The translations under genes and the position numbers were made by a program. From assembly GCA_963769425.1 (NCBI GenBank), contig CAVYLP010000002.1, positions 96,001-160,000 of the forward strand: DNA of 64,000 nucleotides, given 5' to 3'. The first letter of the stretch is position 1; the number at the start of each line of letters is the position of its first letter. The stretch comes from Candidatus Bathyarchaeota archaeon (GTDB lineage: Archaea; Thermoproteota; Bathyarchaeia; TCS64). Positions 1 to 64,000 of the stretch are shown here, in pieces. The notes beneath the pieces are model-generated. The model did not search any database. It saw only the letters and a list, made by a program, of their open reading frames with translations, and was not told the DNA's origin.

Positions 1-238
1 GTTAACAAACAAATGTTAAAAAATACTCAATATCCGAAAGCGTAATTTATTGTGTGCGAGGGGTGAGGCACCAACCAGTATTTACTAATAAAATGGATCG
101 GTTCCTTAGTCCTTTTAATCCCTTGAATACTGGATGCTTAAGAACGTTATTTACCTCTATGATAAAAGGGAAAGATGATAATGGTTGCAAATTATTATAA
201 AACTAGATAAGGTTTCATTCGGTTATACAAGGCAGAAA

Positions 239-634
239 ATGAAGTTGACGTACACTAACGAGCCTCTTAGCACCAAAATGCGAACCGCGATAGCCTTACA
301 GGAGATTTTCCTCGTAGCAATAATCCTCGCCTTCATAATCACATTAACAACTGGAACGGCTGAGATGCGGCTTATCAGCTTGGCTTTAATCACACCCATC
401 ATAATTCTCAGCTTAGCATTCATCTACTACTGTAGAAAGAGGAAAGTTTTGGGCTATGCTGGGGCTTCAATCTTGGGTGCTGTAGGCGTTGTTTTGCGGG
501 TGATTGTTAGCACTCAACCAGGCCTTGAGGTTGGTGGTGGGCTTCCAATTGTTGTAACTGTCCTCTACATCGTGTTGGGCGCTCTTGTTGCGGAGAAGAG
601 CTACGAATCCCTGTTGGAATTACGTAACATGTAA
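239..634 (+). CDS. Hypothetical membrane protein (about 4 TM)
   Basis: ORF track 185..634; ATG at 239 is the more plausible start; four hydrophobic segments. Confidence 0.6.
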   Translation: MKLTYTNEPLSTKMRTAIALQEIFLVAIILAFIITLTTGTAEMRLISLALITPIIILSLAFIYYCRKRKVLGYAGASILGAVGVVLRVIVSTQPGLEVGGGLPIVVTVLYIVLGALVAEKSYESLLELRNM

Positions 635-754
635 AATACGTAAAAGAAAACGGTGCTATTTCAAGCCTTAAATTAAATGATTGGATGTGCTTTTGCTGAA
701 ACAAGGTTGCTATCCGCGCGCACAGATAGATACCCACAAACCTTTTTACGACGC

Positions 755-1216
755 TTATTTTAATTCGTAAGATTTGTAGGGCTCTGAAACCGCTTTTAGG
801 TCTTCATAACTCAGCAACTTTGCAGAGTCGGGAAATATATTTATGATGGCTCTGTTCTCAGCTTTTTCCCCAGCAGGGAACCAAAAATAGTCGCTCATAT
901 CGGGATGAAGATACAAGTACCAGAAATACCACTTCTCCTCTACTTCGTTCTTATCCCCAAACTTTGCGTGACCCTCTAATTCAAAATATTTTCCGCTATC
1001 TTTAAAGTGGGGAAAGAAAACACGAACCCGCGGATTATTCTCTATGTCACGTACTTTCCTTGTGTTTCTATAGGTAGGAAACCACATCATTGAACTCGGA
1101 TTAGTATTCACATTCGTCATTGGACGACTATGCCTTTCATCATCAGGGCCAAATGTAACCAGAAAAACTATCTTTGAAGCTTTAAAGCTCTCCTCTAGTC
1201 CCTCTATTCCTTCCAT
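755..1216 (-). CDS. Pyridoxamine 5'-phosphate oxidase-like / general stress FMN-binding protein
   Basis: HSRPMT...WFPT...TRKVRDIENNPRV motif of the PNPOx-like split-barrel family. Confidence 0.75.
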   Translation of the reverse strand: MEGIEGLEESFKASKIVFLVTFGPDDERHSRPMTNVNTNPSSMMWFPTYRNTRKVRDIENNPRVRVFFPHFKDSGKYFELEGHAKFGDKNEVEEKWYFWYLYLHPDMSDYFWFPAGEKAENRAIINIFPDSAKLLSYEDLKAVSEPYKSYELK

Positions 1217-1510
1217 ATTGACAATCCTTTATTATGGAGCTTTTGCAATCTTATATAACCTCATGTTTTTGTTAAAATAAGTTTGTAGAGCATGATCTTG
1301 GAAAAGTCCTTAATAATGCACGCGTGATCAAGGCACCTGCATCGACGTTCAAGTCTCGTCCCTTGATGTTGTGCACGCGCGTATACATAATTATCAATAA
1401 TCCATCATTATTGTCTTATGAGTGAATGTAAAAAAAAATAAAAGAGAATAATGGAAGAATAATTATACATTCGCGCGCATTTTGAATAATTAAAATAAGA
1501 AGGTTTATTA

Positions 1511-1939
1511 TTACTTTACAACAAGCACATTACAATTAGACTCGTTAAGTACTTTAGAAGTAACGGAGCCTAATAACCTCTGTTTCAACTTACCTTCACT
1601 CGCAGCGCCGATAACAATTAGATCACATTTTCTTTTTGTCGCCTGTTCAACAATGGAAAATGCCACGTCAGAACTTCGTTCTGAGATTATTGTGAGTTTG
1701 ATCTTGTTTCCAAACTTACTGGTTATACTAGGGGACAGGGATTTCATCAGAAGATCTTCGTCTCTTGGATCCTTATGGCCTATCACTAGATTGACATCTG
1801 CTGATTCGCCCCAATAAACGTGGAGCACTATCAATTCAGAAGAATATTTTATTGCAACAGACGCAGCTTCGTTTAATGCCTTTTGGGACTGGTCAGAGCC
1901 ATCGAAAGCCACTAATATTTTTGAATAATCCATCCTCAA
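1511..1939 (-). CDS. Universal stress protein (UspA family)
   Basis: KILVAFDGS, DLIVIGA, LLGSVTSKVL...VLVVK. Confidence 0.9.
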   Translation of the reverse strand: MRMDYSKILVAFDGSDQSQKALNEAASVAIKYSSELIVLHVYWGESADVNLVIGHKDPRDEDLLMKSLSPSITSKFGNKIKLTIISERSSDVAFSIVEQATKRKCDLIVIGAASEGKLKQRLLGSVTSKVLNESNCNVLVVK

Positions 1940-2315
1940 CCATCTTCTCCACTCATTTTCTTTTCAAGGTGATTATTTGGTCTTTTTATTATTAAATAAG
2001 ATCGATACTCGTGAGGTAGTTTCTCCTAGTTTTCTATTTTGGTTCCGATGATACTCGGCGGTTTGGGAACCATATTTCAAGGTAGGAATCTTGTTTTAAA
2101 TAAGTTATAGGCTTACTGTGTTCAACCCCGTTTTCATCGAATATGCATAAATACTATTTTGCATCTTCTAAATATTTCTTCCAACCCATCATTTTTGTGC
2201 ATTTTGTCCCTAGTTACCAAGTTGAAAAACGAATTTAAAATACGCCCGTTTGAACTAGATTTTAAATTTCAAATTTAATATATTTAAAAAAAGAGGGCAA
2301 AAGGGAATCCGTTTC

Positions 2316-3155
2316 TTAAGCACCTGGATTACTGTTCAAACCAAGTGTTCCTTGCGCAGCTTTAATTGCCGGTTCATCCCCCCCCTTTCCCCTCAATATA
2401 TATGCGAAAAACACAGCTAACAACCCCCCAACTAAAGGACCAATTAGATATACCCAATAATGACTGAAATCTAATAGTATTAAGTCCGGTCCAAAGGACC
2501 TTGCAGGATTCATCGAAGCACCACTTATGGGAGAAGCCCATAAGCCTGCCAGAGCAATATAGCTACCAACGGCTATTGCGGAGAGAGGTCCGACGTTTTG
2601 TGCCTTTGAGGCTGTGCCAAGAATCGTGCTTACTAAACCAAGTGTAAGAACAAGTTCGATAACCATAGCTTGAATATCATTGATTCCGATACCCGGTGAA
2701 GTAATGCCTAATGTGCCAACGTTTCCAAATAGCTCTCTTAAAAATATGCAGGCACTAATTGAGCCTATTAATTGGGCAATAATATAACCGGGAACCCTGC
2801 GCCAAGGAAAATCACCGCGGGCTGCAAAAGAAATACTAACAGCCGGATTTAAATGGGCTCCTGAAACATTTCCCATAAAGAGGATGATTACCATCACCAT
2901 TAACCCGGGTGCAACAACTAACGCGAGTGAACTTATAGCTCCTTGAGTTACGTCATTGACAACGTTTGCTCCAACCCCTACTAAAACTAGAAAAAAGGTC
3001 CCAAATAACTCGGAGAAGAGTCTCCTCCATTCAAGGGTAGGATCGTCAAAGTTTTTTTTCCATGGTGCCTCAAATTCCGCGATCACCTCTAACCATTCCT
3101 TCCTTAGGTCTTTCCTACGTTTGCGTTCGGGTTCTGACTCCTCTGTATTCGTCAT
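2316..3155 (-). CDS. Aquaporin / MIP channel
   Basis: SGAHLNPAV and SMNPARSFGP NPA boxes. Confidence 0.95.
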   Translation of the reverse strand: MTNTEESEPERKRRKDLRKEWLEVIAEFEAPWKKNFDDPTLEWRRLFSELFGTFFLVLVGVGANVVNDVTQGAISSLALVVAPGLMVMVIILFMGNVSGAHLNPAVSISFAARGDFPWRRVPGYIIAQLIGSISACIFLRELFGNVGTLGITSPGIGINDIQAMVIELVLTLGLVSTILGTASKAQNVGPLSAIAVGSYIALAGLWASPISGASMNPARSFGPDLILLDFSHYWVYLIGPLVGGLLAVFFAYILRGKGGDEPAIKAAQGTLGLNSNPGA

Positions 3156-3201
3156 ATCTTCTTACTTCCCAAACTGCTTTCATAAATATCCTAAAAGATA
3201 A

Positions 3202-3651
3202 TTAATTTAGTATAGTGACGTCGAATAATTGGTTGATTTCCATTTTTTCCAAGCTTGATGTAAGTGTAGCTATTTCAATGGTGTTACCTTTTCCAAGTAT
3301 TGATTTGATTGTTTCAAACACGTCTGCTTTTAATTTAATTTCCAATTGGGTAGTATCTTTAGTAAAAATTCCTGTAGCTCCCACTCCGGGTTCAACATCT
3401 ATATTATGTTTTCCCATGGTACATCCAGTTGATATTTGAATCCCATCTATAATACATGAGTCTGGAGGAGCCCATCTCAGATTCAATTTAGTACTAATAT
3501 CGAACCAACCCTTTGCGTGAAGCGTTTCCACGGCAAATATTCCCATTCTGATTCCAACAGCTAAGAATGGGCCGCCATGCCCATGGAAATCGACTCCCTG
3601 CCGATACAAATCTGCATAAGTATTGATTTTCGTCTCTTGAAGCTGCAGCAA
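3202..3651 (-). CDS. FmdE (FwdE) family protein, possible metal-binding protein
   Basis: FHGHGGPFLAVGIRMG and CIIDGIQISTGCTMG motifs. Confidence 0.8.
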   Translation of the reverse strand: MLQLQETKINTYADLYRQGVDFHGHGGPFLAVGIRMGIFAVETLHAKGWFDISTKLNLRWAPPDSCIIDGIQISTGCTMGKHNIDVEPGVGATGIFTKDTTQLEIKLKADVFETIKSILGKGNTIEIATLTSSLEKMEINQLFDVTILN

Positions 3652-3653
3652 GT

Positions 3654-4871
3654 TTACACTTCCTCACCCAATTCCTCCAAGTCTAGACCCTCCTTTTCAG
3701 CCTCTGAACTCACTCGGATTGGCAGGAAAATATTAATGACCTTTAAAAGTAAAAAGGTACCAACAAATGCATATGCAGAAACAATTAATACACCAAAAAT
3801 TTGAGAAATAAATAAAGAGGTCTGACCATAAACTAATCCATTGGCGCCATCAGCATTCACAGCAAGGGTGGCAAATATTCCAGTTGCCAGGGCACCCCAC
3901 ATTCCACCCACTCCATGACATGCAAAGACATCTAAGGAATCATCGATTTTTGTTCTACTCGCACGCCAACTTGATACTAGGTTTGATAAAACACCAGCAA
4001 CTAGGCCGATCACTATAGACGCCCAAGGCATCACATACCCTGAACCAGGAGTTATGGCGACCAAACCACACACTCCACCAACAGCCATCCCAACAGCGGA
4101 AGGCTTACCCTTACTTATCCAATCAACTACCATCCAGCTCACTGCAGCAGCAGCAGCGGCAAGATTTGTGTTGACCATAGCGTATACAGCTAAACCATTC
4201 GCTGCCAGTGAGCTGCCAGCATTGAAACCAAACCAACCGAACCATAGAATTGCTGAGCCGAGAATCACATATGGAATATTACTTGGCTTGAAATCCTTCT
4301 TCTCCTCAAGATCTTGCCTTCGCCCAATAACAATCGCAGCTGCAAGTGCAGATACACCAGCAGCGACGTGGACCACAAGCCCACCAGCAAAATCTAAGGC
4401 GCCAAGAGCCTTGAGCCAACCCGCATCATTCCAAACCCAATGTGCGATTGGCGAGTAAATCAAAGTCGACCATAAGACGATAAATACTATGAGGGATCGG
4501 AATCTGATTCTTTCGACAAATGCCCCAATAATAAGGGCGGGGGTTATGGCTGCAAATTTTAACTGGAATGCAAAGTGTAAAAGTTCAGGTATAGTAGGTC
4601 CATAAAGAGGACTAGGATCAACTCCAATGTTGTTCAGTAAAGCGTTTGATAAATTGCCTATAAATCCGCTAATGCTTGGCCCAAAGACTAAACTATACCC
4701 CCATAGAGCCCAAGTTAAACTGACAAATGCAAAAATGATCATGCATTGAATTACTGTGGATATTATGTTCTTCTTCCTCACCAACCCGCCATAAAAGAAA
4801 CCGAGGCCGGGCGTCATGAACATAACAAGTGCCGTCGCCGTCAAGACCCATGCTACATCTGCCTCATTCAT
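3654..4871 (-). CDS. amt: Ammonium transporter (Amt family)
   Basis: MTPGLGFFYGG, HWVW, DFAGGLVVH, WFGWFGFNAGS, DDSLDVFACHG; start placed at MNEAD behind a GGTGG site. Confidence 0.95.
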   Translation of the reverse strand: MNEADVAWVLTATALVMFMTPGLGFFYGGLVRKKNIISTVIQCMIIFAFVSLTWALWGYSLVFGPSISGFIGNLSNALLNNIGVDPSPLYGPTIPELLHFAFQLKFAAITPALIIGAFVERIRFRSLIVFIVLWSTLIYSPIAHWVWNDAGWLKALGALDFAGGLVVHVAAGVSALAAAIVIGRRQDLEEKKDFKPSNIPYVILGSAILWFGWFGFNAGSSLAANGLAVYAMVNTNLAAAAAAVSWMVVDWISKGKPSAVGMAVGGVCGLVAITPGSGYVMPWASIVIGLVAGVLSNLVSSWRASRTKIDDSLDVFACHGVGGMWGALATGIFATLAVNADGANGLVYGQTSLFISQIFGVLIVSAYAFVGTFLLLKVINIFLPIRVSSEAEKEGLDLEELGEEV

Positions 4872-4953
4872 TTCATCAAACCACCGTTGCACTTCTTGCC
4901 GCTAATTCCGCGTGCACACATCTATTTGACCTCATTTTTCCCCAAAATATAAA

Positions 4954-5886
4954 TTAGTACTTTCTTACACCACTAAACTTGGCGCCAATTAATATCATTC
5001 TAGTATCATCAACTATGTTATTGATCGTTTTTCTGAGGTCCTCCGAATAATTCCCAAGTAATCTAACTAATACACCATCTCCTTTAGGAAGTAGTGTAGC
5101 TCCTCCAACAACATTTGATTTTTCCTTCAATCTCATATTCAATTTATCGAGAACCTCTTTTGCTTTAATCTTAGAAGTAATAATATAGACACTGGCAAAA
5201 ACACTATTATCATCTAATAATCCAAGATGATTTAATTCATTCTTCTTAGGTTCCAATAAATAGACATCATTAAACCTCAAGTTCCCGTTTTGGTCTCTTG
5301 CCTGTGTTTTCAAATAGCAAATATCGTATTCGAAGCTCTCACCGCTAGCGACCCTACCAGGAACAATGATCTCGGAGTAAACAAGATTACCCCCTTCTCG
5401 TACAGTTATATCAGATAGTTGATAAAAACGAGAGTTTCTATAAGGGATAATTTGATCGGGAATATACTCAAGATAGCAACCATTATCGACATTTATCTTA
5501 ACAATCTGAGTCGCATAGTTCTTATCCATTTTATAAATTCGGGTGGCTCCCTGTGTGGTAATGTGAACCTTTGCTTCCTTACTTAAATTGAGTTCAATTT
5601 TGTATCTATCGCCTTGAAGCATACCCCCCGAAGGGCTCATTATGTATACATATGCCATCTCAGGCAATGTCTCTTCGAGGTATAACGCCTTCATGGAGAA
5701 CAATGGCACCTTGCTGAACTGTTCTCTGATCACGGTTCTGCTAGTCAATTGTTCTTTCTCAAAATTCAGAGTTAAAGCGCCAAGTTTTCCTGATCTACCT
5801 GGCTTGAGCTGAACTAACTCAGCCTCATAGGATAATATCTCAGGCGGAATTTCTGAAGGTGTATAATCTTCAAGGCTCAAGCTCAT
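4954..5886 (-). CDS. ureD: Urease accessory protein UreD
   Basis: SPSGGMLQGD, TTQGATRIY, PGRVASGE; urease cluster context. Confidence 0.93.
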   Translation of the reverse strand: MSLSLEDYTPSEIPPEILSYEAELVQLKPGRSGKLGALTLNFEKEQLTSRTVIREQFSKVPLFSMKALYLEETLPEMAYVYIMSPSGGMLQGDRYKIELNLSKEAKVHITTQGATRIYKMDKNYATQIVKINVDNGCYLEYIPDQIIPYRNSRFYQLSDITVREGGNLVYSEIIVPGRVASGESFEYDICYLKTQARDQNGNLRFNDVYLLEPKKNELNHLGLLDDNSVFASVYIITSKIKAKEVLDKLNMRLKEKSNVVGGATLLPKGDGVLVRLLGNYSEDLRKTINNIVDDTRMILIGAKFSGVRKY

Positions 5887-6555
5887 TCAACCTCTAACAA
5901 GTGGCACCTTTGGTGGGACGTCAAACAGAACATCGTGCTGCAGATGATCTGCAACTTCTTGTATCCCTTGTCCAGTCTTACAGTTCACAAAGAGGAAGGG
6001 CTTAGTGCCTCTAATGATCTTGGCATCTCGCTCCATGACGGAGAGATCAGCGCCAACGTATGGTGCCAAATCAATTTTATTTATGAGCAGCAAATCACAG
6101 TTCTCAATTCCCATCCCCCTCTTCCGTGGATACTTGTCACCGCCAGCTACATCTATGATGTAGATGAAGTAATCTGCCAAAGCTGGACTAAAAGTAGTGG
6201 TGATGTTGTCTCCGCCACTCTCAATTAATATCAAATCCAGTTCCGGGTGATGCTCCTCCATCTCCTCAACTAGGGAGAGATTCATTGAAGGGTCCTCACG
6301 GATAGCTGTATGAGGACAACCGCCAACAGCCAGACCGATTATGAGGTCATCGGGTATAATGTTTCGCTCCTTGAAGAGATTCTTTCGGATCCTCTCAGCA
6401 TCTTCCTTCGAGACCACATCGTTGGAGATTATTCCCAACTGGTAGCCTTTTCTCGTCAGGAATGGGACCACCTGTTCGATCAGAGCCGTTTTACCGGAGC
6501 CGACAGGGCCTCCTATTCCGACCCTGGGTACATGTTTCAATTCAGACATTTTCAA
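5887..6555 (-). CDS. ureG: Urease accessory GTPase UreG
   Basis: GPVGSGKT P-loop, CPH, ESGGDN, NKIDL. Confidence 0.96.
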   Translation of the reverse strand: MKMSELKHVPRVGIGGPVGSGKTALIEQVVPFLTRKGYQLGIISNDVVSKEDAERIRKNLFKERNIIPDDLIIGLAVGGCPHTAIREDPSMNLSLVEEMEEHHPELDLILIESGGDNITTTFSPALADYFIYIIDVAGGDKYPRKRGMGIENCDLLLINKIDLAPYVGADLSVMERDAKIIRGTKPFLFVNCKTGQGIQEVADHLQHDVLFDVPPKVPLVRG

Positions 6556-6564
6556 ATTCCTTTC

Positions 6565-7266
6565 CTAAGTGATGAACATCCTATTGTTTGATGTCTCATG
6601 CCATATTTGGTTGAGATCAATCTCTGGGGCGAATTGCCTCATCCAGGTTGCAGGCCGGTCAATGTTGTCAGCTATAACCTTCAACATGACTGGCTTGAGT
6701 TCGTCAATAATTTTCTGACCAGCTACGTGGTCAATCATACCCAGCCTAAGAGCCGCCCCTACGACGCTAACAATAAACGAGTAAACGAGAATTAGTGCCG
6801 CTTTTTCTCGGGATACATCAAACGCCACCAAGATAACAGCTAATGAAACTGGGTATATCCCTGTGGCTGATCCAGTTTTTATTGCCTTTAAATAATCGTT
6901 AATTAGAGAATTATCTCTAAATCCATGAATACATTTTAACATCTGACCCCCTGACCGAATAGAAGCGTCTCTGACCTCCGCAACTAGTTTCATAGTAGAT
7001 AACTGATCATCGATCAATAGTAACGAGTTGAGGTCACCCTCCTTTGCAGCGTGATAAGCATTACCAAGCGCGACGCAGTCAGCGGGTCCGATTTGATTAA
7101 TTAGGTAGACCTCGAGTAGAGCCTTCAGCTCCTTCCCTGTTTTTACTTTACCTGCGTAGAAAAAGTTCTCGAGGCCACTTGAAGTAGAATACATGCCGGT
7201 GGGGAAGAAGGAATCCCCTAACTGTAGAAACGTAATATCGCTTTCATCCAATTTAGGTATGGACAT
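6565..7266 (-). CDS. ureF: Urease accessory protein UreF
   Basis: LQLGDSFFPTGMYSTSSGLE; C-terminal RMFIT. Confidence 0.93.
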   Translation of the reverse strand: MSIPKLDESDITFLQLGDSFFPTGMYSTSSGLENFFYAGKVKTGKELKALLEVYLINQIGPADCVALGNAYHAAKEGDLNSLLLIDDQLSTMKLVAEVRDASIRSGGQMLKCIHGFRDNSLINDYLKAIKTGSATGIYPVSLAVILVAFDVSREKAALILVYSFIVSVVGAALRLGMIDHVAGQKIIDELKPVMLKVIADNIDRPATWMRQFAPEIDLNQIWHETSNNRMFIT

Positions 7267-7771
7267 GATTTGCTACTCCTTCATCGGGCTCAAAGACCAT
7301 CTTAGTTTTGGAAATTGTCAGGTGATGGCTTACCTTACCAAGTAATTTTTCGAGAAGTTCTAGCTCAGTATCTGCTTGGATTGGTACATAGATATTATCA
7401 CCCTCAACTTTGATGGGCCTGTGAAGGTTACCTAAGGCATGACCTAATCTAACCGATGTCTCGAAAAAGTGATGACCTTTCGCCTCGTCCTCGACTTTAA
7501 TAACCGCCACAGATTCGGGCTCGATTTCGATCTCAAATAGCTTGCCATCTTCCGCCTCAAGAACGTCTCCCCGCTTCAAGGGCTTCTCAAATTCTAACTT
7601 GATGGCAACCTCTTTTCCTTGTTCGGTGGTTTTCATCATTCGGGATCTCTGAGCCTCAAATCTACTCATAACCACAGTATCTAAAATGCCGGCATCTTTT
7701 AACTCAGAGCATTTAGTTTTTAGGTTTTGATCTGTGTATTTGTTTCCAACATATTTATTTATATTTATCAT
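7253..7771 (-). CDS. ureE: Urease accessory Ni chaperone UreE
   Basis: LKRGDVL, LGHALGNLHRP, C-terminal HVH. Confidence 0.9.
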   Translation of the reverse strand: MININKYVGNKYTDQNLKTKCSELKDAGILDTVVMSRFEAQRSRMMKTTEQGKEVAIKLEFEKPLKRGDVLEAEDGKLFEIEIEPESVAVIKVEDEAKGHHFFETSVRLGHALGNLHRPIKVEGDNIYVPIQADTELELLEKLLGKVSHHLTISKTKMVFEPDEGVANHVHT

Positions 7772-8097
7772 CAGTGATCATCACTCTCTTTTTCTTTATG
7801 CATGTTATCAATAGCTGATTTCATATCTTCCAGCCTCTGCATGTAATCTACTTTTCCCAAGTGACTATAAGATGATTGTTTTACTTTAGCCATTACAAGC
7901 CCTTGAGGATCCTGGAGAATCCTTCCCCCGCTCTCCAACTTTTCAGAGATAACACAAAGAGTCACACGATGATCGGGGAAATCGAGGTTCAAGTGAGTTT
8001 TAGGATCTATGAAACCGGAGATGGTATCTATGAAACCAGCAGTGATAGTCACATGTTTGATTTTTGTCGCGTCAATGACCTGTCGACGTTGATCCAA
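7771..8097 (-). CDS. Hypothetical protein in the urease operon
   Basis: 108 aa ORF whose stop overlaps the ureE start; no family recognised. Confidence 0.7.
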   Translation of the reverse strand: MDQRRQVIDATKIKHVTITAGFIDTISGFIDPKTHLNLDFPDHRVTLCVISEKLESGGRILQDPQGLVMAKVKQSSYSHLGKVDYMQRLEDMKSAIDNMHKEKESDDH

Positions 8098-8135
8098 GTT
8101 CTCTTCTTCGACACAGTGTCGTATTAACAGGTTTT

Positions 8136-9692
8136 CTACCTCCTTGTTTCGGACAATGACTGAATGTTGAGTTCTTCTGCTGCTAGATTACGATCTATTC
8201 TAAGGACTGCTTTAGTGATCTCACCCGCAGCTTCAAGTGCGGTGGTCTTGACAAGTAGTGGATCGATTATTCCTCGTTGCCACATATCAACTGGGACACC
8301 GGTTTCTATGTCGATCCCGTATCCCTCCGGAGATGATTTTGCCTCCATGACCTTCTCCAGCCCGTTAAATCCGGCGTTGGTGAGAATTTGACGCATTATA
8401 CTCTCTAATGCAGCCACGACAACGTCCAAACCTACGCTTTCGATCCCTCTTAGTTGAATATTCTTAACCTTAGAAATGAGGTGTAGTTCAGCTGCACCGC
8501 CACCGGCGACAACGCCCTTATTCAATGCCGCCTCGGCTGCATTCACGCCATCCCTGGCGGCTCTCCAGCGCTCCAGTGAGGTTTCCTTCGTTGTCCCGGA
8601 AACGATCATTGTAACAATGTTACTTCCTGAACCACTTTCTATGAAAATCAGCCCTTTTTCCTCGTCCTCGTAAATGTGTTCTGCCTTACCCAAAATATTA
8701 GGTAGGGCCAGATCATCCAACATCCTTACAGGCTTTGCCTCGGTGTATCTTGAAAGAGGCTCTACTTCATCCGTCGAAATATGCATCGCCATGATATTTT
8801 TTGATATGAGAAGATTTTCAATGTACTGATCTACCTCAGGAGAATCGATGAGCACGACATTGGCACCTGTAGCTGATATGCTATCAACAATATTTTTACA
8901 TTTAATAGCACGATCATTTTCCATGCTCATAATATCTCCATATTGTTTACTCTCCTTAATCCAAGCCTCTTTTATCGGTTTTAAGTCGAGTTTTGAAATT
9001 AATATTTTTGCACCTTTTACTTCTAGTGGCATCTCTGGATCCATTCTTTTTCGCTCTAGAACAACACCGTTGAATAATGAGTCATTCATGTTGGTCTTTC
9101 TAATCACCATTATTGACTTGTTGAAATCGTACTCATTATTGATCTTAGCCCTATCTCCAACCAACCTTATTGTCTCAATAACAATTGGAGCCAGTTTTCC
9201 ACCGTCAAGTTTTGAAGCGAGTGATGTTCTTACGATGGATTCAAGTTCAGGTGAATCCATGGAGATCTTTTTTGCCTCGGCCTCTAAAAGTTGACAGACA
9301 CTCTTTACCCCACTTTCCACGCCATCCACAACTTTTGATGGGTGTACACCAAGCTCCTTGATGAGATTTTTCCCGACCTTCACCATCTCTGCAGCCATAA
9401 CCACAGCCGTTGTGGTTCCGTCTCCAACCAATTCCTCCTGGCGTTCAGCTATCTCGACAATCATTCTAGCGACAGGGTGAATGGTCTTTAATGACAGAAG
9501 AATGGTGACGCCGTCGTTAGTGACGTGCCGATTCATCGACTGATCAATTAGCAGTTTATCGAGGCCCTTAGGACCAAGAGTCGTCCTGACTGTTTCAGCA
9601 ACCGCTATAACGGCGTTACAATTTGATTCTAAAGCGTTAACCTCAATGTTCTGAGCTACAGGTCTCCATACACCTTGACTTGACATATCCAT
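8136..9692 (-). CDS. Group II chaperonin (thermosome/TCP-1 family), urease-cluster copy
   Basis: TTLGPKGLDK, TNDGVTIL, GDGTTT, GGGAAE, IIDP motifs. Confidence 0.92.
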   Translation of the reverse strand: MDMSSQGVWRPVAQNIEVNALESNCNAVIAVAETVRTTLGPKGLDKLLIDQSMNRHVTNDGVTILLSLKTIHPVARMIVEIAERQEELVGDGTTTAVVMAAEMVKVGKNLIKELGVHPSKVVDGVESGVKSVCQLLEAEAKKISMDSPELESIVRTSLASKLDGGKLAPIVIETIRLVGDRAKINNEYDFNKSIMVIRKTNMNDSLFNGVVLERKRMDPEMPLEVKGAKILISKLDLKPIKEAWIKESKQYGDIMSMENDRAIKCKNIVDSISATGANVVLIDSPEVDQYIENLLISKNIMAMHISTDEVEPLSRYTEAKPVRMLDDLALPNILGKAEHIYEDEEKGLIFIESGSGSNIVTMIVSGTTKETSLERWRAARDGVNAAEAALNKGVVAGGGAAELHLISKVKNIQLRGIESVGLDVVVAALESIMRQILTNAGFNGLEKVMEAKSSPEGYGIDIETGVPVDMWQRGIIDPLLVKTTALEAAGEITKAVLRIDRNLAAEELNIQSLSETRR

Positions 9693-9742
9693 CTCTCCAA
9701 GTGTTGTCTGTTCTTGTATTTTAAAAAATAAAATTGGGGAAA

Positions 9743-11469
9743 TTACGCCATGAAGTATCGCTGGGCCAATGCTAACTCGGTAGCCGGCTCGACGGTGGCT
9801 ATCTCTCCATCCAGCCTAACTTCATAGGTCTCGGGGTCAATGGTTATCTTAGGCGTCTTGTCGTTCCACATCATGTCCTTCTTGCTGATGTTTCTGCAGT
9901 TCTTTACGGGTAGCATAGTCTTCTCTAGTCCGAGCTTTTCCGGTACACCGAGATCGATTGCCGCCTTCGATGTGAATGTGAAGCTTGTCTTCTTCACCGC
10001 GCGGCCCATTGCACCGAACATCGGTCGATAGTACACCGGCTCCGGAGTGGGTATCGACGCATTGGGGTCACCCATAATGCCCCAGGAGATGAAGCCTCCC
10101 TTGAAAACCATCTTTGGCTTCACGGCGAAGAAGGCGTCCTGGTACATTACAATGTCCGCGTACTTGCCGGGTTCCAGTGAACCAAGGTAGTCCGCGACTC
10201 CGTTGGTAATTGCGGGGTTGATTGTGGTCTTTGCGATGTACCTCATGGCCCTGAAGTTGTCGTTGTCGCCAGTTTCCTCTGGGAGCGGTCCGGTCATCTT
10301 CTTCATCTTATCGGCCGTCTGCCAGCATCTGATCACGACCTCACCGATCCTGCCCATGGCTTGGCTGTCGGAGGAGTACATGCTCAAGACGCCCTTGTCA
10401 TGCAGGACATCCTCTGCTGCGATTGTCTCAGCCCTTATTCTAGACTCGGCGAAGGCAACGTCCTCAGGAACAGCTGGGTTGAGGTGGTGACAGAACATCA
10501 GCATGTCCAGGTGCTCGTCGATTGTATTCACTGTATATGGTCTTGTCGGGTTGGTTGAAGAGGGCAGAGCATTCATTTCTCCAGCGATCTTCATAATGTC
10601 TGGTGCGTGTCCGCCTCCAGCTCCTTCAGTGTGGTATGTGTGGATCGTTCTTCCATCTATCGCTGCGATTGAGTCATCAACGTAGCCACACTCATTGATC
10701 GAGTCTGTGTGGATCGACACCTGGGTATCGGTCAGATCAGCTGCCCTTAGAGAGGCGTCGATGATTGCTGGAGTCGTACCCCAGTCCTCGTGGTCCTTCA
10801 GGCCACAGGCACCTGCTTCGATCTGCTCCATCTGAGTCGCCAACGAAGGGTGCGAGTCGTTTCCCTTACCTAGGAAACCCCAGTTCAGCGGTATGTCCTC
10901 GCGGCCTCCATCATCCTAGCGATGTTAAATGGGCCAGGGGTACATGTTGTAGCGTTAGTACCATCCGCGGGACCAGTGCCACCTCCAATCATGTTACAGA
11001 TGCCGTTGCTGATTGCATCAACGTACTGCTGAGGACTGATCATGTGTACGTGGGTGTCAAAGTGACCAGGTGTGCATATGGTGTGCTCACCCGCGGTGAC
11101 CTCTGTGCAAGCCGAGACAACCATGTCAGGATCTACACCATCCATCGTATTCGGGTTGCCAGCCTTACCGATCCCCGCGATCTTACCATCCTTGATCCCA
11201 ATGTCGGCCTTGACAATCCCCAGTACGGGGTCAATTATCACCGCGTTAGTGATGAGGAAATCTAGAGCACCATTCGCACTCGTGATTCCGGGGGTTTGTC
11301 CCAAACCATCTCTAACCGTCTTGCCTCCACCGAAGACCTCTTCGTCTCCAGGTGTGAGATAGTCACGCTCGACCTGTACGAATAAATCCGTGTCGGCGAG
11401 GCGTATCTTATCGCCCTTTGTCGGTCCGTAGAGGTCGGTGTATTGCTTCCGGGATAATTTAAGTACCAT
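9743..11469 (-). CDS. ureC: Urease alpha subunit, split by a 1-nt deletion near 10900
   Basis: [47 protein letters not shown]; adding one G (GCG GAG GAC) joins the two ORFs as [18 protein letters not shown], 575 aa. Confidence 0.95.
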
Positions 11470-11476
11470 TTTTCAT

Positions 11477-11887
11477 CTACGCTCCTTTAAACCCGAGTTT
11501 CTTCGCCTTCTCAATTGCGGCATCTTTGACCACTTTGGACTTGATGCTTCCCATCGTGAGGCTGTTGAACCCGAAAACCACCTTCTTTCCACCGAGTTCA
11601 CAGAGTTCGACTTCCTTTGTGTCTCCCGGCTCGAACCTCATGGACGTGCCTGCGGGAATGTTCAGATGGTAACCGAAAGCCTTCTCCCGTGGAAACTCCA
11701 TCGCACGGTTGACCTCAAAGAAGTGTGTGTGTGAACCTATCTGGATGGGTCTGTCACCAGTATTCTTGACAGTCATCTTCACTGTCCCTCTGTTCACGTT
11801 ACAGAGAACCGGCTCGTCTTTCAGCATATATTCACCTGGGACGAAGACTGCCTTCTTCACTTCTGTACTTTGCTTCGTTTGTGCCAT
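11477..11887 (-). CDS. ureB: Urease beta subunit
   Basis: NTGDRPIQIGSHTHFFEVN, LNIPAGTSMRFEPG. Confidence 0.97.
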   Translation of the reverse strand: MAQTKQSTEVKKAVFVPGEYMLKDEPVLCNVNRGTVKMTVKNTGDRPIQIGSHTHFFEVNRAMEFPREKAFGYHLNIPAGTSMRFEPGDTKEVELCELGGKKVVFGFNSLTMGSIKSKVVKDAAIEKAKKLGFKGA

Positions 11888-11899
11888 TTTTCATTTCAC

Positions 11900-12202
11900 C
11901 TATTGTATCGGATCATGGACGGTGACCAGCTTCGTTCCATCGGGGAATGTCGCTTCACACTGTACTGTGTGTATAAGTTCAGGTACTCCGGGCATTACCT
12001 CGTCGCGTTTAAGTATGGTTCGGGCTGACTTCATCAGCTCAGCGACGCTCTTTCCTTCCCGGGCCCCCTCAACTATGTAGTGTGCAATGTATGCATTGGA
12101 TTCCGGGTAGTTGAGTTTCAGGCCCTTCGCCTTTCTCTGTATAGCGATCTGGGCAGCGGTCCAGATCATCATCTTATCAATTTCTCTTGGTGCGAGCATC
12201 AT
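11900..12202 (-). CDS. ureA: Urease gamma subunit
   Basis: [25 protein letters not shown]. Confidence 0.97.
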
Positions 12203-12281
12203 TTTCTTTTTTCTTCTCCTTCTTCTCTCATTACTTCTCCTTTTCTTTCACTTTTTGTTTAAACGAATTAGTAATTGGGTG

Positions 12282-13433
12282 TCATGGTCTTCCCCAGCCA
12301 ATTCCAAATGGTATGTACATTACGTAGGGAGCTGCGAGTAGGAAGAACCAAGTAGTGAAGACAAATGGTCCAGTCAGTGCAGGTAATCCCCACCTGCCAA
12401 AGAAGTTTTGTAGCGCGGGCATCGTGAATAGGCTACATACGACGGTTGCAATTACAGCGTAAAGGAATGACTGCAAAGTTAGGGGTAGGAAGCTGGTTAT
12501 GGCGATCATGACTAGAACTTGATTGAACCCGTGAATACCAGCCCTGATTTCTGTCACCGGGAGTTTTGCGAGGATGGCAAGGCTTACGCCGATGGCCGAT
12601 CCGATAAACGCCATAGCGCCCCCCAAGTAGAGCATTGAATAGGGGTCCCAGCCGGTTGTGAAAGCGTTAGTAAGGAGGCGATTTCCTACGAGTTCGAAAG
12701 AGAAGGTTAAACCTAGAACCCACATGAGACCGGTTTTCCAGTTCTCTACAAAGGTGACTTGTGAAATCCCCTTTAAAGTGGCCTTAACGAACTCCCAAGC
12801 GGTCCACTTGAATCCGGGGACTATTACTTGTTTCGGGTTTTCGCTGTTTTGGAGTAGATCATCTTGGTTCCGTACACCACTGGCTAAGTTGAAAATGTTA
12901 AGCTGTGATATAGTATGGGGAGAGACATCTGTCGATGTTGAGGGCCAGATATCATGCCCATATCTCTTTGAAGCGTACATCATGACCCAGGTTGTGAAAA
13001 TGAAGGAGGCGGTGAAACCAGGTATTGCCCAACCATTTCCGCCCAATACGAAGAAGTCACCCATAATGTGAGCAAAGGCCATCCAGATGAACGCCGTGAC
13101 CGCGGCGCCAATTAACGACATAATAAGTGTTGCTTTGTTAGATTTTGTGAACGGACCTGAATAGAAGGCCATCCCGGTTAGTATCGAGTTATAGCCGAAG
13201 AGCCCAAAGGTTACTAAATCATATGATGCGCCCATCATCAGTGCTACTGCTGCTCCGATGAGGCCGGAGACCGCCATCATAATGCCAGACTTTCGGGATG
13301 CAATGAAGACACCGGCAAGTATCAAGAGGCCATTGAGAGGCGAACTCAGCAGCGGGACTTCGGATATCCCGTTTAATAGAATATAGAAGAAATCTAAGAT
13401 AGGGTTGCCTGTGCTAAAACTAGGGGCAGCCAT
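12282..13433 (-). CDS. Urea transporter (UT/Yut family)
   Basis: Internal repeat GISEV/GISQV, GLFGYNSIL/GIHGFNQVL, LPALTGPFV; directly upstream of ureA. Confidence 0.88.
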   Translation of the reverse strand: MAAPSFSTGNPILDFFYILLNGISEVPLLSSPLNGLLILAGVFIASRKSGIMMAVSGLIGAAVALMMGASYDLVTFGLFGYNSILTGMAFYSGPFTKSNKATLIMSLIGAAVTAFIWMAFAHIMGDFFVLGGNGWAIPGFTASFIFTTWVMMYASKRYGHDIWPSTSTDVSPHTISQLNIFNLASGVRNQDDLLQNSENPKQVIVPGFKWTAWEFVKATLKGISQVTFVENWKTGLMWVLGLTFSFELVGNRLLTNAFTTGWDPYSMLYLGGAMAFIGSAIGVSLAILAKLPVTEIRAGIHGFNQVLVMIAITSFLPLTLQSFLYAVIATVVCSLFTMPALQNFFGRWGLPALTGPFVFTTWFFLLAAPYVMYIPFGIGWGRP

Positions 13434-13666
13434 TAACCCATTTCCCCCATATGAATCAATGTTTAAACCGCGTTCCAGTGGGAAATGGCGCTATTTATAT
13501 TCGGAGTTTTTTTTAATTATTAAAGATTATTTTATATTAAGTTTATTACAATTTATTGTTAATAAACTCAGAAAAAAAGGGGGTTAATTATTACTTTTTA
13601 AGCGTAATTCCCGACAATAGTTTATTTTATAATACATTTTCTGAGAAACGATAATTGAGACAAATC

Positions 13667-14218
13667 TTAGTTGATAATTTGGGAGTTATTAATTGCTATT
13701 GTTATATAATCTTCTCCAATTTCGGAAATAATATCGCCGTCAATAATTTCTTTCAACATACATTGAAAATATCCGTGTAGAAAAATACCAAATCTACTGT
13801 CGAAATTATGCTCTAAAATAAAAATTTTTTTGTCATCAATAGTTGAATATTTACTCGTGAACCAACCCCAATACTTCCCTAAAATATTTGTTACAAATTC
13901 TACAATATTTTCAAAATTTAATTTTTTATTCATTCCAGCAATGATAAGCTTTGGCCGAGTTGAACCAGCAAATGCTCCAAGAGAATCCAACTCCTCATCA
14001 TTTAATAAATTGATTATATGATTAAAAGTAGAATCAGTTAACGTGATTTTTTCTCTATCTCCGAAGAATCTATCATCAAAAATAAATCTACAAAGAATAA
14101 TGTTATGCAAAGCACTTACGGTTATTCCCCTTTTTTTCGCCTCCTCATCCAATATTTTTTCACAATCGGCGTCGATTCGAAATGTTTTTGTGATAAATTT
14201 CTTTTTGGTTTGAGACAA
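13667..14218 (-). CDS. Putative ribbon-helix-helix regulator with C-terminal domain
   Basis: N-terminal TKTFRID...LDEEAKKRGITVSAL RHH-like pattern. Confidence 0.55.
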   Translation of the reverse strand: MSQTKKKFITKTFRIDADCEKILDEEAKKRGITVSALHNIILCRFIFDDRFFGDREKITLTDSTFNHIINLLNDEELDSLGAFAGSTRPKLIIAGMNKKLNFENIVEFVTNILGKYWGWFTSKYSTIDDKKIFILEHNFDSRFGIFLHGYFQCMLKEIIDGDIISEIGEDYITIAINNSQIIN

Positions 14219-14292
14219 AGGGTAAGTAAATTTGATGAATAAATATCTATAAACCTTATTGTTAATTCTGCTTAGTGTGAACTGACAAATGG

Positions 14293-14456
14293 CAGCATGA
14301 CTACTATAATGCTATTACATCGACAACACACGTCACTTGGACCACCAAAACTGTTTGGAGATCCTTGTCGTGAAAGGTTCGGCAGAAATAGATGAATTGG
14401 CTCGAAAGGTCTATTCTATGCGTGGTATAAAGAACAAATCGAGCTCTCGATTCTAG
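14293..14456 (+). pseudogene. nikR: NikR C-terminal Ni-binding domain remnant
   Basis: Manual translation with one frameshift: QHDYYNAITSTTHV(H)LDHQNCLEILVVKGSAEIDELARKVYSMRGIK. Confidence 0.75.
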
Positions 14457-14796
14457 TCATAGTTGAATAGAAATGAGAAAGTTCGAAGTATCAAACCATT
14501 TTCATGTATGGGTTTGTGAATACGCGCTTTTGCTGACGTCATGAATCAAGTTACCATGAAGTAGAAGGTCACGGTCAAGCCAGAATTTCCTCAGTTAAAC
14601 CATCATCATTATTCTATGCTGCTCAGTCGAGAATGCAGCAATCGGAAATCTCGGCAGCGAGCTCTCAATGAGTGGGTTGCCATCACTAGCTAAGTGTAAT
14701 CCGCGCGCTAATCCGCGCGCATCGGCGACGGTAATAGGAATGGCAAAAGAGAATACAATTCTGCTATATACTTGATTAGCGTTGATGTAATTCTTT

Positions 14797-15036
14797 ATGA
14801 CTGAGATTAAGGTCGCTAAGATCGTCGATGCTAGTAATCTGTACTGTCCGGTACCAATCGTGAAGCTCTCTTCCGCGATGAAAGAGATTGCTGTAAACGA
14901 TATCCTGGAGATTAATGCGACTGATCCGGGGGTTTTTAACGGATATATCTCACTGGGCTTCATCAACTGGTAATGAAATAGTTAAACAATCAACATGGGG
15001 AGATACTTCAAATTCTTTATTAAAAGAAAGGCTTAG
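14797..15036 (+). pseudogene. tusA: TusA/SirA sulfurtransferase family, frameshifted
   Basis: IVDASNLYCPVPIVKL...ATDPG then shifted VLTDISHWASSTGNEIV...FFIKRKA. Confidence 0.75.
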
Positions 15037-15063
15037 GTACGCGCAGCGCGCTACGCAAATCCG

Positions 15064-17809
15064 TTATGGCGCTATAGATATATAATAGAGCTCGGTTAAT
15101 CCCTGACCCCCTGAAGCGAAGACTCCAACGTTGATAATGCTGGGGGTTGACCAAATAAACACAGTTCCATCAACTGCGAGGTCCTTATACTTCTGAAGGA
15201 AAGCCGAGACAACATTAAGAGAGTTATCTAACCCATTAGAACTAAGAGACGAAGAGCCAACATTGATGAAAACGTTAGGATTAACAGAAGTTGCATTAAC
15301 GATACGCAACCCAGAAGCCACAATCGCCTTGTAGACCCCCTGAATGAGGGCGGTCGTGGTATTGCTCGTTGGCGGAGCAAGGCTGAACAAATCGTCGTAC
15401 GCCGCCACAGCGTCGACGCCAGCACCAACGCTTCCAGACGTTGGATCTATCGCAGTCATAAAGGCTAGCTGGGTCACAACCCCCTGAGTCCCCGGATTAG
15501 TGTAAACTGCGACGAAGTACTCCAGAGTACCGCCGACCGAGTAGAGGAGATACGAGCCGAAACGATAGTTGGGGAGAAGTGTGAGCTCCGTCCTCACATG
15601 GCTATTAGTCGTGAGGGCATTCTCCGCCGCTGAAGGCCCGATGAAGGTGGCGTTAGACGAAGGCGTCTGATATAGATCGATCTGGCCAAGTCTATCCCCG
15701 TTATAAGCTATATAGACCCCTGCCAGGTTCTTACTCGCTGCACTTTGGAAGTGCGCCAGCTGCATCCCAACGAAGTAAGTTGAATTACCAACAGCCCAGG
15801 GGATGTACTGTACCGTATTATTATTTGGCCGCTCATAGAACTCTGATCCTGAACGCCACACAAATGGTTGATCAACGTGGTAAAGGAAGTCATAGTCCAA
15901 CTGGCCAGGGGAGTTTGGTGAACCAAGTAACTGTTCGGGATATCTTAGCTGGGGAATTAGCCAGTCAGGCGCTTTCCCCCAGCTGCTATAGTAACGAGAA
16001 TAGTAATCAGTTAGGAAGTCGTTTCCACCCATGCTGATAAGGTCGTACGTGGTGTACCCATGCATAGAGCCGTCGCTGATGTCCACGAGCACGACTCCGA
16101 AGAACCGAAGATATGGACTTGCCGAGAAGCCGGACTGTATCGGGTAGCTAGTGTAAAGCTGGACAACATAGTAAAGCCTGCTACCGTCCGTCGCCAAGTA
16201 AGCCGCCGGATCCATGGTGAGCCCGGGTATGAGCACGTCGCCCACCCTCTTGTAAACATCCCTATGCCACAGCATGTCGATGTTGTAGTTTGAGAAGGCG
16301 AACCCCAACTGGCCCTCGCCGAAGGTAAACCACATACTCTTCTGCCAACCACTTAGGGTGTAGTCGGGTTGACCTGAGAAGCTAGCGTTCTGGACCTCCT
16401 GGTAACCGGGCACGTGGACGTAGACATTCGTGTCGAAGCCGCCGCTAGGTGACGACTGTCCATAGTAAATTAGTGGCTCATTGCTTACGCCGAATGCCTG
16501 CTGGGGCTGAAGCTCGACTCCGGTGTGGGTGTTGATTACGAGGGTCCTTGAGGCGTGTGTGTAGATGAGGTGCTCGCTTATCCAGTCAGTTGCTGGGTAA
16601 CTCGGGACAGTGGGTGAAACCCAGTACTCCCCGTTGTTCAGGAATACGATCTCGGAGCTCGCTAGCTGCATCCAGTTGTAGGCACCGATCTCCTTAGTCA
16701 TTGTGACCGACGCTGACTGCCCATCCCACTGTCTTACGAGCCCAAGTATGGTTCCAGCGTTGCTTGTGGGTAGGTTCTGGAGCGTGCGGACACTTATTCC
16801 GTTTAATCCAGCTGCCCAATCAGTCACGGCTATGCTCTTCTGTGTCTGGGGGTACCACTCGTAGTTCAGGTAGTTGTTGTTCCAGTTCAGCTGAAGATAG
16901 CCTATGACTCCAGACATTGAGAGGAGGACTAAGCCCAGGAGGATGGGTGCAAGGATGAATCTGCTTCTAATCTTCAGGGGGGTCACCTTTCCCCCGTTTC
17001 GGACCAGCTGCGAGACTGAGAGGGCGAGAAGGAGCATCGTCCAGGCTCCGATGTACCAGTAGGGAGTAGCGGCGTTCATCGACCAATATGCTGCGTTTAG
17101 GATCAGAAGCGCGAGAAGTGAAGTTACTATGAGGAAGAAGTGCTCCACCCAGGTGTCTCTCCAGCTGAGTCCACTTGTTAGTCTTAGGCCTATGCCGAGG
17201 AAGGTTCTGATCAACATTCTGATGGCGAAGACAGATAGAATGAGCCAGGCGATGATGTAGATGATGCGGTACTGGGTCTCGAGTGTCGGCATGAGGTTGA
17301 CGAGTTCGGTTCCTGAGGCAGGGAGTAGCGGTAACATTATCACGCGGGGAAGGTTTGCCCAGCTGCCGTAGCCCATGGCGTTCAGCATCACCGGGTTCAT
17401 TATGTCCCCAAGTATGGGAATGGATCCGCTAGGGGACTATCATTGCGAACACTGCTATCCACTTTGTTAGCTGCCAGAACAGCCACGTTCTCATGCTTAG
17501 AGGAGTCTCCGATCTCTGTGTTGTAGGGGCTGATGATGCGAAGAATCCCCTGATGATCCTCAGGAGGTCACTGTGACCGATTTTGGGGTTTATCACCAAG
17601 AGGGCTATGAGTCCGGCTACCCAGAAGGTGTAGCCGTGGTAGAATCGTAGGTATACCCAATCCAAGCCGGCTTTGACTTGGTATACGTATTGGAATATGC
17701 TGAATTGGAGATATAGCCAGGCTATGTAAAATGAGGTGACTATTATCAGTATGGTGATAGATACTATCAGGATTCTTCTGAAAAATCTGAGCTCCTCCGG
17801 AGTCGTCAT
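15064..17809 (-). CDS. UPF0182 family membrane protein, split by a +1 frameshift near 17433
   Basis: WISEHLIYTH, PLIYYG, QLRYPEQL, FIGPSAAE; removing one C from CCCC joins ORFs 17429..17809 and 15064..17400 (IVPSGSIPILGDIMNP). Confidence 0.8.
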
Positions 17810-18075
17810 ATAAGTCTAAAGATTATACCCTTTTAAAAATCAAGCTAAACTGGTTCATAAAATCTGGGTTTACTATTTGTTTTTCGGGTTTTTTACGAAT
17901 TATGCGAAGTGCAAACTTATCGAATATCTCATTTGTGCGGTTTTCTCTGAAGTTAAGGAATCAGTATAACCGGCGCGCTTGTCGCAGCAGTCAAGACCTC
18001 TTCTGGCGGACACATTATAATAGAGCTCACAAAAAAGGCTAGGCCACATGATCTCTCGCTACCCAAGATAACGAG

Positions 18076-18345
18076 CTACACTACGAGAACCGGTACCTTC
18101 TTTCCCGCCGTGACCTTCTCAGCTATAGAGCCGCCTCCCCTTGATGCCTGCGCCAACGACTATCAGGTCGTAGCCCTCGTCTTCGGCTATATGCAGGATT
18201 GCCTTGGCCTCATCGTTTGCCTCATCAGTTCGGAGGTCATATTCGATGTCATGAACATTTAATTTATCTGCGAGATACTTGAATATCAGAGCCCCATTAT
18301 CCTCCTCAGCATTCTTCAGTTGTTCCATTATCTTTTCTGCCTTGC
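18076..18345 (-). pseudogene. Universal stress protein 3' remnant
   Basis: AILHIAEDEGYDLIVVGA then shifted GSIAEKVTAGKKVPVLVV-stop; N-terminus missing. Confidence 0.6.
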
Positions 18346-18689
18346 AAGTGCCGAATCGTGGTAGGCATAGAGTATTGGTAATGCGTCGCTTTAGACGACT
18401 TTGCAATTTTAATTGCCTTCTCAAGTGCTTTGTTTGAGGATATTGAGTCGTTCCAACCGACGAGAATCTTGCCACCTGGCTTAACCTTCGAAGCATTTTT
18501 CTCCAGTTACTCTCACGATCGAGGGTTTAGGGTATGCCTATGAATATATATTCATTTTAACCAAAAGTAATCGTAGTCTTGGCCGAGCGCGCATCGAGTG
18601 AGAAAAAGGGAGTATCCAATGGATTTGAAAAGGAAAGGATAAAATAGAAAGCTTCCAAAAAACCTTTGCGTAAGGATTGAAGTGTTGTT

Positions 18690-19110
18690 TTGGTATCAGA
18701 GAAAGTTATTCGGTTTCAGGGGAAAAATAAGGATCTGAGTCAGCTATCACAGCAGATCGTAAAGCAGCTCGGAGTGAAGGATACAAGACACAGGCACAAG
18801 TGCCCCTCTGGGGCAGATCATTCAAGCGAAAAAAGCCGGTGTTCTACGCGATATAATCACCGCCGATAGGGCGTTCAGTATTCTTATAACCGGGCAGCCA
18901 AACGATTTTTCGATTCACATTGGTATTGGAAAGTGGATCCAGAACCTCGCGGTCGCAGCTGTCGAGACGCTGCTTCTAACTTGGTTGTTCCTCGCCGTCG
19001 ATGTGCCTGAGATGCTCTGGACCCGGCATGTCGAGAAGGAGATCGTCAAGGAGATAACTCAGATCGTGGAAAACATGCCAACAACTGAGAACTGCTACGA
19101 AGAAGCCTGA
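18690..19110 (+). pseudogene. Frameshifted hypothetical protein
   Basis: Manual translation: MVSEKVIRFQGKNKDLSQL...QAKKAGVLRDIITADRAFSILITGQPNDFSIHIGIGKWIQNLAVAAVE...; indels near 18770-18800. Confidence 0.55.
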
Positions 19111-19400
19111 GTATAATCCTCCACCGATCCCGGGTGATAAATCACCGGATGATGTCGCGAGTGATCGCGATCACCCAAATCCGAATCCAAAGTAAAAAAC
19201 TTCAGTAGTCTTTTCCTGGTTCAGTGATATGGTCTTGGCCTTTAGGAGTATGGACGTAGGGAATCAAGCGTCGGCTTGAATGTTCAACCTTTAATCAAAG
19301 GAGTTTGCTTCAAATCTTATAATCAGACTTATTTATAATATAAGGGAAAAAAATGGACCTAGGAAACCACGCTATATTGGACTTGATTTAGCTACGGAGA

Positions 19401-19895
19401 TTACTTCGTGTGCGATCCGAAGGCTTCATTCAGTTTCGCCTCCTGCTCAGAGGATAGAGAACTGCGAATAACCTTTGGATGAAGCGGGTTGAGTGCCTGA
19501 ACAGCCTTATCAACGGTGACATTTGATGCAATGATCGCCAGAGCAGAGGTCCCAGGCGTCACGGATTCCTCGACCTGCTTCAGAAAATCTTTGCTAACAC
19601 CGTAATGCGCGAAGTGGCCCGCGATGGCTCCTGACACCGCCCCGATAGCAACTGCGCCTATCAATGGCACGAAGAATAATAGGCCGAATAGTAGTCCCCA
19701 GAACGCTCCGCCCATTGCACCGATTCCGGTAAGGTTGCGGATGTTCTTTATCTTAATCTTGCCATCGGCTTTTCGAACAACCTCAACCGCATCATTGAGA
19801 TTGAGAACATATTCATCGTTTAATTCTACCAGTTTTTTCCTTCCCTGATCTGCTCCATCTTCACTGGTAAATGCAAGTACAATCATATCTATCAA
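19401..19895 (-). CDS. DUF1269 family membrane protein
   Basis: DAVEVVRKADGKIK...GAMGGAFWGLLFGLLF...PGTSAL...SSLSSEQEAKL. Confidence 0.8.
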   Translation of the reverse strand: MIDMIVLAFTSEDGADQGRKKLVELNDEYVLNLNDAVEVVRKADGKIKIKNIRNLTGIGAMGGAFWGLLFGLLFFVPLIGAVAIGAVSGAIAGHFAHYGVSKDFLKQVEESVTPGTSALAIIASNVTVDKAVQALNPLHPKVIRSSLSSEQEAKLNEAFGSHTK

Positions 19896-20510
19896 AATGT
19901 TTTACCTTCAGCTAATATTTTGGAAGCGTTTTATATATGGATTGAGTGTACGATACAATTTTTAATTAACTCTTTAAATGTGGATTTCTCTACTGAATCT
20001 GAGTCGTTATGGAAGTTGCCACTGTTGAGAGTAAGAAGGTGAGGAAGCCTAAGAGGTATATCGAGAAGATTCTTAGGAGAGTTTTCCCGAAGAACCCTAG
20101 ACGGAAATAGGGAGACCTGAGCTTCTGTATAAGAATGCGCTGTACTAAGCTCATACAACATTCATGCTCGTGACCCAATCTAGAGAAGATTTTTTCATGC
20201 GAAATAATTAGCTACGCGCGCGATACTTTCAAATTCTATATCAAAAAGAAGGTTTAGAACATTTTTTCGCCTAGTTTCTTATTAACGATCTTCATACACG
20301 CCGCATGCGCATTTATCCAATCTTTACCTTCTAACTACGCTCGATTTCAGAGGAATTTGAGACCAGATCAAGGATTTTACGAGCGCGTGTTGTTTAAGAT
20401 AAGAATAACCAACTATCACTTTAATTTAGTAATAAGTTCTTTTTATAATTAGTAGAATCATAAATGATAAAGTTGTAATGACAACTTTTTTAAAAATTTA
20501 TTTTTATACT

Positions 20511-21185
20511 CTATTTTTCCTTGGGTGGCACCATCTCCCCCCCTCCATAGGCTGAAGCGGTATCTAGAAGGTGACCCCAACTTGGCAGGTGTTCTCTAAA
20601 CACCATCGCGTATTTCCACCCGACAGCCTCATCTCGACGCCAGTCAGCCTCTAACTCGGCCCCAATGGACCACCAATTTCTCACTTTAACACCTGATTGC
20701 GATAATGTTGCTATTGTGGCCTCACGTTCAAGAACGCTTACCGCACCAGATGCATCTATGACTGCGTGGACATCGAAACCCTCTTTTTTAGCATCGATTG
20801 ATGGAAACTGCAGACAGGTGGAATCACTTATACCAGCGATGATCAGTTTCTTTCTGTGGGTAGCCTCAACAGCCACCCGAAATGCCGGCCAGCGCCAAGC
20901 GTTGATTACTCCCGTTCGTCTTATAATTTGAACGTCAGGGAATAGAGTCTTCAACTCCGGAAGAATAGGGCCGTTTGGTCCGTAGTCCCTGCTTGTTGTG
21001 AGAACCGTAGGTAATCCAAAGTTTTTTGCGGTCTTAGCTAGACCAACTATATTGTTCTTAAACTCTTCGGGGGACATGTCTCGGACGATCTGCATCAGTC
21101 CGACTTGGTGGTCGATTAGTAAAAGAGCCGCATTCTGCGACGTGAGTGATTCGACAGGACCAACATTTTCTTCATATTTTGTCAT
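20511..21185 (-). CDS. Isochorismatase family hydrolase (YcaC-like)
   Basis: LLLIDHQVGL, GPNGPILPEL, INAW, AGISDSTCLQFP; start at MTKYEE. Confidence 0.88.
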   Translation of the reverse strand: MTKYEENVGPVESLTSQNAALLLIDHQVGLMQIVRDMSPEEFKNNIVGLAKTAKNFGLPTVLTTSRDYGPNGPILPELKTLFPDVQIIRRTGVINAWRWPAFRVAVEATHRKKLIIAGISDSTCLQFPSIDAKKEGFDVHAVIDASGAVSVLEREATIATLSQSGVKVRNWWSIGAELEADWRRDEAVGWKYAMVFREHLPSWGHLLDTASAYGGGEMVPPKEK

Positions 21186-21337
21186 TTTATCATTTCCTCT
21201 GGTATCCTGACTGTAAGAAAAATATTTTAACATGATGATATGTTTAGCCTCAATTACTAATTTGAAGGATCCCTCACACGAGGCGGGGGACAGTGTGAAG
21301 ATTAAAAGCATCTATTTCTATAATATTTTTGGTTAAA

Positions 21338-22162
21338 ATGGAAGCTGAGACAAGCCTACAGAAAGATTCATCCATTGGATATATGATGCCAGTTCTATTT
21401 ATTGGACATGGCAATCCGATGAATGGTGTTGAAGATAATGAATTTTCTCGAGGCTGGAAAACAATCGCAGATACGTTACCCAAGCCAAAAGCCGTTTTGT
21501 GTATTTCAGCTCATTGGGAAACTAACGGAACATATGTAACAGCGACGGAGAAACCTCGAACAATCCATGACTTCTCTGGTTTCCCTCCAGAATTAAATAA
21601 TATACAATACCCAGCGATTGGTAGCAATTGGCTTGCACAAGAGACTAGGAATGCCATTAGTAACGCGACTATTGGTTTAGATAGTAGTTGGGGATTGGAC
21701 CATGGATGCTGGATTGTGCTAAGGAGAATGTATCCAAAAGCTGATATCCCAGTTGTTCAGCTAAGCTTGGATTATACTCAGCAAACCCAATACCACTACA
21801 AATTAGCTAAAGAACTAATGCCTTTGCGAAGAAAAGGGGTACTCATCATTGGCAGCGGCAACATGGTACATAATCTTGGTATGGCAAGAATGAAGGGTGG
21901 AGATTTTAATACTCCTTATGGATTTACGTGGGCCTTAGAAGCAAATACTCTTTTCAAGAAACTTATAAATGAAAATAGGTTCGAAGAACTTGTTGACTAT
22001 AAGAGCCTAGGAGGTGCGGTCCGGTTGGCCGTGCCTACAAATGAACACTATTTACCCATGCTTTACGCGCTTGCTTTAAAACAAGAAAACGAAGTCATAG
22101 CCTATTTTAACGATAAACCTGTCGCAGGTTCAATTACTATGACCTCATTTAAAATTAGCTGA
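21338..22162 (+). CDS. ygiD: 4,5-DOPA-type extradiol dioxygenase
   Basis: FIGHGNPMN, SAHW, IHDFSGFP, WGLDHG, GSGNMVHNL, PTNEHYLP. Confidence 0.9.
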   Translation: MEAETSLQKDSSIGYMMPVLFIGHGNPMNGVEDNEFSRGWKTIADTLPKPKAVLCISAHWETNGTYVTATEKPRTIHDFSGFPPELNNIQYPAIGSNWLAQETRNAISNATIGLDSSWGLDHGCWIVLRRMYPKADIPVVQLSLDYTQQTQYHYKLAKELMPLRRKGVLIIGSGNMVHNLGMARMKGGDFNTPYGFTWALEANTLFKKLINENRFEELVDYKSLGGAVRLAVPTNEHYLPMLYALALKQENEVIAYFNDKPVAGSITMTSFKIS

Positions 22163-22333
22163 CAATTTTACTATCGCACATTTGATTTCGGAATTAGAAG
22201 GATAACACACTGTGAACGTGTATGAAGATCCTTTTTTTAACCCAAACTTGTAGGAGACACGGATATTAGGCAAACTAACAGGATAATGTTTAACTAAAAA
22301 GATTTCTTTGGCATATATGAGGATGAGGTCAGC

Positions 22334-22615
22334 TTGGTTCACGTAGTTGTCTATGAGAAAGTTAGGGACCACACCAACTGGTTGAAAACTTTCAATGGTG
22401 ACGCACCTAACAGGAAAGGGTCCAGAGGTGGAGTGATACTACAGTTTGAAAACGATCCCAACAGCCATTACATTGTCTTTGAGTGGAGCGACGAGGAGGC
22501 TCACGACTTTGCTAATTTCGCAAAGACGGCGGAGATGCAGAGAGTATTCAAGGAGGCAGGTGTACTTGAGCAGACGATCCAGATCTGCTTCCCATCGATG
22601 ATAATCAACAAATAA
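22334..22615 (+). CDS. Small dimeric alpha/beta barrel-like hypothetical protein
   Basis: KVRDHTNWLKTF...DPNSHYIVFEW...FKEAGV pattern. Confidence 0.55.
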   Translation: MVHVVVYEKVRDHTNWLKTFNGDAPNRKGSRGGVILQFENDPNSHYIVFEWSDEEAHDFANFAKTAEMQRVFKEAGVLEQTIQICFPSMIINK

Positions 22616-22666
22616 AAATACGGCAGCAAAAAAAAGTTAGAACATTTTAATAAGTTGTCTTATTGG

Positions 22667-23335
22667 CTATTTTTTCTGAATATAAACGTAACCCATTTTG
22701 TACCCTATTCTCCACCATCCATCGAACAAATACGCGTAAATCGTGTAGCCCCCAGTTTCCTTTGGCGTGAACTCGGCAGTGTAACGGGCTTCTTCTCCAA
22801 GAGGGAGATCCTTAAGGTCTATAGATGCCTGCTCCTCAGACTTTCCTGAGGGAGTTTCAACCCAGAACTCCAGTTTCAGACCCATACCTTTCTGCACACC
22901 CTTAATGGTTGCCTCAACACTGATGGTCTTCCCAATCGTCGAATATGGGTGTGAAAGCACTAGCAAGCGTTCAATACCTGCTTTAGCTTCACTTAACTTG
23001 ATATAAGTCCAACCGGATTCCCACCAGAAGTAGCCTCCATTCTTACGCCCTTTGATTGTGGCGAATACATCGGCAGAACCCACTGCGTTGACCCTGAAAA
23101 TCAGCTCTTTCTCTTTAGTCGGTTCCAGATCATATAGGTATTGTCCAGCCCCAAATCCCAATGATCCATAAACAGTTAGATTGTAGGTATCTAAGGAGTG
23201 TAATTGTACGTCAAGATCGTTAATGGTTTCTGCTCCAATGTTTTTTAGTTTCAATCTTAGCCAGCTAGTTCCTTTATCTACTACTGCGGGAGTTACTTCG
23301 TACTCGAGCGGATACTTCCATCTCATCCGTGTCAT
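22667..23335 (-). CDS. Hypothetical protein, beta-rich (Ig-like repeats)
   Basis: 222 aa ORF with LKLKNIG...DLDVQL and YTAEFTPKETGGYTIYAY strands. Confidence 0.6.
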   Translation of the reverse strand: MTRMRWKYPLEYEVTPAVVDKGTSWLRLKLKNIGAETINDLDVQLHSLDTYNLTVYGSLGFGAGQYLYDLEPTKEKELIFRVNAVGSADVFATIKGRKNGGYFWWESGWTYIKLSEAKAGIERLLVLSHPYSTIGKTISVEATIKGVQKGMGLKLEFWVETPSGKSEEQASIDLKDLPLGEEARYTAEFTPKETGGYTIYAYLFDGWWRIGYKMGYVYIQKK

Positions 23336-23561
23336 TTTCCATTCACCTTAGATAACATACCCTAAAAATGATTTATGTATCTGATTAGATTTTGCTGCTC
23401 ATACTATAGGTAAATTTTTAAGAAATACATAAGAATAATTTTCTTTACTATCATCACCGAGACAGCTTCGGAGACCTCGATAATCTGTCAAAAAATTAAA
23501 TGACTCATGCGAATTATATTTATAATAACCAATTCATATAGTTCTAGTGGGTAAATAGAAA

Positions 23562-23849
23562 ATGATGGACAACAATCTATACAATCTCATGGAGCAGCTG
23601 ATAATAGAGAGTAGAAGTCTCTGGAAGATAAAGAACGATTACAAGGAGAACGCTGAGGAGTGTAGAAGCTGCCTATGGAGCATTGCACACCCGCCCGAAA
23701 CTCCGGATTGCCCAGCTTGTTTAGCCTTTTGGAAGGAGTTAGAGAAGCAGAAAGAGGAAAACATCAGAAAGCTTGAATCATTGGTACGAGATCACATGAA
23801 TGGATCTAGAATGTCGAAACCAGACGATATTTTAACAGATCCTAAATGA
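23562..23849 (+). CDS. Small helical (ferritin-like) hypothetical protein
   Basis: NNLYNLMEQL...SLWKIKNDY...C..FWKELEKQKEENI. Confidence 0.6.
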   Translation: MMDNNLYNLMEQLIIESRSLWKIKNDYKENAEECRSCLWSIAHPPETPDCPACLAFWKELEKQKEENIRKLESLVRDHMNGSRMSKPDDILTDPK

Positions 23850-23944
23850 TAGTATTGTGTAAAATTTTCCAATAAATAATTAGTTCTGATCATATTCGCA
23901 TAGTTCTTTTAATATTATCTTTAACGTTTCATATTTGCGCGCGC

Positions 23945-24280
23945 TACCCTGTTCCTAAATAGAGTACCCAAACAAATCCACCAAACAAACCACACCACGA
24001 CATCCACACCTAAACCAAAAACCAACACAAACAAACCTTCCCAGGAAACAAAACAACCAAGCTCAGCCCCACAAACTAGATCAGAAGCAAACCATCACCT
24101 ACGAGCCCCACCCCCACCGTGAACACACGAGCCTCAAACGTTGAAGAACGTAGGAGATACTGCCTTCTCAGGCCGACCCAAACACTCAGCAGCCTCCCGA
24201 ACCAGCACGAAGCAGAGAAGACTCAGCAGAGCATACACAGAGACGATGTCCAGCCTCCTCACGTTGTTCACCCTCAACCC
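23945..24280 (-). mobile_element. Probable IS remnant: transposase C-terminus plus downstream end
   Basis: 24280..24134 translates GLRVNNVRRLDIVSVYALLSLLCFVLVREAAECLGRPEKAVSPTFFNV-stop, resembling DDE transposase C-termini; bounded by (GC)n runs on both sides. Confidence 0.45.
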
Positions 24281-24286
24281 GCGCGC

Positions 24287-24648
24287 ACGGCGTTACCCCT
24301 GCAAAGATGCCTGGAAAGACTCCCTACACCATGCGGACAGCTCAAGGGGTCTTTGAGAAGCCGACGAGTCCCTACGTCGATGAGGAAAAATGCACTAAAT
24401 GTGGGGCATGCGTTAATGTCTGCCCGGTCGGCGCAGTATCAATCGATCACGTTGTGGCAGGTCTGTCTCCCAGACTTTCATTGAGTACCAGAATGGTGAA
24501 TGTTGATCCATATTCCTGCATCTGGTGTACAGCGTGTATCAGGACCTGCCCAGTCAATGCATTCATCAGAAGACCTATGATGGTTATGGCAAATGGGAAT
24601 CTGAACAAGAATTTCCCCGATAGAAAGAAAAATGAAACATACCTGTAG
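24287..24648 (+). pseudogene. 3' part of a flavodoxin/2x[4Fe-4S] ferredoxin (EFR1-like) gene
   Basis: CTKCGACVNVCP and CIWCTACIRTCP; PGKTPY linker; no upstream domain, cut at the CGCGCGC run at 24280. Confidence 0.7.
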
Positions 24649-24660
24649 AACCCGATGTAT

Positions 24661-24927
24661 TCACTCAACGAACTTGACAGCTTCCTCCCTGGGGACAGCC
24701 ACAAGAGTCTCTAACGAGAGAAAGTCGCCGAATCGAAGAACAGCCTTCATCAAAACCTTCTCATCCCTTGCCTCGGCGACAGAAAGCACATCGTACCTGC
24801 CAACCGTCCAGTACTGAACCACCCACTTAATTCCCTCCTTAGCCATCTGCTCGAAGATCATCGATACCTGAGCCAACATCTCCTTCGTCGGCTTCTTTCT
24901 GAATTTACCATACACGATGAAGAACAT
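24661..24927 (-). CDS. GYD domain-containing protein
   Basis: QYWTVGRYDVLSVAEA...ETLVA. Confidence 0.85.
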   Translation of the reverse strand: MFFIVYGKFRKKPTKEMLAQVSMIFEQMAKEGIKWVVQYWTVGRYDVLSVAEARDEKVLMKAVLRFGDFLSLETLVAVPREEAVKFVE

Positions 24928-25166
24928 TCAATTCACCTGATTAAATTTTAATTTTCCACGCACTTAAACCTATAATTAATAAAAAACGTGAAAGTTTCCT
25001 ATATCTGCAAGAAACCTGATATTCTCCGTGTTTATCGTACGCATAGATGTCACGGGGATTCATTACCTCACCTTCGCTCCGCTCCACATTTTATGCGCCG
25101 TACGCGCATTTTTTTATGCAGTAAGTGAGCGTAGTTATTCTATTGAATGTCTAGAGGGGTGTTTGA

Positions 25167-25655
25167 ATGAGAATCGGGCAGGTTATCGCATCCATGATTA
25201 CATACTTGAGGGGAGACGTGAATGGAGTAAATCATTTCCTAAAAGTATACGCTTACGCCAAAGCCATCGGGGAGCAGGAAAAACTCGACGAAGTGACTCA
25301 GGAGACACTGGAGGTGGCGGCGATAGTTCATGACATAGGCATACCTGTCAGCATGGCAAAGTATGGTAGCCATGAAGGGAGATACCAGGAGATAGAGGGA
25401 CCGCCAGTAGCGAAAATGATGCTCAGCGACCTTGGATTTGCTGGATCCTTAATCGAGCGAGTCGCTTTCTTGGTGGGGCATCATCATACTTACTCTTGTG
25501 TGGATGGTTTGGATTACCAGATTTTGCTTGAGGCAGATTTTCTGGTGAATGCGGATGAAGGTAATCTAAGCCGTAATGAAATCGAGGTGGGGATGAACAA
25601 GTTCTTCAAAACCCGAAGTGGGATCGAGTTTCTTAAAATAAATTATCTTAGTTAG
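25167..25655 (+). CDS. HD domain phosphohydrolase
   Basis: HFLKV, AAIVHDIG, VGHHHTY, EADFLVN. Confidence 0.88.
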   Translation: MRIGQVIASMITYLRGDVNGVNHFLKVYAYAKAIGEQEKLDEVTQETLEVAAIVHDIGIPVSMAKYGSHEGRYQEIEGPPVAKMMLSDLGFAGSLIERVAFLVGHHHTYSCVDGLDYQILLEADFLVNADEGNLSRNEIEVGMNKFFKTRSGIEFLKINYLS

Positions 25656-26025
25656 ATGCGCGTATGCGTAATGCGGGCTCACCTAGTCGCCTCCACTTGT
25701 TATGTGCGCGTGCGGTCCTCCAAGTTTTATAATGCCTTTATCACATCTCCCTCAAACCGCAACATAGAATCTTTCCAAACTTACCTAGATGCTTCATCAA
25801 GGTCCTTATTCATAATTAATCATCTCGAATGTCGTGTGGCCTCACAGCCTCACCCGTGCTCCGTCCACGTTTTTATGCGCCAATATCACCGCCCCATCAG
25901 ATGAGACTCAGGGTGAGCCAAAACACCAAGCCATAATACATCAGTACCTCTGAAGAAGAGGCAGTTGGGTGAAATTAGCCCTAAAGTCTTATCCCCCAAA
26001 CCAAACCAAAAGTTAAGCACAAAGA

Positions 26026-26343
26026 GTGAAGGAGAATAGTATTAAGAAGAAGGTGGTGATGGAGTCAGGCTACTGCTGGCAACACATATACGACCACCTC
26101 GAAGAGGCCGGATACGATGTCAGGCTCGCCCACCTACTCAAAGTGAAGGCAATAGCCGAGGCAAAGATCATGACAGACGAGATAGACTCGGAGACACTCG
26201 CCCACCTGCTGAGGGCCGACCTGCTACCGGAGTCCTACGTGCCGCCTAAGGAGATCCGGGATCTTCGGGAGCTGGTCAAGAGGAGGGCATTCCTCGTGGG
26301 GATGCGAACCAGGTTGAAGAACAAGGTACACGCCGAACTCGCC
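26026..26343 (+). mobile_element. IS110 family transposase fragment
   Basis: VVMESGYCW, KIMTDEIDSETLAHLLR, PESYVPPKEIRDLRELVKRR; truncated after KVHAELA at a (CG)n run. Confidence 0.88.
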
Positions 26344-26351
26344 GCGCGCGC

Positions 26352-27025
26352 ATGTTGCACCCGCGTCCAAAAACCTCTCAATCTTCGAAATACAATCGTC
26401 AACCCCACCTGTGATAGTAATCTCCTCTACAAGATCACGTGGAGTCAGAGCACGGAACTCGTTGATCCTCTTTATCAAGTTGTATCAGTAACATCCATCC
26501 TCTGAATCGAGAGTTCTTGGGGATCTTTGAGCCCCGCCCTCTTTTCCAGTAACATTCGCTTAGCTATGAGTCATCCACGCGCATCGCCTTCCACACTCTT
26601 GTATGCTCTCTCCAGATCATTATCCACATCAGTGAAGCAGGTGACCACGACATCAAAAACATCCATTCTTCTACCAGACCTCCCAGCACCACACTCTATG
26701 TCTCTGATCTTTTCTCCTAGCTCGTTTGGGAGTTGGTCACCATCCCAATCCAGCCATCAGCAAGCTCTCCAGCGAGTTCCTTCGTCTTTTTCCCAATTGT
26801 GCCGACGTATACTGGAGGATGAGGCTTCTGAACGCATCCAATCTCATGTAGGCGTTTTTCAGAGTAAAGATCTCGCCAGAATAACTGGCAAGGTTAGAGG
26901 GTGACGCTTCCCAGAGCCTCTTTATAACCTCGATAGCCTCCCGGAGTCGGGTGAGAGGTCTCTTCAACTCGATTCCGTATGGAAGAGTGTTCATTATCTC
27001 CCCTGCAACTAGCCTGAGGGCGGCT
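26352..27025 (-). pseudogene. LLM-class flavin/F420-dependent oxidoreductase fragment
   Basis: AGEIMNTLPYGI...RLREAIEVIKRLW...SGEIFTL and ITGGVDDCISKIERFLDAGAT; frameshifted and truncated. Confidence 0.7.
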
Positions 27026-27042
27026 CTACTATGTGTGAGCTG

Positions 27043-27168
27043 ATCGACCCTGGGATATCCGGTGATTCAGACTCTGGCAAACCCTTCATTGAGGTGCACC
27101 CCGACTCGGTGGCGGCGAAGGCGTTTGGAGAAATAGTGAAAAAGATAATCGAGGTGGTTGAAAAATGA
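27043..27168 (+). pseudogene. Mrp/NBP35 (ApbC) C-terminal fragment
   Basis: IDPGISGDSDSGKPFIEVHPDSVAAKAFGEIVKKI-stop, overlapping the next ATG. Confidence 0.65.
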
Positions 27169-27353
27169 GGATAGCAGTGTCTAGTACGGGGAACAGCCTG
27201 GATAGCCAGGTTGACCCGCGGTTTGGAAGATGTCAGATTGTCTTGGTGGTAGACACCGAGACCCTAAAGGTGGAGGCTCTCAGCAACACCAGCATAGGGC
27301 AAATATATGAGTTAGAGACTCCATCAAATCATCTTCTGGCCAAAGATGTATAA
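27165..27353 (+). pseudogene. NifB/NifX family Fe-Mo cofactor-binding protein, truncated
   Basis: MRIAVSSTG...VDPRFGRC...VVDTET; C-terminal half missing. Confidence 0.75.
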
Positions 27354-27527
27354 AGATGTCTAGATTAGTGAAAAATGGAGGCTAAAGACATTAATCTATA
27401 AGTCTCACCCTAAACATTTTGAAACTATCTTGTGCAGAGCTAATATACGCGCGCGTCGCCGAGAGCCTGGGGCTTGATCTTGAGCAAGTTACAAAAGCCG
27501 CGGAGAAGTAAGGCATAGTGATAGGAA

Positions 27528-27926
27528 ATGAAAGGATATCACACTAACGTTGAGAAAGAGACCCTGAAAAACACCGACTATAGACGAGTCCTCTACACGG
27601 GAAAGCACAGTCAACTCGTTTTAATGAACCTTAAACCCGGGGAGGAAATTGGCGAAGAAGTACACAGCCACCTAGACCAGTTCTTCAGGTTCGAAGAAGG
27701 TGAGGGAAAGGTCACTATCGATGCAAACCAATACCCCGTCAAGGACGGTGACGCGGTAATAGTACCCGCGGGATCCAAGCATAACGTGATTAATACCTCA
27801 AAGACTAAACACCTGAAGCTCTACACCATCTACTCACCACCAGAACACCAGGACAAAGTCATACGCCACACCAAAGCAGACGCCGAGGCGAAACCCGAAG
27901 AATTCGATGGGAAGACAACAGAGTAA
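27528..27926 (+). CDS. Cupin domain protein
   Basis: QLVLMNLKPGEEIGEEVH...DQFFRFEEG...VPAGSKHNV...YSPPEH. Confidence 0.9.
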   Translation: MKGYHTNVEKETLKNTDYRRVLYTGKHSQLVLMNLKPGEEIGEEVHSHLDQFFRFEEGEGKVTIDANQYPVKDGDAVIVPAGSKHNVINTSKTKHLKLYTIYSPPEHQDKVIRHTKADAEAKPEEFDGKTTE

Positions 27927-27979
27927 AAAAATGTTTACCCGCAGAACCACGCGCACCCGATGAAGATCAAGTAATCACA

Positions 27980-28492
27980 TCAGATTCCATGGATAATGTG
28001 TACTATTATGACCATCACCAGGGTGAAGGCAGCGGCCGGGTGCAGCCACTTATAGTACCGCACCCATCCCGGCCTCACGGCGAAGTATGCCAGGAATCCA
28101 GTCACCACAAGGATCAGCATAGCCGAGTACAGCACAATTCCCGTCCCAAGGACGGGATAGCTCGAAGCCGGTCTAGTCACCTGGCTGATGAAGTGGATCG
28201 AGATGAGTACGAATCCCAGAAGGTTCCCGAACGCGTGGAACTTAAGCAGGGATCCCGAGGCTCTGTGTCGCGCCCTCTTCATCAGCGAGTAAGCCACGGT
28301 GGTTACGAGGATGAGGATTGAGCCGATCCAGCCGAGCCAGTGAACAGGCGAGTTCGCCACCCCCAGTACGTTGATTAAGATGAATGGGAGCCTCACTATC
28401 CCAAGGTAAATAATTGATACAGCGATTACCGCAGCGGCGATTATTGCTAGCGCAGCCCAGAACGATGGCCGCCGGTAGGACACGTTTAACAC
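27980..28492 (-). CDS. Hypothetical membrane protein with TM histidines (cytochrome b-like)
   Basis: Five hydrophobic segments; LKFHA, ISIHF, KWLHP, IVHI. Confidence 0.55.
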   Translation of the reverse strand: MLNVSYRRPSFWAALAIIAAAVIAVSIIYLGIVRLPFILINVLGVANSPVHWLGWIGSILILVTTVAYSLMKRARHRASGSLLKFHAFGNLLGFVLISIHFISQVTRPASSYPVLGTGIVLYSAMLILVVTGFLAYFAVRPGWVRYYKWLHPAAAFTLVMVIIVHIIHGI

Positions 28493-28552
28493 CGTTAAAT
28501 AGTCTCATTTATAGTTACTTTTCATATCGAATAAATTATTCATGACGGTGGG

Positions 28553-28724
28553 CTAAGACGGGTGCGATGAACTCAAGAGCCTCTGGGAAAGCCCTGGGGA
28601 CCACGGTGAAGTGATCAGCATCCCCGTATTTCTTATGCATCGCCCTGAGGGAGCCATCCCTAACCCTGAGGCCTCAACCAGCTCACCGACGGCCTCAACA
28701 TTCTCAGCCCCAACCCCATCCACA
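28553..28724 (-). pseudogene. Possible alpha/beta hydrolase C-terminal fragment
   Basis: Shifted reading ...YGDADHFTVVPRAFPEALEFI; begins at the GCGCGCGC run at 28725. Confidence 0.3.
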
Positions 28725-28999
28725 GCGCGCGCACCTAAATACCGACGGGATGGCCCCCAAGATGTTCTCTTCAGGCGGCCAGTTAGAACTAGTATTGACT
28801 TCGGCTCAATGAGTAGTGGATCGGCGTCTACCAAATTCTGAAGGTTGATACAAACGGCTGGAGTGTCTTCTGCATGCCACAATAGTATCAGGTAGCGCTC
28901 AGGAAAAGGCAATGGAGCGACACACGACTCTAAAGCCTATGTGTGGTTTTTATTATCCGCCTCCCGCTTCCTACCCAACTACCTAGAATCGGTGAGTAA

Positions 29000-29440
29000 A
29001 TGAGTGGCCTCGAATACAAATTAGGAAAAGACATCCAAGTTCTCCTCATCGACGACGAGAAGAACCAGATTGAACTCGCGAAGCTCAACCTAGAGAAAAC
29101 AGATACCTCCCTCAAGGTAACCGGAGCACAAACCGTAACCGAGGCGATGAGTATCCTCAAGACAATCAAACCAGACTGCGTCGTCTCCGATTACCTGATG
29201 CCTGAGATGAATGGAATCGAGCTCTACCTAGCAATCAAGGAGTTCGGCGTCCCCTACATCCTATACACGGGGCGGGGTAGTGATGAGGTGGCCGGCGCCG
29301 CCTTCTCGGTCGGTGTCGATGACTACGTTAGAAAGGAGCCGAATCTAGCACACTACGAGGTCTTAGCTAGGAAGATTAGGCACGCTGTGGATAAGAAGAG
29401 AAGTGAGGTCTGGTACCGAGAATATTTGAAGAAGGGATGA
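29000..29440 (+). CDS. Response regulator receiver protein
   Basis: LLIDD, DCVVSDYLMPEMNG, YTGRG, DDYVRK. Confidence 0.9.
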   Translation: MSGLEYKLGKDIQVLLIDDEKNQIELAKLNLEKTDTSLKVTGAQTVTEAMSILKTIKPDCVVSDYLMPEMNGIELYLAIKEFGVPYILYTGRGSDEVAGAAFSVGVDDYVRKEPNLAHYEVLARKIRHAVDKKRSEVWYREYLKKG

Positions 29441-29769
29441 ACTAAGCGTTTAGGCGCAAGTTCTATTACGAGAATCACATGGGAGATATTCTCCGAATTG
29501 TAACTAGGGTGCATTAACTTCTCAGAAGCCTAACTCAATGGCGGTTGAGGAGGGCAAGTGTAATTAGCCAAGGATACGCCTCCCAACAATAGCTGGCTCT
29601 GCGCGCGTAACAAAATGGTGCCATTTCTTGATATTAAAATGAACTGGCTCTTGTTCAGGTGACATCCTTTCTTCTCTTCATTGCCACTTCCAAAATTTGC
29701 CCTGCCATTGCTGCTATTACGCGGACAGGGTTGCTAACCTTTTTAATCAAACAAGTTCACGAACCCCTC

Positions 29770-30048
29770 ATGTCGAAGGTCGAGATGCCTCAGGGAAAGA
29801 TGCTACAAGTAGGGCCCACCGGGAACGTGGTGATGGTAACATGCTGTGATCGGGATGGTCGAGCCAACATCATAACAGTCGGCATGTGTATGCCGATCAG
29901 CATCGACCCGCCTCAGGTATGCATTGGGATAGCTCCTGAGAGGTACAGCCACGACCTGATTCTTGAACAGGGCGAGTTTGTGGTTAATTCACCCAGTATA
30001 GCTCTCAAGGATAAGATGCATCTCTACGGGATCAAGTCGGGGAGGGAC
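29770..30048 (+). pseudogene. Flavin reductase family protein, 3'-truncated
   Basis: VVMVTC...NIITVG...SIDPP...RYSHDLI...GEFVVN...SGRD then a (CG)5 run. Confidence 0.85.
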
Positions 30049-30295
30049 GCGCGCGCGATGACAATTTTCTCGTGATGCGGTAGAGCGACCTTACACAGTT
30101 TGATCTTGATCTAATTGGTTTACCCGTCTTCAGATCCTTCAAATCAATTTACAGAGTTTCTCCCTTCTCATCCATAAGACCTTTTCACATTATCTGAAAT
30201 AGACACATTGTATTAAAAACCCATTAACAGAAGCCATCGGACTCCAAAGTAATCTTTAAGGCAAATCATTCTCAACTACTTCTAAGGCGAAAGAG

Positions 30296-30775
30296 ATGGA
30301 TCCCATAGTCATAAACTGGTTAGGACCATACTCCCTTAACCAGACCACCCCTAAGGAGCTCAGGGGCAAGAAGGGACTATACGCGACTGCACACGGCTCG
30401 AATATTATTCTCATAGGCAAGGCGATGCATGGTAAGGGAATATTTCGAGAGGCTAAAGAGGGGAGGCTCTCCACGTATTGGGAGGGTCTGAGGAAGCTCA
30501 AAGTGGTGCCAGAGGAGAAGCCCTCCGGGTACAAACTCTTAGAGTATGTTTATGAGAACTGCTCCCTCTATGCCGGTGTGGCCAGAAGAGAGGACTTAAA
30601 TAACATCGAAGTCACAGAGCAGCTACTAGTCTATAGAGTTAAGCCTATCCGAAATGAGGAGTTCGTTAAATCCTACGAGGGCCCGCTTGGGCTTAGTGTG
30701 ATTAATAATGGGAATCCGCCGCCTGGCATCGAGCATATTATTCTCGCCCCTAGTTCTACTAAATCTGCAAAGTAG
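30296..30775 (+). CDS. Hypothetical protein, GIY-YIG-like pattern
   Basis: GLY...LIGKA...EQLLVYRVKPIRN. Confidence 0.5.
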   Translation: MDPIVINWLGPYSLNQTTPKELRGKKGLYATAHGSNIILIGKAMHGKGIFREAKEGRLSTYWEGLRKLKVVPEEKPSGYKLLEYVYENCSLYAGVARREDLNNIEVTEQLLVYRVKPIRNEEFVKSYEGPLGLSVINNGNPPPGIEHIILAPSSTKSAK

Positions 30776-30853
30776 CAGACTTTTCTTACCTAAGTAACTA
30801 AGTCAAAAAATAGTTAAAAAACGAGGGTATTTTAAAGATAGGTTATTAAATAC

Positions 30854-30988
30854 TTAATGCTTCTTTACCTTCTCTTCTAGATTCTTTAATCTAGCTTCGA
30901 TATCATCAATTCTCTTCTTCTCTGATCCCTTAATCTTTTCCTCTAGTTCTTCTATCTTCTTCTTCATTTTCTCTATTTCCGCAGACAT
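30854..30988 (-). CDS. 44-aa coiled-coil small protein (below the ORF track cutoff)
   Basis: MSAEIEKMKKKIEELEEKIKGSEKKRIDDIEARLKNLEEKVKKH; upstream GTGAGG and TTTATAAA. Confidence 0.6.
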   Translation of the reverse strand: MSAEIEKMKKKIEELEEKIKGSEKKRIDDIEARLKNLEEKVKKH

Positions 30989-31189
30989 TGACTTTTCCTC
31001 ACAAATTAATATTTTTGATAATTTATAAACGTTCTCTAAAATATTAGGAGCCGGTGAATTGCTGGTTTTTAGCGCGCGCTTCTTGGAATAAGTTAGCTAA
31101 AAATATTTGAGTTCTTTAATCGTTCATTGATATTACTAGTAGTTAATAAAATTCGTTCAATAGAAATTATTTGTAGAGTGATTGTTAAG

Positions 31190-31539
31190 GGATAAGTCAC
31201 TTGGAATTGAAGAGCTAGAAAGATTCTCAGCAGACGTACTCGGATCCGAGGAACACGTTAGCCATGAATGCAGTAACCCAGAATGGTATTGCCGCAGTTG
31301 CTCTCTGCCGAAGCGAGGTAGATAGAAAAAACTTCACCTTTAGCGACCTCATTGACTTCCCCGATGCAACCAATCAGGAGAGGTCAGGTAGATGCTGGCT
31401 CTTCTCAGGGCTGAGCCTCCTCGCACAAAAGGCCATGAAAAAACTGAAGCTTACACCTTCGAGCTTCGAAATATATCATATGTTCTGGGACAATCTAGAG
31501 AAAGCCAACTACTTCCTGGAGAATGTAATCGAGACTGCG
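31190..31539 (+). pseudogene. pepC: Aminopeptidase C / bleomycin hydrolase 5' fragment
   Basis: TNQERSGRCWLFSGL and FWDNLEKANYFLE; ends at the GCGCGC at 31537. Confidence 0.85.
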
Positions 31540-31557
31540 CGCACATGCATCTTTATT

Positions 31558-31878
31558 ATGTCCCGACCAGAAAGTCATTTGATGGAATCTCTAACTCACA
31601 TATTCGCCCTTAAGACGCTATTGATCTTGTTGAGGGAGGCTCGTACAATGAACGTTGAGGAGGTCGCTGATGAAATGAGAGAGTCTCACGGGGGTATTGT
31701 TCACGCCATTGATGAGTTAGAAGTGGCTAACCTTATTGAGAGTCGTAATGAGCGGATGGTACCTTATAACAGGGACATCACCCTTACTCCCTCGGGTCAG
31801 CGTGTTGCAGAGAAACTCAAAGAGATCGAGGGCATTATTGGATGGAGAGGTAGTGGAGGCGTAGCTAACCTATATTAA
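31558..31878 (+). CDS. Winged-helix (MarR-like) regulator
   Basis: IDELEVANLIESR...ITLTPSGQRVAEKL; fused in frame behind the pepC fragment. Confidence 0.65.
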   Translation: MSRPESHLMESLTHIFALKTLLILLREARTMNVEEVADEMRESHGGIVHAIDELEVANLIESRNERMVPYNRDITLTPSGQRVAEKLKEIEGIIGWRGSGGVANLY

Positions 31879-32130
31879 TGCTATATGAGTTTACTTTTTT
31901 CTAACTTAAGCATTTAATCTATATTTCGCAATTTTTATGACAAGTCAACCACTATAAGTGCTCATATCTTAGGATTCCGTAAAATACCTCATGTCTGAAA
32001 AACTCAGATCCACATTGAATTTCCTTGTCGAGGGACCTCACAATTTTATAATGAAGTCACTTAGTGTTAGTGGGTGTAAGATCTGGGCGATACAAGGCAA
32101 TCAGCTTGGCGCATTGTATTCATTTTTCTC

Positions 32131-32895
32131 GTGCTCGCATCGATGACCTTAGTTAGCGTGTTTGTATTCGACGAATTAGTGGCGCCCGAGATCCCTCCAA
32201 ACGTAGTGTTCGTGCAAACCCTCAGGGTACTCATAGTACTGACGACGACGGGCATCGCAGTATTCGTCATTAGGAGGACGAAGAGGTTCATCGTGGGGAG
32301 GACTCGAACGAACGCGGCGAACTTCTTCGAGTTCATCATGATTGTCCTCATCTTACTGGTGTCGACGTTTTCGCTTCTGCACATCTTCAACGTCGACACG
32401 AATACGCTGCTGCTCAGCGGGGGCATCATCTCGATCACGCTAGGATTAGTGGTGTCGACATTCGTAGGGGACACCCTCGCGGGTATGCTGGTATTCCTAC
32501 TGAATCTGTACCACGTCGGGGATACGGTTTTAGTAAACAGCATACCGTGCAGGGTCGAGGAGATCAGCGCCCTCGTGACAAGGTTCAGAAACGATACAGG
32601 CGGGATTAGTGTCAATACCAAACACCGCAATTGCCGCAGGGAAGCGTCGATAGTCACCCGGTTCCCGGACGTCAACGGTGATTTGGTGAGAAGGCTTCCT
32701 TACACAAAAGATGATCGCGTCTACACGACGTACATGAACACTGAGGGCGTCGTCGCGCGACTCGACTCGATGCACACACGAATAAGACTCGACTCGGGAA
32801 TGGAGTTATCTTTCCTTAATAATAGCATCCTCTCAGGCACCATCGCCGTCGCTAAAATTGTGGGAGAAAATAAGGAGGAAAATAAGACTAGTTAA
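32131..32895 (+). CDS. MscS family mechanosensitive channel
   Basis: LGLVVSTFVGDTLAGML...YHVGDTV...VEEISALVT; a short out-of-frame patch near 32600-32650. Confidence 0.8.
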   Translation: MLASMTLVSVFVFDELVAPEIPPNVVFVQTLRVLIVLTTTGIAVFVIRRTKRFIVGRTRTNAANFFEFIMIVLILLVSTFSLLHIFNVDTNTLLLSGGIISITLGLVVSTFVGDTLAGMLVFLLNLYHVGDTVLVNSIPCRVEEISALVTRFRNDTGGISVNTKHRNCRREASIVTRFPDVNGDLVRRLPYTKDDRVYTTYMNTEGVVARLDSMHTRIRLDSGMELSFLNNSILSGTIAVAKIVGENKEENKTS

Positions 32896-33112
32896 GAATA
32901 ATGGCGCGCATGCAAATAATTTCCCTATAAATGTAATGAAGGGTTCTTTAGCAAAGGGCAGAAGAACCACGTCATCGATAAGATTCCTAACTCGTGCCGT
33001 TCAGTCTTCCCTTGTACGATGATGAAAATGAATCATGCCCAAACTGTTCCCGAAGCAAATTTTTACTAAACATTTTGTTCTAGTACTCTTGACGTATACT
33101 TGGGTAAATTAT

Positions 33113-33376
33113 ATGTCCGAAAAGAAAAAGAAGACAATCGAAGAGAGAACTGGAAAAACTGGAGAAGTAGTTGGAAGCAGAGTGAAGAAAGGATCCGAAA
33201 AGACCAACGAAGCTCTAGGGAAGGGAGTAAAGATCGGAGCTGGGAAGATGGAGAAGCCATTAAAGACCGATGCTAGGAAGGCCACCGAAGCGATTTCTAA
33301 TTTCGAGAAGGGTGTAATGGAGGGTATTGAGGAGGAGAAAAAGCGAATACGAGGCGAAAGACAGCGAGTACCGTGA
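33113..33376 (+). CDS. Hydrophilic K/G/E-rich hypothetical protein
   Basis: Start MSEKKKK; low-complexity helical sequence. Confidence 0.5.
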   Translation: MSEKKKKTIEERTGKTGEVVGSRVKKGSEKTNEALGKGVKIGAGKMEKPLKTDARKATEAISNFEKGVMEGIEEEKKRIRGERQRVP

Positions 33377-33399
33377 CATTTGGAAAGATGAAGACTATC

Positions 33400-35112
33400 C
33401 TATAGATTTTCGAGCGCACATGTGAGACCTAGAAGACACTTGAGTATATCAGTCTCGTTAACCACCCCAAGCAAACGCCTGTCCTCAAGGTTATCAACCA
33501 CCCAAGCGTTGTCGAGATCAGACTCCATCAGTTCAGGCACCAATTCATTAAGAGGCGTATCAGGGGTGGCTACAACAGAGCTTCTCAAAGTGAGGCTTCC
33601 GATAGTCAGGTTATTGTTCTTCTCAGCACCCACAAGGATGTCCTCAAGAGTTATTGTGCCGTGAAGTCTGCGTTCCTTGTCCACAACCGGGTACTCTCGG
33701 TGACTCTTATCCCGCACAAACCCCATCACCTCCCCGATCGTTGAGGACTCGTCTACGCTCAGCACATCGCCGCTCAGGTCACCGACCTTGAGAGCCTCAA
33801 GTCGTTTTGCGTTTGCGCTATCCTCGATCTGGTGGTAGAGGATACCAATCATCTCCTCCTCCTCGACGAACTCGTCGAGTGGCTGTATATCCCCGTAGAA
33901 GGAAGAGCCCTGGGAGAAGAAGTAGCTAGTGGCGGCGGCGACGAGGGTCGTGATTATCGTGGCTGGCCCCGAGGTTTCAGCTACGAACGCTACGCTTGTG
34001 AGCAGTGTCTTGTTCGTTGCCGCGAGGAGGGCGGCCATTGATGCCATCACGATCGTCACAGAGTTGAGGCTGGGGAAGAAGGAGCAATAGATGGCTCCGA
34101 TTGCAGCGCCAACGAATATTGTAGGTGTGAAGAGCCCGCCGCTCCCGCCCATCCTGAGTGTCACTCCCGTCAGGAGGATCTTGAAAACTGCCAGTGATAG
34201 GAGGAGGGTTATTGGGAAGCTGGTCGGTGAGCTGGCTAGACTGGAAATTGTGGAGTAGCCGACTCCCTGAATCTGTGGGAGGAGAATCCCAGCCACACCG
34301 ATGATGAGACCACCCAGCAGGGGTGCAAAATACTTGATGTTTACTCTCCTCATGCCCCGCTTCATCAGCTTCAGCACCTCGACGAAGGCCACACCGGCGG
34401 CCGCCGTGATTAGCCCGATGAGAAAGGAGTGCCCTACAAGAAGGAGGCTGACACCCTCTCCCTGAGTCTGCGGGAAGAGTGATTCAGCACCAAAGAAGGT
34501 TATTGAGATGGCGTACGAGGTGAGTGAGGCGATGGTGGCAGGTATGAGTGCTCTCCGGGTTATGTCTCTCTTGTATGGTATTTCGAGGGCGAAGAGGATC
34601 CCGGTGAGGGGTGCCTTGAATACCGCGGAGATGCCGGCGGCTGCCCCGGAGATCAGGAAGGCCTTCAGCTCCTGTTGAGTTGGCTTGAATCGTCTCGCTA
34701 TTAATGATCCTATACCGCCCCCGAGTAAGAGACTGGGACCCTCGAATCCTGCGCTACCACCAGTTCCGATCGTTATGGCTGAGGCGATGGGGTCCACGAC
34801 TGTATCGGTGGTGGAGATGTATCCGCCGTGGTAGTGGTAGGCCTCGAGTAACATGTGGGAACCGCTGCCCGTTTCCTTGCTTGTCCCAACTGATTTTACT
34901 AAGAGGTACGCGGCGAGGACACCGACTACGGGTATGATGATTATTACTAGCCAACTTGAGGAAGCTGCATCTATAGATATTGCTTGTATAAACTGATAAA
35001 AGAACATCAAAACTACGAAGGCGAGGCCCACAGAGGTTCCTATGAGCGCCGACGTAATTGCCAGTTTGGCGAAGTCGCTGAAGATTCCTATGTTAATATC
35101 GGGCTTATTCAT
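33400..35112 (-). CDS. ClC chloride channel/antiporter with CBS pair
   Basis: GSGS, GGSAGFEGP, FKAPLTGILFALE, GGSGGLFTP; C-terminal CBS domains. Confidence 0.9.
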   Translation of the reverse strand: MNKPDINIGIFSDFAKLAITSALIGTSVGLAFVVLMFFYQFIQAISIDAASSSWLVIIIIPVVGVLAAYLLVKSVGTSKETGSGSHMLLEAYHYHGGYISTTDTVVDPIASAITIGTGGSAGFEGPSLLLGGGIGSLIARRFKPTQQELKAFLISGAAAGISAVFKAPLTGILFALEIPYKRDITRRALIPATIASLTSYAISITFFGAESLFPQTQGEGVSLLLVGHSFLIGLITAAAGVAFVEVLKLMKRGMRRVNIKYFAPLLGGLIIGVAGILLPQIQGVGYSTISSLASSPTSFPITLLLSLAVFKILLTGVTLRMGGSGGLFTPTIFVGAAIGAIYCSFFPSLNSVTIVMASMAALLAATNKTLLTSVAFVAETSGPATIITTLVAAATSYFFSQGSSFYGDIQPLDEFVEEEEMIGILYHQIEDSANAKRLEALKVGDLSGDVLSVDESSTIGEVMGFVRDKSHREYPVVDKERRLHGTITLEDILVGAEKNNNLTIGSLTLRSSVVATPDTPLNELVPELMESDLDNAWVVDNLEDRRLLGVVNETDILKCLLGLTCALENL

Positions 35113-35213
35113 CCATTCACGGGCTCTTCATGGGATATTCAAACGCAGCTGGGTTTGTATTAATGTTACTCAACGATGGTATTCGCGATTGCGATTAATT
35201 GAACTATTTATTT

Positions 35214-35650
35214 TCATATAAATATTATGACTCGAATTAAATTGATGATCCTTGTGAATGAAGTGTATTCATAGTAGAATCCGGTGGTCGTTGTAACCCT
35301 TATGAGGTTGGAGGTGCTATTTTCGAGAGTCATAGTTGAAAGAACAAGGGGTACCTCATCGACTGTACACGGTGGGATAGACGTGTTTACGGGTATTAAC
35401 CCAGGAATACCAGATTGACTCTTTTTAATTGAAACCGATTCTATGTTAGCTGTTGAGGCCCCCAATTCTCTTACTGTGACCACGAGATTTCTGTTGTCGA
35501 TCCATGTCACCTGCTCGACTCTGATCTCGGTTTGGGCACGAATTGATTGAAACCCAACCATGGAGATGACGCAGGAGTAGGTTAAGACAGAGCAGGCGAC
35601 CGCTACGAAGATATTAGAATCGAAGAGACAATCGTGCTCAAACCTCTTCT
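35214..35650 (-). pseudogene. Degenerate archaeal type IV pilin/archaellin-like gene
   Basis: VAVACSVLTYSCVISMVGFQ hydrophobic stretch followed by AQTEIRVEQVTW...VTVRELG...IESVSI; 5' end disrupted. Confidence 0.45.
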
Positions 35651-35845
35651 ATGATCAACTTTAGAGCTATTCACCGAGATTCGGTTAGAAAGGTCGATAG
35701 CGCCTAAATATTTAATGAGCTAATAATCAATATCACCAGAGCTGTAATGAAATGAAACTTCATCTCATTAACAAGGTAGAAACGAGACATGTTACCTCTC
35801 TGAAAGCGATTATGTATAAATGGTGAGGATGAAGACTTCTAATAA

Positions 35846-37048
35846 ATGATTGTCTCAATCACACAGTCCCTCTCCATCAACCTCCTATGGAACGTACTAC
35901 TAGTAATACTCGTCGTCGCCTCAATAACCTACTACTTCAAGTTCCCCTACACCGTCGGACTCGTAATCGCGGGCCTAGCAGCTGCCTTCATAGCCCCCAA
36001 TCAGCTACCCTACATCTCACCGGCTATCTACCTACAGCTACTACTACCACCCATAATCTTCCACGCAGCCTTCCACATCGACATCACCACACTCATCAAA
36101 CAGGGAAAATTCATTTTCAGCTACGCTATCCTCGGTACACTATTTTCATCAATCCTCATTGGGCTCGTTGCCCACTACCTTCTTGGCTTGGAACTAGTCG
36201 AGGCATTCCTACTCGGGATAATCATCTCGCCGACAGACCCAATCGCGGTGATCACTATCCTCGAGGGATTGAAGGCGCCGAAGCGACTCGTCAAGATAAT
36301 CGAGGGTGAATCCCTCTTCAACGACGGAGTTGCGATCGTGGTCTTCACGTCCCTCGTAGCTTCAATGTCCGTAGTGATCGATCCCGTTGGCGTATCACTG
36401 GGGATAATTACGGCGGTTGTACTCGGGCTAGCCTTCGGCGTCGGCGTTGGTTATGTTGCCTCCTTTATTATCACGAGGTTCAAGGGGGATGTTCTGATCC
36501 AGACGGTGATCTCCTTCTTCGCGATGTATACCTCGTATCAGTTGGCCTCCTCAGCGGGGGGAAGCGGTATCATCGGAACGGCAATGGCCGGGATAGTACT
36601 TGGTAACCTTCACGCGAGAAGGGTTGAGGAATCGGTGTGGCTTAACATCGATAACGTATGGGAGTTCCTGACGTACCTGATCACCAGCTTCTCCTTCATA
36701 CTGATTGGCACATCGGTCAGTATTGGTAATCTGATTCAGGTGATCGAAATAGTTGTCATCGCCATCGTCATAGTGTTCCTCTCGCGTCTGGCCACAACTT
36801 TCGGTATGACTAGGATTCTAAACTTCGGGAAAAATCGTATCAGCGAACGGTGGCAGTTACTGATATCTCTGGCAGGCCTGAGGGGCGTCGTCTCAATTAT
36901 GCTAGTCTCCAGCCTTGACGCACCTTACTCCGGTACACTAACAAATATAGTATTTGGAATAGTTCTATTCTCAGTCATCGTTCAGGGTCTTTCATTAAAG
37001 TATGTTACATTAAAATTGCTCAAGAATGAATCAGAAATGAATGACTAG
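35846..37048 (+). CDS. Na+/H+ antiporter (CPA1/NhaP family)
   Basis: LLPPIIFHAA, ISPTDPIAV, IEGESLFNDG, AGLRGVVS. Confidence 0.92.
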   Translation: MIVSITQSLSINLLWNVLLVILVVASITYYFKFPYTVGLVIAGLAAAFIAPNQLPYISPAIYLQLLLPPIIFHAAFHIDITTLIKQGKFIFSYAILGTLFSSILIGLVAHYLLGLELVEAFLLGIIISPTDPIAVITILEGLKAPKRLVKIIEGESLFNDGVAIVVFTSLVASMSVVIDPVGVSLGIITAVVLGLAFGVGVGYVASFIITRFKGDVLIQTVISFFAMYTSYQLASSAGGSGIIGTAMAGIVLGNLHARRVEESVWLNIDNVWEFLTYLITSFSFILIGTSVSIGNLIQVIEIVVIAIVIVFLSRLATTFGMTRILNFGKNRISERWQLLISLAGLRGVVSIMLVSSLDAPYSGTLTNIVFGIVLFSVIVQGLSLKYVTLKLLKNESEMND

Positions 37049-37339
37049 CATTACACTAACCAGGAACCTTTTGAATTTTAATCTACAGGTTTCTTTTAGA
37101 CTAAAGTCCAGAGCATGAATATTGAAAGAGATCGTAATGAAGTTTAATTTGTCAAATCAGTTGAATCACTGATACTAATTTAATTCCTCTATGCAATATA
37201 AATAACATGCAGATTGAATCTTATTACATGTTTAAATCAAAAATCCTGCAGTAAATAATCAAATTAGTCAAGATTTTTACATAACGAATACAAATACAAA
37301 TGTTTTATTAGCTCCTCTTATTTGAATTAGTAAAGCATC

Positions 37340-37723
37340 TTGAGGTCACAAATTATGAACAGAAAATATGATTACGTTGTAACGGCCGTAAAAGAGCTCC
37401 AATCCGTTTCGATGGAGACCTTCGATAATCTAACACAGTTTGTAGAACATTTACGAGAAACACGAGACCTCTACGCCATAGATAGGGACACAAGCCACAC
37501 GCCCCTTCTATCACTGGGAATTACTCTTCTTATAATCCCTGATCCAATATCAACGCCAATTGGAGCAGGCGTCTTACTGTTTGGGTTAATGCATGAAAAG
37601 CTCGTTGGACCTCCGATATACATCAAGGACATATACGAGAACCTCAACCAAAACATGCAAGAGCTCTTAAATAATAGTGAAATATTCAAAACAATTTCAA
37701 TAACAGACACCACTAAAGCCTAA
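37340..37723 (+). CDS. Hypothetical protein
   Basis: LGITLLIIPDPISTPIGAGVL hairpin segment. Confidence 0.55.
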   Translation: MRSQIMNRKYDYVVTAVKELQSVSMETFDNLTQFVEHLRETRDLYAIDRDTSHTPLLSLGITLLIIPDPISTPIGAGVLLFGLMHEKLVGPPIYIKDIYENLNQNMQELLNNSEIFKTISITDTTKA

Positions 37724-37951
37724 AACCTTAGAAAGGTGGGAGTTTGTGATGTGCCGGGGATTGCCTCTAAATTTGTTGAGTATCATGACCATTTAAAATA
37801 GTATTGGATAATTTCGGGATAAGACAGCGCGCGTGAAGTTTGTGTGCCAGCGCTTGATTATGAGCTCCTCGAGTAGCGTGGAGTAGAGGCGTTCCTTCAC
37901 GGTTTGGAATTGGATCCACGATCATATGAGGATTTTGAACCGTAATTATGG

Positions 37952-38025
37952 TGGGCCGGGCCGGACTTGAACCGGCGACTTCCGCCGCGTAAGGGCGGCG
38001 TCCTACCGTGCTGGACGACCGGCCC
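37952..38025 (-). tRNA. tRNA-Val(TAC), CCA encoded at 37949-37951
   Basis: Cloverleaf GGGCCGG acceptor stem, CCGCC-CTTACGC-GGCGG anticodon arm, GGTTCAAGTCC T-arm. Confidence 0.95.
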
Positions 38026-38067
38026 CCATCCGGTGAAAGGAGTTGCAGGAAGTTTAAAACCGTTAGG

Positions 38068-39234
38068 CTAGAGCCGGTAGAGCCTCCTCGCGTTCCCGGC
38101 GAGGAAACCCTCACCGATGGTCACGGCGTCTTCCTCCGAGAGCCCCTCGTGCCTCACAAGCTCGCTGAGAGTCGAGGTGAGGGCCCTCTTCGTCTGTATC
38201 GAGGAGAACCAGTAGAGCTCGGGGATGTTGAAGCCGTCTGAGCCGTACATTATCTTGGTCGTGGGGGCCATCTCGAGTAGACTTAGGAGCCTGCTCCTGA
38301 GCCCGACGGAGACGATCGGGATCGTCTCGCTGAGGTCGATGTAGACGTTCGGGTACGCGTTGGCGAGGAAGGCTGCCTCCTCCATGTAGGGGTACCCACC
38401 GTGGGTGAGGACGATGCTGGTCTCCCGGGCCACGGGATTCTGAAGTAGATCATATAGGAGAGACGGGTTCGCGATCCTTAGGTCCATGGACGGGCTGTCC
38501 CCCATGCCCGTGTGTATCTGGAGTGGGACGCCTAGGCGCCTCGCCTCCTCCACGCCGACCATCAGGAAGGTGTCGTAGACCGACTTATTCCTCTCGTTCC
38601 TCTCGGATAGCACCGCGCTTGGCTTCTTTCCCTCCCGGACCAGCGAGGTCATCTCACCCCAGGATCGCTTCGCCACACCATCCTCCCAGCTCCTCACCGC
38701 GAGGCCGGTCCTATAGGCGATGATCGACTTCAAGGCGACACATCCGCCCGAGACGGCTTCCCCTATCTGGGCCCGGAAATCCTCGACCGCCTGATCGTAC
38801 GGGACGAGCCCCTTCAGCAGCCCGTGGACCGCGACCTCTAGCCTGAATATCTCGCGGACCTCTCTACCGATCATCTCCGAGAAGTCTTCTAGGTTGATCT
38901 CGTATCCGACGAACTCCTTGAATGGGTAACCAGAGTCCACAAGCAGTATCTCAAGTCCCGCCTCGTCGAAAAGCATCTGGATATACTCTGAGGGATCAGA
39001 CCTTATCCACCTCTGCCTTTCAGCGATGATATTCTCCTCACCACGCACGCGCAGGATCCGGCTAAGCTCCCGCATCACCGAGCGGTAAAGCATCGTGGAT
39101 GTGAGATCTTCGCGTCTTTGTGGTATGTCGCTGAGAGTGAGGTAGGCTTCGAATGATTTCGTCTCCTTCTCTGGAAGGAAGGGATGACAGTGAGCGTCAA
39201 CAACGGAGCAGTCGGTGAAATTCAGGTTTACCAT
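38068..39234 (-). CDS. Amidohydrolase family protein
   Basis: DAHCH, LKSIIAYRTGL, QIHTGMGD, LTHGGYPY, MYGSDG. Confidence 0.88.
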   Translation of the reverse strand: MVNLNFTDCSVVDAHCHPFLPEKETKSFEAYLTLSDIPQRREDLTSTMLYRSVMRELSRILRVRGEENIIAERQRWIRSDPSEYIQMLFDEAGLEILLVDSGYPFKEFVGYEINLEDFSEMIGREVREIFRLEVAVHGLLKGLVPYDQAVEDFRAQIGEAVSGGCVALKSIIAYRTGLAVRSWEDGVAKRSWGEMTSLVREGKKPSAVLSERNERNKSVYDTFLMVGVEEARRLGVPLQIHTGMGDSPSMDLRIANPSLLYDLLQNPVARETSIVLTHGGYPYMEEAAFLANAYPNVYIDLSETIPIVSVGLRSRLLSLLEMAPTTKIMYGSDGFNIPELYWFSSIQTKRALTSTLSELVRHEGLSEEDAVTIGEGFLAGNARRLYRL

Positions 39235-39307
39235 GAATTGGTGTAATCCATTAAGAGATATGAAATTACCCCATTAAAAAAGGGAAAATGGGGTGCCTAA
39301 TTCGAGC

Positions 39308-39838
39308 CTAAAACTTGTCCCCGAGGACTGCAGTCATCTCCTTGTGGAGGTCCTGAAGCCTCTTAATGGCGGGGTGGTCGCTCCCCAGCTCCTGGGCGAA
39401 GTTGTCGATGGTTGAGTCAATCCCCACCTCGTGGGCTCCCTCGATGAGCTTGTCGGCGTAGCAGACAATCTTCTCCTCGAGGGTCTCGGGGATGTAGCTC
39501 CCTCTCGGGAGATTGTTCCTATGCGCCTCTTCCTGTGAAAGGCCTGCGCCGACGTGGCGCTCTATAATATGGGCGAGTTCCATCGGCATACCTAACTGTC
39601 GCGCCATCTGGCCCCCAACAGCGCCGTGTTCTATACCGTGAGTCTGGCCCCGCCCCAGGTCGTGGAGCAGGGCCCCTGACTCCACTAACCTCAGGTCCAC
39701 TCGGTACCCCTTGCTCTTGAAGACGTTGGCGATCCTATTCGCTACCCTCGTCACGTTTATGCAGTGCTCGATGACGCCGTTGCTGCAGCCAGCTCTCCTG
39801 AGGATCTGGATGCACTCATCCCGGGATGGGAGACTCAG
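39308..39838 (-). CDS. HDIG domain protein (TIGR00295-like), probable CTG start
   Basis: LLHDLGR, HGAVG, ERHVGAG, PETLEEKIVCYADK; frame extends upstream through LPSRDECIQILRRAGCSNGVIEHC to a CTG overlapping the tfe stop. Confidence 0.85.
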   Translation of the reverse strand: MSLPSRDECIQILRRAGCSNGVIEHCINVTRVANRIANVFKSKGYRVDLRLVESGALLHDLGRGQTHGIEHGAVGGQMARQLGMPMELAHIIERHVGAGLSQEEAHRNNLPRGSYIPETLEEKIVCYADKLIEGAHEVGIDSTIDNFAQELGSDHPAIKRLQDLHKEMTAVLGDKF

Positions 39839-40344
39839 GCCTCTAACTCCTCCTTGATTTCTGAAACCTTCTTCTCGAGGAACTCGACGATCTCAACGTT
39901 GTCCAAGCGGTGGAGGGGCTCGCCACATGTCGGGCACCTGAACACCGTCTCCATCGCCGTCTCGAACGTCGTCTTGGGGCACGTCGGGTTCCCGCAGTGG
40001 TAGAACTCGTGGAGCCTCTCGAACTCCAGCCTTGTCTCCAGCTTCTTCAGAATCTTCTGCTTCATCCCGTGAATATAGGCCTCGACGAACTCGGGCTGGA
40101 GGCGCCACTGGAATATGAACCAACCAGTCTCCTTGTCCCTGAACCTCTTCGAGGTCACGAGGCTGTGGTTATAGAACTTGTATAGGAGCTTGCGGACGTC
40201 ATTTATCTGGATGTTCGTAGCTGCGCTTATTTCCTCGACTGTTATGTCCTGCTTGTCCTTGAGGACCTTGATGACCTCAACGCCCTGTTCGCCTCCCAGT
40301 ACGTTGGCGATTCCATACAGGGTCTCGTCGCTCACTGTCATCAA
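39835..40344 (-). CDS. tfe: Transcription factor E
   Basis: Winged helix INDVRKLLYK...RDKETGWFIFQW plus Zn ribbon C..C, FRCPTCG. Confidence 0.93.
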   Translation of the reverse strand: MMTVSDETLYGIANVLGGEQGVEVIKVLKDKQDITVEEISAATNIQINDVRKLLYKFYNHSLVTSKRFRDKETGWFIFQWRLQPEFVEAYIHGMKQKILKKLETRLEFERLHEFYHCGNPTCPKTTFETAMETVFRCPTCGEPLHRLDNVEIVEFLEKKVSEIKEELEA

Positions 40345-40388
40345 TGTCTAAGCTCCTACGTATACTCCTATCCGGGCAACTTAAATGT

Positions 40389-40937
40389 TTAAACTCGCCT
40401 ACTCGAGGTTTTGATCTTTTTACCGTTTGCCTGCGGGATAACTGTCAGGCGGGCCCCTAGGAACTCCCGCTGTAACTCATGCCCCTGGTATAATTCGTGT
40501 AGGAAGAGTGCGAGGGCGCTAACCTCCGAGTGCGGCTGCCCCGTCACGGCGACGTTCCAGTCTGCCGCCCCGTAGACCTCCCCCGGCACCTTAGCACCGC
40601 CAACGACGATTAGCTTCGGCGAAGGGTCGGATCGAATCTCACCGACGACCTCCTGGTAGGGCAACCCGTACATGGTGAGGTGGACGATCTTCCCCTTCCA
40701 ATCGGCGAATACCGTCTTCCAGCCCACCGTGTATTCGAGAGTGAAGTCCCCGCCCCAGTCAGCAACTATCTTTTTAATCGACTCCTCGAGGGAGGGGTCC
40801 TGAATTCCTGTGTAGTATGCCCTTTTAGCGCCGAACGTGCGCGCGGCGAGGAGGAGGTGGGTGGAAACCCTCTTGTCCCTCGATGGCCTGTGACCCAGGC
40901 GTAGAACGACAACCTCCTGATCGTGCTTCTCTGCCAT
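40389..40937 (-). CDS. trm56: tRNA (cytidine(56)-2'-O)-methyltransferase
   Basis: [40 protein letters not shown]. Confidence 0.93.
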   Translation of the reverse strand: MAEKHDQEVVVLRLGHRPSRDKRVSTHLLLAARTFGAKRAYYTGIQDPSLEESIKKIVADWGGDFTLEYTVGWKTVFADWKGKIVHLTMYGLPYQEVVGEIRSDPSPKLIVVGGAKVPGEVYGAADWNVAVTGQPHSEVSALALFLHELYQGHELQREFLGARLTVIPQANGKKIKTSSRRV

Positions 40938-42334
40938 GTCGGCGCCCCAGATTACAGGCAGCGTGGCCGATAAAAGGGTTGAGCCCCCTGCACCATTTTT
41001 AAGCATAACCCCATATACAGTCTGGATCGCCCTTGGCAGAGCAGATCGAGCACGTTGAGGCCCTCCCACTCATCGCGAAGAGGCGATGGCTCGGGATAAT
41101 CATACCCGCCATAAACCTCCCACTCTTCGCCTTCAGCGCGTACACGACCGTGACCATGTACCTCGCGGGTGCCCCAACGAACTCCGAGGACTTCATAAGC
41201 AACGTTCTAGTCATGGTCGCAACCATCGCCCTCGGCCTCCTGCTCCCCCTCTGGGTGCCCGTCTACACAAGCAGTTACACCCTCGAGGAAGGTGGCCTCA
41301 GGATCAGCAGGCTGCTGAAGAAGAGCGTGTTCCTCCCCTACAAGGAGATAGCGCGCACCGAGGTCTACATCCGAGAGCCCGGAGAGATCCCCGAGGACGC
41401 CATAAACTACACGAGGGTGAACGCCGAGAAGCTCAAGAAGACTGGCTTCGGATTCGTAGACTTCACGAACTCGGAGGCGAACATTGTCCTCCTCATGTCG
41501 GGGAGGAAGATCTACATGATCTCCCCCACTAAGCCGCGTGCCTTCCTGAAGAGCCTGAAGAAGAGGGCGAATTCCTGTGTAGTATGCCCTTTTAGCGCCG
41601 AACGTGCGCGCGGCGAGGAGGAGGTGGGTTGAAACCCTCTTGTCCCTCGATGGCCTGTGACCCAGGCGTAGAACGACAACCTCCTGATCGTGCTTCTCTG
41701 CCATGTCGGCGCCCCAGATTACAGGCAGCTTAGCCGATAAAAGGGTTGAGCCCCTGCACCATTTTTAAGCATAACCCCATATACAGTCTGGATCGCCCTT
41801 GGCAGAGCAGATCGAGCACGTTGAGGCCCTCCCACTCATCGCGAAGAGGCGATGGCTCGGCATCATCATACCCGCTATTAACCTCCCACTCTTCACCTTC
41901 AGCGCGTACACAACCGTGACCATGTATCTCGCGGGTGCCCCAACGAACTCAGAGGATTTCATAAGCAACGTTCTAGTCATGGTCGCCACTATCGCCCTCG
42001 GCCTCCTGCTCCCACTCTGGGTGCCCGTCTACACAAGCAGTTACACCCTCGAGGAAAGCGGCCTCAGAATCAGTAGGCTGCTGAAGAAGAGCGTGTTCCT
42101 CCCCTACAAGGAGATAGCGCGTACCGAGGTTTACATCCGTGAGCCCGGCGAGATCCCCGAGGACGCCATCAACTACACGAGAGTGAACGCCGAGAAGCTC
42201 AAGAAGACCGGCTTCGGATTCGTAGACTTCACGAACTCGGAGGCGAACATAGTCCTTCTCATGTCGGGGCGGAAGATCTACATGATCTCCCCCACCAAGC
42301 CGCGCGCCTTCCTGAAGAGCTTGAAGAGGAGGGC
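40802..42334. repeat. Diverged tandem duplication (40802-41568 and 41569-42334)
   Basis: Both copies start GAATTCCTGTGTAGTATG and end GAGGGC; mostly synonymous differences and one 1-bp indel. Confidence 0.92.
41033..41632 (+). CDS. Membrane/PH-like domain protein, copy 1 with chimeric C-terminus
   Basis: Nearly identical to 41799..42401 up to the duplication junction. Confidence 0.6.
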
Positions 42335-42401
42335 CCCCAAGCTCACGGCGAAGGTCGTTGAGCTGAACGCCAAGGGGAAAAATATTCAGGAGCTAGAGTG
42401 A
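41799..42401 (+). CDS. Membrane protein with bacterial PH-like domain
   Basis: Two TM segments then SYTLEE...LPYKEI...[14 protein letters not shown]. Confidence 0.65.
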   Translation: MAEQIEHVEALPLIAKRRWLGIIIPAINLPLFTFSAYTTVTMYLAGAPTNSEDFISNVLVMVATIALGLLLPLWVPVYTSSYTLEESGLRISRLLKKSVFLPYKEIARTEVYIREPGEIPEDAINYTRVNAEKLKKTGFGFVDFTNSEANIVLLMSGRKIYMISPTKPRAFLKSLKRRAPKLTAKVVELNAKGKNIQELE

Positions 42402-42402
42402 G

Positions 42403-42849
42403 TTGGCGCCAATAGCCAGAAATGTCGGAAATATTTTAGCGCAAACTAAGATCAAGGAGCATCAAGACGATTACTCAATTGTGTTTATTGATCCTGCTCA
42501 GAGAGATGAAGTCTGGAACGCTTTAAAGAATCTGAAGTCTTTTACTTCCTACACCTTCACTGATGACGAGGTGTCCCTTGTAATTCGTTCCACAGAATGG
42601 GAGAAATTAAAAAAATGTTTCGGTGGAAGCAAGGAAGAGGGACCATACAGGCTTATAACTTTCGATATTGTACTAGACCTATCAATTGTCGGATTCCTCT
42701 CAGTAGTATCTACAGCTTTAGCGGAATCAGGAGTTAGTGTGTATGCGCTTTCAACTTACCTAACGGATCATATTCTTGTTAAGAAAAAGGATGCAAGAAA
42801 GGCTATTGGAGTGCTTAATGAAATGATCACTAAATCAAGTATTGTATAA
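42403..42849 (+). CDS. ACT domain-containing protein
   Basis: DEVSLV, LDLSIVGFLSVVSTALAESGVSVYALSTYLTDHILVK. Confidence 0.85.
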   Translation: MAPIARNVGNILAQTKIKEHQDDYSIVFIDPAQRDEVWNALKNLKSFTSYTFTDDEVSLVIRSTEWEKLKKCFGGSKEEGPYRLITFDIVLDLSIVGFLSVVSTALAESGVSVYALSTYLTDHILVKKKDARKAIGVLNEMITKSSIV

Positions 42850-43233
42850 TCAATGATCTATCTGTAGCATAATTAACAACTGCACCTTAGGTGAGTGAAT
42901 TATTGTCGACGCCTCACCTCATGGAAAATTCACTTTAACATCTTGCGATTAAATTCAAAAAGTTATCTTAACTAATTAGAAAAATAACACCTATGAGTGA
43001 AAATCCAAATAAAATCGCTAATCTGAGTACATAATTTAGTTTCAATATATATATTATATTAAATGGTATGCGCCATCTGATCACTAATTGATTAATATTT
43101 TAATTTTGGATATATGCTCCTCTAATAGTTCGATATTTTGATTGAAATGTTCTTATGGTAACCTAATAATGATTAACCTAAAATTTAGTAGCCACTTTTA
43201 AATCAGTAATGCCGTAATTATTAGAGATAATTA

Positions 43234-43797
43234 ATGAATTCAAGAAAAATCTCCATTTTAGTCGTATTTTCGGCTCTCACTGTGTTCTTAAATATTTCTC
43301 CAATAAAGATTCCTGCACCTTATGCTCCTTTTCTAATTTATCAATTATGGGAGATACCAATTGTTACTGTTTCATTACTTTATGGATTTCAGATGGGTAT
43401 TTCAGTATCTATAATTAACACTCTAATATTATTATTAGTTTATCCTGGTGCATTACCCACTGGACCACTCTATAATTTTATTGCAGTACTAAGCATGTTA
43501 TTCGGTATATATATTTTTAGAAAGTTCTTTTTAAATTTTTATAAAATGGATAATGAAAAAATATCTATTACTACATCTACTATTCTCGGTATGATAACGA
43601 GAGTTATAACAATGACTATTATAAATTGGATTGTCCTTCCATTTCCTCCCCCAATTGGATTCAGTATTCCTTCCGATATTGCTATTACGTTTTTGCCCTT
43701 AATTGGCTTCTTTAATGCTACATTAGCTTTGTACACAATTCCACTCGGTATAATATTAGCTAAGGCGGTCAGGAATCGTATAACTATTAACCAATAA
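43234..43797 (+). CDS. ECF transporter S component
   Basis: IPAPYAPFLIYQLWEIP...LLYG...GPLYNFIA...LPLIGFFNA; about 6 TM. Confidence 0.7.
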   Translation: MNSRKISILVVFSALTVFLNISPIKIPAPYAPFLIYQLWEIPIVTVSLLYGFQMGISVSIINTLILLLVYPGALPTGPLYNFIAVLSMLFGIYIFRKFFLNFYKMDNEKISITTSTILGMITRVITMTIINWIVLPFPPPIGFSIPSDIAITFLPLIGFFNATLALYTIPLGIILAKAVRNRITINQ

Positions 43798-44001
43798 ATT
43801 AACTACTTTCTCAGGATTATTTACTATTTTTACTGTGTTAATTCTCTAGACTTTTATAAATTTATTAAGATATGAGCGAAGTAGTTAAAACTCTAGTCAG
43901 TAGAATAATGTTGAATTTAGGAGGGGTTGATTATTTGTGTGTCATAGATGTGGACACCCATATCTCAATAGCTCAATCTATCCCCTCAAATACGAACAAG
44001 C

Positions 44002-46302
44002 TTGGCGAAGGCGAGCCCCGGTGATACCCACATGATTAGGGTACTCCATATAGATTCGGATGGAGACTTTATGGGGCTCCTTAAGCGACGAATCGAGGAA
44101 GCAGATTCATCATTTCAATTCGAGTCAGTGATAAATGTTGTAGAAGCGAAAACAAAGTTTGAGAGTCAATACTTTGATTGTGTGTTAATCGGGCAATCTC
44201 AAACACTTAACGCATTTGAGTTAACCAAGAATTTTAGGAGCACATCAAGCGTACCAATAATAATCTACGCCTTGGAGGATTCTGAGAATTTAGTCTCACG
44301 TTCTTTCGACGCAGGCGCCGATGAATTAGTCGTTAAGCCTTCACTTGATCATCCCCTCGACTTTGCACGAAGGATATCCGTCTTAGTTAACAGAAGACAC
44401 GCCGAGGACCTGAAAAATGCGATCTCGGAAGCAGAGAAGTACGCTGTCGCAGTGGAGGTTGGGGACGAGATTATCTACGTCAACTATCCATTCGAACAGT
44501 TAGTCTCTAAGAATGCCTCTGACATCATTAGTAAAAGCCTTACATCATTCGTACCTACTTTCGAAAAAACTAATATGGAAAAACTTTTCAGCGATGGAGG
44601 AGAGTCCACTCTAACAGTTCTCCGCCAAAATGCTCCCAGTCGAAAATGCAGAATCAAAATTACAAAGACGAAACTCCAGGGCAAAGACGCCTCGATTGCA
44701 ATAATTGAAGACATCACTGATACACTGGAGAGAGAAAACCGGTTAAACTCTCTTCATTCTCAGGCCTCTAGAATACTACAGGCTCGGAGTGTAGATGAAT
44801 TAGCTAAGAAGACATTGGATTCCATCGAGGCGGGCTTTGACTCAGAAGTCATCAGTTACATGATAGTCGATAGAGACGACCTCGTTTGTGTCGAACGTCG
44901 ATGGAGAGCCCGTGGGCTAAGGATGCCCATAAACAGCGGCAACACTATGGGGAGAGCCGTCCTTCAGGGAAAACCCATTAGCGTTAACGATTTTCGCAAG
45001 GAGCCTACCATGCTAGAGGATTCGGCTCCGAGGTCAGGAATTTCGGTACCGGTTAAGCAGGATGATAAAATTGTAGCCGTCATCGATCTACGCAGTAGTC
45101 GAGAGGATGCATTCACCGAGACCGATATCGATGCCCTAAATTCGCTCTCGACTTACGTTGGCAGTGTTCACAAGTTAATAGATGATCTGAGGTCAGCGGA
45201 GAGCTCCGAGACACAGTATCGGAGGCTGCTGGATGCGTTTAACGACGCGGTCTTCGTACTGGATGAATCAAAGTATCTATACGTTAACAAGAGGGGAGTA
45301 GAGCTACTCGGATACTCTGATCCATCTGAGATCGTTGGCACAGACATTTACAGACACGTCTCTCCCGAGTTCAGAGAACTTGTTAAAACTAGGATTGAGG
45401 GGCGCCTAATTGGTGAGGCCGTTCCATCCACCTATGAGATCAAACTCGTTAAGGCTGACGGGACGACCATAGACATCGAGGTTGACGCCTCTAGAATAAT
45501 CTTTGAGGGAAAGCCAGCATCGCTCACCATCGAGAAAGATGTAACAGCGCAGAAACAGAAGCAGAGCCAGCTGAACAAGCGCACGGCCGAACTGGAGTTG
45601 CAGATTGAGAAGAGGACCCAAGAACTCCTAGAAGCTCAGCAGTTCGCAGCCGCGGGGAGGATGGCTAGCATGGTAGGCCACGACCTCAGGAGTCCACTGC
45701 AATCGATTAAAAACGCTGCGTACCTCATGCGCCGTCAACCAACAAGATCCGAAGATATGCTGAACTCAATAGAATCCTCTGTCGACCGCGCACTCGCTAT
45801 GCTTGAGGAGCTTAGACACCAAACCAGGGAGACTCCCCTCAAAGAGGAATCTGTGGATCTCCCCGAGATGGTCATGAGCATACTCAAGGATACGCCGATG
45901 GGCGAGGGCATCCAAGTTGACATGAGGCTCGACCCCTCCATCAAGGTGGTTAGGTTAGACCCCATGAAGATTAGAAGGGTCGTCGAGAACCTGGTTAGAA
46001 ACGCGCTCGACGCCATGCCTAACGGAGGGCGACTTACAGTCGAGACGAAGGCGGAGGGGGACTATTTCACCGTGCTCGTCACAGATACAGGAGTAGGCAT
46101 ACCCAAAGAGAATTTCCCCAATTTATTCAAATCATTCTTCACCACAAAGTCGAACGGCCTGGGCCTAGGACTCGCATACACTCAGAAGGCCGTTGAGGCC
46201 CACGGGGGAACAGTTGAAGTCGAATCCGAGGTCGGAAAGGGCACAACATTCAAAGTCCGTCTTCCCAATCGCCCCAGCCAAAAAGCTCCGGAGGCCAAGT
46301 AA
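44002..46302 (+). CDS. Hybrid sensor histidine kinase (REC-like, PAS, GAF, PAS, HisKA, HATPase)
   Basis: VGHDLRSPL H-box, NLVRNALDA, DTGVGI, FFTTK, GLGLGL. Confidence 0.92.
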   Translation: MAKASPGDTHMIRVLHIDSDGDFMGLLKRRIEEADSSFQFESVINVVEAKTKFESQYFDCVLIGQSQTLNAFELTKNFRSTSSVPIIIYALEDSENLVSRSFDAGADELVVKPSLDHPLDFARRISVLVNRRHAEDLKNAISEAEKYAVAVEVGDEIIYVNYPFEQLVSKNASDIISKSLTSFVPTFEKTNMEKLFSDGGESTLTVLRQNAPSRKCRIKITKTKLQGKDASIAIIEDITDTLERENRLNSLHSQASRILQARSVDELAKKTLDSIEAGFDSEVISYMIVDRDDLVCVERRWRARGLRMPINSGNTMGRAVLQGKPISVNDFRKEPTMLEDSAPRSGISVPVKQDDKIVAVIDLRSSREDAFTETDIDALNSLSTYVGSVHKLIDDLRSAESSETQYRRLLDAFNDAVFVLDESKYLYVNKRGVELLGYSDPSEIVGTDIYRHVSPEFRELVKTRIEGRLIGEAVPSTYEIKLVKADGTTIDIEVDASRIIFEGKPASLTIEKDVTAQKQKQSQLNKRTAELELQIEKRTQELLEAQQFAAAGRMASMVGHDLRSPLQSIKNAAYLMRRQPTRSEDMLNSIESSVDRALAMLEELRHQTRETPLKEESVDLPEMVMSILKDTPMGEGIQVDMRLDPSIKVVRLDPMKIRRVVENLVRNALDAMPNGGRLTVETKAEGDYFTVLVTDTGVGIPKENFPNLFKSFFTTKSNGLGLGLAYTQKAVEAHGGTVEVESEVGKGTTFKVRLPNRPSQKAPEAK

Positions 46303-46751
46303 TGGTAGATAAAAACCCCACATCGATCAGCAAGACTCATAGGAAAAGAGCAAACACCTCACACAGACAGAAGCATCTTCGAGTGTTACATATCGATGAC
46401 GATTTGGACCAATTGATGTTCACGAAGCTCTTCCTAGAGGAATGCGACCCCAACATCAGTGTCGAGTCTATCTCGATTCCATCAGACGCGGTGCGAGCAG
46501 TCAACTCTAGGTCTTTCGACTGCGTCGTTTCAGATTACCAGATGGACGAGATGGACGGGATCATTTTGACTAAACGAATCCGTGAGCGTAGTGATATTCC
46601 AATCATTATCTACACGGGGCGAGGCAGCGAGGAAATTGAGGAAGTCGCGAAGGCTGCTGGTGCAGATGGCTACGTTCAGAAAGCCATAGATCCTAAACAT
46701 TATCACGGCTTATACGAACAAATACTAGTCGCTATCCAGTGTGATGATTAA
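46302..46751 (+). CDS. Response regulator receiver protein
   Basis: LHIDDD, DCVVSDYQMDEMDG, YTGRG, DGYVQK. Confidence 0.9.
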   Translation: MVDKNPTSISKTHRKRANTSHRQKHLRVLHIDDDLDQLMFTKLFLEECDPNISVESISIPSDAVRAVNSRSFDCVVSDYQMDEMDGIILTKRIRERSDIPIIIYTGRGSEEIEEVAKAAGADGYVQKAIDPKHYHGLYEQILVAIQCDD

Positions 46752-47014
46752 TATAAAATATGATAATCTTAAAATTATTAAATTGTCTTATTAATTCGTT
46801 TTTATCCAAAAATAAATAAGAAATATCAAATAATTCGGATAATTTTTAGAGGTATTGCGTTAGGAATGATTACCAACTTCAACCCATGGAGATCGTGAGG
46901 CGTAAATACTCTATACAGTCTTGCCTCGCTTGGAATTCAATAACCATTATCGGTCTAAACAATCATTTACTCTGGTACACTCCTACTCGGAACAGAAGCA
47001 TGGAAAAATCGTTA

Positions 47015-47205
47015 TCCTATGCTACTAGGAATCCCATTCCTAGCTACATGGAAGAAACTACCTGCTGCTAGGAAGAGAATACCAGTTACTTGGAAGAAAA
47101 TTCCTGTTGCAGGGAAGAGCGACATTCCAGCTACCAAGAAGTAAATTCCTGCTACAAGGAAGAAGACCTTCCAGCTACTAGGAATTGACTTCCTGCAACT
47201 GGGAA
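47015..47205. repeat. Degenerate tandem repeat of about 21-24 bp, about 8 units
   Basis: Units such as GGAAGAAACTACCTGCTGCTA, GGAAGAGAATACCAGTTACTT, GGAAGAAAATTCCTGTTGCAG, GGAATTGACTTCCTGCAACTG. Confidence 0.7.
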
Positions 47206-47433
47206 TACGGGTCAAAGGAGTGGATGTGCAAGAGAAAGTCATATTCACGGTCATTATGCGGAGGAGGATCGAGGATTGGTGGGGGGGATGACGTGGAACT
47301 TGAACCCCCTGACCAATAATCTGCGGTGTTTCGATTGAGTTGTATTTCTTCACAGAGGAAGAGAAGAGGAGAGGGTTTGGCTGAATGGAGCGGAGGGAAA
47401 TAGGCAGGTCAAGAATCTTAATCCAAAAGCTCG

Positions 47434-47520
47434 GGTTAATGTTTTTATTGGTGACTGGATAGTCTATTTGGCGCGCTCCTGTCGTCTAGTCCGGTCAAGG
47501 ATATGGGCCTCTCGAGTCCG
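47434..47520 (+). repeat. 87-bp direct repeat of the tRNA-Glu upstream region and 5' part (partner 49162-49248)
   Basis: Identical GGTTAATGTTTTTATTGG...CTCTCGAGTCCG at an offset of 1728 bp. Confidence 0.93.
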
Positions 47521-48185
47521 CGATGACCTAATAAGGTGTGAACCCTCCGGGAGAGAAATCTGAGTTGTATAAACCCCATGAACTGTTGTTGCAGTCGCTA
47601 TGTTTATCCAAGTGTCATTGACAAGGTTTATGTACGAAAATGGTCGATGAAACATCTGCACTAATCGGTCAGAATATAGTAAATTGATGGTTCACGGTCA
47701 CTTAGTTTTCAGAAACTAGAACAAGTAATTGTCGTAGGTTGTTGGGCTGTAGCTGAAAAATCATCATAGAGAGTTGAAAGAACATCGGCGACCTCATTGA
47801 CCGCGGGATCAATAGACGTCCACGAGCGCTGAGGTAGAACTACCCTGAGCAAGCAATAGAGCTGGCTCTCGCAGACCCGAGGATCCAACCATTAGCAAAC
47901 CAATCGGGGGTTAAGATATTCGCAGTATTCACTATGCACTTTCAGATAATATTCGATAACAACGTTACCCAATCGGGAAAGAATACAGTGGATTGGGATC
48001 AAATATACCGAGCCACGGTCTGGATTCGATACACTGACAATTCTGGTTATAGCGTCGATGTCAACATCACGGATAAGCTGGTGGGCGAGCCAGTCCATGT
48101 AGTTTGGGTAGGAAACGACGTATACCTGAGGTAGCTAGTAGATACCCAAAGTAAACTCTGAAGGGAGGCATTTGATCTGAGGAAC

Positions 48186-48659
48186 TTGAGGCTGGTGTTC
48201 TTCGCCGGGCTCCTCGTCTCCATGTTTGTGTTGACCGTGAAGCTGCTTCAGCCGGTGTCTATTCAGATGATGGTCAACGGGGAGAGCATCGTGTTCACTG
48301 AGCAGCCAGCTTTCTATGGTCTGGGGGACGTTGCACTCGTGGCGGCTTCAGCGTTTACGTCTGGTATCTGCCTCATGTTTCTCTTACTCGTAGAGGATAC
48401 GAGAGTTACCGGAAGTGGTACGAGTATTACGTTATCCGACGCGATTGTTGGGGTCGAGGATGAGGATGAGAAGACGCTTCTCAGGGTTATTGTTGAGATG
48501 GGTGGGTCGATGTTTCAGAGTGATCTTGTTGAGCGTAGTGGTTTCTCTAAGGGTAAGGTTAGTCTTGTGCTGGACAGGCTTGAGGCGAGGGGTAGGATTC
48601 GTAGGAGAAGAAGTGGCATGACGAATATGATCAACATAATCGAGGTGAGTAATCGATGA
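48186..48659 (+). CDS. Membrane-anchored winged-helix (MarR-type) regulator
   Basis: Two TM segments then QSDLVERSGFSKGKVSLVLDRLEARGRIRRRRSGMTN. Confidence 0.8.
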   Translation: MRLVFFAGLLVSMFVLTVKLLQPVSIQMMVNGESIVFTEQPAFYGLGDVALVAASAFTSGICLMFLLLVEDTRVTGSGTSITLSDAIVGVEDEDEKTLLRVIVEMGGSMFQSDLVERSGFSKGKVSLVLDRLEARGRIRRRRSGMTNMINIIEVSNR

Positions 48660-49202
48660 GAGTCAAAGTAGCTCTCTTATCCATTCTATCTGCCGTCGCA
48701 ATTTTCATAATGTTGACAATGAACGCCCCACCCCACCTCGCTGGAGGGCAGCTTGAGAACGGGCTCGTCGCGAGGATACGATTCAGCAACGACTCCTACA
48801 ACGCGATTAGCTTTGTGTCTGCTTCATACGAGTTTTATAATCCAACAAACAACCCCCACTTGCCCGTTGTCGGGCAGCTCAGTCTCTAGAGGAGAACTGG
48901 AGGTTATCGATGCATGTACTTGATCTTCTGTACGAGCGAGCCAGTCGAGCGCGTGTTGGGCAATGCCAGTCGTGTGCCTCCCGTAATCGTGAGGTGACTC
49001 AGCATCGGTGCTAAATCCACCATTACCCAACGAGAAGTCCCAGTTTAACCTGCAAAGCAAGAAATGGCAAGATTGCAACAGCACAATCTGCTTAGGCGTC
49101 TTGGAGACAAGACCGATGGACAGGTTGAGCCTTTAAGCGAAATCCGCCTATCAATACAACAGGTTAATGTTTTTATTGGTGACTGGATAGTCTATTTGGC
49201 GC

Positions 49203-49278
49203 GCTCCTGTCGTCTAGTCCGGTCAAGGATATGGGCCTCTCGAGTCCGAGATCCCGGGTTCAAATCCCGGCGGGAGCA
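49203..49278 (+). tRNA. tRNA-Glu(CTC), CCA encoded at 49279-49281
   Basis: GCTCCTG/CGGGAGC acceptor stem, CT-CTC-GA anticodon loop, GGTTCAAATCC T-arm. Confidence 0.95.
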
Positions 49279-49640
49279 CCAAAATTTATAAAAACGTTTT
49301 TTTTCACATTTACTGTTCCTTGATGTGATCCAGAGACATTGCGAATTCAATAAAAAAATTTATTTAAAAAAGATGGGTGATGTTACTAGTATCATAAACG
49401 AGTAACATCCGTCTTAAATAGAGATAAATTCGAAAAATCATACCTGAAATTAACGCAGACATCCAATTCAGAGAGAACACAAGCTACCCGAAGAACAGGT
49501 TCATTGAAGAAAAATCATGTTACTTGTTACTAGTACCCCCTCCCCCCTCCGTATGGAGACTGACCCCTTCTATCCAACTAATCAAGCATATGATAAGAAT
49601 GAAAACTCGAGAAACAATGATTATCCTGTCATATTATCGG

Positions 49641-51221
49641 TTAATGATTCTTGAACGGACGCAGAACCGCCCCCGCCCTACACCCGTTGTGTCTACAATG
49701 CTCCACCGTGACGACTCCATTCACTATGACATACTCTACACCCACCGGGTGTTGAATCGGGTCTTCGAATGTCGCTGTGTCCTCGATAACATCAGGGTCA
49801 AAGATAGTAATGTCCGCAGCTAAGCCAGGACGGAGCAAGCCGCGGTCATTGAGGCCGTGTGTCTGAGCGGTGTAGCTTGTCATCTTCCTTATCGCCTCCT
49901 CTAACCTGAGGACCCCATCTCTCACGTATCGACCAGCCACGCGCGGGAAACTACCGTAGGCCCTAGGGTGGGGTTTGCCGAGGACGATACCGTCCGTGCA
50001 GACCATTCCCAGAGGACTTCTCATTATAGTCCGTACGTCCCCCTCATCCATCGTGAAGGTCGCCATCGTAGCCGAGTTCTCCTCCTCGAGGACGAGGTCG
50101 AGAACCGTCTCCGCGGGCGTCTTACCTAGATCGGAGGCAATCTGAGAGACGTACTTCCCCTCGAAGCGCTTATTCGGTCTCGTCTGAACGTTCGTTATCA
50201 GTATCCTGTTCCACTCGTTTGGGCTTCCTTCATCGCCTCTTGCCCCTCCTAGATATTCGGCGAGCTTCTTCCGGATTTCCTTATCCCTGAGCCGAGTGAG
50301 TAGCTTGTCTAGTCCGCCCTCGTGAGCCCAAGGGGGGAGGAGGCTACCGAGGAAGGTGCTCCCCGCCGTGTAGGGATACTGGTCGAAGGTGACATCAACA
50401 CCACTCTTTCGGGCGTCCTCAACCCTCGCTAACGCCTCTGGTGCCCTCCCCCAGTTCGCCCGCCCATTTGTCTTGAAGTGGCTTATATGGACAGCGGCGC
50501 CCGAGCTGCGTCCCACGCCCACTACCTCGTCTATCGAGTCGAAGAGCCTGTCGCCCTCGTTCCTCATGTGGACGACGAATACTCCCCGGTGGGATGAGAC
50601 TACCTTGCATAGCTCGGTCAGTTCAGACGAGTCAGCGTAGACGCACGGGGGGTAGATGAGGCCGGTGCTGAGGCCGATGCCGCCCTCGCTAAGGGATTTG
50701 TCTAGGAGCGTCATCATCTCGGTGAGTTCGGCGGGTGTCGGTTTCCGGTCATCCATCCCCATGATTGCTAGGCGGAGGTTGCCGTGGCCGACTAGTGAGG
50801 CGACGTTGACTGAGGGCCTCGCGGCCTCAAGCCGGACGAGGTAGTCGCCGAGGCTCCTCCACTCCCATCCTATGTCGGGGTTCCCGTTGAGCCCGGAGAG
50901 GTACCTGCGCCACATGTCGACGGTCCCGTCGGTGAGTGGGGCCTCTCCTAGGCCGTCCTGGCCGACGACCTCGGTGGTTATCCCCTGCATTATCTTGATC
51001 CGGGCCTCCGGCTCGGAGATTAGGACGAGGTCACCGTGGCTGTGGGCATCTATGAAGCCAGGGGAGACAACAAGGCCAGAGGCGTCTATCGTCTCCAGCG
51101 CCTCGTCCTCGCACCTCCCCACAGCGCTGATCCTGCCCTTGGTCACGGCGACGTCCCCGTTGTACCACGGGTTGCCGGCGCCGTCCACTATCCTTCCGCC
51201 CTTGATTTTGAGGTCGTACAT
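49641..51221 (-). CDS. N-acyl-D-amino-acid deacylase (D-aminoacylase)
   Basis: PGFIDAHSHGD, STGLIYPP, HMRNEG, HISHFK, HPRAYGSFPR. Confidence 0.92.
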   Translation of the reverse strand: MYDLKIKGGRIVDGAGNPWYNGDVAVTKGRISAVGRCEDEALETIDASGLVVSPGFIDAHSHGDLVLISEPEARIKIMQGITTEVVGQDGLGEAPLTDGTVDMWRRYLSGLNGNPDIGWEWRSLGDYLVRLEAARPSVNVASLVGHGNLRLAIMGMDDRKPTPAELTEMMTLLDKSLSEGGIGLSTGLIYPPCVYADSSELTELCKVVSSHRGVFVVHMRNEGDRLFDSIDEVVGVGRSSGAAVHISHFKTNGRANWGRAPEALARVEDARKSGVDVTFDQYPYTAGSTFLGSLLPPWAHEGGLDKLLTRLRDKEIRKKLAEYLGGARGDEGSPNEWNRILITNVQTRPNKRFEGKYVSQIASDLGKTPAETVLDLVLEEENSATMATFTMDEGDVRTIMRSPLGMVCTDGIVLGKPHPRAYGSFPRVAGRYVRDGVLRLEEAIRKMTSYTAQTHGLNDRGLLRPGLAADITIFDPDVIEDTATFEDPIQHPVGVEYVIVNGVVTVEHCRHNGCRAGAVLRPFKNH

Positions 51222-51316
51222 CTGGCTACTCTTCAGGCCCCGCGTTTAAACGATTTTGGGGGTTGCTGACCTAGTTCTAATTGCTTTGGGTTTAGCGGGT
51301 CTCCTCCCCGTTTCAC

Positions 51317-51832
51317 CTAACTTCTTCTAGGTTTCCTCTTCAGCTCCGTCCCACAGATAGGGCAGACGTTGTCCTCCTGCGGGGAGTCAAAGTTCTTCCT
51401 GCACCCGGGGCAGTAGATGCCCCAGTTGAGCACCTTCTTTATCCCCTTCGTAGCCTGGGAGACGAAGCGGAACCCGAGCCGAGCCGCCATGTTCTGTACC
51501 GAGTAATCGTCGGAAACGATAGTGGGCTCCTTCCCCTCGGACTTGAGCCGGAGGCCGAGTGAGAGGAGTTGCTTATCCGTGGGGGACAACTTATGGGCCT
51601 CTCCAGCGGACCTCGCCCTCGCCTCGAGCTCGTCAGACCACCTCTTCTCGGGGGTTACTTCCTGCAGCTTCCCCGAGGACCTCGCGCCTTCGTACCTCAT
51701 CTTCCCCAGGTCCTCCCTGATCTCCTCAAGTACCTCAGGGACCGTATAGTACTCCTCGTCGGTTGAGAGATTGTACCCCTGGATGAAGGCAGACGTGTCC
51801 AAAATAACGTGTCTCAGGCGGGGTCCCCTCAC
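51317..51832 (-). CDS. nob1: Nob1 rRNA-processing endonuclease (PIN + Zn ribbon)
   Basis: ILDTSAFI, LSPTD, SDDYSVQN, CPGC/CPICG. Confidence 0.92.
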   Translation of the reverse strand: MRGPRLRHVILDTSAFIQGYNLSTDEEYYTVPEVLEEIREDLGKMRYEGARSSGKLQEVTPEKRWSDELEARARSAGEAHKLSPTDKQLLSLGLRLKSEGKEPTIVSDDYSVQNMAARLGFRFVSQATKGIKKVLNWGIYCPGCRKNFDSPQEDNVCPICGTELKRKPRRS

Positions 51833-52665
51833 TGCGCCTGTATGTGAGTAAGCCGGCTCCTGAGCCTCTCGTAGAAGGGCTTGAACCTTATGAAGCGAGT
51901 TTTATTGGAGGAGACCTCGATCTCGACCGTTGAGAGGGGCTTCAACCCGGTGTAGACCTTCCCGTCGACGATGGCGAGAGCGTCCGCCTTGGGCTTCCGC
52001 AGCTCGATCGTGACCTTGGAGCCCAGTGGGAGGGTTATGCTTCTGAAATAGCTGTAGGGGTTGACGGCGGTGAGTATCATCGCATCAACTCCAGGGGCGA
52101 GTATCGAACCGCCGGCTGAGAGGTTGTAGGCGGTAGACCCGGTTGGCGTCGAGACGATGATTCCGTCCGCCTGAATCTCGGTGAGCGGCTCCTCATCGAC
52201 GAGTAACCTGCAGAGGATCATCTTCGAGGGTAGACTGGATGAAACGAGTACCTCGTTGAGGGAATCGGGGAAGTCCTCATCCATTTCGAGACATCGGCTC
52301 CGCAGCTTAACGCAGGTCTCAAGATCGTACTTACCCTCAGCAACCCTGTCGATCGCCGACTCAATCTCATCCTTGAATACCTCGCAGAGGAAGCCCCTCC
52401 TGCCCATGTTCACGCCGAGGAGGGGCGTGTCTGGGACCTTGAGCCCCATCGCGACGCGAAGGATTGTTCCGTCGCCTCCCACGGCGACGACGAAGTCCGC
52501 CTCCATGTCGGTGAGGTCGACGGTCTCGTTCTTCATCTCAAGCGCCATGGCGGTCTCCGTCTCGACGAGAACCTCAGCGCCCCGGGACTCGAGAAGCTCA
52601 ATGACCCTCCGGGTCACGGGGAACGCGGCATCCGTGTCCGTCCTAGAGACGACGCCAACCCTCAT
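51829..52665 (-). CDS. nadK: NAD kinase
   Basis: GGDGTIL, NE, DGIIVSTPTGSTAYNLSAGG. Confidence 0.95.
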   Translation of the reverse strand: MRVGVVSRTDTDAAFPVTRRVIELLESRGAEVLVETETAMALEMKNETVDLTDMEADFVVAVGGDGTILRVAMGLKVPDTPLLGVNMGRRGFLCEVFKDEIESAIDRVAEGKYDLETCVKLRSRCLEMDEDFPDSLNEVLVSSSLPSKMILCRLLVDEEPLTEIQADGIIVSTPTGSTAYNLSAGGSILAPGVDAMILTAVNPYSYFRSITLPLGSKVTIELRKPKADALAIVDGKVYTGLKPLSTVEIEVSSNKTRFIRFKPFYERLRSRLTHIQAQ

Positions 52666-52733
52666 GGCTCTTCAACTGAGAAGAGCCTCGGCGGTGATTT
52701 AAAGACCCACCGGGGAAAAGTCGCAGAAAGGGT

Positions 52734-53894
52734 TTAGACGATGATGCCTGCGGCGCGTAACTCCGCGAGCTTCTCGTCGTTGTAGCCTAGGAGGCCCTTG
52801 AGTACCTCGTCGTTGTGCTCGCCGAGGATAGGGGCTGGCGCATTGATGACGGCGGGTGTCTTGCTGTACTTGACGGGGTGCTGCGGGACCTTGAATTTAC
52901 CAGCGAGCTTGTGGTCGAGCTGGACGACGGTGTTCCTCGCCTTGACCTGTGGGTCCTCGAACATGTCGGGGATGTGGTGGATGGGTGCGCATGGTACAGC
53001 GTTAGCGGCGAGTATCGTTATCGCGTCCGCCGCGGTCTGTCCGTCAAGCCACTTCTTGAAGACGTCACTCCCCTCCTCGATCTCCTCGACTCCTATGGCC
53101 TTCATGACCCTACCGTCCATGTTCTGATCGGCAGCGACGTAGATGTACTTCCCGTCCTTAGCCTGGAAGACGCCCCACGCACCGATGCCCTTGCGCTCCT
53201 GCCTCGTGACCCAGGGGAGTTTGCCGCTGAGGCTGTAGCTCGCGATGTCGACCCCACACTGGGCGATCATGCAGTCGAGCTGCGATACGTCGATGAGCTG
53301 GCCTTCGCCCGTCCTGTCGCGGTGCCTGAGTGCGCCGAGGATAGCGATGGTGGCGTAGAGGCCAGGGTCGAGGTCGCCATGGTATTCAGCGGGTACCACC
53401 GGTGGGCCATTGGGATCGATGTTGTCGCCTGAGAGGCGTAGCCAGCTGCTCTCGCTCTCGGCGATCGGCGCGAAGCTGGTGCGGTCCCTGAAGGGGCCGT
53501 CAAGGCCGAATCCGCTTAGACTAGCGTAGATTATATCTGGCTTCACGGCCTTGACCTGCTCGTAGCTGAGGCCGAGCTTGTCCATCGTGCCACGCTTGAA
53601 GTTCTCGACTATCACGTCGCTCTTCTTAGCCAGCTCCTTCACGATCTCAAGGGCCTTGGGGTCCTTGAGGTTGAAGGCGAGTCCCTTCTTGTTCCTGTTG
53701 AGGTAGTGAAAGCTGGCGCTGGCGCCTCCGAAGAGGTTTGTGCCGAGCCTATTGATCTCACCCCACGGGGGCTCAACCTTGAGGACCTCAGCGCCCATGT
53801 CCGCCATGATCATGGTCGCGTAGGGGCCGAAGAAGACGTGGCCGAAGTCTAGGACGCGTACGCCGTCGAGCATACCCTTACCCATAACGTTCAC
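52734..53894 (-). CDS. CaiB/BaiF family (class III) CoA-transferase
   Basis: GVRVLDF, GAEVLKVEPP, NRNKK, DVIVENF, APILGEHN. Confidence 0.92.
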   Translation of the reverse strand: MNVMGKGMLDGVRVLDFGHVFFGPYATMIMADMGAEVLKVEPPWGEINRLGTNLFGGASASFHYLNRNKKGLAFNLKDPKALEIVKELAKKSDVIVENFKRGTMDKLGLSYEQVKAVKPDIIYASLSGFGLDGPFRDRTSFAPIAESESSWLRLSGDNIDPNGPPVVPAEYHGDLDPGLYATIAILGALRHRDRTGEGQLIDVSQLDCMIAQCGVDIASYSLSGKLPWVTRQERKGIGAWGVFQAKDGKYIYVAADQNMDGRVMKAIGVEEIEEGSDVFKKWLDGQTAADAITILAANAVPCAPIHHIPDMFEDPQVKARNTVVQLDHKLAGKFKVPQHPVKYSKTPAVINAPAPILGEHNDEVLKGLLGYNDEKLAELRAAGIIV

Positions 53895-54158
53895 CGAATC
53901 CTGTGAAAGAGACGGGCGGGGCGGATAAAGTTTATGCGGTCCACGCCCATGACACGTATGCGAGTTATAGCTTAGCGGGAGGCCTCCTGGGTCGGCTCAG
54001 GGGCTACTTCAAGGGGTACCTTGAGAGTTTCGAGAGGGGTGGAAGTAGTACGGTGTCTTGTGGGTGGTCTTCACTAGCGTCATGCTGTTCGCGTTGCTTG
54101 TCTTAGGAACATTCGCCCTCGGCCTCTACTTCTTCATCTTCCCCAGCTTTAGCAGCGT

Positions 54159-54644
54159 CTAGGGCTTCGAATCCCAGATCTTGTCTCCGACGTAGTGGAG
54201 GTTGTGTATCACCTTGCCCTTCTTCTCGGCCAAGATGGCGGCCGAAGGCTTCAACGCCTTACCGATAGCCAACGCTTTTCCGTGCTTCACGTCACGAACA
54301 ACAACCAGGGTACCCTCCTCGAATGGGGTCTTGATCTCGGTTATGCCCGGAGCCATCACATCCGCGCCCTTGCAGACAAATGGTATCGCACCCATGTCGA
54401 CGATCACGGCGGGTAGTGAGTCAATGCACTTGCACCTCAGCGTCGGGTAGAGGCTCCCCTCAAACCTGAACAACAAAATCTCGTCGTCTAAGACGTAGAC
54501 CTTGGTGCCGTCCTCGGTCTCCGCCTCCTCAACCAAATTGAATGATTGGCCCTTCAGGTAGCTCGCAGCGCCCTCAAGGACGCTCCTGGCGTCCTGCCTT
54601 CTGAGGGCCCGCCTCTTCTTGACCCTTGGAGCTGATTCGCTCAT
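54159..54644 (-). CDS. PUA domain RNA-binding protein (DUF1947/MCT-1-like)
   Basis: YPTL, VDMGAIPFVCKGADVMAPGI, HYVGDKIW. Confidence 0.9.
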   Translation of the reverse strand: MSESAPRVKKRRALRRQDARSVLEGAASYLKGQSFNLVEEAETEDGTKVYVLDDEILLFRFEGSLYPTLRCKCIDSLPAVIVDMGAIPFVCKGADVMAPGITEIKTPFEEGTLVVVRDVKHGKALAIGKALKPSAAILAEKKGKVIHNLHYVGDKIWDSKP

Positions 54645-54798
54645 CGGGACAAGTTACGTCGCCGAGGTTAAGAAGCCTACGCGGCTGATGATTGTTGAAA
54701 ACATTCGATTCGCCCCTTCGAGGTTGAGGGACACCTTTTTACAAAGCCGTCTCTATATCATGTTTAACAAAGCGTGCAAGAACCTGAGGTAAACTAAA

Positions 54799-55041
54799 AT
54801 GAATGATCAAAAAACATTTAAAATGAAGCTGTACACGACGAAACCCGAAGGCGTAACGGTTTTCAATAAAGATAATGCGCCGACGCCGAGGAACCTTGAG
54901 CCATTCGTGACCGGCGAAGGCCCGTACGTGTATCTGTGTGGTAAATGTGACCACGTCCTTTTGAGAAACGTCCGCCAGAGTCAGGTGACTAAGGCGCTCT
55001 ACAAGTGCCCCAAATGCGGGGCCTATAACCAGATCGAGTAA
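54799..55041 (+). CDS. Small zinc-ribbon protein
   Basis: CGKC and CPKCGAYN. Confidence 0.7.
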   Translation: MNDQKTFKMKLYTTKPEGVTVFNKDNAPTPRNLEPFVTGEGPYVYLCGKCDHVLLRNVRQSQVTKALYKCPKCGAYNQIE

Positions 55042-55078
55042 AACCTATACGCGAAAAGTTATGGGAATTTTTCCTCAC

Positions 55079-57004
55079 TTAAGCGACGGTGTAGGTGTCG
55101 AGGTTCTCGGGCGCTATCCCGTATATTCCCCTCTGCTTGGCGACGACGCGCGCGAGGTTCTCGCACTTCGACTCCTCGCCGTGTATGACGAAGACGCGCT
55201 TCGGTTGCGGGTGGAGGCGGCGAACATAGTTTACGAGCTGGCGCCAGTCACTGTGGCCGCTGAAGCCCTCGATCGTGTAGTTCTTCATCGCGACGTTTAT
55301 GATCTCCATCTTGCCGTTCTGCCCGTACATCTGCGCCGAGCCCATCCCAGACTGTATGCGCTGACCCATCGTGCCAGCCACCTGGTAGCTGACGAAGCAG
55401 AGGGCGTTGTTCTCGTCGGGGGCGAGGCGCTTGAAGTAGTCGATGACGGGTCCGCCCTCCATCATGCCCGCCGTGGCCATGATGATCGCCGGGCCGCCGT
55501 TCACTATCTCGTCCCTCTTATCCTGCTGCTTGACGACGGTGAAGTAGTCGCTCTCGAATGGGTTGATGCCGTCGCGCAGTATCTGGTCCCTTATGTCGTT
55601 ACTCAGGTACTGGGGATAGGCGGTGTGGATGCCGGTGACCTCGCTGATCATGCCCTCGATGTAGACGGGGGCCTCCGTCATCTTCCCCTCCTTCATGTAC
55701 TTGTTGATGACCATCATGATCTCCTGAGCGCGCCCGACGGCGGGCACTGGGATCAGAAGCTTCCCCTTCGTGAGGGTCTTGTTGGCGATCTCGACGAAGT
55801 TCGCCTCCGTCTCCTCGCGGTCCGGCGTCACGTTATCGATGCCGCCGTAGGTGCTCTCCATGATGAGTGTCTCAACCCGTGGGAACTGGATGGACGCCGG
55901 CTGCAGTAGCTGCGTAGGGCCGTACTTGAAGTCGCCCGTGTAGACGACGTTATGAAGCCCCTTGCCGATGTGCAGGTGCGCCTGGGCGGAGCCGAGTATG
56001 TGCCCCGCATTGTGGAGCGTGAGCCTGACATCCGGGCTTATGTCCGTCACCTCCCCGTATCCGAGGGGGATGGTCCTCATGATAACCTCCCGTACCTCCT
56101 CGTTACTGTAGGGGAGGAATCGCCCCTCCTTGCTCGTAACGTCGAGGTAGTCACTCTGTAGGAGCACCATGAGGCTGGCTGTTGGCTCCGAGCAGTAGAT
56201 GGGGCCCTCGTACCCGTACTTGTAGAGGTAAGGTAGGAACCCGCAGTGGTCGAGGTGGGCATGTGTGATGACCACGGCGTCGAGCTTGGTAATGTCGAAC
56301 TCCTCGGTGTCGATCCTCGGGTAGGCCCCGATGGGGTTTGAAGTGCCCGGGTTTATACCGCAGTCCATGAGGATGCGGCTCTCCCTCGTCCTGATGAGGA
56401 CAGCGGACCTACCCACCTGCCGGGCTGCGCCGAGGAAGGTGACCCTCACATCCCCCGACTGCTGGTACATGGGGCGGAAGATGGCCTCACCCGTCTCGCG
56501 GAGGAAGCGCTCGCGCTCCTTGCTCTTGCCGTAGAGGTATCCGCGCACCATCTTGATGGTCATGCTGGGGATCGGCGGTGAACGGACCACATTGGGGCTC
56601 CACCGTGTCCGCTTCACTATCTCGAGGAGGTTCTGCCCGTTCTTCCCTATGGCGACCCCTGGCTTCTCCACCTCGAGCGTGACCTCGCCGAGGCTCGGGT
56701 CGAAGTTGCTCTGGACGAGCCCAGCCTCCGCGAGTATCTCCTTCACGATCCTCTCCGCTTCAAGCTCGTTGGCGCGGACGGAGGGGTCACTTCGAATGAC
56801 AATTCGCTTCTTTATGATGCCAGCTATCTCACCGACTATGTGGCTCTGCTCGACTAGTGTCTCGGGCTTCTGAGTGTAAATGGCAAGTCTCGGACCCTCG
56901 AACTCAATCCTTGTTATACCGACGTCGGCGGGGATCTTCTCGAGGATCGTCTTCCTGATCTCTTCGTAGCTCAGTCCTTGGGGCTTCTGCATCCATGCAT
57001 CCAA
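55079..57004 (-). CDS. Beta-CASP ribonuclease aCPSF1 (FttA)
   Basis: N-terminal KH domains, HAHLDH, AGHILGS, GFSGHSD, HGE; adjacent to psmB. Confidence 0.95.
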   Translation of the reverse strand: MDAWMQKPQGLSYEEIRKTILEKIPADVGITRIEFEGPRLAIYTQKPETLVEQSHIVGEIAGIIKKRIVIRSDPSVRANELEAERIVKEILAEAGLVQSNFDPSLGEVTLEVEKPGVAIGKNGQNLLEIVKRTRWSPNVVRSPPIPSMTIKMVRGYLYGKSKERERFLRETGEAIFRPMYQQSGDVRVTFLGAARQVGRSAVLIRTRESRILMDCGINPGTSNPIGAYPRIDTEEFDITKLDAVVITHAHLDHCGFLPYLYKYGYEGPIYCSEPTASLMVLLQSDYLDVTSKEGRFLPYSNEEVREVIMRTIPLGYGEVTDISPDVRLTLHNAGHILGSAQAHLHIGKGLHNVVYTGDFKYGPTQLLQPASIQFPRVETLIMESTYGGIDNVTPDREETEANFVEIANKTLTKGKLLIPVPAVGRAQEIMMVINKYMKEGKMTEAPVYIEGMISEVTGIHTAYPQYLSNDIRDQILRDGINPFESDYFTVVKQQDKRDEIVNGGPAIIMATAGMMEGGPVIDYFKRLAPDENNALCFVSYQVAGTMGQRIQSGMGSAQMYGQNGKMEIINVAMKNYTIEGFSGHSDWRQLVNYVRRLHPQPKRVFVIHGEESKCENLARVVAKQRGIYGIAPENLDTYTVA

Positions 57005-57643
57005 CTATGCCTTCAATAACGCTTCCTTCTCGGAGGGGGTGAGCTCACGATATCCCTTCTTGTCAATGACAGCGACGTCAAAGCTGTCCCCGCTGTATGT
57101 GTCCCTCTTCATAGCGGAGTCGATAGCCCTTACAACGACTGGGAGCATCTCCTTCACGGGTTTCTCCTCCTTATACATGGCCTCGAGTACACCATAGGCG
57201 AAGGGGCTGCCGGAGCCGGTGGAGATCATCTTGTCCTCGAGGAGGCTGCCGAAGGGGTCGAGGTTGAATATGTGTGGGCCGGTCTCGTCGAATCCGCCGA
57301 CGATTGCCTGCATGGGGAGAGGTGCGCCTGCCTCGCGGTTCTGGAAGAGGATGCCGGAGACGAGGGTAGCCGCCGACTTCACGGGCATTCTGCGGCCCTT
57401 CTCCAGCTCGTAGAGCCTGGTGTTGACCTTGAGTATCTCGACAACCCTCTGCGCTACAGCGACACCACCGGCGATGGTCATCGCGAGGTTATCGGTTATC
57501 TGGTAAACCTTCTTCGCGTGCTTGCTCGCGACGTAGTTACCAGCGGTGGCCCTGGTGTCAGTGCCTAGTATGACGCCGTCCTTGCAGACGACGCCAACCG
57601 TCGTTGTCCCTTTAAACGCCTCGACTTCTTTAGCCATTTTCAT
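57005..57643 (-). CDS. psmB: Proteasome subunit beta
   Basis: KG|TTTVG propeptide site, DTRAT, GSGS, RDTYSG. Confidence 0.96.
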   Translation of the reverse strand: MKMAKEVEAFKGTTTVGVVCKDGVILGTDTRATAGNYVASKHAKKVYQITDNLAMTIAGGVAVAQRVVEILKVNTRLYELEKGRRMPVKSAATLVSGILFQNREAGAPLPMQAIVGGFDETGPHIFNLDPFGSLLEDKMISTGSGSPFAYGVLEAMYKEEKPVKEMLPVVVRAIDSAMKRDTYSGDSFDVAVIDKKGYRELTPSEKEALLKA

Positions 57644-57804
57644 CCTTCCCCTACTAACGCTCTTAGAGAGGGTATCCTTAGAAGGAAGACCAAGTTTAGA
57701 TTCTGGGTGTGGTTTAAAAACCTTTTCCGTTTACTGAAGAAAGGGAAACCAATGGGGTTATAGCCAACTGGATCCCTCCTTGATTCTAGCCCCCGGGGTT
57801 CCAG

Positions 57805-58879
57805 ATGGCTTCACCCGACCCGCCCAAGGCGATTCCTGTCCATCGCATCGACCTACCCCGGATAGTGTTGGTTGGTAAGGGTGTTCTCTCCGCACTTAAC
57901 GGGATATGCGGAGAGCTTGGGCTTCCATAGGGCACTGATTGTGACTGGGAGGAACACCCTAAAGATTGCGGGGGAGAAGGTCCAGTGGATTCTAGCGAAC
58001 GACGGGATTAATTCGGATAAGTCCATCGTTGAAGACGCCCAGCTTGAGACGGTTGGGCGCGTCATGGAAGACGCGCAGAGGTCGAAGGCTGAAGTCCTCA
58101 TCGGTGTAGGGGGAGGTAGGAGCATCGATGTCGCCAAGCTCGCTGCGGCGAAGACGGGCTGCGCATTCATAAGCGTCCCAACAGTAGCGAGTCACGATGG
58201 GATAGCCAGCAGCCTCGCATCGGTCAAGGGCATGGACCGCCCATACACTGTCAAGGCCGTCTCCCCAATAGCGGTCGTCATGGACAGCGGCATCATTGCC
58301 GCCTCCCCCTACAGGTTCACCGCCGCGGGGTGTGGAGATGTGATTAGCAAGGCCACAGAGGTGGAGGACTGGAAGCTCGCACACAGGGATAATGGTGACT
58401 ACTACGGCGCCTACGCTGGAAGCCTCGCCCTTATGAGTAGCCAGCTTATCATGGAGAGCGCCGAAAAGATACGCCAAAACACAGTGGAGACCATTAGAGA
58501 CTTACTTGAGGCTCTGATCAGCTGCAGCACAGCCATGAGCATCGCGGGGAGCAGTAGACCCTGCAGCGGCTCCGCCCACCTCTTCAGTCATTCCCTCGAC
58601 CTGATCGTCGATAAGCCCGCCCTACACGGGGAGCAATGCGGTGTAGGCACCATAATGATGGCGAAGCTGCACGGCCTCGACTGGGAGAAGATAAGGGACA
58701 GCCTCATGACGATAGGCGCGCCAACGACCGCGAAGGGTCTCGGCGTGAAGAGGGAGAAGATACTGGAGGCTCTCACAATGGCGCAGGACGTTAGGCCAGA
58801 CAGGTTCACGATTTTGTCGAAGATAAGGCTGGATCGCGCTTCCGCGGAGGCCCTCGCGACCGAGACAGGGGTCATATAG
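57805..58879 (+). CDS. egsA: sn-glycerol-1-phosphate dehydrogenase, with a +1 frameshift near the 5' end
   Basis: HRIDLPRIVLVGKG in the upstream frame from ATG 57805; GGGRSIDVAK, PTVASHDG, SSRPCSGSAH, LHGEQCG. Confidence 0.93.
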
Positions 58880-58965
58880 CCACCCCGCATAGCAGGGCTG
58901 CTGCATCGGCTACAAACTAATCTTTATATGAATAGAACCCACTCAAAAGACGAGTTAGCCCCAGG

Positions 58966-61143
58966 GTGGACCTTTTGAGCAGCGTCCAGTTGAAGATAGC
59001 CGAAGCGAAGCAGCAGAGAGACGTCGGGCGCAGCATAGCCCGGATGGACTCCGAGACGATGAAGACCCTAGGTGTCACGGTGGGTGATGTCGTGGAGATA
59101 GTGGGTAAGAAATCCACGGCCGCGAAGGCGTGGCCCGCTTATCCTGAGGACCAGGGTCTCAGCCTCCTACGCATAGATGGGTTCATTCGCAAGAATTGCA
59201 ACGTCAGCATAAACGAGTTTGTCCAGGTGAAGAAGGCGGAGGCGGAATACGCCGTCTCGGTGAAGCTCGCCCCCGTCGATATAAGGATCAGCGTTGATAA
59301 CGACTTCATACGCTTCGTGAAGGACCGCCTCATCGACAGGCCGGCGACCCGCGGCGACACGCTGCTAATCATGATGCTTGGCCACTCGGTCCCCTTCATG
59401 GTGGTGAACACCCGCCCCGCGGGCATAGTGAAGATCTCACCAACCTCCGAGATCCAGATCCTCAGCGAGCCCGTCCCCGAGATGGAGATGCCGAGCAGGA
59501 CCACCTACGAGGACATCGGTGGACTGAACGAGGAGATCCGGCGCATAAGGGAGATGGTTGAGCTCCCGCTCCGCCACCCCGAGATATTCCAGAGGCTGGG
59601 CATCGACCCGCCGAAGGGCGTGCTCCTCCACGGGCCACCCGGCTGCGGTAAGACCCTCCTCGCCCGAGCCGTCGCCAACGAGTCGGACGCCAACTTCTAC
59701 GCCATAAACGGCCCCGAGATCATGAGCAAGTTCTACGGCGAATCCGAGGGCAGGCTCAGGAAGATGTTCGAGGACGCGGAGAAGAACGCGCCCAGCATAT
59801 TATTCATAGATGAGATCGACGCCATCGCCCCGAAGAGGAGCGAGGTCACTGGTGAGGTAGAGAGGCGCGTCGTCGCCCAGCTACTCGCCAGCATGGACGG
59901 TCTGAAGAGCAGGGGTCACATCATAGTCATCGGCGCCACGAACAGGCCAGATGCTATAGACGAGGCGCTCCGCCGCCCCGGCAGGTTCGACAGGGAGATC
60001 GAGATCGCGACCCCGGGCAGGGAGGGCCGCCTTGAGATCCTGCAGATACACACGCGCGGCATGCCACTCGCAGAGGACGTAAACCTGCAGAAGGTCTCAG
60101 AGTTCACCCACGGCTACACGGGTGCTGACCTCGAGGCACTAAGCCGCGAGGCCGCCATGAAGGCGCTCCGCAGGTACCTCCCCAAGATCGACCTGGAGCA
60201 GAAGAGGATACCCCACGAGGTCCTCGACCAGATGGTGGTCACCACGGAGGACATCATGGGCGCCTTCAGAGAGGTCACTCCAACCGCGATGCGCGAAGTC
60301 TACATCGAGACGCCGAACGTCCCCTGGGACGAGGTCGGCGGACTGGAGGAGGTCAAGCAGAGCCTTAAGGAGGCCGTTGAGTGGCCGCTGAAATACCCTG
60401 AGAGGTTCACGCGCCTTGGCATACAGCCGCCCAAGGGTATACTGCTACATGGCCCACCGGGCTGCGGCAAGACGCTTCTGGCACGCGCCGTTGCGACGGA
60501 GTCCGAGGCAAACTTCATCAGCATACGCGGCCCCGAGATATTCAGTAAGTGGGTCGGGGAGTCGGAGAAGGCCATCCGCGAGACGTTCCGTAAGGCACGC
60601 ATGGCCGCGCCGAGCATCATATTCTTCGACGAGTTCGACGCCCTCGTCCCAGCGAGGGGCGGAGGCGGCGACAACCGCGTCACGGAGCGCGTCATAAGCC
60701 AGCTGCTCACCGAGATCGACGGCCTGATGAGCCTGCAGAACATAGTCGTCATCGCTGCGACGAACCGCCCAGACATGATCGACCCCGCAATACTACGCCC
60801 CGGCAGGTTCGACAGGCGCGTCTATGTCCCGCCACCAGACGGCGAGGCCCGCCTCAGGATACTGCAGATAAAGACGAAGGACATGCCCCTCGAGAAAGTG
60901 AAGATCGAGGACCTAGCAAAGAAGATGCAGGGCTACAGCGGAGCCGACATAGACTCCATCTGCCGCGAGGCGGCGATAAACGCCCTACGCCGAGACCCCG
61001 AGACCCAGAAGGTGCTGGGCACAGACTTTGACAAGGTCATGGCTGATATAGTACCCTCGATAACCCCTGAGATGGAGAAGTGGTACCAGGATACGAACAA
61101 GCGCATCCGGGACCAGCTCAAGCCCCCGATGGACATAGCATAG
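58966..61143 (+). CDS. cdc48: CDC48/VCP AAA+ ATPase
   Basis: Two AAA modules with [10 protein letters not shown] and RPGRFDR. Confidence 0.97.
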
Positions 61144-61151
61144 GTGATCTC

Positions 61152-61361
61152 ATGGACGCGAAGCTCATCCCGTCAACAATCGTCGAGGCCCTCGGGAAGG
61201 GGGGAGCGCTAGAGTTCGACGACCTCCTAAAGCAGGTTCAGAAGTACCAGAACGGCATAAACGAGACCGAGCTCGAGAAGATACTGATGGAGATGGAGAT
61301 ACAGGGCCTCGTCAGAGTCACGAAGATGGCCAAGGGTAAGAGGCGCATAGAGCTCGCGTAG
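61152..61361 (+). CDS. Small winged-helix hypothetical protein
   Basis: ELEKILMEMEIQGLVRV...KRRIEL; ATG after GGTGA. Confidence 0.7.
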   Translation: MDAKLIPSTIVEALGKGGALEFDDLLKQVQKYQNGINETELEKILMEMEIQGLVRVTKMAKGKRRIELA

Positions 61362-61370
61362 GGGGCTACG

Positions 61371-62411
61371 GTGTTGGGCGTCCAGTTCGGCGACCTCGTG
61401 GAACCCCGCAAGATAGCACTTGACGAGCTCAAGGGCAGGTCCGTCGCCTTCGACGGGCACAACGTCATCTACCAGTTTCTAGCCATAATTCGCGGAGTGG
61501 GCGGGGAGCCCCTGAAGGACGCCAACGGCAACATCACCAGCCACCTCAGCGGCCTCATCTACAGGAACAGCAACTTGATGGAGGCGGGGGTCCGTGTCGT
61601 CTACTGCTTCGACGGAAAGCCACATGAGTTCAAGAGGCAGACACTAGAGGCACGCCATGAGGTCCGGGTGAAGGCCCGGCAGAGGTACACGAAGGCTGTG
61701 GAGGAGGGTGACAAAGAGGGCGCCCGCCGCTGGGGACAGCAGAGCGTCATCGCAACCTCCGACATCATCGGGGACGCGAAGAGGCTCCTAACCCTCATGG
61801 GCATACCCTGGATTCAGGCCCCAGGTGAGGGTGAGGCGCAAGCCGCCCACATGGCTATCAAGGGCTCAGTCTGGGCCGCGTCTAGCCAGGACTTCGACTC
61901 GATGCTCTTCGGGGCTCCGCGCCTTGTCCGCAACCTCTCTATAAGTGGGCGCCGGAAGCTCCCCCGGAAGAACGTATACATAAAGGTCGAGCCCGAGATG
62001 TACGAGTACCAGAAGCTACTGACGGAGCTCGGCCTCACGAGGGAGCAGCTTATCGACGTGGGCATACTCATCGGGACCGACTACAACCCTGAGGGGATCA
62101 AGGGGATCGGGCCGAAGACAGCGATCAAGCTCATCAAGAAGCACGGCAACCTAGAGGGCGCGTTATCTGATCTACCGAACGCGGAGTTCCCCCACCCAAT
62201 CGACGACATAAGGTCGCTATTCCTAAGCCCCGATGTGACCGACGACTACAAGATCGAGTGGGGGAAGCCCGACACGGCGGGGATTCTCAGTTACCTCTGC
62301 GGGGAGCACAACTTCAGCAGGGAGAAGGTTCTCTCCGCCATCGAGAAGATGGATAAGGGCTTCAGCAACGCCACGAAGGGCTCCGCGAGGCTCGACAAGT
62401 GGTTCGGGTAA
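61371..62411 (+). CDS. fen: Flap endonuclease 1
   Basis: YQFLAIIR, TSHLSG, EGEAQAA, SQDFD, GTDYN, GIGPK, C-terminal PIP-like LDKWF. Confidence 0.96.
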   Translation: MLGVQFGDLVEPRKIALDELKGRSVAFDGHNVIYQFLAIIRGVGGEPLKDANGNITSHLSGLIYRNSNLMEAGVRVVYCFDGKPHEFKRQTLEARHEVRVKARQRYTKAVEEGDKEGARRWGQQSVIATSDIIGDAKRLLTLMGIPWIQAPGEGEAQAAHMAIKGSVWAASSQDFDSMLFGAPRLVRNLSISGRRKLPRKNVYIKVEPEMYEYQKLLTELGLTREQLIDVGILIGTDYNPEGIKGIGPKTAIKLIKKHGNLEGALSDLPNAEFPHPIDDIRSLFLSPDVTDDYKIEWGKPDTAGILSYLCGEHNFSREKVLSAIEKMDKGFSNATKGSARLDKWFG

Positions 62412-62461
62412 GCACCCAAGTGATTTAACCCCCTCGGCCACCAGTTCCCACAGTGGTTCCT

Positions 62462-64000
62462 GTGTTGGAGGAGATAAAGGTCGAGGGCGCGGCCGAGGGC
62501 TACGTCGAGATGCTGCACCGCTACGGTGTGGACTACGTCTTCGCCTCGCCTGGGACGGAGTTCGTCCCGGTCTGGGAGTTCCTCGCGAAGTACAACGAGG
62601 CGGGGAAGAAGCCCCTGTACATGAACACGAGGCACGAGGGGCTCTCCGTCTCGCTTGCGAAGGGCTACTACATGGTGTCGGGGAGGCCGCAGGTCCTCAT
62701 GGCGCATGTCCTCACTGGGATGCTCCACGGCGCCATGGAGTTGAAGGCAGCCTACACCGACCAGATACCCCTCATGCTGCTGGTTGGAGAGGCGAGGACA
62801 CACGACGATGAGGTCTACGGCGGGACGCCCGGCCCCCATTATCTCTCCTTTACTGAGGTTGGCGGGCAGCAGAGGCTCATCCAGCCCTACATGAAGTGGG
62901 TAGATACACCCCAGTGCAACGACAACATCCTATCCACAATTATCAGGGGCCTCGACATAGCGTCGACTGACATTAAGGGGCCGGTGATGCTCTCCCTAAG
63001 CAGGGAGCTGCTCTTCGATAAGAGGGAGAAGATGAGGGTGCCATACCCGAACCCGAGGCCATCGCCCCTTCAGGCGGACCCGGAGGCTCTGAGGAAGCTG
63101 GCGAGGATGCTGGCGAAGGCGGAGAACCCCCTCATATACACACGCTACCTCGGAAGGAACAGGGGTGCGGTCGTCTCTCTCGTCGAACTAGCAGAGCTAG
63201 TTGGTGCCCCCGTCTTCGAGACGCCTGGTTACACGAATTTCCCGACCACCAACCCACTCCACATGGGCACAAGCATGGGAAACTACCTCGCGGACGCCGA
63301 CCTCATCCTCGTCGTAGATGCCAACGGGTGGCCACCATGGTACCCGCCGAACAGCATCACCGAGAGGAGCAGGGCGAAGATAGTCTTCATGGACCTCGAC
63401 CCCCTGCAGGTGAAGTACCCAGTCTACAGCTATCCCGCCGACCTACTAATCGCCGCCGACTCGAGTCTCGCTCTCCCAGCGCTTGTCGCCGAGGTGAAGA
63501 AGGTGCACGACAACGGGAAGGGCGTGGAGGATCGGCTCGCCCGATGGGGGAAGGAGCACAAGCGCCTCAGGGAGGAGTGGAGAAAGGCAGCATTCTCCGC
63601 CAAGGACCAGTGCCCCATCAGTCCGAGGTGGCTCTGCCACTGCATAGACGAGGTCGTGGATGAGAACACGATACTCGTCCACGAGACCATCAGCCACAGC
63701 ACGATGATCTTCGAGCACATCGAACGCCACCGAGTCGTGCCAGGATCACAGCTGGAGGCCACGGGCCCCATAGCCCACACGGGGCTGGGACAGGGCCTCG
63801 GCGTCGCCCTAGGCGCGAAACTCGCCGCCCCGGAGAAGAACGTCATCGCCCTCGAGGGGGACGGCAGCTTCAACTATAACCCCGTCCACGCCTGCCTCGG
63901 CTTAGCCCAAGAGTACGCGATACCGTTCCTGACCGTCATCTACGACAACCAAGGCTACGCGGCGATGAAGCACCACCCACGCTACTACCCGAAGGGGTAC
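62462..64000 (+). CDS. Thiamine pyrophosphate-binding enzyme (acetolactate synthase-like), runs off the window end
   Basis: Manual translation: GVDYVFASPGTEF, RHE, GLGQGLG, EGDGSFNYNP...YDNQGY; open to 64000. Confidence 0.9.
   Translation, partial: MLEEIKVEGAAEGYVEMLHRYGVDYVFASPGTEFVPVWEFLAKYNEAGKKPLYMNTRHEGLSVSLAKGYYMVSGRPQVLMAHVLTGMLHGAMELKAAYTDQIPLMLLVGEARTHDDEVYGGTPGPHYLSFTEVGGQQRLIQPYMKWVDTPQCNDNILSTIIRGLDIASTDIKGPVMLSLSRELLFDKREKMRVPYPNPRPSPLQADPEALRKLARMLAKAENPLIYTRYLGRNRGAVVSLVELAELVGAPVFETPGYTNFPTTNPLHMGTSMGNYLADADLILVVDANGWPPWYPPNSITERSRAKIVFMDLDPLQVKYPVYSYPADLLIAADSSLALPALVAEVKKVHDNGKGVEDRLARWGKEHKRLREEWRKAAFSAKDQCPISPRWLCHCIDEVVDENTILVHETISHSTMIFEHIERHRVVPGSQLEATGPIAHTGLGQGLGVALGAKLAAPEKNVIALEGDGSFNYNPVHACLGLAQEYAIPFLTVIYDNQGYAAMKHHPRYYPKGY

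Follow-up and report, generated by a model that had tools for sequence, protein, structure and literature searches.

The mobile element described below resembles the IS5 group of the IS5 family of insertion sequences (IS) in carrying a single DDE transposase (about 340 aa, PF05598 plus PF01609) and terminal inverted repeats, and it resembles IS5-family MITEs in having short non-autonomous derivatives with common ends. IS5 duplicates a 4-bp CTAG-like target. The short palindromic flank on both sides of the element, two of whose termini lie in the window (the whole 64,000-nt stretch of archaeal DNA analysed here), may be comparable to that duplication; unlike in IS5, it reads GCGC and the element lies almost always within a longer (GC)n tract. 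Our literature search found neither an IS5-family report with a GCGC target site duplication nor a relevant report tying GCGCGC to the target site duplication of a transposase. The eukaryotic PIF/Harbinger transposase superfamily is related to IS5. For its Tourist-type element mPing, one account describes staggered excision cuts in the duplicated target site and non-homologous end joining via that microhomology (PMC4561436). As far as that account goes, the step proposed here would be of the same kind, with GCGC as a self-complementary overhang. The systems it describes are eukaryotic, use a TTA/TAA target and are mostly repaired precisely; unlike for mPing, we infer excision here, and propose archaeal Ku/LigD repair with run growth and one-sided deletions.

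As in prokaryotic Ku/LigD non-homologous end joining, the genes for Ku, a LigD primase-polymerase (Prim-Pol) and a ligase with the LigD 3'-phosphoesterase domain are clustered in this genome (C6:594-597.5 kb). The end-joining context foreseen by the original prediction therefore exists, outside the window, and its role at the runs is suggested by co-occurrence. Among Thaumarchaeota, Ku is described for example in Nitrososphaera and Nitrosocosmicus (PMC11936186); our literature searches turned up nothing that ties Ku/LigD joining to (GC)n tracts or to the scars of IS. The row of single genes and gene pieces parted by a recurring short element also recalls integron gene-cassette arrays; unlike in those, there is neither an attC-like imperfect palindrome nor a conserved flank, and many of the units are gene fragments.

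Runs in the window and in the genome

The original prediction had named 19 positions with GCGCGC, and all 19 hold it. Across the window there are 33 maximal (CG)n runs of at least 6 nt, 22 of them within 715-37833 (these 19 and three more, at 1376, 9998 and 32754, that contain CGCGCG only) and 11 in the core at 38-64 kb (Table 1). Against first-order Markov simulations in 500-bp blocks (300 simulated sets), the 22 runs of (CG)≥3 in 715-37833 compare with 6.31 ± 2.46 expected (simulated maximum 16), and the 7 runs of at least 8 nt with 0.31 expected (simulated maximum 3); the core has no excess (11 observed, 14.56 expected). The runs are thus far above expectation, as had been supposed, although the region, at 39-52% GC, is not very AT-rich.

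Table 1. Runs, fragments and IS relics in the accessory part of the window and at its border.
Feature	Position	Strand	Remarks
Run CGCGCGC	715..721		between convergent ORFs
CGCGCG in 19-nt purine/pyrimidine-alternating tract (1371-1389)	1376..1381		intergenic
Run CGCGCGC	1472..1478		intergenic
CGCGCG in urease alpha gene (ureC)	9998..10003		coding, no junction
Two CGCGCGC runs in 12-nt tandem repeat, TAATCCGCGCGC x2	14697..14720		
Run GCGCGC	15046..15051		~35 nt past end of two-gene block
Run GCGCGC	17973..17978		intergenic, ~190 nt past other end of the same block
Run GCGCGC	18587..18592		intergenic
Run CGCGCGCG	20215..20222		intergenic
Run GCGCGCGC	23937..23944		outer flank of IS5-like terminus (target or duplicated site)
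IS5-family relic, one terminal inverted repeat (TACCCTGTTCC...) and final ~48-52 transposase codons	23945..24279	-	
Run CGCGCGC	24280..24286		where IS5-family relic is cut; missing from two intact paralogous copies
IS110-family relic	25703..26342	+	begins at degenerate run GCGCGTGCGG (25704-25713); 26047-26340 = transposase residues 64-161 of 370
Run	26343..26351		where IS110 fragment is cut; absent from 89%-identical homologue (L016)
Run CGCGCGCG	27448..27455		upstream of intact cupin gene
Run GCGCGCGC	28725..28732		upstream of intact response-regulator gene; inside unsupported 119-aa ORF
Run GCGCGCG	29601..29607		upstream of flavin-reductase fragment
Flavin reductase N-terminal fragment with own upstream region	29755..30047	+	~residues 1-98 of 182
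Run (CG)5	30048..30057		where flavin reductase fragment is cut
Run GCGCGCGC	31072..31079		intergenic
Peptidase C1-like N-terminal fragment	31264..31546	+	Pfam profile positions 25-118 of 438
GCGCGC and alternating tract	31537..31550		joins peptidase fragment in frame to C4:19003-19329-like gene (residues 4-109 of 109, window 31549-31866)
CGCGCG in MscS-like gene	32754..32759		coding, no junction; only substitutions vs paralogue
Run GCGCGC	32904..32909		directly after MscS-like stop codon
IS5-like/MITE right end, terminal ~57 nt (...GGGATAAGACA)	37770..37826	+	
Run GCGCGCG	37827..37833		flanks IS5-like/MITE right end; 115 nt from tRNA-Val
tRNA-Val	37949..38025	-	accessory/core border

The genome was divided into coding and non-coding DNA by a crude ORF mask. 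Non-coding DNA (47% GC) holds 201 runs, or 0.45/kb, and coding DNA (56% GC) 570, or 0.27/kb. GCGCGC occurs 201 times in non-coding DNA against 65-97 expected, and GCGCGCGC 43 times against 3.5-6.3, while coding DNA is poor in both GCGCGC (471 against 498-745) and CGCGCG (309 against 565-825). The genome-wide Markov count proposed with the original prediction thus gives enrichment, confined to non-coding DNA. The original prediction placed all runs between genes or at breakpoints; runs do occur at junctions, but those at 14702/14714 and 28725 fall within unsupported ORFs (119-123 aa).

Such runs might also arise where DNA is unconstrained and self-complementary dinucleotide repeats expand by slippage or through hairpins; the IS would have adapted to these repeats as a target, so that its activity and the junctions came to coincide there; we regard this as unlikely, if the least so among the alternatives. 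It would agree with the behaviour of (TA)3, also self-complementary, which shows a mild excess in non-coding DNA (212 against 113-157 expected), (CA)3 and (GA)3 showing none there. However, the (CG)4 excess in non-coding DNA, 4-12-fold, is far above that of (TA)3. Nor would slippage lead one to expect the phase bias of non-coding even-length runs of at least 8 nt, where (GC)n outnumbers (CG)n by 24 to 8 (at length 4, GCGC counts 749 and CGCG 916); a bias of this kind at 8 nt and above is what duplication of a GCGC unit predicts.

The runs are palindromic restriction-type sequences, and their depletion from coding DNA, together with the presence of end-joining genes, would suit a nuclease specific for GCGC, CGCG, GCGCGC or Z-DNA-prone tracts that cuts runs independently of any IS, repair then bringing deletions or captured DNA. 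It seems quite improbable that such a nuclease is responsible. No C5 (PF00145) or N4/N6 (PF01555) DNA methyltransferase was found in the 91%-complete genome, simple cutting and religation would yield runs of fixed length, and the IS termini that adjoin runs would be left unexplained.

The IS5-family element and its flanks

The element is 1275 bp long, with TG...CA ends, 23-nt inverted repeats that include GCGCGC, and a transposase matching PF01609 (DDE_Tnp_1) and PF05598 (DUF772); its MITEs, about 510 bp, have the same ends. In this genome there are about 14 copies of the MITE, and the transposase is represented by 5 copies or fragments. Save for a few truncated or rearranged ends, the IS and MITE ends here have GCGCGC or a close variant beside them. 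IS copies in 8 genomes of the same genus are likewise flanked by runs (4-10 nt). At metagenome loci, a (CG)n flank of at least 4 nt ending in GCGC was present in 57 of 80, mostly 6-8 nt long, and the far flank begins with GCGC in 24 of the 28 matches having a partner terminus. A second IS5-family lineage, with a transposase about 35% identical, also ends against GCGCGC.

In the window itself, two matches to the IS termini (0.17 expected) face inward at 23941-23957 and 37814-37830. The runs at 23937 and 37827 thus share an IS terminus, and the statement that flanks have no motif in common holds for the other non-coding runs, for which neither a flank motif nor a fixed distance to genes was found. 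The 13.9-kb stretch between the two termini (23945..37826), with (GC)n outside each, contains complete genes, pieces of genes and, in its interior, 10 runs. With its inward termini, passenger genes and no intact transposase it is like mobile insertion cassettes and composite transposons and can be put forward as a candidate composite or passenger-carrying element; unlike for a proven composite transposon, no second copy or empty site points to its having moved as one unit, and each terminus may be a relic that has nothing to do with the other.

We therefore favour the reading that the runs are preferred landing sites and persisting scars of IS5-family IS and MITEs, with a probability of about 0.55. 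An element would lie between two GCGC copies, most often within a longer (GC)n tract, most likely because insertion duplicates a 4-bp GCGC target and strongly favours (GC)3-7. The run would be a spot of repeated transposase double-strand breaks, and a break at one IS end, or at both on excision, would be followed by one-sided resection and rejoining, probably by the genome's Ku/LigD enzymes. The junction would retain the flanking run and adjoin whatever resection had reached, the product being a truncated gene or IS that ends at a run missing from its homologues. If both GCGC copies were retained, the run would grow (4 to 8 to 12) and become a better target; excision might also create runs. 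Repeated cycles would erode and rearrange accessory DNA, leaving a mosaic of genes and fragments with runs between them.

Implied target lengths at the metagenome copies are 5-14 nt, so that the IS clearly prefers runs already longer than 4 nt, a point that would also suit expansion by slippage. The same may be said of G015, which is rich in runs. It is one of four genomes (with G013, G003 and G017) that hold 55-351 copies of GCGCGCGC each and gave no match in the transposase search (E≤1e-10). Over 19 genomes, the rank correlation of (CG)4 density was 0.40 with transposase matches (p = 0.09) and 0.69 with excess terminus motifs, both being confounded by GC content, genome size and kinship. A further point against the landing-site reading is that a recognisable IS terminus now adjoins only 13 of the 201 non-coding runs (15 of 771 overall; 0 of 56 in a 100-kb sample of G015 and 2 of 25 in a sample of G012). 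A search for occupied and empty site pairs of the element found none, so that GCGC as duplicated target is inseparable from GCGC as element end, and footprints of excision were not observed directly. An IS end with GCGCGC in G008 adjoins a gene whose orthologue in this genome has no GCGC there, which fits a later deletion and equally a run travelling with the element.

Truncation of genes and IS at runs

At six junctions, three in the window (24280, 26343 and 30048) and three elsewhere, a fragment ends at a run that is missing from the closest intact homologues (77-93% identity). At 30048, for instance, the homologues in C3 (77% identity) and L017 (86%) read GAC-ATTGAC and GAC-CTTGAC. Alignment of the truncated genes, as proposed with the original prediction, thus indicates that the three window runs are not templated by these homologues. 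Slippage cannot put a run at the truncation point of a gene or IS where homologues have none. In three IS relics one terminus survives and the sequence breaks off at a run, namely at 24280 in the window, at C4:251991 (run absent from a 93%-identical copy) and at G015:C23:458744 (run absent from two intact IS copies). This is the pattern to be expected if transposase had cut, the end had been resected and what remained had been joined back to the flanking run; the simplest reading is that the run at such a junction had flanked the IS end all along. Counting against the scheme, the sequence at 24280 and 31537 is truncated on both sides, for which more than one event is needed, and the break at 26047 lacks a run. 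In self-BLAST, 60 of 2205 endpoints (2.7%) lie at most 3 nt from a run, compared with 0.41% of random positions; homology endpoints between the window and loci of relatives, which count against the scheme, showed no such enrichment, 2 of 61 being at most 10 nt from a run where about 1 would be expected.

By the idea first put forward, broken ends would receive alternating C and G from an end-joining enzyme (the LigD polymerase domain, for example, or some other primase-polymerase), so that any two of them could anneal; the IS would exploit such linkers later. The six untemplated runs, the variable run length (6-10 nt) and the presence of LigD Prim-Pol, Ku and the phosphoesterase-domain ligase speak for it, as does the detection of Ku in 15 of 18 genomes of the run-carrying family and in none of the 12 genomes searched from other families. 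It nevertheless seems improbable. We know of no polymerase that adds alternating CG without a template; G001 and G010 possess Ku and have one GCGCGCGC each, a scarcity much of which is explained by their GC content of about 34%; and the inner break of the IS110 relic at 26047 has no run. Relics with exactly one terminus and a run are accounted for by the pre-existing flank, no synthesis being needed, and run 23937 is templated as a normal IS flank. With GCGC inside (GC)n on both flanks of the IS and MITEs, and relics cut exactly at runs, the non-templated linkers of the original prediction give way to the IS footprint that it had listed as an alternative, which fits best in view of the two window termini.

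That the junctions are artefacts of a chimeric assembly or library is hardly credible. Other metagenome contigs did not show the 30048 junction, as a chimera would have it, but the IS-plus-run structure and the type of truncation recur in 8 relatives, in G015 and in 80 metagenome contigs from many samples. Since the structure recurs in so many independent assemblies, the original judgement that a chimera is less likely stands. Moreover, with 77-89% identity to the nearest homologues, the fragments are diverged rather than freshly mis-joined, and a 6-10-nt repeat is probably too short to mislead an assembler.

Turnover of runs between relatives

Runs might also be selected functional elements (protein-binding sites, Z-DNA insulators or 3'-end signals) whose proximity to junctions is incidental. 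Several observations point that way: G015 and this genome have a run within the palindrome CCCGCGCGCGGG in common, although the upstream region around it has diverged; run density is somewhat higher in convergent spacers (0.58/kb) than in divergent ones (0.34/kb); and the run at 15046 occurs at the matching place beside the two-gene block in a relative (L014), with different DNA past it. We consider this very improbable. Of 152 gene adjacencies conserved between G015 and this genome, 140 have a run in neither, 10 in one genome only and 2 in both, one of these 2 being really coding sequence; runs lack a flank motif or fixed gene distance, and they also occur inside broken genes. The runs are thus evolutionarily labile. 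Where the window has run 32904, the MscS-like paralogue holds GGCACACGTG, a run decayed by transitions. In L017, a run lies about 20 nt upstream of the promoter region that it has in common with the flavin-reductase fragment. Runs are about twice as common at broken adjacencies as at conserved ones (25 of 220 intervals against 8 of 152, p = 0.04).

Abundance and context of the (CG)n runs

All 19 of the GCGCGC positions listed in the original prediction were confirmed in the window. Counted as maximal alternating C/G tracts of at least 6 nt, 22 (CG)n runs lie in the claimed region (715-37833) and 11 in the core at 38-64 kb. In 300 simulations, in which the local dinucleotide content was preserved in 500-bp blocks, 6.31 ± 2.46 runs were expected in the claimed region and the highest simulated count was 16, so that the proposed enrichment holds; for runs of at least 8 nt, 7 were observed against 0.31 simulated. 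The core contains 11 runs against 14.56 simulated.

In the whole source genome (2.55 Mb in six contigs, 53-57% GC per contig) the density of runs is 0.45/kb in non-coding and 0.27/kb in coding DNA, though non-coding DNA is poorer in G+C; the two classes come from a crude mask (ORFs of at least 90 aa, longest first) that misses small genes, and the non-coding class therefore holds some coding DNA. The enrichment was also borne out against Markov models of orders 1-3: non-coding GCGCGC was observed 201 times (65-97 expected), GCGCGCGC 43 times (3.5-6.3 expected) and CGCGCGCG 27 times (3.7-6.8 expected), while runs are under-represented in coding DNA. (TA)3 is mildly in excess, and (CA)3 and (GA)3 show no excess over the Markov expectation.

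Up to 15 nt from the 201 non-coding runs no position has a conserved base, and convergent spacers are mildly preferred. An integron cassette array, in which attC-type sites with conserved inverted cores are expected, is not supported, there being no such flank. A promoter or terminator role was discarded, since a flank motif is lacking and convergent spacers are favoured only mildly. A conserved function is contradicted by the turnover of runs across the 152 gene adjacencies common to the source genome and its relative G015: a run is present in both spacers in 2 cases (one of them really coding), in one genome in 10 and in neither in 140. Judged by this comparison of spacers, the runs are not conserved features; where the order of genes has changed, spacers hold a run about twice as often (25/220 versus 8/152, p = 0.04). 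A palindrome, CCCGCGCGCGGG, is kept in the otherwise diverged upstream region of orthologous genes in the two genomes (C6:390033-390366 and G015:C23 ~578178-578502) and is possibly a protein-binding site, unlike the labile runs.

Even-length non-coding runs of at least 8 nt are in (GC)n phase in 24 cases and in (CG)n phase in 8, and at 4 nt the non-coding counts are 749 (GC) and 916 (CG). A restriction-type nuclease cutting GCGC, CGCG or GCGCGC might be thought to act at such tracts, but a methyltransferase partner is missing, PF00145 and PF01555 being unmatched in the source genome (91% complete; controls matched). Cutting and ligation of the BssHII type was rejected on this ground and also because it predicts only G(CG)nC of 6, 8 or 10 nt, whereas many runs are odd-length or begin with C.

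The original prediction had further remarked that strict purine/pyrimidine alternation often extends beyond the runs. As a general property this amounts to a two-fold excess only (extension by at least 4 nt at 7.7% of run ends versus 3.8% of controls), and what stood were two clear single cases of a decayed run. The paralogue of the run at 32904 reads GGCACACGTG, and the flank of an IS relic in G015 reads GCGCACACG. Some runs decay via transitions into purine/pyrimidine-alternating tracts, which accounts for the remark.

An IS5-family element with GCGC flanks

Runs adjoin an insertion sequence (first IS) of 1275 bp with TG...CA ends, which encodes a 342-aa transposase with PF05598 and PF01609 (profile matches in two copies: PF01609, 8e-17 and 2e-18; PF05598, 1e-9 and 2.5e-9). 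PF01609 is the IS4/IS5-type DDE transposase domain, and PF05598 is an N-terminal domain typical of IS5-group transposases; source records name the related proteins 'IS5 family transposase'. The terminal inverted repeats have 23-nt arms, lie 1228 nt apart and read TGCCTTGTCCC...GGGACAAGGCA, and the same ends are present in relatives and metagenomes. The source genome holds the transposase five times, counting fragments, and a derived MITE of ~510 bp about 14 times, counting pieces; one relative has up to 21 transposase matches. Many of the relatives' IS5-like transposase genes contain a single in-frame TGA near the N-terminus, either a defect that the copies have in common or, possibly, a signal for programmed recoding.

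With the exception of a few truncated or rearranged ends, the IS and MITE ends in the source genome adjoin GCGCGC or a sequence close to it. This holds equally for IS copies from eight further genomes of the genus, whose flanking runs are 4-10 nt long. In a metagenome sample of 80 loci carrying the 17-nt end motif, 57 are flanked by (CG)n of at least 4 nt terminating in GCGC (4 nt, 5 loci; 5 nt, 8; 6 nt, 19; 7 nt, 10; 8 nt, 12; 9 nt, 3), and where the partner terminus was present the far flank opens with GCGC in 24 of 28 matches. Elements of the IS5 group duplicate 4 bp of target on insertion. Since GCGC is constant at the IS ends and the rest of the run varies, we infer that GCGC is the 4-bp target duplication; GCGC being palindromic, it may equally be the end of the element. 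The (GC)n around it would be the preferred target, the lengths implying that runs of 5-14 nt stood there originally. GCGCGC also flanks a second IS5-family lineage (transposase ~35% identical, ends TAGCCTG...). Insertion at a strict (GC)n target would make the IS a naturally occurring case of safe-site insertion directed by structure or sequence.

An IS110-family element separates the first IS, precisely at its CA end, from the flanking GCGCGC on contig C3 of the source genome (locus L010, 1453-2762), and the same junction sequence occurs in two unrelated metagenome contigs (L134, L137). Its position suggests that this IS110-family element targets the end of another IS site-specifically.

Among the IS and MITE loci compared there is no pair of occupied and empty sites, so that the duplication and the excision footprint are both putative. 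The flanks of the MITE at C6:853725 are non-syntenic across 17 genomes of the genus, those of 11 IS loci of relatives never meet in the source genome, and those of the IS copies of two relatives (G016, G012) are absent from five other genomes. What comes nearest to such a pair is a 4.9-kb duplication with 97% identity (C3:47191-52075 and C6:1003708-1008587), which is bordered on one side by GCGCGC-IS-GCGCGCG in C3 and by GCGCGCGCGC in C6, with unrelated DNA beyond, and has no run at its other border. The borders of a nested insertion inside the MITE at C6:355967-357099 are without runs. In the relative G008 a gene lies directly against an IS end with its GCGCGC, while its orthologue in the source genome has no GCGC at that point; either a later deletion is needed or the run can travel with the element.

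Truncations at runs and their proposed repair

Alignments with paralogues or homologues end exactly at runs at several fragments in the window (see table). The original prediction took the runs for non-templated linkers from a candidate unknown DNA end-joining or capture system. When truncated genes were aligned with intact copies, the run at 24280 was indeed missing from two paralogues, that at 26343 from a homologue of 89% identity and that at 30048 from homologues at 77% and 86% identity; the run at 23937, however, is carried by the paralogue too and is not un-templated. The break at 26047, the inner end of the IS110 fragment, has no run. Of 2205 endpoints in a self-BLAST of the genome, 60 are no more than 3 nt from a run, compared with 0.41% of random positions; the 60 fall on 31 distinct runs, and about half are ends of one repeat family. 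Similarity endpoints between the window and loci of 19 relatives are not enriched near runs (2/61 within 10 nt), and most of these reflect divergence rather than rearrangement. A search for the 30048 junction among metagenome contigs returned no independent copy. That the same structure recurs in independent assemblies speaks against an assembly artefact.

Coordinates of fragments, IS termini and relics (window positions unless a contig is named)
Feature	Position	Strand	Remark
IS fragment	23938-24280		run at each end
IS110 transposase fragment	26047-26340		residues 64-161
Flavin reductase gene, N-terminal half	29733-30048		
Peptidase C1 fragment fused to another gene	junction 31546/31549		
First-IS terminus	23941-23957	-	at 23945, after run 23937-23944
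First-IS terminus	37814-37830	+	ends 37826, then run 37827-37833
IS relic, one terminus kept	23945-24279		in the window
IS relic, one terminus kept	C4:251991		compared with 93%-identical copy
IS relic, one terminus kept	G015:C23:458615-458743		compared with two intact copies
tRNA-Val	37949-38025		end of accessory stretch

Three IS relics keep one intact terminus and its flanking run, and on the other side are cut at a run that is missing from intact copies. Such one-terminus relics are the product expected if, after a transposase break at the end of an IS, resection proceeded into the IS and the resected end were rejoined to a flank still bearing (GC)n, leaving a truncated IS that stops at a run. 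Likewise, if one flank were resected once the element had been excised, a truncated gene would come to lie against the run of the other flank. Were both GCGC copies kept on repair, GCGC would become (GC)4 and onward, with which the excess of (GC)n phase in long even runs agrees.

An unknown linker-adding system is not supported, and breaks by the IS5-family element at (GC)n fit best; an enzyme synthesising alternating C/G linkers, for which we know of no precedent, is not needed. We give somewhat better than even odds (roughly 0.55) to the reading that an IS5-family element with an unusual (GC)n/GCGC target makes breaks which, probably repaired by Ku/LigD, both leave and extend runs while eroding accessory DNA. 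As to where the runs come from, the main rival is slippage of a self-complementary repeat, with the IS only targeting the product, but slippage leaves the runs at truncations unexplained. The IS-break reading is weakened in turn by the fact that a recognisable terminus adjoins only 13 of the 201 non-coding runs and 0 of 56 in a G015 sample, and that four relatives (G015, G013, G003, G017) are run-rich with no transposase match. Run density correlates weakly with transposase copies (rho 0.40) and with terminus motifs at a rho of 0.69, both correlations being confounded. That G001 and G010 have very few runs is explained by their GC content of ~34%. One genus spans from ~34% GC (G001, G010) to 50-58% (G012, G015) in the sampled stretches (L056-L075, L198-L217).

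If breaks by the IS5-family element are indeed the source, the non-coding (GC)n excess reports the past activity of one transposon family, (GC)n marks breakage, loss and gain of accessory DNA in soil and sediment Nitrososphaeria-like archaea, and the genome offers a concrete, testable case of an archaeal genome shaped by end joining. If not, a strong lineage-specific (GC)n excess at junctions stays without explanation.

To our knowledge Ku/LigD are rare in archaea, and no natural substrates are known there. At C6:594-597.5 kb (locus L055, 5019-8486) the source genome carries a complete end-joining cluster of adjacent genes for a LigD primase-polymerase, Ku and an ATP-dependent ligase fused to a LigD phosphoesterase domain (PF21686, 220 bits; PF02735, 131 bits; PF13298, 143 bits), with PF04679 and PF01068 also in adjacent ORFs. 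Of 18 genomes of the family, 15 carry Ku, against none of 12 genomes from neighbouring families; Ku/LigD probably act at the run junctions, the link being one of co-occurrence only. Ku has already been described in Thaumarchaeota (PMC11936186). mPing is a eukaryotic element related to IS5. Its excision is described as starting from cuts staggered within the duplicated site, and its repair as end joining that makes use of this microhomology (PMC4561436); the proposed likeness lies in excision and end joining at a duplicated site.

A more far-reaching proposal, which we consider unlikely, is that the IS5-type transposase and Ku/LigD form in this lineage a self-reinforcing process of cutting, erosion and capture at (GC)n tracts. 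Each cycle of insertion and excision would lengthen the tract, and would also delete neighbouring DNA or trap stray fragments between two half-tracts to give new tracts, so that accessory regions would turn into rows of whole and fragmentary genes joined to one another at (GC)n. Such a process would parallel, in a prokaryote, the capture of filler DNA where transposons excise, and would be a new way in which accessory genes are acquired and decay.

Make-up of the accessory stretch

The window covers C2:96001-160000 of the source genome. Its accessory stretch (1-38 kb) has a lower GC content, 39-52%, and carries aquaporin, ammonium transporter, urease and urea transporter genes, further whole genes for a cupin, a response regulator, an MscS-like protein, a CLC channel and a Na/H exchanger, and pieces of IS110 transposase, flavin reductase and peptidase C1 genes. 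The urease alpha gene (9743-11469, minus strand) is split into two ORFs in different frames (9743-10843 and 10885-11469) with relatives aligning through the gap. Either the gene is a pseudogene with a frameshift or the assembly has an indel here; the urease block, called 'intact' in the original prediction, may therefore not be so.

The two first-IS termini in the window face inward, 13.9 kb apart (23945-37826), with ten further runs between them. The segment shares with mobile insertion cassettes and composite transposons the inverted IS ends around passenger DNA, with (GC)n outside both. The array was not found as a moved unit in relatives, where only scattered pieces of the 14-33 kb part occur. 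From the arrangement of its ends, the segment may be a composite element that carries passengers, or its termini may be two relics with no relation to each other.

Several other repeats were seen in the window. An inverted repeat of 44 nt with 86% identity lies at 27296-27339 and 31567-31610, and a non-coding repeat of ~255 nt (27043-27299) has copies of 80-89% identity in four relatives. The core contains a tandem duplication of 767 bp (40802-41568 and 41569-42334, 95.6% identity) with the same GCGCGCG in each copy. A 91-nt repeat of 98.9% identity (47434-47524 and 49162-49252), made up of tRNA-Glu in its 5' half and 37 nt upstream of it, encloses 1.7 kb; the two copies resemble the attachment sites of a small integrated remnant.
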